A stretch of 42,533 nt of DNA, from contig JABANN010000287.1 of the NCBI GenBank assembly GCA_013115125.1, positions 1 through 42,533 of the forward strand, given 5' to 3'. Shown one piece after another: positions 1 to 42,533 of this stretch. The translations under genes were made by a program, and so were the position numbers. Position 1 is the first letter of the stretch. The number at the start of each line of letters is the position of its first letter. Origin of the DNA: Perkinsus olseni. Lineage: Eukaryota. The notes beneath the pieces are model-generated. The model saw only the letters and a program-made list of their open reading frames with translations. It was not told the origin of the DNA and did no database searches.

Positions 1-978
1 GACTGGCGACTGGGACGGTGACCGCGAGGATGGAGGAAGATGCAGATGAAGTCGGTCGAAGCCTTAGAGCAGGGAGACGTGATGACTAATTCATGTATTG
101 CTCGTTATTAAGGAACGTTTCAATCTGCCCAGGAATGAGTCGCGACGTTCGCTTTCGCTTCCGGGGCGAACTATACAAATGGCGGCTCACCTCAGAATAT
201 TTCCCGCGGCAGTTAAGCGCCACCTAAAGCCGTTTTGATGAGCATGCGAGCCCGACACTCTTGATGTTTTTCCATTTCCAAGGCATGCAGCGGCCCACAT
301 CTGAACTATCGAGTGAAAGCCACAGGCTAGCTCCTGAGCGGAGCTAAAGCAAGCTGAAATCCTGTGGCTGTCCCGAGTGACACAATGTTGTTTTACGAGC
401 TATCAGCGCTACAACGAATTGTAAATGTCATTACAGCGAACTGTTGATTGATTTGTTTTCTTCTCTCACTTAGCAGTGCTAAGTTAGCTAAGTTACCACC
501 CGTCATCTGGGGTTGTGGGTGCGCCATTCGCACCGACGTGGGATACGTCAAGTATCACGGTGCATGGTGATGAGTGTGCAAGTCATCTTGCGCACTCGAA
601 CTACAACCCACACTACGATAGTACATGATACGATATTACACTACGATACAACGATACTATCCTCTGTGTCTCTACCATAGTTGAGTTCATTTATATTGTG
701 GGAAGGGCGCGCTTAACTCTTCCTTCACGCGATGTGCTTTCTTCGAAAAAGTTTCTTATAGAGTATCAGTTCGGCCCTGTGTTCTTCTCTAGCTCCACCT
801 TTCCCTCCTTCGTTCGCCCAAGAATAATTTTCAACCTTCCGTCTACACTAACCAACATCGAACACAAATATAATTTGCTCCTCCCGAACAAGTCGAATAA
901 AAATAGAACTTCATACTGTCATTACATTGCATGTTATGCAAGTAGCTTCTCAAACAGACTTAATTATAACCACTTAAT

Positions 979-3882
979 TCAAAACGAACATCTTCTCTTT
1001 TCGCTCGACTCTTCTTCATCCTCCGCCAAAGAGATGACGGTGTTCATCGGCTGATGTCCGCTGGTCACCGGTCTCGCCTCGTTAAGATCTCCTCTCGTCC
1101 CTTGTATGTTGTCCGGCATATTCTCAGCCTCCTTCGCAGCTGTATCGTCGTCTTCTTCTACTATCGTTGGCACCCTCATCGGAGTTGCATAACGAGAGTG
1201 GCTAGCCCCGGGATGAGACATCCTCGAGAGATTCGGAGAAGTGCCAGATTTGGGTCCCATTATCTGACACGAAAACCCTTGAGATCATCACTCGACGAGC
1301 ATCGCTACAGTGATCTGGTCGAGGCCGTAGTTGCGACGCTTCCCCGGCGAGGCTTGATGGCTGCCTGGCGCCATCACCACACTCATCGGTACTTCACCAA
1401 CCACCTGGTCACGGACTCTCCTCACCTTGAAAACGACCATACGACGTTTGAACCAGCTCAGACGCCCTACCCTAATCATATCGCTGCCAGGCACTGGTTC
1501 GCTGAGGACCTCCAGCTGCTCTCCGGCTTCCACACGAATCTCCTTATTAGACGCAGGCACGTGCAGCGAAGATGCCTGGCAAATGTGCAGACCAGCTTGC
1601 GCCGAGATCCGCCTCCTACCACGGCGATCGGTGGTCGAGCGTCGGGCAGTCCTCTCATCGTTTCGCCACCTTGCGTGATCGCTCCCAGTGCATGACCACC
1701 TATAAGACGGTCGGAGACGTACAGGAAACTGCACGTACCCGGCTGGACCGAAGTGATGTTCGGATCCTCAGTTTCGGGGATGGTGACACCGACAGCGTAG
1801 ATGCTGACGTAAGATGACGGGAACCTTCCAGCCTGATCGGAAAAAAAACGTCTTCTTACATAGCGAGCAGTTGTGTCTTTCGGTGAAGTACATCGATAAG
1901 ATATGATCATAACTATCACGCGCTATAATATGCGGCAAGAAGCATCCCACGAGAGCAGAGCATTCTAAATTAGAGTGAGGATACAATAAATACAGTGGAG
2001 AGTCGCGGAAGAACTCAGTTCACCACCATGAAGCTCTCTCACCTCTCCACGTGAATTCCTGCCAGACCACCAAAGACCGGTGTCCTCTGAGTAAATACTT
2101 CTGTCGACTTCAACTGCAGAAATCGGCACTCACGAGTAACGAAAATAACATCTCCGCGTTCGAAGGAAAGTTCTCCATCTCTTTGACCGACAAATGAGGA
2201 AGTCGCTCGGTACTCCGTGAACTGATCTTTGCCGTTAGCACTAAAATCATCAGCAATGCACCTCCAGCTACATTCTTATCGTACTGAGCCTCGAGGACAA
2301 GATACGCCGACTGTAGGGCAGGGTAGCAGAGAAGGCATTGGTCACGATGGCTGATGACGGGCTGGTAGTCGGCCGGGAACCAGGCTGGACGAGGGGCTGT
2401 GGGGCCCGACTGGCACGTCATCTGCGAGATATAATAGCGAGAAACCCTCTACGAGTTCAACTTACCACAGCCTCATCAACAGCGGCTCGGTAGTCCAAGG
2501 GCAGCCGGGAGAGCTCGTCGGTCATTCGGCGATCCATCTTGCGCTGAAGCGACGCGAGCTCGGCGACGAAATGGGAGATCGCGTCAAAATGTATCTAAAA
2601 CCGCGACCGTTCAAAGGTATCTCTTCGCACGCATGCGTACAGCGTGACGGCGTTTGAGCATCTCGACCTCCTCGGCGACATCCCGGGCAGACCGATTGCT
2701 GTCCTGCTGGACCCTCTGGAGACGCTCGAACACCTGTGGTTGGGCTCACAGGCAACTGCGCTCGATGCGCCTGGGCCGTACCCGTTGGCGCTCCATTTGA
2801 ACACGCTGGCCAGTGGTCTCGTAGAGCTGCTGGAGACGATCTCTCAGCCGAGCCAACTCCTGTTGATGGCGCTTGAACACGGCTTCGGCCTTACGCACAG
2901 CCTAATAAAGGTACGCACACCGCTGTGCACCATTATGCTACATGTATGAAGGGAAAGAAGCGATCGATCACCTTAGAAGAGGTCTCAATTAAACGCATGC
3001 AAGTTAGAATGACCATGAATAACGGAGTCATCATTGAAAGGTTGAGAATTAAAATCATGCAGCATCGAGAGCGTAGAGAATTTAATTCTAGGAGACTACA
3101 ACTCACACCGGAAACAACGGACGAAAGTCGGCACCGAACTGAGGTAACACACGATTAGCATCAGCGAAAACGAAGCTCACGCCGTGGCAAGAATGCATGT
3201 CCCGGTGACGCTTCTTGACATCAGTAGAAATCTCGACCAATCTGTCTCGAATCTGACAGGAGAAGGCAGGACGATTTGGGAGAAATGTGGTATGATCACT
3301 TTTCTCTTCATTTCTCGCAAATCCTCGGCCGCTTCTATGGTAACAGAGCCCACGATGGGGTTCATTAGAATGAGAATATCTGCCGAGAATTGTCGACGAT
3401 CTCGCACAGAGGGACTGGACCGACTCTCAGCCAGGGTTGACAGGCCAGCCGCTGACTGTGGAGGGACACCGTCGTAGTTGCGAGGAGCGCCGATCTTGCG
3501 CAGGGCCTTGCAGCAATTCTGGAGGGCCTCGACGCTGGCGAAGTATCTAAGGTCGAAGCGAGGACAAGACGAGTAGACGTACGGGTGGACTTACATGTTG
3601 ATGAAGGCACGGAATTTCATACGATGGTCGATGCAGCTCATGAGGGCAGCGTGGAACTCCTCGAACATGTCGCGGGCCTCGCCGGTGTACTGGCTCAGCT
3701 GGCTGGTATCTCGGGAATCGGGTGTCGGCTGAAAGGCAAAAGAGAGTCGGGCATGAACTGGACCTACTTTGTATCTTGCATGCTCGACCTGAAGATACGT
3801 CACTCACCGTGGGCGGGCCACCGACGGAGTCCCTGAGGTTTTGCAAGCCCTGCTTAACTCCGCTCAGCATGCCGGTCATCAT
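979..3882 (-). CDS. Multi-exon protein with an N-terminal helical/coiled-coil region (possibly BAR-like) and two SH3 domains
   Basis: Manual splicing gives MMTGMLSGVKQGLQNLRDSVGGPPT ... EARDMFEEFHAALMSCIDHRMKFRAFINIYFASVEALQNCCKAL ... AVRKAEAVFKRHQQELARLRDRLQQLYE ... VFERLQRVQQDSNRSARDVAEEVEMLKRRHA (coiled coil). SH3 #1 is DTGLWWSGRNSRGE (~2045-2095) joined to AGRFPSSYV (~1805-1835). SH3 #2 is HVPASNKEIRVEAGEQLEVLSEPVPGSDMIRV ... VRRVRDQVVGEVPMSVV. The terminal exon is the 979..1260 ORF. Some internal junctions are approximate. Confidence 0.75.
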
Positions 3883-4189
3883 CTGTTCAGCGCAATCGTA
3901 TGAAACCGGCAACTTGGCCGGTTGGGCTGTTCCGTTTTATTGAAAACGCGTCGATCATCTGGGCGCGCGCTTTTTGCATTGGATCTCGCACCGAGCACTG
4001 TTGTGTATTGACCTTCGACTTCAGAGCTAGACAACACTTCTTCTGATTATAATCAGCGCTCCCGGGATTGAATATAACACCTAGGGGATTATTCTGGAAG
4101 CGCTTTTCTTGAAACTGAGGAGAGGCAGCAGTCTGTTGAACCCTGGGAAAGTATCTTAAGCCCAGCTTTGGTTCTTAAAGTCGCCGGAG

Positions 4190-4799
4190 ATGTCGCAAAA
4201 GTTCACCGAATCATTCTCGAAGTTTGGCCCTCAACTGGCGAAGGTCATCACGGTTGGAAGTGTCGGGATTGGCGGCTCGGTCTGGGCCTTCAAGAACTGT
4301 CTTTTTAATGGTAATAGTTTGGGGTGGGAAGATCTTAGGTTGATCCGTGGAAGATACAGAATAGGTCAAGTTCCGTGCGATACCGATATCTGTATTCAGT
4401 CGATGCTGGACATCGAGCCATCAAGTTCTCCAGGATCGGCGGTTTGAAGGAGGATCTTTACACTGAAGGCACTCACGTGATGGTCCCTTGGTTCGAACGA
4501 CCCATCACCTTCGACATCAGAACCAAGCCGAGAACTCTGGTAAGATCGGACGAAGTAACAGATTCCTTCGATGAGGATATAATTTATGATTTTTTGATTA
4601 ATAATTTATCGAGGAAAATCAATTTCCGTTGTAGGTGTCTCTGACCGGCTCGAAGGACCTCCAGATGGTCAGCATCTCTCTCCGAACACTTTGCCGTCCT
4701 CGCGAGGACAAGTTGCCGGCTATCTACCGCTACGCCGGGACTGACTATGATGAGAAGGTAATGAAAGCATCATCATTATTCTCACCCTTACCCTTACCC

Positions 4800-4839
<40 letters not shown>

Positions 4840-5921
4840 TACCATCGTCGTCATCATCATCGTTCAGTCCGTAATTTGCCAGGTGCTGCCCTCCATCATC
4901 AATGAGGTTTTGAAGTCTGTTGTCGCCCAGTTTAACGCTTCCGAGCTCGTCACACAGCGAGAGGTGAAGACACCGACTGTCGTTTTATTTTTCCAACTTT
5001 CTTTTTTGCCATCGTAGGTTGTGTCGCGTCGTATCCGCCAGGAGCTGGTCGAACGTGCTCGTGAATTCAATTTGATTCTCGATGATGTCGCCATCGTGGA
5101 CCTTGCCTTCTCTCCAGAGTAAGAGGCGTAGGAGTATCTTTGCGTATCCAAGGTCGACCCGTGCTAGATACGCAGGAGCTGTCGAGCAAAAGCAGGTGGC
5201 CCAGCAGCAGGCTGAGAAGGCGAAGTACCAAGTATTGAAGGCCCAGGAGATGAAGAAGAATATCATCATCAAGGCTCAAGGTGAGATAGTCGCGTTTGTG
5301 TGGGCGGCTTGATAGGGAAAGCTGTTAGCGGTCTCGCCATCGATTCTTGCCCGTTTCATTTCTGTGGACTTTTTATTATTTTTGTGCCAAGTGCTTCTAG
5401 TCTCGCGATCGAAAGCGCTTCTAGTCTCGCGATCGAAAGCGAGTGGAGATGTTGCTACTATGGCTACATTGATTTCGGCAGTTTTTGGTTTTCTTGAAAT
5501 TACTGCTGTAGATTTCATTTTTGGGATAATGGCCGTCGCTCAACTGCAATTCTTGATGAATTCGAAGATCTTCGGGATCAGCCATTTCCTCCAGCCCGGT
5601 GTTTTACTTGAGCGAACGCATTTCCTGAAGTTTTCGGACGTCCGTGGAGGGTCACTTTCACCTTGCCAGGTGAGATGGAGTCGGCCAAGATGATTGGTTC
5701 GGCCATCCAGAACAACCCGGGATTCGTGGAGTTGAGGAAAATAGATGCGGCCAAGGAGATCGCTCATCACATGGCCGTCAGCCGAAATAAGATGGTAATT
5801 CTTCGGCGCACAGAAAAGGATTCTTTTCACGCTTCCTGATTCGCAGGTGCTGAACTCGGATTCGTTGCTGTTGAATTTAATGAGCAGTGGTAATGAGAGG
5901 TTGGCCATTGAGAAGGCATAG
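4190..5921 (+). CDS. PHB2: Prohibitin (SPFH/band 7), PHB2-type, 8 exons
   Basis: Exons 4190-4310, 4400-4539, 4635-4757, 4883-4963, 5018-5118, 5168-5280, 5670-5794 and 5847-5921, all GT-AG and in phase. Motifs [110 protein letters not shown]. Stop TAG at 5919-5921. Confidence 0.96.
4801..4836. repeat. (CAT)12 microsatellite in prohibitin intron 3
   Basis: Perfect CAT run with degenerate CAT/CGT units on both sides, inside intron 4758-4882. Confidence 0.95.
5393..5440. repeat. Perfect 24-bp tandem duplication in prohibitin intron 6
   Basis: GCTTCTAGTCTCGCGATCGAAAGC at 5393-5416 and again at 5417-5440. Confidence 0.95.
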
Positions 5922-6398
5922 AGGCAGAGGTTGATGAATGAGGGAGCATTGATACCAGCAAACCGTTTCAAGTATGTTTCGAAGTTGTAGAGCTAGTAGG
6001 AGTTGTTCCAGTGGATGGTTATCGCTTGGGGGGAGGTTAACTTGATGATAGCGGCGGAATGGTTTGTGTGATGCGATTGCGTTCTGTGACTGAAGCTTTG
6101 ACTGCATCAGCGGTCATGCAGCAGCCCTACGGCGACCAGTGTCCGATCTAACATCAGTCTCCAGGCTGGGACGATCGACTGAGATGGGGATATTCTGTTT
6201 TCGGATTTCCATACCGGGATTTCTCTTCTATCAGTGGTGGTTGTTGCTGCTGGATCAAGCTATAGCGTTTGATCGCCGCAGCGAGTCTTGAGGCTGCGCT
6301 CCGAGGTCTTTTCACGTTGGCGCGTTTGGTGCTGAGCGTTGGACGACCGTGCAATATCTCATTTTCATCAACAGTCTCCGTAGGGTTGCTTTCGCAGC

Positions 6399-9300
6399 AT
6401 GTCTAACATCTACGTAGCGGAGCCCCCCACCAAGGGCAAGGTGGTACTGCACACCACCCATGGGCCGATATCGATAGCGTTGTGGCCGAAGGAGTGTCCG
6501 AAGACTACCAGGAACTTTGTGCAGTTGGTAAGACACCTAGGGAAGGTCGCTTTTACTGTTGTACTTTCTTTATGATTGGCTGCCACAGGGAAGGGGTTGG
6601 TGGCGGCCCGTGGCTGCGATGACTTGCTCTTGGTATATTGGTATGTTCTAAGTCGAGGAAGAACATAGTTGAAGCGAAAAAAAAGAAAAACGCAACGCGT
6701 CCGGCCAGTGGCTTCTCTGAACACTTATCCTGGAACGTCTCAGGACAGTAGCGAATCCTCAACCCGAGAGTGCTCCGTACGCGCAATTTAAGTTGAACGA
6801 ACTTGTTTCGTATCTTCCCTGCATGAGTATTCCGTGAGTTGGTGGAAAGTTGGTACGCAATTACCAACTCGGCGTCCTGTTCGAAGGAAAATAGATTTCC
6901 TGTATATTGAATTCTCTTCTACTCAAGAGGCGAGCTGGTCAGTTATCGAGGGTAAGGGCGACCGTCGACACTCGGCTTCGCAATAGACTTCTGCCGGGTA
7001 GGATGCAGTACCGCCTGCAGGCTTCTCCCTGTCTCAACTTATAGGGGTTGTTATAGAGTCGGTCTGTTCTCTGATGTCGATCGGTTGCGTCTCCGGCCGA
7101 CTCGCCGTAAATTGGAAGAGTCCTCACTTCTGCTGGTCCTTCCGGTCATTGGGCACGCGGCTGCGACGGGGTCTTCCGGTCAAGCGCTAGGCGGAGCGAA
7201 GCTCTTCTTTGCAGGCCCTTGAGGACTACTACAACGGCACAGTCTTCCACCGCATCATCAAGGACTTCCTCATACAAGGCGGAGATCGGACGAACACCGG
7301 TTTGGGCTGCGATTCCATCTATGGCGAGCCTTACCCGAACGAATTCCATTCACGTTTAAAGTGAGATATTTCGACTGCCGGGTGGGTCGTATCATTCGGT
7401 GCTCTTGCAGGTTCCGATATCGTGGTCTGGTGGGCGTCGCGAGCGCTGGAGTGGCTGAGAAGGGCGGGGCGTCGACCAACGGCTCACAGTTCTTCATAAC
7501 AATGGGAAGAGATGATAGCTTTAATAATAAGTAGGTATCTTAGGTTGAAGCTGGGCATTGACGGAATCCCTGGTGGTAGGTATACGTTGTTTGGTAAGGT
7601 TGTTGATGATACGGTATATAATCTTGATAGGATATCGCAGGCTAATGTCGATACCAACGACTTCCCGACTGACGACCCGCCGCCGCATATCATCCGAGCT
7701 GAAGTGGTAGTACTGGAGCGATAATAGTATCTTCTGGAATGTATCGAGCACGGATGAACCTCGGATACCGATTGGACTTTGTACGGGGCCGAACTGCACA
7801 GTAGTCGTTGTGTGGTGAGCGATAGGTAGCTCATTACTTGCCCAGCAATACCACACCATCCACACTTCCTGGTGAAGCTGTCGAACGAAGAACGTCCCTC
7901 TGAGGTTCTCGCTGGGGAGCGACGAATATGTTAGGTCGTGGAAATGATTATCGCGGCTAGCGTACGGCTTTGTAGCCACTTCGATGTATCTGCCAAGGAG
8001 AGTTTGTGTTCGCCCTCCTTCGACCCACCACCGACCCAACCGGAGGTCCCCATTTGCTTTCGATTAGGTTGAGAATCCCTTTACGGATATCATTCCGAGG
8101 GACATCTATCGGCAAGTGGTGGATCATGCTGAAGAAGAGAGGGAAAATAGGAGAAAGGAGAAGATAGAGGTGTCCAACAAGAAGGGACTGCTGAGCTTCG
8201 AGGATGAAGACAGCAGCAGTAGCGAAAGCGAAGACGACGAGGATGGTAAGCGGAAGGTCGTGGGTTCAATTCCTAGGTCTGGCATCTTATATTTTGTCCC
8301 ACTGCAGGAAGCGAGAAACGTATAGCTGTTAAAGTAAGGAGTGCTCACGATGGTGGAGATGCCTCGCTGTTGGCCGAAACGGCTAAGTCGGGCGATGCGG
8401 CCGACGCGGTCCAGAAGGGAAGCTCTTCGAAAGCGGCAGCAAGGCGAGCTAAGATGCTTCAGAAGGTGGTGAGGATGTCCTTGGCGTGGGGGCTCGGTAC
8501 TCGAGGACAATAAATTTCGATCTCATTCACTGGTCTTCTGTGAGCTGTTTTTTGCAATTTTGGGACTGGCTGATGTGCAAGGAATTTTTTGTAGCGGCCC
8601 GATAATTTCGCTCAACCCCCGCTACTAGCGGGGGTTGAGCGAAATTATCGGCGCGAAGATTCTCGGAGAGATTCAGTGGAAGTTGTTCGCTCTCCGCTCA
8701 GTCTCGAGGCGTCCAAGATCTCGATGATGGCGATGAGGAGTCGGAGGGCTCCGAGTATGGCGATCGGGAACGAGCTGAGAAACTTGGTAATAGGCGGACG
8801 AGAGGTATCTTTTTGGGATGCGTTTCTTAGGTATCCTTCCAAGTGAGGCTAAGGCTATGCGGGAGAGTGAGCTTGAACGACAACGGCAGATCGAAAAGAT
8901 GCGCCAAAAGATTCGGGTAGGGGCTCCACGACTTTATTTGTACCCTATCGAATTCTCAACTCCAAAACCGTGTTGGGCGATGAGGATCGAAAATTATTCG
9001 GATTCTCTTGATAAAAATGCACGCTCCTCATGCAGCCTTGTGACGTGCTTGTCATTGAAAGCGGGTTCGGGTTTCTGGTTGAAGTGTTTTGCTTTTCAGC
9101 AAGTCAACCGAGTCGAGGATACGTCTAAGAAGGAGACGAAGGGGCCGATGGGGATAGCTGATCGCACGAATAAGTAATGATCGAGGGAGTACTTGGAGCC
9201 TATCAGCAGCACTCAGTAGCCATACTCAATTACAGCCTTAACCTTCACTGGTGCTCACCTTCCTGGGAGGGGGAAGGGTAGGAGACACATAAGAGTCTTG

Positions 9301-10537
9301 TGATGTGATAGACACATGGGCTGTCCGGAAGGTTGGCATAGCTCCCCTGTGATCCGGTGACCTTGGTGACTTCCGTGCTGGCGCGTTCTGGCTAGATTGA
9401 TTGATTGGTGGAACCAGTGGCGGGCTCTACTACTCTAGTCGACTAATTTCAGCTATACTCTTACCTTAGCGAGAGCAGCATAGTCAGAGCGGTGGTGTTG
9501 GGCATAGCTATACAGATGGAAGTGTCGTGATGGGGTTTCGTGCTTTGAAGGTACAAACGACGGGAGAAGCGTGGCAAGAAGGCTTATCAAGAGCTGGATG
9601 TATTCATGCACGAGGAAGCGTCTAAGGCGCATGAGAGAGAAGAAGGTTGGACCATGGCCAAGACGCTGATTGACGCTTTTTGTTCCAGAAGGGCCTGTGG
9701 TGGTGAATGGTGGAAGCTCGACCTCGGCTCGGGCGGCTGCTGAGGATACCGAGATAACGGCGGAGCCGGGCACTCTGGCTGAGACCATGCAGGTAGTAGT
9801 TCTGATGGTGCCAGGATTGGGTTGGTTGTCGAGAGCGTCGAAGCTTGAAACTCGTCTCCCGTTGTATGATGACGCGCGCCGAAACTCAGAAGTCAGGGCT
9901 CAACTTGTGCGTGTGTCCGATTAACCCCTGTGCCTGGCCGCAGTCTCCGCAAGACTCCAATGAGATGTTATGAGCCACAACCATGGCGAGATGCTCTCTC
10001 TGTTGTCAGTTTGCATTTGGGGAGGATACAGGCGCGCTGGGTGCAGATGGTGATGCCTTCGGCGGCGCGGACTGGCTTCATGGCCGAGATACGTCGGCGC
10101 ACAGCAAAGGATTGAAGTTTGCTATAGACAGCACGAGAGCGTAATAATCTATGCTATTTTGCTTATATGATGGTTTGAGGGTATCTTGAACTTGAGCGTG
10201 AATGATACGAAATAGGTCGTATGGACAACCGCGGTCGTTTGATGGAAATAACAGCAAGAGCGGGATAATGTCTGTCTCTGCTTAGCTTATGTGATGGTCT
10301 GTGGGTATCTTGACCTTGAGCGTGAATGATACGAAATAGGTCGGTTGTGTCGTGTACTTTGGTCCTTGTAGGTATCAACTAGACGAGGAGCGTGCACAGA
10401 AAGTGCTGGAGGTGTACGACCCGCTAGATCCCAATGCAGGGCCGCCAAAGGAACGTCGAGAAGAGAACAGACCGAAGAGGCCTCGACGAGACGATGATGA
10501 TGAACGGAGCGATCGTCATCATAGGCATCATCGTTAA
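6399..10537 (+). CDS. CWC27: Spliceosome-associated cyclophilin-domain protein, CWC27/SDCCAG10 type, multi-exon
   Basis: Exon 1 (6399-6527) [43 protein letters not shown]. Exon 2 (7215-7360) [24 protein letters not shown]...EFHSRLK. Then [10 protein letters not shown]...[34 protein letters not shown] and GLLSFEDED. Charged tail includes DWLHG...LKF and VYDP. Last exon 10372-10537. Confidence 0.92.
8599..8651. repeat. Perfect palindrome, 26-bp arms, 1-nt centre (intronic, CWC27)
   Basis: CCGATAATTTCGCTCAACCCCCGCTA-C-TAGCGGGGGTTGAGCGAAATTATCGG. Confidence 0.97.
10161..10343. repeat. 59-bp direct repeat, two copies, in the last CWC27 intron
   Basis: 10161-10219 and 10285-10343 differ at 4 positions. 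Confidence 0.93.
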
Positions 10538-10750
10538 CGTGGTTTCTAAGTGGAGATGGGCTGCGTTGCATCAATCCAGCAGGGTTTGTCGGGGTGGCTT
10601 GAAGTGGTGTCACCGGGAAGATGCCCATCTTTTGGGTTCTTGGGAAGGTAGTGTGGTTGGCATGGCGATATGGTCGAGGTCCTCTCAGTCGGTCGGCCGA
10701 TAATCATAGTGATGATAGCGGGTAGTTCCCACTGGGGTTCTTCAGTTGTG

Positions 10751-12727
10751 ATGATGCCTTGCAATCTGGAGGAGGATCTCCCGATCTTCGTGTATTATGG
10801 TGATACTGAAGAGCTATCTTTGTTGGGTGGGGCTGAAGACGCTGGAGGGATCGACAAGATCGTCGTTGATGAATTCAGAGTGGGTAGAGTCCGGTGAAAA
10901 ATAGTTGCCCAGAGTTGATGTAAATCTTTTTTGCTGTGATTATTTTTCTATAGTAGCCGAGCAGCGGGATCGGAAAGAGCGCGAAGTCCTTCTCTCACCT
11001 GAGGTGGCATACGTTGATATTATACGGGAACTCTACTTGTCGTTGGTCTATTGATGCTTGTGCCAACTCGTGGCAATAGTAGCACCACTGCTGGTTGTTT
11101 TGCCCACCATAGTGCTGTGGCTGCTGCAGTTACGGGGCTTCATCATAGTTCGGCATGCGTATCCTCGCATGCAGCAGAGGGTGCTGCAGGAGGTTGCCGC
11201 ATTCTTCGCACTGGACGACGAGGAGAAGGCGGCCATTGCGGGTGGCGATGGTATGCGGAAGATCAAAGGGCGTCCTGTTGGGTGATCGGTCTTGGGCTCA
11301 TTGGCTTCCTTATGGGCAGCATATTCTGCAGCGTTAACGCTAATGCTTATCTACGATCGAAGATGCGCATGGACTGGGCTGGTCTTTCAGTCCGACTGGT
11401 GGATTCCATTGACTTTCGAAATGGTAGAAGGAATTTTTCTCTTGGTATTATGCTGACGTTTTACGATAATAGTATCTAGTGATGTTGGCCGTCTCGATCT
11501 CGGACGGAAGTCCTGGCTTTTCTCATCTCATGCAGCTCTAACTAGGGTGCTCAACTTCGCTGTGGTCACAGCGTCATCAGCAGCAGCTCGACCTTTGTCG
11601 CAGATAGTGAGCTTGGACGACTGTGTGAAGCCCCTCAGGTACTCTCGTCGTGGATCTTCCGAGTTCGTCGATCTCCACCTCGCGCACAGCAAGGGCGGCA
11701 GAGGGCTCGTACCGTCGGGTTTCGATTCGACTCGTCTGAGAGTCCCTGTACTGGGCCATGTGTCAAGTGCTGCTGGAATCGCAAGGGCACTATGCCGCTG
11801 TATCGAGAGATACTTGACGGGAAGTGATGGTAGTGCCTCGGGCGTGCGCTTTGGTTTCGATTTCACAGCGAAATTAGCAATATTCTGGTCCTTCATAGGT
11901 TCTACGGCTCTAGAAAGCTGTGTTGATTTCCTGTCGACGGAGCCTTCAGAAGAGGGCGTGTCCAATTCGACCGTACGGTTTTGCCACTACAGCGCCGGGG
12001 CTGGAGGTTTCGAGCCGCATACGGACACCAGCTTCTTCACGGTGCGGGAAGATACGTTTTGATGCCACTGCTGTCCGTCAATGAATTCATCCTCAAGGCT
12101 GTTGTCTTACTCTTCACGCAGGGGTTGCCGCGGACATGGTGACGGCTTCACAGACGCGCTCTCTTTGTAAGCGTTGATGGCTCTTGGTCACCCAGTTTTC
12201 AGGTGATCGCTTCCGCTGGTCGGAGCAAGGCGTCGTCGCTGGAGATTCTGAGCCCTGGAGGGAACGAGTGGCGAGCGATTGATAGGCTTATTGCCGATGA
12301 CTCGTCGGTTGTTGTCTTTCCTGGCGACTATATGGCCATCATCTCGAAGGAAGCCGTTCCTGCAGCAGTAGGTTGGGGGCTCGGTTCGGGAGCTGTGGAT
12401 CGGGCTATCTTCTGTGGAAGGTGCATCGGAGCACGGCAGGGTCATCGCGCGAGGATCGTATCTCGGTGCCGATTCTGTTCAGAACCAGGAAGGGAGCGTA
12501 TTGGCCTGGGAGAATGAAGGGGATGCTGGATTGCGATGGTGAGTTTAGCCCTGTCTCCAACGCTGGACCAGCCGGATGGCTCTTCGGTAGAACCCCTGCC
12601 GATGGATGACTTGGAAGCTTTCTGCTCTGTTAAGCGAAAGCGGCAGGCGGCGGAACACCGGGACGAAGGAGATAATTGGATACTCAGCACGCGGGATGTT
12701 GGGGCGTCCAGCATGATGACGAGTTAA
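10751..12727 (+). CDS. 2-oxoglutarate/Fe(II)-dependent dioxygenase (IPNS/DIOX-like), multi-exon
   Basis: N-terminal LRGFIIVRHAYP...EVAAFFALDDEEK. Core TVRFCHY...FEPHTDTSFFT (HxD), LEILSPGGNEWRAI...VVVFPGDYMAIIS, VHR (distal His) and DRISVP (RxS). The start codon is approximate. Confidence 0.85.
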
Positions 12728-12960
12728 CGTCTTGTTTCCGCTGGCAGTGGTCTCTTGTGTCTGAAAGCTCTATTAATTCGTGGAGAAAATTCCGCGTTGT
12801 ATATGTCCCAGTGGTTGCGCCTCGCTGACCAGATCAACGATCGTTTCCTCTGTACGGGCTGCAGCAGGTGGTGCCCGGATTCTGCTTCGTGTTTTTTGCT
12901 CTCCGAGCTTGTTTGGCTTCCTGTACATCCCAACGACTAAGCTCAGTGTGAGCAGCTTTT

Positions 12961-14314
12961 ATGAGTGCATTTGCCCGTTGTTTCTTCCAACCGAATACCC
13001 TTCGGCGATTTGCCGGTGTCGCAGGAGCCTCGCTGGTGGCGGGAGGGATGGCGAGAAACAGTTTACGGCCGAACCGGTGCTGGGCCGAGGAGATGTCGGC
13101 CGGGCAGAGATTAATGGACCCGCCGAAACGCGAGCAGCGGAATTTGTCCCAGGTGAGTATCTGACAAGCTTCTGGGTCGACTGCGAGGCCGAGCACCGTC
13201 GCAACAGTATATCGCATACGAACTGAGGATTTCGCTCGATGTGTGACAGTCTCGTCGATCGACCCGGACTAGGTCTGGCACATCGTTGACTCGTCTGGCT
13301 TGAGTTCGACATACGTGCGGGCCAGGTTATACGGCCCGTGTGACTTACGGGGAATTTACTTACCGCGGTTGCTCGCTTGGTGGGTATTTGGCTTGCTGCG
13401 AGGTGATGCGCCGTTGCGTCAGGTCATGGCCGATACCAACCTTGGGGAGGTGGCGGAGCCTCTCAGCTTCGGCATGATATCAGGATTCTGTAGCGGATTC
13501 TTTCTTAAGAAAGTGGGCAATGGGGTGACACTTGATGGGATCTCTCCTTACGGAGTTCGTGGTGCGGCTCCGGAGCTGTCAGTTCCTGAAACTCCTCGCG
13601 GGCCTCGCGTACTCTACGGCATATCCTGCTAGCCATAATCGGCGCCGTGTCACCATTGGAGCGCGATACGTTTGATGGTGCTGTTATTCGTGCAGGTTGG
13701 CAAGGCGGCAGCAGTGACTTTCGGGGTCGTGTTTGTGACGTTCCAAGCTGCAGCTCAGGCAGGGTATGTCAATGTGAACTGGGACGCGGTAGGTGTGCAT
13801 CTGTGAAGGACGAGAGAATGAGCGTCTCTACTCGACGATTGTGCAGTATATAGAATCTATATTATAGATCTGGGATGTCGACCTTGTGCATGTCAGTAAC
13901 CGTATGGCAGGATTCGCTTCTTGCTTGATGAAGTGAGTGTAGGTACAGCGTGATGTGATGAAGGGTTTAGACATGGATGGTGACGGAGAAGTGACTGAGA
14001 TGGATGCGCGAGAAGTAAGAGAAAGGATTAAAGTTGATGCTGGGCCGGCGATGGTGCCCATAAATCGTACAAGTGTAACGTGAAGGGCCACGTATAGCGT
14101 GAACGCTACTGCTGACTCATTCAACTTGTATCGTGTGTGACTGGGCGTTTCACCTTCTTAGTGGGTGTAACTCCACCGCTCACTCAGCCTAGCGGGTTAC
14201 GATGGTGGCTTGAGTCAGGCGGTAGTGCGAGCGGTTAACTACCTCACGGAGAACACAGGGATCGCTGCCGGAAGCTTTATGGCTGGTTTCGTCTTGGGCG
14301 TCAGGAAGGGATGA
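12961..14314 (+). CDS. FUN14-family (FUNDC-like) mitochondrial membrane protein, 5 exons
   Basis: Presequence-like MSAFARCFFQPNTLRRF. Then LSFGMISGFCSGFFLKK|VGKAAAVTFGVVFVTFQAAAQAGYVNVNWDA|VQRDVMKGLDMDGDGEVTEMDARE|AVVRAVNYLTENTGIAAGSFMAGFVLGVRKG*, with TGA at 14312-14314. Confidence 0.9.
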
Positions 14315-14936
14315 ACGTTGTAGCATTGCCAATTTAGTTTTTCTGCATCTCTTGTTTGCTGACAGTGGGTGGTTGCGTTGTTCAATGTGGGATATTGAGC
14401 GTGGATCTTCTAGGTAAATCGTACTCGAGTTCTTTCCTCTGAAAGCCCCTTCGTTGCAAGTTGTAGCTTACAATCTATCATGTGCTGAGGCGGCGTGCTG
14501 TCGTACATTTGCTGCTGCCTAGACTTTCCAGCAAACAGCATGACAGAGGTGACCACAGTCAGTCGTGGTAGGCTGCCAAGGTAGCGCCGTCGGGAGACGT
14601 ACAGGTGCGGGTGCCGACCTTCCCTGACGCGTTGTGAAATTTGAGGAAGACCGGAGTCGTGAATATCGACAGGAACACGGTGAGTAGAGCCTGCCGGTGA
14701 ATGACAGGCTGATGGAGCCGTTAAAATTTTGTCTAGTATGATAGGTGCTTACTGCGCTCACTAAGCATAGTTTGTGCAGCTGTTCGAATCAGCAGGTTTT
14801 GCAAAGTTTGGCGAAATCATTTCGTCGAAATGTATCTCAAAATTTGCCCACCGCCCTCATAAGCCACCGACGGTGAGCGCAGCATGGCTGCTGGGGGGCG
14901 AAACACAATGTTCGTGGGCGCAGGCATTCCTCCATC

Positions 14937-17900
14937 ATGGATAGCAAGATCTGCAATACAAGTGGGGCCTTAGTCGCTGCTCCTTGTGGCTCGCCGGAGA
15001 ATAGTTGGTGATCCGTGAATACTAGGGCCTCCTAGGTATGATAAACACATTGATTAGCTGGGCGGTCATCAATGATTTTCATACTTGACGGTGAAGCCTT
15101 GGCCAGGGATGTCAGCACCGACGGCTTCATCTCACAGCGAGATTCTCACTGACTCAAATGAGATGGTATTATTAATGAGGTGAGATGTGGTCTTGTGCGT
15201 GGGTGCGATCGAAGAGTAGCCTACTCTGAGTAGGAGGTCGCCTCTGAGAGGTGTACTATGGGACCTACTCATTAGGACATGTGCATTAGGACTCCTAAAT
15301 TAGGAGTCCTAATGCACATTGCTGACCTTATTTTCGAAGCTATTTGTGAAGTCAAAGGAGATGGCATCCCGCGGGAGAGTTGTTGTGGCGAGGCGTGAGG
15401 CGGCTGCATAACAATGAAGAAGATTCCTAATCTGTTCAATAAACCGGACAATCCTTGCTCTCTGGCGTACATGTAATTTGTTCGGGGCGTGACCGCTGCG
15501 GGAAACCTTCTGATACTCGGGGCTGCTCAACGCGGAGTCAACGAGCAAGTTGCGATTCATCAGAGTATCGTATCGCTGAGCGGAGTAACTCACTCCGCGC
15601 CAGTTCCAACTTCGCGATCTTCTCCCCATGATCAAGGATTATGCGTTATGTGGAAGGCCTTCGCCGCACCATTGACGAATCGTCAAGAAACGATGCCGGA
15701 TGGTTGGCAGCGGTTATCGGCTTTAGGTGAGGGAGGGAATTTCCCTTAGGGAAAAAGCTTTCTATGTCTTTTTGATTAGCGCACTTGCTATGACCCTGAT
15801 CCCAGGGTGTATTCTCTTAATCAGCGGATGAGGCAGATCGGAGGGTCGGTCCTTTATTTCGTCGGTAGTACCGGCTCGGTACCAAGGTCAAGAAACCTTG
15901 CGCTGGGGTGAATTGGAACGTGGAAAATCAGGACTCTTCAAGCAAGAGGGCCTGTCGGCTTCCCAATATCTTGCATATATGTTACCCCATTCGGTAATAG
16001 AGAACCAACCGAAACCACCTGCGGGGACCATAAGTTATGGTCTATAACGGCAGACCGCAAAAAAACTACAACGGATATGATGACCGTAATGTGATTCGCC
16101 CATACCTCGATTCACTTATTCACCCTCGTTGAGTCCTCAGCCCTCTCAGCTAGTCGGGCTATAGATATGGCAAAACTGCTGTCGCGTTCGCACAATGTAA
16201 AACGCACCGCTGTTGTGTGTGTTTTGCTAGTGTCGGACGGTAATCATGAGTTCAAGTTTCCCGGGTAGAAAAATGTTCTCTTGTCGGAAAATACCGGAAA
16301 CTTGAGCTTCCATAATCTGCTTGAAACTGATACTCGGTTATTGAGTCGAAGTAGGTACAGTGCGAGGAGATGAAAGTAGAGATGTGCGTGGATGGAAAAT
16401 GCTGCATGAAGAGAATGTGGCTTCGAATCTGCCACCAGTCGCTGGAGATGCCGAATCTACCATGGGCCGCGTTAATTGTCTTCGTAAGGATGAAGGCTCG
16501 TCGGGGAATAGATGAGGGACTAGATTGTACTGTTGCATTGCAGGGTGCCAATGCTCAATGTAGATAATCACTTTCACTTTGAGCTAGACTGCAGTGCTGT
16601 GTTTACGACGGAAAAAGTTTTGCAGCCGATGTAGCTGCATATCGTCGGATCTTTCCTTCGGCCCTGGCTCCGACTCTGCGATATTCCTGCTACTTCCGTA
16701 TAACGTTAAGATTCTGGCGTTGTTCGCTTACAAGGCGCCTGCCTATTCCCGAAGTCGGAACATCGAAGCCGGGGAGGTGGACTTTGAAGGACCACTGACC
16801 GCAGCCGGTGCCGCACCAGAAGGGTTCCGAGGAGACAGAAGTGCGCGTTGGCCAATTCGGCCACTACTCCCAGTGTTGCTTCTCAGCGAGGAGATATACG
16901 AGGATACCTAGTATCAGTGCGTTGTACAAAAGCAGCAATGGGCGCCAAATTCCCGGAATATGCCCTACTCGCTGGGGTTCCAGTATAACAGCGCTTGAAC
17001 CTTTGGGACTATCTTGGGCTGCGATTCTGGCTGTCGTCGAGCACGTGGAGCACGGACTCGCGGTTACGTGAGCTGAACGTATTATTTCAAATCTTTGATC
17101 ATTGGTTTGTCAAGCATTGGAGCTCCTCGCTCGTCTGAAACCTTCTGATGCCCGAGGCTTCTCAACGCGAAGTCAATGAGCAGGTTGCGGCCATTCAGCG
17201 CATCGTGTCGCTGAGAGGAGTTAGTACATATGGAACATTCCAGCTCATCCAGCTATATGTACTCACCATCCCTGCTACGACAAGCCGTGTTTGGCAATAG
17301 GTTGGAGTCGACGGTATTGACACCCTCATTTTCTGTGAGGATTGCGCTGGTGCTTTTTCCAACACTCTTCAACCCGAGTAGCGGGTACCAAGCGCATCAC
17401 TATGACATCGCATGCGCGACCATGTGGTTGTTACCGAGCAGATAATTATGCCGCGGTGCCCCTGCCTCAACTCACTCCTTCGTTTGCGTTCAGTCCTTAG
17501 CTTTGAGTTAGTCCTACTGAAGATAGGGCGAACTGATCTCCGAGAACAGTTCTCACGTCTCGACCACTGCTGTTTGTGGTCTACTAGCTTCTAATGGCAA
17601 TCACGAGCTAGAAATTACTGGAATAACAAAAAATCTAGATTTCCGAGTCCACAACTGATTTCTATCCGAAAAATGTCGGAAATCTGAGCCTTAACAATCT
17701 TTTCGAAAGTGACACTTGTGATTGATCGAAAATAGGTACGGCGCGAGGAGGCGAGATGTATGGATGGACAGGCAGAACATCTGCCGTAGATCCTACCTGA
17801 GACGAACGTGCCTTCGAACTTGCCACCATCTGCTGGAGATGCTGGCTCTACGGAAGGGCGCGTCCATCTGATGATCGGATATCATATGATGGACTCCATC

Positions 17901-19635
17901 ATATGATATGATGGATATGATTCATATCCGACGGGATAGGAGCTTATCGAGGAGTAGAGAGCGGGCTTGATAATCGAGTATCACTGCAGAGTGCAACTGT
18001 TCTGCTCCATGATGTCCATTTCCCAGGTCCGAAGCGATTTTGACCACATGCATGTCCGTGCTCTTACGAAAAGGGATTTCTTTGATCGACTGAGGGGAAG
18101 GGCGACTGAGACTCGGTCACGTCGACCGTCGCTGGAAGAACGCAGGGGAAGGCCATCTTCGGTGATTTCATATCTTTTCTTGACGCCAGGAACAATTGAG
18201 AGATTCATAACCAGTTCAGTCTCGGTGATGCGTTGTGTGTTTCCTCTGGGGAGCGGAGAGTCCTAGGGGGGAAGAACGACTGGTGCTGGGATTGAACTCG
18301 AGTCCTCCATAAGTTCATCTTCCGAACACCCATCTATGATAACTGCTCCGTGCTACACTACCACTAAGTACTCAGCTGCAGCTCTACTACACCTTCGCCG
18401 AGCGTTTTCGGTGACGTTGAAGGAGCAGGCAAAGCTGCTGGAGGCCACCAAGTGGGACAAGCTACCCGAGGGTGACTGGTTGCGGCAGGATCCGAAGGGG
18501 ATGAAGAAGACTCTTGATTGCCGGAGTATAGCGGCCTTACAGGTAGGTCAAGTGGTTCAGCAACAGCAAATGTGGCTGGGTCAGTGGTATTCGCCTGGTG
18601 GTTGGACGATATGCTTCTGTGTTACTCATTGTTCGCCAGCTGTCAGACGCCCTCCAATTTTCTCTGCGCTGTGTGTGTTATAGTCCAACGCCAGTAGCAC
18701 CTAGGCTTAGCTAGACTTTCACCGAAGTGATACTGACTGGGCCGGTGCATGGCGACGGAGGCAAGACTCAGTGCCCAACTTCCTAATTCCTGTCTCACTT
18801 CGGTCGCAAGACAGCAACATTGCCTTTGTCTGCAGAACCTATCGGAGCTGTTCTGGGACGAGAGTGTGACGGGCCCTACAGCGAGGAAGGAGTTACTGAA
18901 GCGCGTGAAGGCATGGGAGGCTGCCATCGACAAGAGAGCGAGTCAACCTGCGGCTGCCTGGAGAATGCTAGTCGCGGCGCGGAAGGCGGTAAGCAGGGAA
19001 TGGGAGGAGGGCTCCTCTGCAGAACTGTCAGTTCTGAACCGAACCATTGAGTGGATGATCCACCCGATCCACCGCGGATCGGATGCGAACCTTGCAGCTC
19101 TGGTTTCGCCTTTTGGGCCTTCGAGAAAAATCACTCGCGATTCTCTTCTTGTCAGTATTACGTCGCGACCAGCAACCTCGAGGCGGCCAACGCGGTGACT
19201 AGGGCCTTGGCGGAGTGTCGAGGAAGGGCGGACATCAGCGATGTGAGATACCGTATACGTCGTGTCTCGCAGCCGTCTCCGTCGTTATCTCGTTGGCGGA
19301 GTGAATTGTCTCCCCGAACTGTGTGCTTCGTCCATACGATTCGTACGCACACGCCACACCAGTAGGACAACTTGTCCACGACAAGTGGTTGTGTCATAAA
19401 TTTAAGCTCTATTAGGTGTAGGGGCACTCGCCGCTGTGGCTCGATGATACTCAGCGCGCGGGAGGGTACTAACCGTAAAGGAGGTCTTTCGGATTCAGTT
19501 CTAGGCTTCCGACAGTACACTGTGCCCGCGTGTCGTTGTATGGTGGAGAGCTCGGTCGATGCAGATGCTCCAATCGTCATCACCGGAGAAGTCTTGCGAT
19601 GCCTCCGCGAGGACCTTCGAGGACACTATGGATGA
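14937..19635 (+). CDS. Probable intron-rich gene (or genes) of unknown function with an internal duplication; boundaries uncertain
   Basis: Exon-like helical segments, most bounded by plausible splice sites: YSAAALLHLRRAFSVTLKEQAKLLEATKWDKLPEGDWLRQ (~18370), NLSELFWDESVTGPTARKELLKRVKAWEAAIDK (~18836), YYVATSNLEAANAVTRALAECRG (~19156) and YTVPACRCMVESSVDADAPIVITGEVLRCLREDLRGHYG* (ends 19635). Whether the upstream part (14937-18010) joins this gene is unresolved. Confidence 0.4.
15279..15319. repeat. Perfect palindrome, 20-bp arms, 1-nt centre
   Basis: ATGTGCATTAGGACTCCTAA-A-TTAGGAGTCCTAATGCACAT. Confidence 0.97.
15500..18010 (+). repeat. Old tandem duplication: ~15500-16560 versus ~17135-18010
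   Basis: 15503-15595 aligns with 17138-17230 (NLLILGAAQRGVNEQVAIHQSIVSLSGVT vs NLLMPEASQREVNEQVAAIQRIVSLRGVS). ~16350-16555 aligns with ~17730-18000 (NVASNLPPVAGDAESTMG vs NVPSNLPPSAGDAGSTEG). Confidence 0.8.
17879..17929. repeat. Two adjacent palindromes, 15-bp and 8-bp arms, each with a 1-nt centre
   Basis: ATATCATATGATGGA-C-TCCATCATATGATAT (17879-17909) and GGATATGA-T-TCATATCC (17913-17929). Confidence 0.95.
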
Positions 19636-19954
19636 CCTCAGCTCCGTACCCATGCAGAGACGAACGTGAGCCTCGGGGCCTCGGGTAGCTTCGCCTGGCC
19701 GATCGTAGCTGATGCCGCTGAAAAGCGTGCCATGACATGGTCTTATTAACATCAAGTCTTCTCAAGTTTCGAGACCCTTTTTTCTTTCACCAAGCGACAT
19801 TGTTTTCATCTCCATCAATATTCTTCAGCATATCTTTGTCCTTATTTCCTCTAATAGTATCTGGTGGTAACTTGTCCGGCAGATTTTGTATTTTCACCTG
19901 AACCATATTGAGCTAATCTCGCCAATAGAAATTACTCCATTTCGGGTCTCTGTA

Positions 19955-22737
19955 ATGCTTCGCGAGGCTCCTATTATGTGTCGTCTATACCAGAAGAGGA
20001 TATCATTACTGCTCCTCAGGTTCAGCGAGCAGCCTATCGTTGTTCTGAGCGCAGGAGAGATCGCTTCGGCCGATGAGGTCATCCACGATGACCAGATAGC
20101 GTTCAGAGCGCCGCAGGCCACCGCAGCACGGGACAAGCGGATTCCTGACGTGAGGCGGGAACTATGATCTGTTTATGCGATTACGCTGATACATCCGACT
20201 GTCTTCGTACCGTATCTTTTGTACGTGTACGTGTAATGCTGGGGTCGAGCCGAATTCGTGGAGGTCGGCATGTCAGCTGGATGAGTTAGGAAATTTGTGG
20301 TATTCGCAGGATGCTCCTATACATAAATGTTGTGATCAAGAGAATCTCCCGAGTAAGATCGAAAATACTGCTCGATCGGTAACCCTGACACCAGTGCACT
20401 AGCGGGTGTAGTAGTAGAACAGAATATAAGTAGATTGGGCTCATAGTGAACGAGATAGAGCAGATAGAAAAGCAGAGTAGCTGACGTGATGCAAGTTGAT
20501 AACGGGACACTAAGATGATGGAGCTAGTGTTCATCATACGGTGTGGTAGTGTGCTATGTAGACTGCGCACCAGCGTACTTCATAATCATTCGTCTTACGA
20601 AATTCTCTCTGAGTCCACTCGTATGCAATTTAACAGCAAAGTGTGCGATGAAGACCCTGCCGTGTCAGGTTCGTGCGGAAATACTGAGCGGTTCGCTGGT
20701 CGGCTCTGATCCTGATAACATCCTCGATCGGCAGCATCGGATGGTATTTGCAACGAATCTTCCCTTTGGAGTCACTCGAGAAGACATCGCCCATGCGCTC
20801 GGGAATGTGAGCATGGGGGTGCTTGCCGACTGCTGTGCTGAAGTAGCTTTTTCGGTATGAATTGCAAGAGTGCCAGCTCTCATCGGAACCCTGTATTAAG
20901 ATGTGGTATATTCATTGGTAGTATAGGTCATCGTATCATGAGTAGTGTGAGCTAATAATGCCTCGTGACTTCGCAGTTTCAACCACGATGTGAAAAACGA
21001 ATATCACATCGCGGTTTTCTGGTTTTTCATCTCGGTAAAATTGGACTACGCTGTGCGGGTGAAACTTCATCTATATTACAGATAAATAGATATCTCACCC
21101 ACAATAAGTATAAATCTATGAGAATGGTTATGCTTATAACATCCGCTATACGGAAGCGATTACGCTCTAACGAGGTGCTGCAGTGGTTAGTCAATGCCTG
21201 CTCACTGATGTCAGATTGGTCGCATCGTTGACGTTGAGATATTCAACAGTCGAGCGTCGAGTGCTGATGCCATCTCGAACAGCTCTCAGAACTTCGTGGC
21301 CCATGAGTCGCGGATAACTGCCCTCATCGAGTTCGAGACGGAGAAGGTGATAACGACTTGCAGGGACTTCGAGATGGAAGGAATCCACCTCCGCCTTCTT
21401 GGCGCATTGATCGCGGCGCTAGGGCCCCCACGCACTTTCCTTGGTACAAGACCGCCAGGAGATCTATAGTCTAATGGTAATCTTAATAATAATCACTATA
21501 ATCTTTCTTAGGCGGCGATGATGTGCCGGTCGAACGTGGCTCGTCTATTCGGTATAGTATGCACGAGCGCCGATGATGTCTCCAACAGGGTCATGCGCCT
21601 CGAGCCCGCGACTTTCAAGCGGACTCTTATGGTCACGCGAGTGGCTTGGCAGTAAGTGGACGGGCCCTAGCCGGTTGTGGTTGCCCCGATGACAGTATTG
21701 AATGCCGGGTCCCGAGTTCGGAGGAAGAGCGCGCGCGATGAGTGTAGCGTAATCTGTCGGCTGTGACTAGTTTGAACATGGCTCGGCTCTGTTGCGCGAA
21801 GAGTTTGTTTTTTATGGCAGGTATATGCTGTCTGAAGTGTTGGAGAGCATTGGTTCGATCATAACCGCGGACACCGATGCCCGGCTGGAGATGAGGGTCC
21901 GCAATGCGCCGATATTCGAGGTAGGCCTGAGATCGCTCCGTCGTCTACGGGAGGCATTTTGCCGTCGTTTTTTAGATTCCGAATACCGACCTGTCCGAGC
22001 CTTCAATACCTTTGAAAGAGTTGCGCGTTACCTGCGAGTCGGCAGCCACTGCGAACATCCGACAAGATCCGCAAGTGTCTATTGACGAAGTCCTGAGGCT
22101 CGAGGTTGGTCATGGCAGCAGCGGCGGAATATTGTGACGTTCATGACTGCTCAGGGGCTGCGGAATGCGGAGGCGCGGGGAAGTGCGGTGGATGGCGGGA
22201 GGGAGACTACCGTCGACCTGTTGGCTGACACCAGATGGTTCGTACAAGAGCAGCTCAATGATGGTATCTTCTGCCTGAGGTAGTTGATGACTCTTGTTTC
22301 TCATAAACGCTCTGGACTCAGGATTTTCTTTCTACGGTCGTTCTGATTGAATTCGAGACGGCTCACCTGATTCCATTATATCTCGCTACTCCGTGTTTGT
22401 ATGCAGATTTCTCGTCTTGCTCGTAGGTTCCCGACCTTTGCCGATACATACACAGCCATGAAGAAATTAACCTCACCCGGCGTAGTCCTGCTCGGAGATA
22501 AAGTGCCTCAAGTCGAATTCTCGGCTAAGTCACTGAGGTGAGGCTTTAGGCTATCGCGTTTCGGCCCTGCACTACTCCCAGTTTCGTGTCATCACACGTG
22601 GAAGGCGTGGAGGTGGGAGACGAAACGTCGGGTGGAATTTATGTCGATTTTTTACTACCAGAAAGAAGCGGTGAGTATTTGGGTCCGCGATTGCATCGGG
22701 CGGCCTTGTAGGAGCTCTAACCCCATTACCCTTGTAA
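19955..22737 (+). CDS. RRM-type RNA-binding protein, multi-exon
   Basis: RNP2-like MVFATNLPFGVTREDIAHALGN (~20740-20806) and RNP1-like TALIEFETEK (~21320-21347). A second degenerate RRM has TLMVTRVAW ... GIFCLR|FPTFADTYTAMKKL ... PQVEFS. Exons join in phase with GT-AG. Start and final exon are tentative. Confidence 0.72.
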
Positions 22738-23126
22738 GATTGGTAAGCCCTCGTCAGCGTCGTTTCTCTCAGCCAAGTATTTGGATGCACGAGACACGCC
22801 CCTGTCGATAGATGGCATTCCCAGCAGAGAGATGTACGCATGAGAGAGTTTCTGGTTTTGTTTCTATCCAACTAGTTTTTGAGTTTCTGAAGGTCTAACC
22901 GATTTGGTCGCTCCTGGGTAAGTGATGCCTCAACATTTCGACTCGGAACTTCGGAGCTGCTTGGAGGGTCCTCGTTTGTTTCGAACCTTCGTCTGGCAGC
23001 GAATTATTCCTTACTGTGATCACGGCCCGTGATGCACGGGTTAGAATCGGGGTGCTGGCCCTCAGGGCCAAGCCCTGTCACAGTGACAGTGTCACTAGTA
23101 TCACTGGTACCGATCTGCAGCGCCCC

Positions 23127-24618
23127 ATGTTCAAGGAGCTAAGTGCTGCCATGCCGAAGAAGCCGGAAGATTTCACTGTGGCCGATGTTAGAGCTGTGAT
23201 AGCGTGACAAATTCGCTGAGGGTTCATCGACCTCTACATCTATGGTCCTACAAGCGGGTTTTGTCCACCATGCAAAGAAAGTTCCACGCGTACAAACGAC
23301 GTATCTCGGATGAAGATAGTATACAGACAAGGATAGCCATGCTATATTAACGGGTTCGTTTGAGAATCTCAAATTGAGATGGAGATGTTGGCAACATCAT
23401 GTTGCGGTGCTCATTGCCTGTCCTTCGACTCATCTCACCGCACCAACCTGTCGGAAAGACACCAGGCCTTCCCTCTCACTGTTTTGGGAATTGCCGTGGC
23501 GGTGTGTAAAAAGCTCTTTCTGGCTCCTCATATGGGTGTTACAGCTGCAGTACTCGAAGAGCAGATCAGAGCGGTCATAAGGTCTCAGTATGGGAATAGC
23601 AAGAGGGAGTACGAGAGTGCCGCGGCAGCCAAGCTAGCGCTTAAACTTTTCGGTAGCTTCGATGCTCTCCCTCCGTTCCCACAAGAATATGCCACTCAGT
23701 CGCCGGCACTGCTACAAGCCTTCTTGGTGAGCTATGATCAAAACTGAGACGCTTCGAAGAGGGAGCAGGGAGCTTTGGTCCCCGCCACGGGCCATGGCCC
23801 ACGGCCATCGCCATCGACAATCAACGGAAGGTCGTTGAGCGCACCAAGGTAGACGTGACTAAGGGAGAGGCAGGTTACCTGCCGCAGGTACGCAATCACC
23901 GACTAATATGGATGAAGTTGGCAATGGAAGGGCTCGCCTAACGGCATGTAGCTGATTTGCCGGAACTACGACGGGCCACTAAGAATCTAGGACGGGCGAG
24001 TAAAGCCGAGCAATACGATCGGGAGAAAAACTTCAAGTTGAAGTAATGTTGAATTACTAATTACTTGTTGAACAAGTAATTGGATGCAGCACAATGAGCA
24101 ATACACCATCAAAATGGCATAATGGGGAGAATGCGTGTTCAACACGCAGTGACTGCGTTGCAGTCCTCCCAGGTTTGAATCTTGGCGGGAGTACCTCGGT
24201 GCGACAAGCGGGCCTGCAGCCAATCACCCCCGCGGCAAGGCAGGTGGCCTGGGCAACACTGTCTCACGACAGGGTTGGCGAAAAGCGGACTATCCGTCGG
24301 GGATCACAACGTTCAATGCGACCTGTGGTCGGCAGGACTACATCCCTGGTACTGGTCGGACGATCACACCTGGCCCGGCCAGGTAGGAAAGAAAATACCA
24401 ATACTCAGGATAAAATTTGTCAGATGCATCCTATCCTACGTATTGGGAGAGAGGCTTATAGTGAGCATCCTCGCCGACGTCTATTCTTGAAGCAGACCTC
24501 CTGGTCACTCTTTCAGGACTTTGAGGGTGCAAGACAGTTGGAGGAGGCGAGGGTTAGAGCACATCTCGATGTTAACGTCACGCTAGTGCGTGATTTCGCA
24601 TCCCCGCATAATGGTTGA
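23127..24618 (+). mobile_element. Degenerate Mutator/MULE-like transposase remnant
   Basis: Broken frames in MuDR-like order: GAHC, ALKLFGSFDALPPF...QSP, TAIAID, KICQMH (CxxH-like) and DFEGARQLEEARVRAHL. In-frame stops and frameshifts are present. No TIRs were identified. Recognised by motif resemblance only. Confidence 0.4.
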
Positions 24619-24745
24619 AATCACGTGGTCAGCTCGTATCTTCAATCGATGACGATTTTAATACTTCACTAACACCCGAGACATCACCAAAGAACAGCGT
24701 AAGACATCGAAGTTTGCTCTCATCATGATTAACAACACATCCACT

Positions 24746-25518
24746 CTATGGTGATTCCTCGTACCTTAAAATCTCGGCTCCATTCTGCTCTAGTAGTTCA
24801 ATAGCTCTGTCTTTTTTTTCAATGAGAAATTTCTCAAGCCAAGCTCTACCACTATTCTCGTACTCGACCTTCGGGCGAGTCTCAATGAATTCGAGCAGCT
24901 CTCTGCACTGACGACCGTTCATGACGTCATCGATCCGTTTTTTGAGTTCATCCATGATATGAGCAAAAGGGAAGATCTCCGCGAATGTGCTTTTTATATA
25001 ACCCGCCGAACCCTTTATCGTGCCTGCTGCCGGGCCATTACTGTACTGTAGCCAAGCGTTCCCGTTGGGCTTCTCCCTGACAACACGCAATCAGAATGAG
25101 ATCCCGTCCGCGGGAGGTCAGCTCCCGGAGCTGAGTATCGCTCCAGTGTCACCTGTATTCGAAGGAATTGATACCTGCTCCGGCTGAGTCTTCCCATACA
25201 TTGACTATAACCGCGATACTGTCGCCATCGAAGAAATCGCGAAGAACACTGAGCTCGCTTCTTGGATAGAAAATCCTACACATTCTCCTAGAGGAGGATA
25301 TCTGAACGACACGACTGAACAGTCGTTTCCCGGGGCTATGTTGTACCTTCACCGCTCCGTCACGGATTGCGTCGCCAGCCTGAAGGATATTCAATGAGGA
25401 TGCTGGCAGTGGCAGAACGCTGTGTCCTCGCTGTTACCTGGATCTTGCCGGACTGCATCTCAATCGCCGTGGTTAGAGCTAAAGTTGAGAGTAAAGCCCA
25501 GCAGTTGACACGGAGCAT
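24746..25518 (-). CDS. Predicted secreted protein of unknown function, at least 3 exons
   Basis: Signal-peptide-like MLRVNCWALLSTLALTTA. GT-AG introns at 25437-25380 (58 nt) and 25152-25077 (76 nt) restore one frame: SGKIQ|AGDAIRDG ... NSFEYR|EKPNGNAWLQY ... EILRYEESP*. Confidence 0.75.
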
Positions 25519-26271
25519 CGCAAATGCCGGATTGGAAACAGCGAACTCAAATGAACTCCGTGACTTCCCAGCTAGCGAGGCATCTTCAGTGAAGAATTCG
25601 GGGTTGAATTATCCCGACCTTCTTTAGAGTGTTCAGAAATCAAAAATCAAGTGAGTTCAGAGTGAATTACGCGAAGAATATCAACGCCCCTAGGCCCCAT
25701 TCACTCGATTCGAATTCCAAGCAGGCACATTTTCTGACCGGATAGAGAGGGGCGGATGCGCTACCAGTGTCCCGTTGTCACTCATTAGTAACGAGCTAGG
25801 GCGGGCTATGAGGGCGCTTACTAAACGCCGCTTAGCGCCCGGGGCTCGGCGCTATCAATCACGAGATTCATTTTCGACGGAGACCGGCATTCGGGGGAGT
25901 GCGATAAGTTTCGAGTTCTTCTTAGCAGTGCTGTTGGACTCCTGTCAGTCGCAAGTTCATCGGAAAAACTACGCATGACGTCGATCTCTGTCCGTTACCC
26001 CACGGATCGCCGGGGCGGGCCTTGGCCCAAAAGGCGTCTCCGCAGAGTGTGAATCGATGATATATTCCGATTGAGCTCCTGAGAACTCCCTGGATGTTCA
26101 TAAGCCAGCGCGGCAGGGGCCACCGCCCGCGAGGAAATTATTAACCTTGACAGTTTCGAGCAGAATGTTAAATCAAAGGCGAGCGAGAACGAAAGCGACG
26201 GAGGCGCATGTGATGGTCTCATTGCAGCTCAGGTTGGTCATTGCAGCTGGCGTGAAATGTTGTGATGTTCA

Positions 26272-26773
26272 GGGATCCTCAGGCGCGGGGAAGCGCGGAG
26301 GGTGGCGGGACTCCCGCCGCGGGAGAGTCTACCGTGGTGGGATTTTTGGCTGATAGCAGATGGTTCGTACAAGAGCAGCTTAATGATGGTATCTTCTGTT
26401 TGACGTAGATGATCATCCTTGCTTTTTGTATCCTTGCTCGCGCTTGCTTCATCCTTGCTTTCATAGAAAGTCGTTGATGTGCTCTTGCTTGAACCGGGCT
26501 CGTGCTCGTGCTTTTTCCTTATTTCTCGCTACTCAGTGTTCGCATGCAGATCTCTCATCTTGCTCGCGCTCTGCGAGTGGCGGAGTCCCGACATTCGCCG
26601 ATACATACACAGCCATGAAGAAATTGAAGTCACCAGGCGTAGTCCTGCTTGGAGATAAAGTGCCTCAAGTCGAATTCTCGGCTCTCTCTCTAGTCGCTGA
26701 GGTGAGGCTTTAGGCTATTCCGTTTCGGCTCTGCACTACTCCCAGTTTCGTGTCATCACACGTGGAAGGCGTG
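26272..26773 (+). pseudogene. Partial genomic duplicate (exons and introns) of the 3' part of the RRM gene
   Basis: Aligns with ~22165-22609 (RWFVQEQLNDGIFCL; PTFADTYTAMKKL.SPGVVLLGDKVPQVEFSA). The acceptor before FPT is lost, there is a frameshifting CT-rich insertion near 26683, and homology ends after GAAGGCGTG. Confidence 0.85.
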
Positions 26774-27060
26774 TGATGACTCATAATCATGGGTAGAATG
26801 AGTTTGGCGCTAACATTTTCGAATCAAGCTAGTTATTAGGTGCTTCCTCAGTTGCCGTACGGCATTTGGATCGAAATTGAATATAAATTGCACTTACAGC
26901 TGAAACGTGCGATTGCGCTGGCCGTGATGAGTCGTGACGTGACGTGGTGAAGTGGAGGCTGTGATGTTTAGTCATGCAATGCTCGTTATTGAGGGCAGTT
27001 TCGATCGATAAGTCGTGATCTTCTGAAAATTTTCTAACTTTCGATTTCTCCCCAGCCATG

Positions 27061-27160
27061 TGTGTGTGAGTTTGAAGTGCAACGCCAAGAAGCGGCTTAG
27101 TCAGATTAGCACCGATGTATCTTGTTTCAAGAGGGATGAGTTTTGGCAAGTTTATTGATC
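27061..27160 (+). mobile_element. Dispersed short repeat (SINE-like), copy 1
   Basis: GTGTGTGAGTTTGAAGTGCAACGCC...CGGCTTAGTCAGATTAGCACCGATGTATCTTGTTTCAAGAGGGATGAGTT is homologous to the reverse complements of 28567-28627, 29303-29377 and 40698-40792. Confidence 0.75.
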
Positions 27161-27223
27161 ACAGGAAGTAGCGCTAAGGTAGAGGGCCGGGCAAACCTAA
27201 GATACTTCCTTTTCTCCCGGCAG

Positions 27224-27800
27224 GATCCGCTTCCACAACTGGGGAGGCTGTGCACGACCACGAAACACTAACTCTTCCCACAGTGTGTCGACCACAAGCT
27301 TCATCTCCGAGACCCGAAAGGTCCATATCCTAGAACTTGACTCCCCTCATACCGAGGCTAACACTCTCGATGGCAACCTTTACAGGTAGTCTAAAAAATT
27401 CCCTCGAATTCGGTCGCTTAACGCAGCTCTTGCTTCGCTTTTGCTACAGCCATAGCTGTACATCGACTCACGCATATTGTTATTTGCCCCATCCATGAAG
27501 GGTACTGCCTTCAAACTTGGAAGGTATATGCGCCGCAGCATATAAGCGTACCGACTCAGGCCTCGTGATGCGAGATGATCTCATGGAAGGACAAAACGTT
27601 GCCCTTCCAAGACGTGTCGAGTTCGACGAGTTCGGGTGGGTCAAGTGTGTCACTGGAACAGAGTTTGGGTTCTACGATATTCGAGACTGAATGGAATGAG
27701 TTACAGGGAATCCTCAAATCCTGCCGAGGCAGCGAGGGGAGTCTCACTTTCGTTCTTGCTACTTGTATTCTCCGTGAGTTGATCGAGATCCCAAACCCCG
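27224..27800 (+). CDS. Possible spliced gene fragment, unknown product
   Basis: In-phase GT-AG joins give LDSPHTEANTLDGNLYS|SCFAFATAIAVHRLTHIVICPIHEGYCLQTWK|MISWKDKTLPFQDV...TEWNELQGILKSC. No start codon or family was recognised. Confidence 0.3.
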
Positions 27801-27945
27801 TAGACTATGGGCCGCAGCTGGAGGCTTCCCGAGATCCACGACGTATGTTCCTATCAGCTACTGCGCCCGACAAGCAGTTGTGCGCTACAATTGAACTGAG
27901 CACAACAAAATTCAGCGGTACACCAGCGCAGGGAGACGGAAAACT

Positions 27946-30900
27946 TCATGCAGATAATCGGCTCCAACTCAGAACGTTTCCGTCATCGCCGGCGCCGATG
28001 AGACCGTCTTGGACGACACCGAAGCACCTGCAGTCAGAAAGTACCCCCAGTGATCAGAGCGTTTATAGGAAGTTATTGCATAGTCCCCGACCTCACCGAA
28101 GGGCATTCTCGGCTACTTTCTCGTGATAGCGGAGTTGGCCAGTTGTGATATCTCGCACAGCCACGGTTCCGTCCCCACCAGCAGTACACAACTGAGTCAA
28201 CGGTACTGCTGATCCTTGAAATTCCATGAGCGACAAATACGACCGGTGTGGCTCAGCCCGAAGGGCAAGTGTCGCCGTGAACCCTTCGCTGAGTTGTAAC
28301 GGACATGAAGTTAGTTGCTCACCTGCGTCCCAAGAAGTATCGATGCATAGATGAAGTTCTCATGATCCTTTTCCCATCTGCTCGCGAGGGAGAAATCCAT
28401 CCTCGCGTCCAACACCTTCAAGAAAAGCTTCTTAGACGCTAAAATTTGCTTCGGAGTGCAAAAAAATAAGAATAACATTGACAAGATTCTACTGGACTAT
28501 TCGAGACATTGAAAATTACCATTCAATTCCGGTCTTCATCAGACCCGAGTTTAGTTTCAAGAGCGGTACGTCGTTGCTGATCTAACTAAGCCGTACTGTC
28601 GGCGTTGGACTTTAAACTCACACACACCAGAGTTGGGTTTCGAGAGCGCCTCCAGGATCGACTTTTCCACTATACATTCAATCCTGGGGGCGTTCTTGAA
28701 ATATTGCGGAGGTCTATAGAACACTCAGAATGGCGACCGTCGTCGAAATAATCGAAGCAAGGAACTCACATTCACAACCCCATCGGCGCCAACAGTGATG
28801 AGGCTGTCTTCATCACGACTCGCGTGTATGTCGCTCACGGCAGCTCCTTTGACGTGGAGATCTTGAAGTCGCTTCAGTGGACGTCGGGTATCAGAACGCG
28901 GGTCCCAGACGCATATCACACTATCTTGTCCGCCCGAAACGATTAACCTTCGAAGGCCAATCACGCAACCACGCTGCCAAGCCACAGACAGGCGTCAATC
29001 TGACGCCACGCGCTGCTGACGTGTGGCAACAGCATCAGCGTCTCGATGCATTCTAAGCGAGCACCAGTCGTAGACCGACTATCTCACCGTGAGGCTGGAT
29101 AAACTCGCGGTTTCTAAAACCCGTTTATGTCTCACCTTGTGTCTTGCAGGGACTTCAATGCAGTAATGTGACCTTTCGAATGCCCTCGCAAACAGGCCAC
29201 CTGAATGATAGTCAAATTCAAACAGGACTAATTGCTAGACGGTCTAGCCTAGACCAACTCTAGCTTGATGAAGAGAGCCTATTTAACAGGCTGAGCTAAT
29301 ACCCCTCAGATGGTACATCAGTACTAGTCCAACTAAGCCGTACTGTCGTAGGCGTTGGACTTTAAACTCACACACACTAGACCAACGATATGGAACAGTC
29401 GAATACTCTACCTAATTCGAAGCCCGCGGAGAGTGTCATCTGGTAACGTCGAGAGTCATCCGGGGCACTCCAGTGAATGGCCACAAGCTATCGATGGCGT
29501 ACCTCAGTCGCGGGGTGGGCGTCCCAGATCCTTGCGGTTGAATCTCTCCCACCGGAAACTATGCCGTAATTGGGGCAGACTATGAAGTCTAGTACCTGAA
29601 AGAAGTCGCCTTATCCATTCTGTTGTATCACTTTCCCCTCACAGGCCCGGAGTGACCTCGAAGGACAGCGTCGCACGTGAAGCCGCGGTCCCGACTGCCA
29701 GTCTTGCTGCGCCAAATGCGTAGAGATCGGTCGTAGCTGGAGCTCACTAGAGCTGACCTGAGTCGGACCACACTCGTTGACACCAAGTTGAGAGTTGAAC
29801 TTCCGCCGAGCAGCGTCATACACCAGAAAGTCGAAGTTTCGCCGTCCGCGCCCTAGAAAATGTTCAGGAAAATCTGACGGCTACCTCGAGCTGACAATGC
29901 CGTTGAACTCGGCCCTTCTGATCAAGACCGTCGTCTCACGAACAATTAGCTTCATTCAAATCACCTCTCTCGATATTGCACTGCATGAGTTGCGCGGTCA
30001 CGCTGAGAACCTTGCTCACCCGTCCTTGTAGGCTCGAAGCCGGGATATCGACCCGACATGTTCTCGCAGATCCACACAGCTGACGCCTGTTCTGTTCCAG
30101 ATGCATATCTTGGAGTCCATGCCACCCGAAGCGATTCGACCATCCGGAAGATGCGTGACGGTGGTTACCTTACAAGACAAGGTTAGACTAATATTAAGAT
30201 GAACAGCTTGAGTCCGACCCATTCAGTGTGGCCGAATCGTTTGGAGTACAACTCCCGAGTCTGCCGGCCTGTTCGTACACTTATCACTTTCACGCCATGG
30301 TCCGTGCAACCCACAGCAACCTCGTCATCTTTGACCTGATCATGAGGTTTCGAGGGTTCACCGATGATTACTCGTTCTCCTCGAGAAATCATAGCCCCCC
30401 TGTGATAAGAACACATCATTGACTGTTGTGTTCTCATAAAAATGACCGATGATCAGTCACTCTCACGAGGTTGGCTAAGAGAGAAAGAACCGAAGAAGTA
30501 ATGCCAGCTCAACTGGCTGAACTGGCCGTGATACCTTTGTAAGTTAATCGGCGAGCGAGTCCCTTCGCCTCACTGAAAGACATAAGAGCGGCCTATCCGA
30601 GACGTCGATCTTCACCGGCTTCGTATCGAAGCACGACGCGAGGGAAATAGTGGAGCCTTCCTCTACTCCACTGGCCTCGAGAGCTCCGACGCCGCCAGAA
30701 GAACACCAGGACTCGAGAGGGACGGTCCCCGAATGGGAATCCTTCCTCGAAGCATAGGCGTTGAGATAAGGGTCATCGTCTGTCCGGACTCCCTGTGCCT
30801 CAAGTGCCTCTCCAAACGAACGCATATAGTCGCCAGTTTTGTCGACGCTGTCTTGCGGCGATTCTCGGAGCCTTCGCAAGATGTCTCGGCCGTCCGGAGT

Positions 30901-31149
30901 CCTGAATGATGCGCGGAGTTGTGTATGAGCGAGGGGTCATCAGCGCTTCTCCAGAACGACCCACCTCAAAGGTAGATAGAGGCCATCACGCAAACGGACA
31001 AATGCCTCATCATCAGAGGGGACAGCTTCGATCACTTCTGAGCATTCAGCGAAGCGGCCTGATCCTTCCTTCGCATCGAAGGACGGCTTTGTTCGATAGG
31101 CAATCCCGCAGCGCGGCAGCACTTCGTAAGCTACTGTCTCAACAGTCAT
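27946..31149 (-). CDS. WD40-repeat protein with an N-terminal extension, multi-exon
   Basis: WD repeats FGHTEW|VTTVTHLPDGRIASGGMDSKICIWN, LVSSSYDRSLRIWR...LRGHSGPV, LIVSGGQDSVICVWD, LITVGADGVVN|VLD, LCTAGGDGTVAVRD and LIGAGDDGNVLSW. Stop at 27946-27948. Tentative start MTVETVAYEVLPRCGIAYR at 31149. Confidence 0.88.
28567..28627 (-). mobile_element. Dispersed short repeat (SINE-like), copy 2, in a WD40 intron
   Basis: TACGTCGTTGCTGATCTAACTAAGCCGTACTGTCGGCGTTGGACTTTAAACTCACACACAC, near-identical to copy 3 over ~45 bp. Confidence 0.75.
29303..29377 (-). mobile_element. Dispersed short repeat (SINE-like), copy 3, in a WD40 intron
   Basis: AACTAAGCCGTACTGTCGTAGGCGTTGGACTTTAAACTCACACACAC differs from copy 2 by a 3-nt indel. 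Confidence 0.75.
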
Positions 31150-31311
31150 GAGGCCAGAGCAAACTGAACGATGCTGAACCGTCTCGACCAGAGGCGAGAG
31201 CCAGGCTCGTGAACTTTCGGTCAACATACTCGGGGAGTTTACTGCAGATGAGTTTCTGCTAGTGGCTCTCTACGAGCTTTTATGGATTTCCCCGTGCCAT
31301 CACTCGAGGCC

Positions 31312-33022
31312 TCAGATGATAACCGGCACCTAACCGGATATAGTATATCCGTGCCGTGAGAATATGTCCACGGACTTCTTCTCCTTTATTGAAGTCTTCG
31401 AGTTGATGAGTTTTCTCCCCTGTTACAACTTTCGACACAACAGATGGGATATACTCTGAAACCCTCTTTCCATGCGCAGCAATAGCTTTCTTGAGTCCTG
31501 AAAAGTCCAACTCCGGACTCCGATGCCGCGATTGGTAGCGCTTGAGCTCGATCGAATGCTGATTGGATGGTGGTTGATCGGAGGAGTGCACTGGCTGAGA
31601 ACACGAGGAGCAATAAATCTGCGTGAATCACCGACGCTTCGTCGATAGAGCTGGGCAACCGTACTGGATTTGAGGGAAGTACGGTACGGAGTACGTTTCA
31701 AACTGTGAACCTAGTACGGGTACGGAGAACTAGTACGTATTGAATATATTAAATAACGCATACGTGTATTAAATTACGTTGTACTTCAAGTACGGCGTGC
31801 TAGTACGGTACTTGGGAACCGCTGAGACGGATAGTACGGGTACGGAGCCGTACTCGTACTACCCGCACCGTACTCCGTACTAGACCGTACCCGTACTGCC
31901 GCCCACCTCTATTCGTCGATGATTCATCGAAGGGCGCCAACTCAGCATCTCCAATCAAGCGACATACATCCCACGCACAGCGGACCAAGAAATGGAGGAA
32001 AGGCAACCCCTTACTCGCACAGAGACCGCTCGAAATTGTCTGGGGCGGCCCGGATCATCAACAACCCGGAAGGAGACGCGTGCACCTAAGGTAAGAGATT
32101 GCAACATCCCAGTGCAGTCAGACGAGAGAACTTCCATTCGAACGATTGAACGATCTGAGGAGTCTCGATAAAGCAGACTCAAATGGAGCGAATCCATGAC
32201 GCATCGTCAAATCCCCAAGCTTCACAGGTACCCAAGCGTACAGTCCGTCCCAACATGAAAGCCAAGTCGAAAGCGGCGCAGGGGTTGTCATCACCTTCAA
32301 GACGATAAATTCGCAGCGGGAGATATCAACAGCTCACCAGCCTCAAGAGTCCTCGATACTCCGGTAGTAGAGGTCGGCCAATCGACATCATTCCGATGCA
32401 CGAAGACATCCCGCAGCCCCTGTCCGCCAGGCAGGAGACTCTCAGGAGAGATGAAGCCGTAGCCTTGGTAACGATCATATCTGAGGTCGACGCATGAGAT
32501 CCGCGGGTCACGCGAGGGAGCACTGCGGCTCGGGCTGGCAATTAGGACAGCGGCGTCATACTAGGTGGACGACCGAGGGACTCACTGGGATACATAACCG
32601 ATGAACCGTGACTCTGTTCGCTGCGATGTGCTAGAGAGTCCTCGAGTCGCAAGGAGAAGTCGGAGCTTCGAAGTATTGGTTCGCGCTACCGCGACGAGTG
32701 CTGCCATATTAATAGTGACTGCAAACTGGCGGGACCACAACAGTAACATCCGATCTATTGGAGCCCTTCATTCTGGGTCCAAATAAAAGAGAGGTAGCCG
32801 TAATCGGGATGGCAGAGCCCGGAGCGAACGAGGTGCCACTAGACCTATATGGGAACTGCTCGATTTGATGACCCGATTCGGAGGCATCTTGGTACCCGTG
32901 AAGCCTTTAGCTGAGAGAACTTCAGCTCGTACAATCTTGGCCTCGAATCGTGGTACGCCTTCGATGCCGATATCCCGAAGAAAAATAGCAGAGCGTACAG
33001 ACTCTACCTCAGCACGAGCCAT
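31312..33022 (-). CDS. Uncharacterised multi-exon protein with a cold-shock/OB-fold-like segment and a CxxC motif
   Basis: Start MARAEVESVRSAIFLRDIGIEG. Contains LQSLTLGARVSFRVVDDPGRPRQFRAVSVR|MLSWRPSMNHRRIE|IYCSSCSQPVHSSDQ...ELDFSGLKKAIAAHGK. Stop at 31312 if a last intron is used, otherwise 31280. Confidence 0.55.
31659..31898. repeat. GTACGG-rich insertion flanked by the 8-bp direct repeat CCGTACTG
   Basis: CCGTACTG at 31659-31666 and 31891-31898. The interior carries many GTACG(G)/CCGTAC units in both orientations. Confidence 0.85.
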
Positions 33023-33486
33023 GATCTAGATACCAAGATTCTCGGTGGCTCAGGAGTTAACAGTCTCGCTGGCTCGTAGCTGTTTACGAGCATCGCTACC
33101 GTAAGCACTTCGACCAGTGGGGATGGGTGCCCGACCCTCATATCCGGCTACTCCACTGTCTAAGGATTTGTTGCGTTCCTGAGAAGGTTTGTGCAAGTTC
33201 GATATGCCCTATCGAATTATGAGCTGAAACGCTGGTACCATATGCTAACACATACACATACGGTAACACTATATCAACTCATCTGCTCCATCCTTCAACA
33301 TGTGTCGAAAATAGTGGAAAAATACTTTTTCTAAGACTTTGTGGCACAGTGTACTGCCGCGACCCTCGCGAGATTAAAAACTCTATCCAACGCGAATTCT
33401 CATCAACTGTGAAGGAGCTTACTGCTCTACGTGGTGGTTGCTGATACGAAGCTCTAAGACTTGGGAAAAGCGAAAGTATAACAGGC

Positions 33487-34701
33487 CTAGCCAGAGACTC
33501 CCTCGAGAGCACGACGGTGATACTCCACAGCCTCCTCATCGAGGATTCCGCTTCTCTTATAGTATTCAATAAGAAACGCCTCACAGTCGTGGCCACCAGT
33601 CCCACGGATTTCCATCCGAGGCTGGGGCTCAACAAAAAACGGTATCGAGTATCTTGGGTTGGAGCATGTCTCCGGCCGAATGACTCGGTGAATGTTGGAC
33701 TTATACAATCCCTCAGTAATCTGCATCATCATATCACCAACATTAACAACGAAGAAATCTGAGTCGGCGTTGGGCGGCACGTCGATCCAGTGTGCCCCTT
33801 CAGGCGACAGTACTTGCAGACCACCAGAACCGTCTTGAAGTAGGATAGTGAGCAGACCGTAGTCTCTATGAGCACCAATCCCTATGCTCTCTCCGCTAGG
33901 TAGCTTGCCGGCTTGATTTCCCTTGCCCGGCGGGTAATGGAGCATCCTCAGAGTGCTGATCATGTTCTCAGAATTACAGTGAGAGGCCAAGCCTGGGGCC
34001 AGGTTGTGGTACCGCTGCAAGGCGACCTCGGTAAGAGCGATCAGATAACTCGAAAGCTCGATAACGTCCTCGTAATATGCAGTAACAAAACCCTTAAAAT
34101 TCTCGGCGGTGACGTCCTTGTCACCACTCACATAGTAAAAATTCGAGCCCTCCATCAACTGATCAGCCGACAGCTGAGAGTCTTCATAGTAATAGCAGCT
34201 GTCCTCTGCGTCGGACGGCGTCGAAGCATGCGTGCTCCTACCAGGAGACACAGGGCAGCGGCGCGAGTTCAGCTCGAGCGGCCACCTGTTGAGCTTCGGG
34301 TCACAGAAAAGTCTGCCAACGACGGAACCCCGATGGAAACCCGATGGTGGCGGATATTCTCGACCGACCTCCCAACCTTCCTTCGAGTCAATAACCTTCT
34401 TGTTGGAGATGGCTTCCTTGGTATCCTGGATGGAGGTGAGACCTTCAATATTCTCGCCACCCACGCCAAAGTAACCGCGGATAGAGTGCGGCAGAGGGCT
34501 CAGGGAGGTGCGTTTTTCGCTACCGTCCACGCTGAACAGGGCCGATGCCATTCGGAGAGCCGTCCGATTCCTCGAGGCAGGGAACTTGGGGGCATTTTTG
34601 ATAATCATGAACCCCAGAGTACTCATAGCGTGATCGACAGCCTCCACAGTGTCGAGGAACGAGGAGGAGAGGTCGACCACAGGAATGGTCGTTATTGACA
34701 T
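33487..34701 (-). CDS. Intronless 2OG-Fe(II) dioxygenase (IPNS/DIOX family), 404 aa from the likely start
   Basis: MSITTIPVVDLS, LGFMIIKN, RGYFGVGGE, DSKEGWEVG, NRWP, TLRMLHYPP, GIGAHRDYGLLTILLQDGSGGLQV, FFVVNVGDMMMQITEGLYKSNIHRV and RYSIPFF give a full HxD...H...RxS set. Confidence 0.93.
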   Translation of the reverse strand: MSITTIPVVDLSSSFLDTVEAVDHAMSTLGFMIIKNAPKFPASRNRTALRMASALFSVDGSEKRTSLSPLPHSIRGYFGVGGENIEGLTSIQDTKEAISNKKVIDSKEGWEVGREYPPPSGFHRGSVVGRLFCDPKLNRWPLELNSRRCPVSPGRSTHASTPSDAEDSCYYYEDSQLSADQLMEGSNFYYVSGDKDVTAENFKGFVTAYYEDVIELSSYLIALTEVALQRYHNLAPGLASHCNSENMISTLRMLHYPPGKGNQAGKLPSGESIGIGAHRDYGLLTILLQDGSGGLQVLSPEGAHWIDVPPNADSDFFVVNVGDMMMQITEGLYKSNIHRVIRPETCSNPRYSIPFFVEPQPRMEIRGTGGHDCEAFLIEYYKRSGILDEEAVEYHRRALEGVSG

Positions 34702-34825
34702 TGAAAGATAACTGAGATCAGAAGCAGCGTACGCCACTGTGACTAAACTCAAACCTATTATACTGTATAATTTATACAGTTGGCTTATACACTGTGTTCT
34801 GATGAAGGGAATGCAGCACGCAGAC

Positions 34826-34907
34826 ATGAGGCCACTATGCCACATACAGAGATGACTCATCTCAGATGAGGCCACTATGCCACGTTTGGACACGAGGCCA
34901 CTATGCC
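34826..34907. repeat. Three copies of GAGGCCACTATGCC upstream of the intronless dioxygenase
   Basis: Copies at 34828, 34868 and 34894. The palindrome GAGATGA-C-TCATCTC (34849-34863) lies between the first two. Confidence 0.9.
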
Positions 34908-36272
34908 GGGTGATGGGAGAACGGCGGTCGGGAATATTGCGGTACTGAGCCAGAGCCTGAGCACTGCCTTGAGCTGCAGGTGATGCTGCTGCTGCCGTGT
35001 GGCGTTGTGACCTCAGTTGGTACTCAGCGATGTAGCATAGCGGCCCTTATTTTCCCATGCGGCATTTCATTCGTCCCAGACTCTATATCCCGGTGGTGCA
35101 TCACTCTTGAAGTTCCATTGAAGCCGCTCCCAGAGGTAGAGTGCACGCCTGCATATCGGCAACAACACCACTACGCTCGAGCTAAGGCGACTTGACCAGA
35201 AGGAATGAATCCCCGTGTAGCCAAGACGACTCGCAAAATCCAGTCCCGGAAAACGACAGGGTGAACATGCAGCTGAAGCTGAGCGTGCGTTCGACCGCGG
35301 CAAAAACAAAAGTCGACGACTGATCTCTTCGGCGGTGCTGCAGATTTCCGCCACCAGGCTCGAAATTCTCGCAGTTCCTTCGATTAAACCCCCCACTGCT
35401 CGACTTGCAGACTATCATGAAGGGACCGGTAGCACCGCGGCCTCGAACGGCACGCAGCTGAGAGCACGCTCGATGAACTTCCACGTCATTCAGCTGAAGA
35501 TGGAGAGCGAACAACCTCCTTGTCCCGTTCGCACCAAGCGGAACAATCTCGCTCGCCCTAAGCATGCGTGCACCCCATCCCGACCATTGCGACGGGGCAT
35601 TCTCAGCTCACGGCGCCGGCCTCCCACGACACCGGGAACTTGTCGAGCTGCCCGGGTTCGACCACAGATCGACCTAACAGTCATTTCGCACATCCGTGAA
35701 ATCAAAACTGTCTGTTACACAGTTGTACTGCTCTCTGCGAGGACGATGAATCGCCAAGCGATAGTAGGAAACAACGGCATGTAGTAGCACTTACCTCAAC
35801 AGAATCCAGCGTCGAAGAGCACCGGTCCAAATTGCGTTCGTTTACGAAGATTCTTCGAGGTCACTGAGGTTCCCAGCGGTACATCAGGTAAATCTCTTTC
35901 GGCTCATCCGTCGCTCCCCTGCAATCACCGATCTGCTCCGTTCAAGGCCCGCGTGCACTGAACAAGTAGAACCTTGCTCATTAACAGGGCAGGCCGCGTG
36001 ACGCAGCAATCATCAGAACAAAAAAAACCCTAGCAGAGCTGCGCAGTCGGATTGTATTCCTCCCGCTGAGCTCGACTCCGGCCGAACGCAAGAGGACCTT
36101 CATCCTCCTAGTACAACTCATCACCGTCGAATGTCACATGCGAGATACAGCAATGATCTTGGCTGGACCCTAGGTGGAAGGCTCAACACGTAGTTCTCAG
36201 TGAGCTTTGTTCACCATTTGGCACTTTAGTAAACCCTCAGCACCACCACATCATCACGTCGAAGACGAAAAT

Positions 36273-37700
36273 CTAGTTTACCCTGGCCCAACTCGCCTCA
36301 GCTATCGCCTGTTTGATTGCGACGTCGGGTCGAAGGAGCCCATACGACATCTCGTCCCCTGCCTTCGTCCTGACTCGGCCCTCAGTAGAGTTCAATAGTA
36401 TCCTCTCGATTTCCTGCGGCGTGAAGTTCTTGAAACTTTTCATCAATACCACTATGCCTGCAGCAGCTGCTGCGGCAGCCGATGAGCCCCAGCTCTTGCC
36501 ATACACCCAGTGATCCCCGTCATACTTTCTCGTCGGAACCACCACATCCGTCGAGGGCACTCCAAAGCTGGCAAGTTTGGAGGTGGCAGTCGTGAGGATA
36601 ACGGGTTCAGTCGCCACCGTCGCAGCGACACAGAGGACCCCAGGTAAACTATTTGCTAGAGAGCATGGAAGCCTCAGTTCGTCCAAGCTATTAGTATCAT
36701 CGGAATTGGCGGTAGGGGTCAGAACCACGATACCCTTGGCCACAGCCCTATTGAGTACAGCCTTATACAAGAGTGCCGTCTCCTGATCAAACTCACCGCC
36801 ACACGCAAATAATATAACCTCAGTGGCCTCTGAGTTCTGAGCTGCATCCCACGCCCGCAAAATCGCGGCATAGTCGGGATCTGATCGTCCCTGTGACATT
36901 CGTATTGGGAAAATTCTCACTTTATCAGCGATGCCAGCCATCCCGATCCCGTTGTTAATGTTCGCCCCGAGGATGCCGGCCATCGCCGTACCATGGCCAT
37001 GATGATCTTCCACAGACTTCTTCCATGACCAAGAAGCATCGAAGCCCTCCAGTACCTTCCCCTCGAATTCAGGATGCCCCGGTGTTATACCGCTATCCAA
37101 GATAGCCACGACAACATCTCTCCGAGGGGGACCTGATTGTCTTACTGCCCCCCAGGCTTCCCTAATCCTCAGCGCCTCGAATAATATTTCCTGGTCTATA
37201 AAGTACGGATCATTCGGAGGATATTTCAACGCATCCTGATACGTCTCGCGAGTCGAACCACGTGACGCGATTGAGGCCCCCGCTCCAGCATGCCCCGTTT
37301 CGAATGAAGCCAACTGCGAGCCATTCGCGCATGCCGCTACCTCGTAGCTCCCATCAGATGCAATCGAGCGGACGAAGCGGCATATGTCCACGTGGGAGAC
37401 CGGGCAACCCTCACTCCCAGCGTGAACGACTTGCACGTCGATAGCTACCAAATCTTCTATCACGGTCGACTTCTTCGCCCCTCCGAAGCATTTCGATAAC
37501 CGATCCCATTCGCCGTCCAATATTCCCTTTTCCTTAATGAGGTCACGGTGGAGGTGGAAAGCCTCCTCAATACCGACTCGTTTGCCGCGAGAATCTCGTA
37601 TCATAACCACCGCTGTGTCGTGCTGTACTGAGAGTACAGCCAGCAGGAACAGAATAATCAGCACTGCCGGTAAACGAAGGAGAGAGAACTCGTGTAGCAC
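36273..37700 (-). CDS. Subtilisin-like serine protease (S8), intronless, copy B; GTG at the homologous start
   Basis: Hydrophobic N-terminus, YPPNDP, VAILDSG (Asp), HGHGTAMAG (His), TANS (oxyanion Asn) and WGSSAAAAAAAG (Ser). 1428 bp, collinear with copy A. Confidence 0.9.
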   Translation of the reverse strand: MLHEFSLLRLPAVLIILFLLAVLSVQHDTAVVMIRDSRGKRVGIEEAFHLHRDLIKEKGILDGEWDRLSKCFGGAKKSTVIEDLVAIDVQVVHAGSEGCPVSHVDICRFVRSIASDGSYEVAACANGSQLASFETGHAGAGASIASRGSTRETYQDALKYPPNDPYFIDQEILFEALRIREAWGAVRQSGPPRRDVVVAILDSGITPGHPEFEGKVLEGFDASWSWKKSVEDHHGHGTAMAGILGANINNGIGMAGIADKVRIFPIRMSQGRSDPDYAAILRAWDAAQNSEATEVILFACGGEFDQETALLYKAVLNRAVAKGIVVLTPTANSDDTNSLDELRLPCSLANSLPGVLCVAATVATEPVILTTATSKLASFGVPSTDVVVPTRKYDGDHWVYGKSWGSSAAAAAAAGIVVLMKSFKNFTPQEIERILLNSTEGRVRTKAGDEMSYGLLRPDVAIKQAIAEASWARVN

Positions 37701-37920
37701 TGCCAGACTGCTATTTCATAAGGGCACAGCTGAGTCGAACAAGATGGAACACAATTGCGGCTTAACCCGTCCGATACTGCACACACCATCGAGCTCGGTC
37801 CCTTGAGAACGCACTTCTGAACTTGCACGGGACGACTCACCATCACCAGATATAACATGGAAAACACAGCCACAGCGTACAGAAGGCCATACATCACATA
37901 AGCGCGATGCCAACTAAAAA

Positions 37921-39348
37921 CTAGGCTATCTGAGACCACATTGCCTCAGCTATCGCCTGTTTGATTGCGACGTCGGGTCGAAGGAGCCCATACGACATCT
38001 CGTCCCCGGCCTTCGTCCTGACTCGGCCCTCAGTAGAATTCAACAGTATCCTCTCAATTTTCATCGGCGTGAAGTTCTTAAAACTTTTCATCAACACCAC
38101 TATTCCCGCGGCAGCTGCTGCAGCAACCGATGACCCTTGGCCCTTCGCGTAGCGCCAAACATCCCCGTCGCGTATTGGCGTCGGGTATGTGACGTTGGTG
38201 CCAGGCATGCCGAGACTAGCAAGCTTCGTAGCATCACCCAAGGCAGTGAGGGGATCGCTTGTCACTGTCGCTGCGATGCAAAGGACTCCCGATACTCCGT
38301 GGGCTAGAGCGCAGGGCAGCTCCACTTCCTCTGGGCCGTCGACATTGTCAGAATTAGGAGCAGCCGTGAGAACTAGAATTCCATTCTTCACGGCTTTCTC
38401 CAGTACAAGCTTGTAGAATATAGATCTGTCCTGGTCGAACCAGCCTCCAGCAGAATAGAGTATAATGTCGGTATCCGCGAACATAAGGGCTGCCTCCCAT
38501 GCACGCACCACCCTCTCGAACGCGGCTTCCGTTCCCTTCTCTGACATCCTTATCGGTCGGACCAGAACCTTATCCGCGATGCCAGCGATTCCGAACCCAT
38601 TGTTAATATTGGAGGCAATGATACCGGCCATCGCCGTACCGTGGCCAAAGTGATCCACTACCGACTTCCTCCAGGTACCAGAAGCATCGTGTCCCTCCAG
38701 TACCTTCCCCTCGAATTCAGGATGCCCCGGTGTTATACCGCTATCCAAGATAGCTACGACAACGTCTTTCCGAGGGAGACCCGATCGTCTCACAGCTTTC
38801 CAAGTTTGCCGAATTCCCAGAGCTCTGAAGTAATCTCTTTGCTCTGAGAATAACGGGTCATTCGGAGGGTATTTTAGTACACTACAATACGCTCTCAAGC
38901 TAGCCTCAGCTCCGACCATCGAGGCATCTGCCCCCGCTGAGCTCATTCTGAAGGAACTAGGCTCCAACCCGTCCGTGCATGCAGCTACCGTGTAGTTCAA
39001 ATCGGGCTTGAGGGACTTTACGAAGTTGCAAATCCCCTCATGAGATGTCGGACACTCCAAACTGCCAGCGTGGACAATTTGAATGCCGGTTGTCTCCAAC
39101 TTCTCTATCACAGCCGACTCCTCGTCGCATCGTAAGCACTTCGACAATCGAATTGATTCCCCGTCCGACGATCTCTTTTCCCCCATTACCTCTCGATGCT
39201 TGCGGAAAGCATCTTCTATGCCGACTCGTTCGCCGCGAGAATCTCGTATCATAACCACCGCTGTGTCGTGCTGTACTGAGAGTACAGCCAGTAGGAGTAC
39301 AATAATCAGCACTGCCGGTAAACGTAGGAAGGAGGACTCGCGTGGCAT
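37921..39348 (-). CDS. Subtilisin-like serine protease (S8), intronless, copy A
   Basis: ATG at 39348 (MPRESSFLRLPAVLIIVLLLAVLS), VAILDSG, FGHGTAMAG, APNS and QGSSVAAAAAAG. 1428 bp, offset 1648 bp from copy B. Confidence 0.93.
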   Translation of the reverse strand: MPRESSFLRLPAVLIIVLLLAVLSVQHDTAVVMIRDSRGERVGIEDAFRKHREVMGEKRSSDGESIRLSKCLRCDEESAVIEKLETTGIQIVHAGSLECPTSHEGICNFVKSLKPDLNYTVAACTDGLEPSSFRMSSAGADASMVGAEASLRAYCSVLKYPPNDPLFSEQRDYFRALGIRQTWKAVRRSGLPRKDVVVAILDSGITPGHPEFEGKVLEGHDASGTWRKSVVDHFGHGTAMAGIIASNINNGFGIAGIADKVLVRPIRMSEKGTEAAFERVVRAWEAALMFADTDIILYSAGGWFDQDRSIFYKLVLEKAVKNGILVLTAAPNSDNVDGPEEVELPCALAHGVSGVLCIAATVTSDPLTALGDATKLASLGMPGTNVTYPTPIRDGDVWRYAKGQGSSVAAAAAAGIVVLMKSFKNFTPMKIERILLNSTEGRVRTKAGDEMSYGLLRPDVAIKQAIAEAMWSQIA

Positions 39349-40231
39349 TCTGAGGGCATTCAAAACATAAAAGCCCCGCTGAAATGGATAAGCAGAAACC
39401 CGACCGCGGGTTGCTCCAGCTTATACGAAGTGTATCATCACCTGCGAATTACGATTATTCCAGCGATCGACAGTTTCGTCCCTCGGCCTCGCGATGCTCA
39501 GGATAATCAAAATGTATTCATCGATCAGAACTGTTACCCAGGGCAACGAGATCCCCTGCTGAAGATGCTTCCTTCAAACTGTTGAGTAGAGACGGAATGA
39601 TTCACGTCTGAAATGGTAGATCCTGGCAAGTTACAAGTGTTCCTTGGAGATTGTACTTCTCCCTTGGAGGTTAGGAATTAACCATCGATGACTACAAACT
39701 GTGCAGAATGTCCCTGCGGCAGTGCAGCACAACCGCTAATAGCCGTCGTGATCGCTGGAGTAGATAGGGCGAGCACGGGTTTTCGTGCGCCACGTGCGTA
39801 GACCATGTGCGGACCCCCTTTGGTTCATAGACAATAGCTCTTCTGCTGGCTAGGATGACGAGGATCCCGTACGGCGTACGCCCGTCGAACACAACTCTTT
39901 TTATACATCCATTTCATCGTCTTTACCAACGCATACTGCGTCCTGCACGGCAGGAACGCAAGCGGGGCGAACAACTTGGCGCACGCCCCAGAGCAGGCAA
40001 AAATTTTCGCGCACGCCCGAAATTCCTGCTTTATACGATTGACTCGGGTCGAATTGACACGCCCTTCGCGAGCCGCTCGTCAGTCTTGCCAGCGGGTTCC
40101 GAACAAGGATCGTTTGGACGCAAACTTTTGAGGCGATCCGAGAATCTCGGGGAGAGACTTTGTATAGCACGACTGTGCCAGAAGTACCACTAGGTCAGCG
40201 GCAAGAACATCAATGAGGATCCTATCCCGGG

Positions 40232-40278
40232 GTAGGGATGTTCTTCATTGCAGCCGCTGCAATGAAGAACATCCCTAC
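40232..40278. repeat. Perfect palindrome, 23-bp arms, 1-nt centre
   Basis: GTAGGGATGTTCTTCATTGCAGC-C-GCTGCAATGAAGAACATCCCTAC. Confidence 0.97.
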
Positions 40279-40697
40279 GCTGCGATGCAGCGTGTCACCC
40301 GGGCGCAACTGTCATAAATGAATAACGGCTTGGGAATGGCATTGATGAGCCTTGAAACTGAGAGTAGCTTTTCGGTGAATTATCATGCTAGACAGTTGAA
40401 GACGTGCTGAACAATGATAAACGACTTGGTCTGGGACTTTGTGTGAGACCTAGCCTATGTCATCTAGGTCACGGTGACGTGTCGGCCATGATATGGGGTC
40501 AATGCCTCGGCCAGCCTGTCGAACATCGAGGAGGCGTCAGTCCATGACTCGAAAAGTATATGCATCTGAAAGGACGAAGACAAGACTGTTCTCATGCTTC
40601 TAACGTTCGACCGAGCTGAGACGCCAGTTCAAGACGCTGTGTGACAACATCTCATTCCACGACGTATGAATGTTGTTTTACTGATAACCCACATGAG

Positions 40698-40792
40698 ATA
40701 AACTCTCCTTAACTTATCCCTCTTGAAACAATGTACATCGGTGCTAATTTGACTTAGCCGGTTCTCGGCGTCGGGCTTGAACTCCTACACAC
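40698..40792 (-). mobile_element. Dispersed short repeat (SINE-like), copy 4, with a Pol III B-box-like motif
   Basis: The minus strand reads GTGTGTAGGAGTTCAAGCCCGACGCCGAGAACCGGCTAAGTCAAATTAGCACCGATGTACATTGTTTCAAGAGGGATAAGTT. GTTCAAGCC fits GTTCRANNC. Confidence 0.7.
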
Positions 40793-42377
40793 GAGATTTT
40801 GCCCCTCGAGCGGATGCCCAATCAGCAGGCAATAGCCCGATGAAAGCTTCCTTCTCACACTCTACGAGTACCTGTGTGGGTGCTACCAGCGACAATGAAC
40901 TCGAAAACCGAGACTCGGAGCCCTGAAGGAGGTCGTTTTTCGAAATCGCCAAATAGCACGTAAGTCAGTAAGTACACAGAGCAATTGGCGGGTAACTTAC
41001 CCGGGGTAAGCCTACAGTGATCCGAAGTTATTTCCCAGAGAGACGGATATGTGTTCATTAAACCACTATTGAACATCTTGGAATCTTATTTCTGAGAGCG
41101 AGTGGGCAGGCATGAGTGACGCTGATAACAGTGCTTAGACGGCCGCCCTAGCACTAAGTGGCGGTCCTCACCTCCTGTAAACCCTCTGAGTCAAGACTCC
41201 TGTCAGCCGCTCGCTTAGTGCACTCCAGCTTCGCCAGTTCCTCGACTTCCGGCGAACCTTGCTGATGATGCTCGCGAACGTATGACCCCTGTGAAAAACC
41301 AAGAGTTCTTGTTCAAGGTCTCACACAAGGCGGCATTGGAGAGAACGGTGACCACTTTCGGGACCAAAGCCTGCTTAGCGTCGCTAAGTTAGTGAGAGGC
41401 CGCCCCAACTGCAGTAAGCCGAGTAAAATCGACAAGCATGCCTGGCCATGAAGTGAAGGCGATAACCAGGCCTACCGTCGGCTCTTGAATGGCTCCCGTC
41501 CTCCCTGGAAAAATGAACTGCGAGTTGAACGATACTATCAGAGCAAAAAGGGTGTCTGAGAATCTTTCCGCGGAAACTTTCGCGGAAAGTTTCCAAGGGA
41601 AATTTCCTAAATTTTCCGGGCGCCAGATTTTTTTGGAAAGTTTCCTGAAGGGACTTTTTGAAAGTAAGGGAATTTCAACGCAGGAGATCTGGCTCATCAT
41701 CCTGCGCAGCTCCGTGAAGCGTGAGATAGGTTCCTCAGACTCTGCATGTCACGTGACAAGACATGTAAAGTGGGAGGAACATAGCTATCCGTTTGATCTG
41801 GTCTGAACATGGGAGCTGGTGGATTCTCCACAATCCACAACCACGATCTAACGACATATGATATGTCACCTATCGCAAATGTAGAAATTTGCATTCCCGT
41901 GGGGCACTTTTCCGCCCAAACCAGAATGTTCACTAGTTTGCAACCCTCGTAGAAGCATTACGGAGTGTCTGCTCTGAAAGACTGAAAAATTTCTTTTCGC
42001 AAGACCTCTGAATACCCAGAGTCCCAGGCTTCGTTCCTACTACTCCAAACGGAGCCTTCGGCCCCGGGTTCCTATCGGTGTTCGCGAGAGGCTCTCACCG
42101 ACAGCCGAGAAAGCCTTGGACCTAGCTGGGAGCATCCGAAACGGCATAGATACCGTTTTTCGCAAATTTCAGAAACTTTCGGAAATTTCTGGAAAAATTC
42201 CGGGAAAGATTCTTCGGGAACTTTCCGCGATTTCGGGAGTACTTTTCTCACACCTTCGGATTACCTTTTTAAAACTGAGGGAAAAACCGCGAACGCAGTT
42301 CGCGAGAATTCGCAAAATCTAGAATACCACTAGGCTTCACAGGGGACTTCATTCTCTTCGTTTACTATGACTTTAAG

Positions 42378-42432
42378 AGGCTCCACAGGCGGGATTTTTG
42401 TTGAATCAACAAAAATCCCGCCTGTGGAGCCT
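42378..42432. repeat. Perfect palindrome, 27-bp arms, 1-nt centre
   Basis: AGGCTCCACAGGCGGGATTTTTGTTGA-A-TCAACAAAAATCCCGCCTGTGGAGCCT. Confidence 0.97.
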
Positions 42433-42464
42433 TGCCGATCGACGGCTACTAACCATAGTTAAAC

Positions 42465-42533
42465 TACAGGGTGTTCCAATTCGATATGCAAATCACAAAA
42501 ATCAGTCTAATTCAGCACATACTACGTGTTTGA
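42465..42533 (+). mobile_element. Possible left end of a Tc1/mariner-type element or MITE, running off the window
   Basis: TA followed by CAGGGTGTTCCAATT, a typical Tc1/mariner-superfamily terminus. The partner TIR is not in the window. Confidence 0.4.

Follow-up and report, generated by a model that had tools for sequence, protein, structure and literature searches.

Palindromes with a single central base in a Perkinsus olseni contig are probably excision footprints of a hAT-type transposon

How does one contig come to carry several long perfect palindromes of the same geometry? We analysed a window of 42,533 nt, contig JABANN010000287.1 of Perkinsus olseni. The first-pass annotation had listed five mismatch-free palindromes, each with one unpaired central base, and all five proved exact (Table 1). 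Two more odd-centred perfect palindromes, which it had missed, lie at 24059-24081 (arm 11) and 17895-17915 (arm 10), the latter overlapping the long palindrome at 17879-17909. The long palindromes share no sequence with one another, and their arms duplicate the unique sequence next to them. Our analysis indicates, with a probability of about 0.8, that the palindromes are excision footprints of a hAT-type cut-and-paste transposon in the Perkinsus genome, hAT-type hairpin excision having been the first candidate named in that annotation.

Expected numbers of inverted repeats were obtained from 40 first-order Markov simulations of the window. Perfect repeats with a 1-nt spacer numbered 60 for arms of at least 6 nt (10.85 expected), 48 for at least 7 (3.02), 16 for at least 8 (0.80) and 5 for at least 15 (0.00). 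At spacer 0 there were 13 with arms of at least 6 (9.85 expected) and 5 with at least 7 (2.08), while none with arms of at least 8 was found in the window (0.33), in agreement with the earlier remark that even-centred palindromes of comparable length are lacking. When mismatches were allowed (score at least 9), 9 odd-centred repeats were found versus 0.35 expected, and 1 even-centred repeat versus 0.25. The spacer-1 excess is window-wide, and there is no such excess at spacer 0.

Most of the spacer-1 repeats belong to a single 22-nt motif, which the first reading had overlooked. It consists of N1-N7, the reverse complement of N1-N8, and N2-N8, and is an 8-bp target duplicated with an inverted copy in between. 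Among 42,512 start positions there were 12 perfect motifs, 23 with at most one mismatch and 30 with at most two (0.00, 0.00 and 0.10 expected). When the design was rebuilt for targets of 6, 7, 9, 10 or 11 bp, the window gave no perfect and no one-mismatch matches; the 5-bp design gave 1 perfect match (0.30 expected). Direct 6-mer repeats 14 nt apart numbered 39, and 16 of these had both neighbouring bases complemented, versus 0-4 at each of the other distances between 8 and 70. At distance 8, that of the classical short footprint, the window held no such case. The target preference is weakly Hermes-like (nTnnnnAn), with T at position 2 in 12/28 and A at position 7 in 11/28.

Replication or repair template switching, or polymerase snap-back synthesis, which would copy the opposite strand briefly and return without any transposon, creates perfect hairpins and inverted copies according to PMC5453318 and 10.1101/2021.04.15.439925, and the order direct, inverted, direct within the motif amounts formally to copying forward, back and forward again. 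However, such a process should give variable lengths and spacers, whereas the length here is fixed at 8-bp targets, with no matches for 7 or 9 bp. The 1-nt offset at both junctions and the mostly complemented junction base would also go unexplained, and we consider this origin very unlikely. The snap-back end-joining proposed in the first-pass annotation is not needed and leaves the fixed 8 bp unexplained.

The window holds about 34 scars, or about 0.8 per kb. The long palindromes are all perfect, as the recent origin or homogenisation proposed in the first-pass annotation may explain; many short scars carry one or two mismatches, about half of which lie at or adjoining the hairpin tip, and those near the tip may date from formation. 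In the footprint at 19050-19080 both extensions are kept, unannealed, and it is 23 nt longer than the empty site. The complex scar at 24030-24081 needs more than one event or a template jump, and the palindrome with 11-nt arms at 24070 failed the test for a second target core.

Table 1. Palindromes, scars and resident element in the window. The smaller scars come from the 22-nt motif scan; fractions are pair constraints met.
Feature	Position	Strand	Target	Remarks
Long footprint 1	8592..8651	.	GTAGCGGG (inferred)	palindrome 8599-8651, arms 26; target copy GTAGCGG 8592-8598; complemented last base C 8599; 25-nt palindromic extension 8600-8624, copy of right flank; centre c 8625, complement of N1; copy TAGCGGG 8626-8632; then right flank
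Long footprint 2	15271..15319	.	ATTAGGAG	palindrome 15279-15319, arms 20; ATTAGGA 15271-15277; C 15278; 20-nt extension 15279-15298; centre a 15299, N1 unchanged; TTAGGAG 15300-15306; then right flank
Long footprint 3	17879..17916	.		palindrome 17879-17909, arms 15; left flank and TGATGGA 17887-17893; centre c 17894; 14-15-nt extension 17895-17909; second copy GATGGA 17910-17915
Long footprint 4	40232..40292	.	TTGCAGCG	palindrome 40232-40278, arms 23; left flank and TTGCAGC 40248-40254; centre c 40255; 23-nt left extension 40256-40278; right extension GCTGCG, 6 nt, 40279-40284, 5/6 as predicted; a 40285, complement of N1; TGCAGCG 40286-40292
Long palindrome 5	42378..42439	.		palindrome 42378-42432, arms 27; centre a 42405
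Two-extension footprint	19050..19080	.	AGTGGATC	AGTGGAT g ATCCAC + CCGATCCAC c GCGGATC
Complex scar	24030..24081	.		ACTTCAA g TTGAAGT, 14 nt, then AATTACTTGTT g AACAAGTAATT
22-nt footprint	13848..13869	.	ATATAGAT	14/14; inside intron 13788-13941
22-nt footprint	15213..15234	.	AGAGTAGG	14/14
22-nt footprint	23075..23096	.	CTGTCACT	14/14; 3-nt overlap with end of footprint 23056-23077
22-nt footprint	23359..23380	.	TTTGAGAT	14/14
22-nt footprint	23384..23405	.	GATGTTGC	14/14
22-nt footprint	23869..23890	.	GGCAGGTA	14/14
22-nt footprint	26304..26325	.	GGCGGGAG	14/14
22-nt footprint	29234..29255	.	GCTAGACC	14/14
22-nt footprint	34757..34778	.	ATTATACA	14/14
22-nt footprint	34849..34870	.	GAGATGAG	14/14
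22-nt footprint	40989..41010	.	CGGGTAAG	14/14
22-nt footprint	19021..19042	.	AGAACTGA	13/14
22-nt footprint	14811..14832	.		13/14; mismatch at tip base N1
22-nt footprint	15733..15754	.		13/14; mismatch at N1
22-nt footprint	16027..16048	.		13/14
22-nt footprint	23019..23040	.		13/14; mismatch at N2
22-nt footprint	23056..23077	.		13/14; mismatch at N2
22-nt footprint	24144..24165	.		13/14; mismatch at N2
22-nt footprint	25112..25133	.		13/14
22-nt footprint	41374..41395	.		13/14
22-nt footprint	41853..41874	.		13/14
22-nt footprint	469..490	.		12/14
22-nt footprint	15129..15150	.		12/14
22-nt footprint	15861..15882	.		12/14
22-nt footprint	17534..17555	.		12/14
22-nt footprint	19364..19385	.		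12/14
22-nt footprint	23784..23805	.		12/14
22-nt footprint	25814..25835	.		12/14
hAT-like MITE	31638..31919	.	TTCGTCGA	range includes target duplication; element 266 bp, 31646-31911

A second 8-bp target core adjoins the outer edge of four of the five long palindromes, at the position predicted for a hAT footprint. The null rate, from 200,000 random placements, was 0.0116 per palindrome, which by our own arithmetic gives P ~9e-8 for four matches in five. Template switching does not provide for this second copy. In footprint 2, a 7+1+7 palindrome (centre 15306) was already present in the right flank. The second copy in footprint 3 has one wrong base, the last target base being t versus the predicted g. 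Beside palindrome 5, the core test found no exact 6-mer target core, and the second copy there is approximate (T+TGCCGAT at 42432-42439 versus the predicted T+TGTTGAT, 6/8).

What follows for hAT-type excision is inferred with respect to the enzymes involved, the element family and the sequence of steps. The element would insert and duplicate 8 bp of target (N1-N8). On excision, the transposase would nick one strand 1 nt inside the flank, and the freed flank 3'-OH would attack the other strand, so that each flank would be closed by a hairpin whose one tip base comes from the target copy. Zhou et al. reportedly described in 2004 such a 1-nt nick offset in Hermes/hobo-type chemistry, and the centre would be odd because the flank hairpin of this chemistry has one odd tip base. 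A host nuclease would then cut each hairpin away from the tip, leaving a palindromic single-stranded extension centred on the tip base. Since the same 8 bp terminate both flanks, the two extensions would be complementary over up to 8 nt; usually they would anneal and, after trimming, fill-in and ligation, yield the 22-nt motif with a net gain of 14 bp. If one hairpin were cut at the tip and the other 15-27 nt away, no annealing would be possible; the long extension would be filled in and joined into a long perfect palindrome centred on 1 nt, and the other target copy would lie just beyond one of its arms.

Contigs from runs of other samples of another study, which are independent isolates (X3 and X6), reproduced the region. 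One 15,644-nt contig each spans 8400-20455, gapless and with 0 and 2 letters different, and takes in three of the five long palindromes (8599, 15279 and 17879, not 40232 and 42378). Contigs of X3 and X6 are also identical to the window over 22580-24373; 12 nt of the footprint at 24144-24165 are absent from one of two X6 contigs. The annotation had raised the general risk that sequencing or assembly had produced the palindromes, for example as fold-back chimeras, and nothing further speaks for it. Given these contigs, and clean empty sites in a diverged relative, an artefact is scarcely credible.

Over 8400-20405, depth in X3 and X6 corresponds to one single-copy contig apart from slight rises in three bins, none of which contains a long palindrome; other copies at 80% likeness or more are therefore absent. 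Spliced RNA contigs (X7) place the palindrome at 8599-8651 within a GT..AG intron (8464-8699), a setting the first annotation had proposed, and footprint 2 also occurs in an unspliced X7 contig (15244-16383). One could regard each palindrome as a small mobile element of the fold-back or MITE-like kind, or as a functional hairpin (a protein-binding site or RNA); palindromes of 31-55 bp do resemble tiny fold-back elements, and one is intronic and one lies in a transcribed stretch. This is nevertheless more improbable than template switching, as the palindromes have no common sequence, their arms come from the adjoining flank, their depth is single-copy, and an Rfam search of the window gave no match. 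The earlier view that shared geometry without shared sequence points to a process rather than an element family is supported.

Empty sites were found in the run of the diverged relative (X9) and in a paralog. Between 19004 and 19076, X9 has 29 letters in place of 71, and 24 of the 29 match in a hand alignment after removal of 14 nt of the motif at 19021-19042; its empty site there is 14 nt shorter, with one target copy. At 19050-19080 it is short of precisely the 23 nt that the scar adds, and a single target copy remains. X9 joins 24029 to 24071 with 4 letters between and one copy of each flank, where the empty-site match is partial. The paralog at 22150-22260 has a single GGCGGGAG copy (22194-22201) where 26304-26325 has the motif, and the paralog at 16330-16620 lacks about 55 nt at the position of footprint 3. 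The comparison yielded empty sites but no transposon-occupied allele at any scar site, the latter being what template switching would also give. Shown directly by the sequences are the fixed 8-bp length, the complementing of tip bases, the second copies of the target and the empty sites.

One resident element was the sole match of a window scan for an 8-bp duplication with inverted ends. This MITE, one versus about 34 scars, has a perfect target duplication (31638-31645 and 31912-31919), terminal inverted repeats that match at 11/14 positions and begin TAGAG, many GTACGG/CCGTAC subterminal repeats and no coding capacity. Its TAGAG... ends match the hAT end consensus YARNG. No transposase gene was found in the window, where a Pfam search of 28 ORFs returned only a dioxygenase and two subtilases, and the assignment to a superfamily is therefore based on the 8-bp length, the 1-nt centre and the one MITE. 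Another superfamily that forms flank hairpins and long target duplications, such as a Mutator-like element, could feed the same downstream repair; according to PMC5499845, Muta1 makes 8-9-bp duplications and hairpins on flanking DNA. Yet all 30 motifs fit exactly 8 bp and the 9-bp design matched nothing, Muta1 excision in yeast is given there as more than 90% precise, and the TAGAG... ends are unlike the GAG/GGG of MULEs listed in Table 1 of PMC4423477. This source is improbable, though less so than any other alternative considered here.

V(D)J coding-joint P nucleotides (RAG) and Transib share with the hAT-type footprints a flank hairpin, off-centre opening and palindromic additions. RAG additions are usually 1-4 nt, without an 8-bp duplication, and even-centred because RAG hairpins form without the offset; Transib duplicates 5 bp. 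The additions here are instead odd-centred with 8-bp targets, and the 5-bp design matched perfectly once. Hermes makes 8-bp duplications (passages of PMC10368747), and the 8-bp staggered target joining here is like that of Hermes/hobo-type hATs; unlike Hermes, no transposase accompanies it in the window and the nTnnnnAn preference shows only weakly. Short-range template-switch mutations (Loytynoja & Goldman 2017, PMC5453318) likewise produce inverted neighbour copies and perfect hairpins de novo, but are not known to have a fixed length, a target duplication or a single-base centre rule. Amoebophrya introner/inverted-repeat intron elements are also hairpin-forming inverted repeats in introns of an alveolate, but according to PMC7789003 they form repeated families in which terminal repeats measure 8-20 nt and direct repeats of 3-5 nt lie at the intron borders, whereas the sequences here are unique and built from local flank.

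The closest likeness is to Ac/Ds in plants, Saccharomyces cerevisiae and Candida albicans, with 8-bp target duplications and P-nucleotide insertions. According to passages of PMC5873905, the footprints of Ac/Ds are palindromic insertions whose centre is the complement of the base adjoining the transposon, with arms of up to 20 nt in budding yeast and of at least 3 nt in 66 of 140 footprints; the hairpin model is cited there from Coen et al. 1986, Weil & Kunze 2000, Yu et al. 2004 and Lazarow et al. 2012, and repair uses microhomology between opened hairpin ends, as proposed here. The Perkinsus scars differ in that arms reach 25-27 nt, that a single stereotyped product, containing the 8-nt inverted target in full, dominates and the classical short footprint is absent, and that they are natural and fixed in an alveolate parasite. 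We found no literature precedent for a comparable footprint density; in rice, PMC4423477 gives 94 putative excisions across two genomes. The mechanism is already known from Ac/Ds experiments, and what is new is the Perkinsus host, the density of the scars and their stereotyped product.

Inverted repeats of the window were counted by spacer and arm length and compared with 40 first-order Markov simulations. At a spacer of 1 nt, 60 were observed with arms of at least 6 nt, 48 with arms of at least 7 nt and 16 with arms of at least 8 nt, against 10.85, 3.02 and 0.80 expected. The corresponding numbers without a spacer were 13 (9.85 expected), 5 (2.08) and 0 (0.33). The single unpaired centre, which the first-pass annotation had noticed in five long palindromes, is thus in excess window-wide. 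These five palindromes were found exactly as described there, without mismatches, and its statement that no comparable even-centred perfect palindrome exists also holds, none having arms of at least 8 nt in the window. Two more perfect odd-centred palindromes, with arms of 11 and 10 nt, had not been reported before. When mismatches were allowed, nine odd-centred palindromes scored at least 9 (0.35 expected), and the only even-centred one at this score (0.25 expected) sits within a transposon.

The arm-length distribution peaks at 7 nt, and many palindrome centres are paired exactly 7 nt apart. This pairing defines a 22-nt motif, N1-N7 followed by the reverse complement of N1-N8 and then N2-N8, which is a duplicated 8-bp word with a full inverted copy between and the two inner bases complemented. 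Among 42,512 start positions, 12 copies agreed at all 14 pairing constraints (0.00 expected), 23 at 13 or more (0.00 expected) and 30 at 12 or more (0.10 expected). The same design built on words of 6, 7, 9, 10 or 11 bp gave no perfect and no one-mismatch match in the window, and the 5-bp design gave one perfect match against 0.30 expected. A RAG/Transib-type reaction, which predicts even-centred palindromes and 5-bp duplications, was rejected on these counts, since zero-spacer repeats are not enriched either. Direct 6-mer repeats lying 14 nt apart had both neighbouring bases complemented in 16 of 39 cases, and six further ones had one junction base unchanged; the number with both bases complemented was 0-4 at every other repeat distance from 8 to 70. 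No classical short hAT footprint, in which the target is duplicated and only the two inner bases are changed, was found at repeat distance 8. Six of 11 single mismatches in the 22-nt motifs fall at N1 or N2, beside the hairpin tip, where they may have arisen as the scar formed. Passages of PMC10368747 describe 8-bp duplications and the target preference nTnnnnAn for Hermes; of the 28 targets deduced here, 12 carry the T and 11 the A of this pattern (positions 2 and 7), at base frequencies of about 0.25; the consensus is weak. Altogether, the scars amount to about 34 loci in 42.5 kb.

For the long palindromes, the same rule predicts two target copies: one arm would be the original flank with its terminal 8-bp target, and the second copy should lie just beyond the other arm. 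A scripted test found an exact 6-nt target core there in four of the five, whereas 200,000 random placements gave a null rate of 0.0116; the core was not found for the 11-nt-arm palindrome centred at 24070. The centre is the complement of the target base next to the element in palindromes 1 and 4, and is unchanged in palindrome 2. In palindromes 1 and 2 the short side is just the one complemented base, which is consistent with a hairpin opened at its tip. Palindrome 5 and the complex at 24030-24081 fit the scheme poorly. All the long palindromes are perfect, whereas 18 of the 30 short motifs carry 1-2 mismatches. The long palindromes may be younger than the short motifs, shorter-lived or homogenised. 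Template-switch mutation would give variable lengths and switch points without target duplication, and was rejected because of the fixed 8-bp geometry and the second target copies.

Positions of palindromes, scars, genes and repeats in the window
Feature	Position	Strand	Description
Palindrome 1	8599-8651		26-nt arms; GTAGCGG+C at 8592-8599, c+TAGCGGG at 8625-8632
Palindrome 2	15279-15319		20-nt arms; ATTAGGA+C at 15271-15278, a+TTAGGAG at 15299-15306
Palindrome 3	17879-17909		15-nt arms; TGATGGA+c, then GATGGA at 17910-17915; final target base wrong
Palindrome 4	40232-40278		23-nt arms; TTGCAGC+c, 23-nt extension, 6-nt extension from other side (5/6 as predicted), a+TGCAGCG at 40285-40292
Palindrome 5	42378-42432		27-nt arms; second target copy only 6/8
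Further odd-centred palindrome	24059-24081		11-nt arms
Further odd-centred palindrome	17895-17915		10-nt arms; overlaps palindrome 3
22-nt motif	19021-19042		
Second scar	19050-19080		both extensions kept
22-nt motif	24144-24165		
22-nt motif	26304-26325		single GGCGGGAG in paralog, at 22194-22201
Segmental duplication	22098-22609/26227-26773		
Segmental duplication	15502-15586/17137-17221		
Segmental duplication	16399-16472/17790-17863		
Intron-rich gene	8463-9687	+	
Intron-rich gene	11638-14219	+	
S8 subtilase gene	36276-37715	-	intron-less
S8 subtilase gene	37924-39420	-	intron-less
hAT-like MITE	31646-31911		266 bp; 8-bp duplication TTCGTCGA
Repeat family	27060-27490		GTGTGTGTGAG... family; end reads GTGTGTGTGAGTTTGAAG...
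Repeat family, inverted ends	28601-28627, 29351-29377		
Repeat family, related piece	40698-40781		
High-copy segment	20407-20470		64 nt
Microsatellite	4768-4869		CAT/ATC-rich

Empty sites were found in X9, a public sequencing run from a diverged relative, and in paralogs within the window, and they indicate that the palindromic state is derived by insertion. Between 19004 and 19076, X9 has 29 letters against 71 in the window; in a hand alignment, 24 of these 29 match the window after removal of 14 nt of the first 22-nt motif, leaving one target copy. The 23 extra nucleotides of the neighbouring second scar are exactly missing from X9, again with one target copy. At 24029/24071, where the window has the complex double palindrome, X9 carries each flank only once, which makes a partial empty site. 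Within the window, 22150-22260 is a paralog of 26260-26385 and has a single target copy where the latter has the 22-nt motif, and the paralog of the region of palindrome 3 lacks about 55 nt at that place. The empty-site evidence comes from these sites only, about 30 other scar sites not being visible in the relative or a paralog; the X9 pieces listed near palindromes 1-3 either break off at 17862 or contain 95 gap letters between 15117 and 16245. The segmental duplications, local and old (72-81% identical), occupy the middle part of the window, where genes are few, and serve as internal outgroups for the scars. The contigs of X9 hold about twice as many letters as those of the runs X3 and X6 (90 versus 42 million), and over 8400-28399 there are often two X9 contigs per place, both diverged from the window by several per cent. 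X9 may therefore hold two diverged haplotypes, or come from a polyploid relative that carries the same organism label.

Ten public runs contain matching DNA, and four of them were aligned to 8400-28399, the 20-kb stretch richest in palindromes. Neither the samples nor the study of X3 and X6 are those of the flagged possible source. Each of the two yielded one 15,644-nt contig over 8400-20455, with 0 and 2 differing letters, no gaps and single-copy depth. This confirms palindromes 1-3 in independent contigs and rules out both an assembly artefact and a multi-copy element for them, those at 40232 and 42378 lying outside the compared stretch. High-copy palindromic MITEs or fold-back elements would come in many copies with target duplications of their own; this explanation was rejected, since the palindromes share no sequence and X3 and X6 show single-copy depth over three of them. 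The same observations bear out the earlier proposal of a process rather than an element family. In X6, one of two contigs omits 12 nt at 24149-24164, within a 22-nt footprint, perhaps a heterozygous site or a differently repaired allele.

None of the runs is recorded as RNA, and X7 was labelled so only by guess, but its contigs are spliced and it proved to be RNA; every one of its 13 listed skip joints is bounded by GT..AG on the + strand. Palindrome 1 lies within an X7-supported intron (8464-8699), so that its placement in intronic or intergenic DNA is verified for this one of the five. The spliced contigs define two intron-rich genes, whose 13 GT..AG introns range from 43 to 377 nt and whose exons range from about 70 to 560 nt; ORF pieces of these genes had no Pfam match. 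Long ORFs are scarce in the window. A Pfam search of 28 ORFs detected one 2OG-Fe(II) oxygenase and two tandem S8 subtilases and no transposase, and Rfam gave no match in the window. The nearest named proteins are P. olseni subtilisins (81% identity), and on this basis a fungal origin of the DNA was rejected in favour of Perkinsus, an alveolate that parasitises molluscs. The two subtilases are about 62% identical as proteins and are part of a large Perkinsus-specific expansion, with many relatives in P. olseni and P. chesapeaki.

When the window was scanned for inverted ends bounded by 8-bp direct repeats, one candidate source appeared, an element with a perfect 8-bp duplication on both sides. 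Its ends match at 11 of 14 positions and begin with TAGAG, which fits the hAT end consensus YARNG, and it has many GTACGG subterminal repeats. By its duplication, ends and subterminal repeats it is a hAT-like MITE. No further copy occurs in the window, and its 11-nt end, when searched for loosely, had 28 matches where 18.3 are expected, which is uninformative. The repeat family at 27060 was also considered as the source of the scars and rejected, because its ends lack a matching 8-bp duplication. In X3, X6 and X9 the family reaches a summed depth some 15-30 times that of single-copy DNA. Other copies of this family in X3, X6 and X7 have a 14-nt tandem duplication at position 27214, which is not such a footprint because it is direct rather than inverted. 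In all DNA runs the 64-nt segment is about 25 times as deep as single-copy sequence, with many contigs ending on both sides; it probably represents the tip of some high-copy element. The microsatellite gives period-3 peaks in the table of direct-repeat spacings.

The first-pass annotation had named hAT-type excision first, and the fixed 8-bp geometry, second target copies and empty sites all support it. As in hAT footprints, two copies of the 8-bp target flank the scars, the palindromes are centred on one base which in most cases is the complement of the target base adjoining the element, and for some scars an empty site with one target copy exists in a relative or paralog. No element-occupied allele was seen at scar sites in the sequences compared. 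Excision would leave a hairpin on each flank, with the same 8 bp at the end of both stems. If both were opened away from the tip, two mutually complementary extensions would result, and their annealing would give the 22-nt product regardless of the exact nick positions. If one hairpin were opened at its tip, the long extension of the other could be filled in and joined, giving a long palindrome.

The mechanism itself is already known; what is new is its host, the density of scars and the near uniformity of the 22-nt product, although for Ac/Ds this product may already stand in footprint tables of published supplements. Footprints with arms of up to 20 nt, and of at least 3 nt in 66 of 140, are described for S. 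cerevisiae in passages of PMC5873905, as are microhomologies at excision joints. A passage of PMC4423477 gives 94 putative excisions from a two-genome comparison in rice; the density in our window is far above anything found in the literature consulted. Intron elements of Amoebophrya, as presented in passages of PMC7789003, form repeated families, unlike these scars. Titles and abstract openings of the Perkinsus papers retrieved, with passages of PMC7789003 and PMC3706591, contain no account of such scars, and no paper on hAT in Perkinsus appeared among the titles and abstract openings.

A more far-reaching reading, to which we give a probability of about 40%, is that this Perkinsus lineage has undergone frequent hAT-type cut-and-paste, leaving a scar in roughly every 1.3 kb of non-coding DNA throughout the genome (tens of thousands), nearly all repaired by annealing of complementary hairpin extensions and not by classical end joining. 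Dominance of the annealed product predicts that classical end joining is weak or missing. A bolder version is that a domesticated, host-kept hAT-like nuclease still drives scar formation. In such genomes a perfect hairpin may be neither a functional RNA nor a binding site, which calls for caution in annotation.

Excision footprints are usually studied locus by locus or in engineered assays. The window suggests a natural genome with dozens of scars per 40 kb, each of which records the target, the hairpin side opened, the distance from the tip and the mode of joining. If this density holds genome-wide, the scars would be a large unrecognised source of palindromic insertions of at least 14 bp in introns and intergenic DNA, and clean presence/absence markers to separate lineages. 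Double-strand-break and hairpin repair could also be read directly from them in perkinsids, which are near dinoflagellates and apicomplexans and whose repair pathways are poorly known. If the frequent-excision reading is true, 14-bp palindromic insertions would be a leading indel class of this genome, and the genome would be a natural, dated archive of alveolate hairpin repair.
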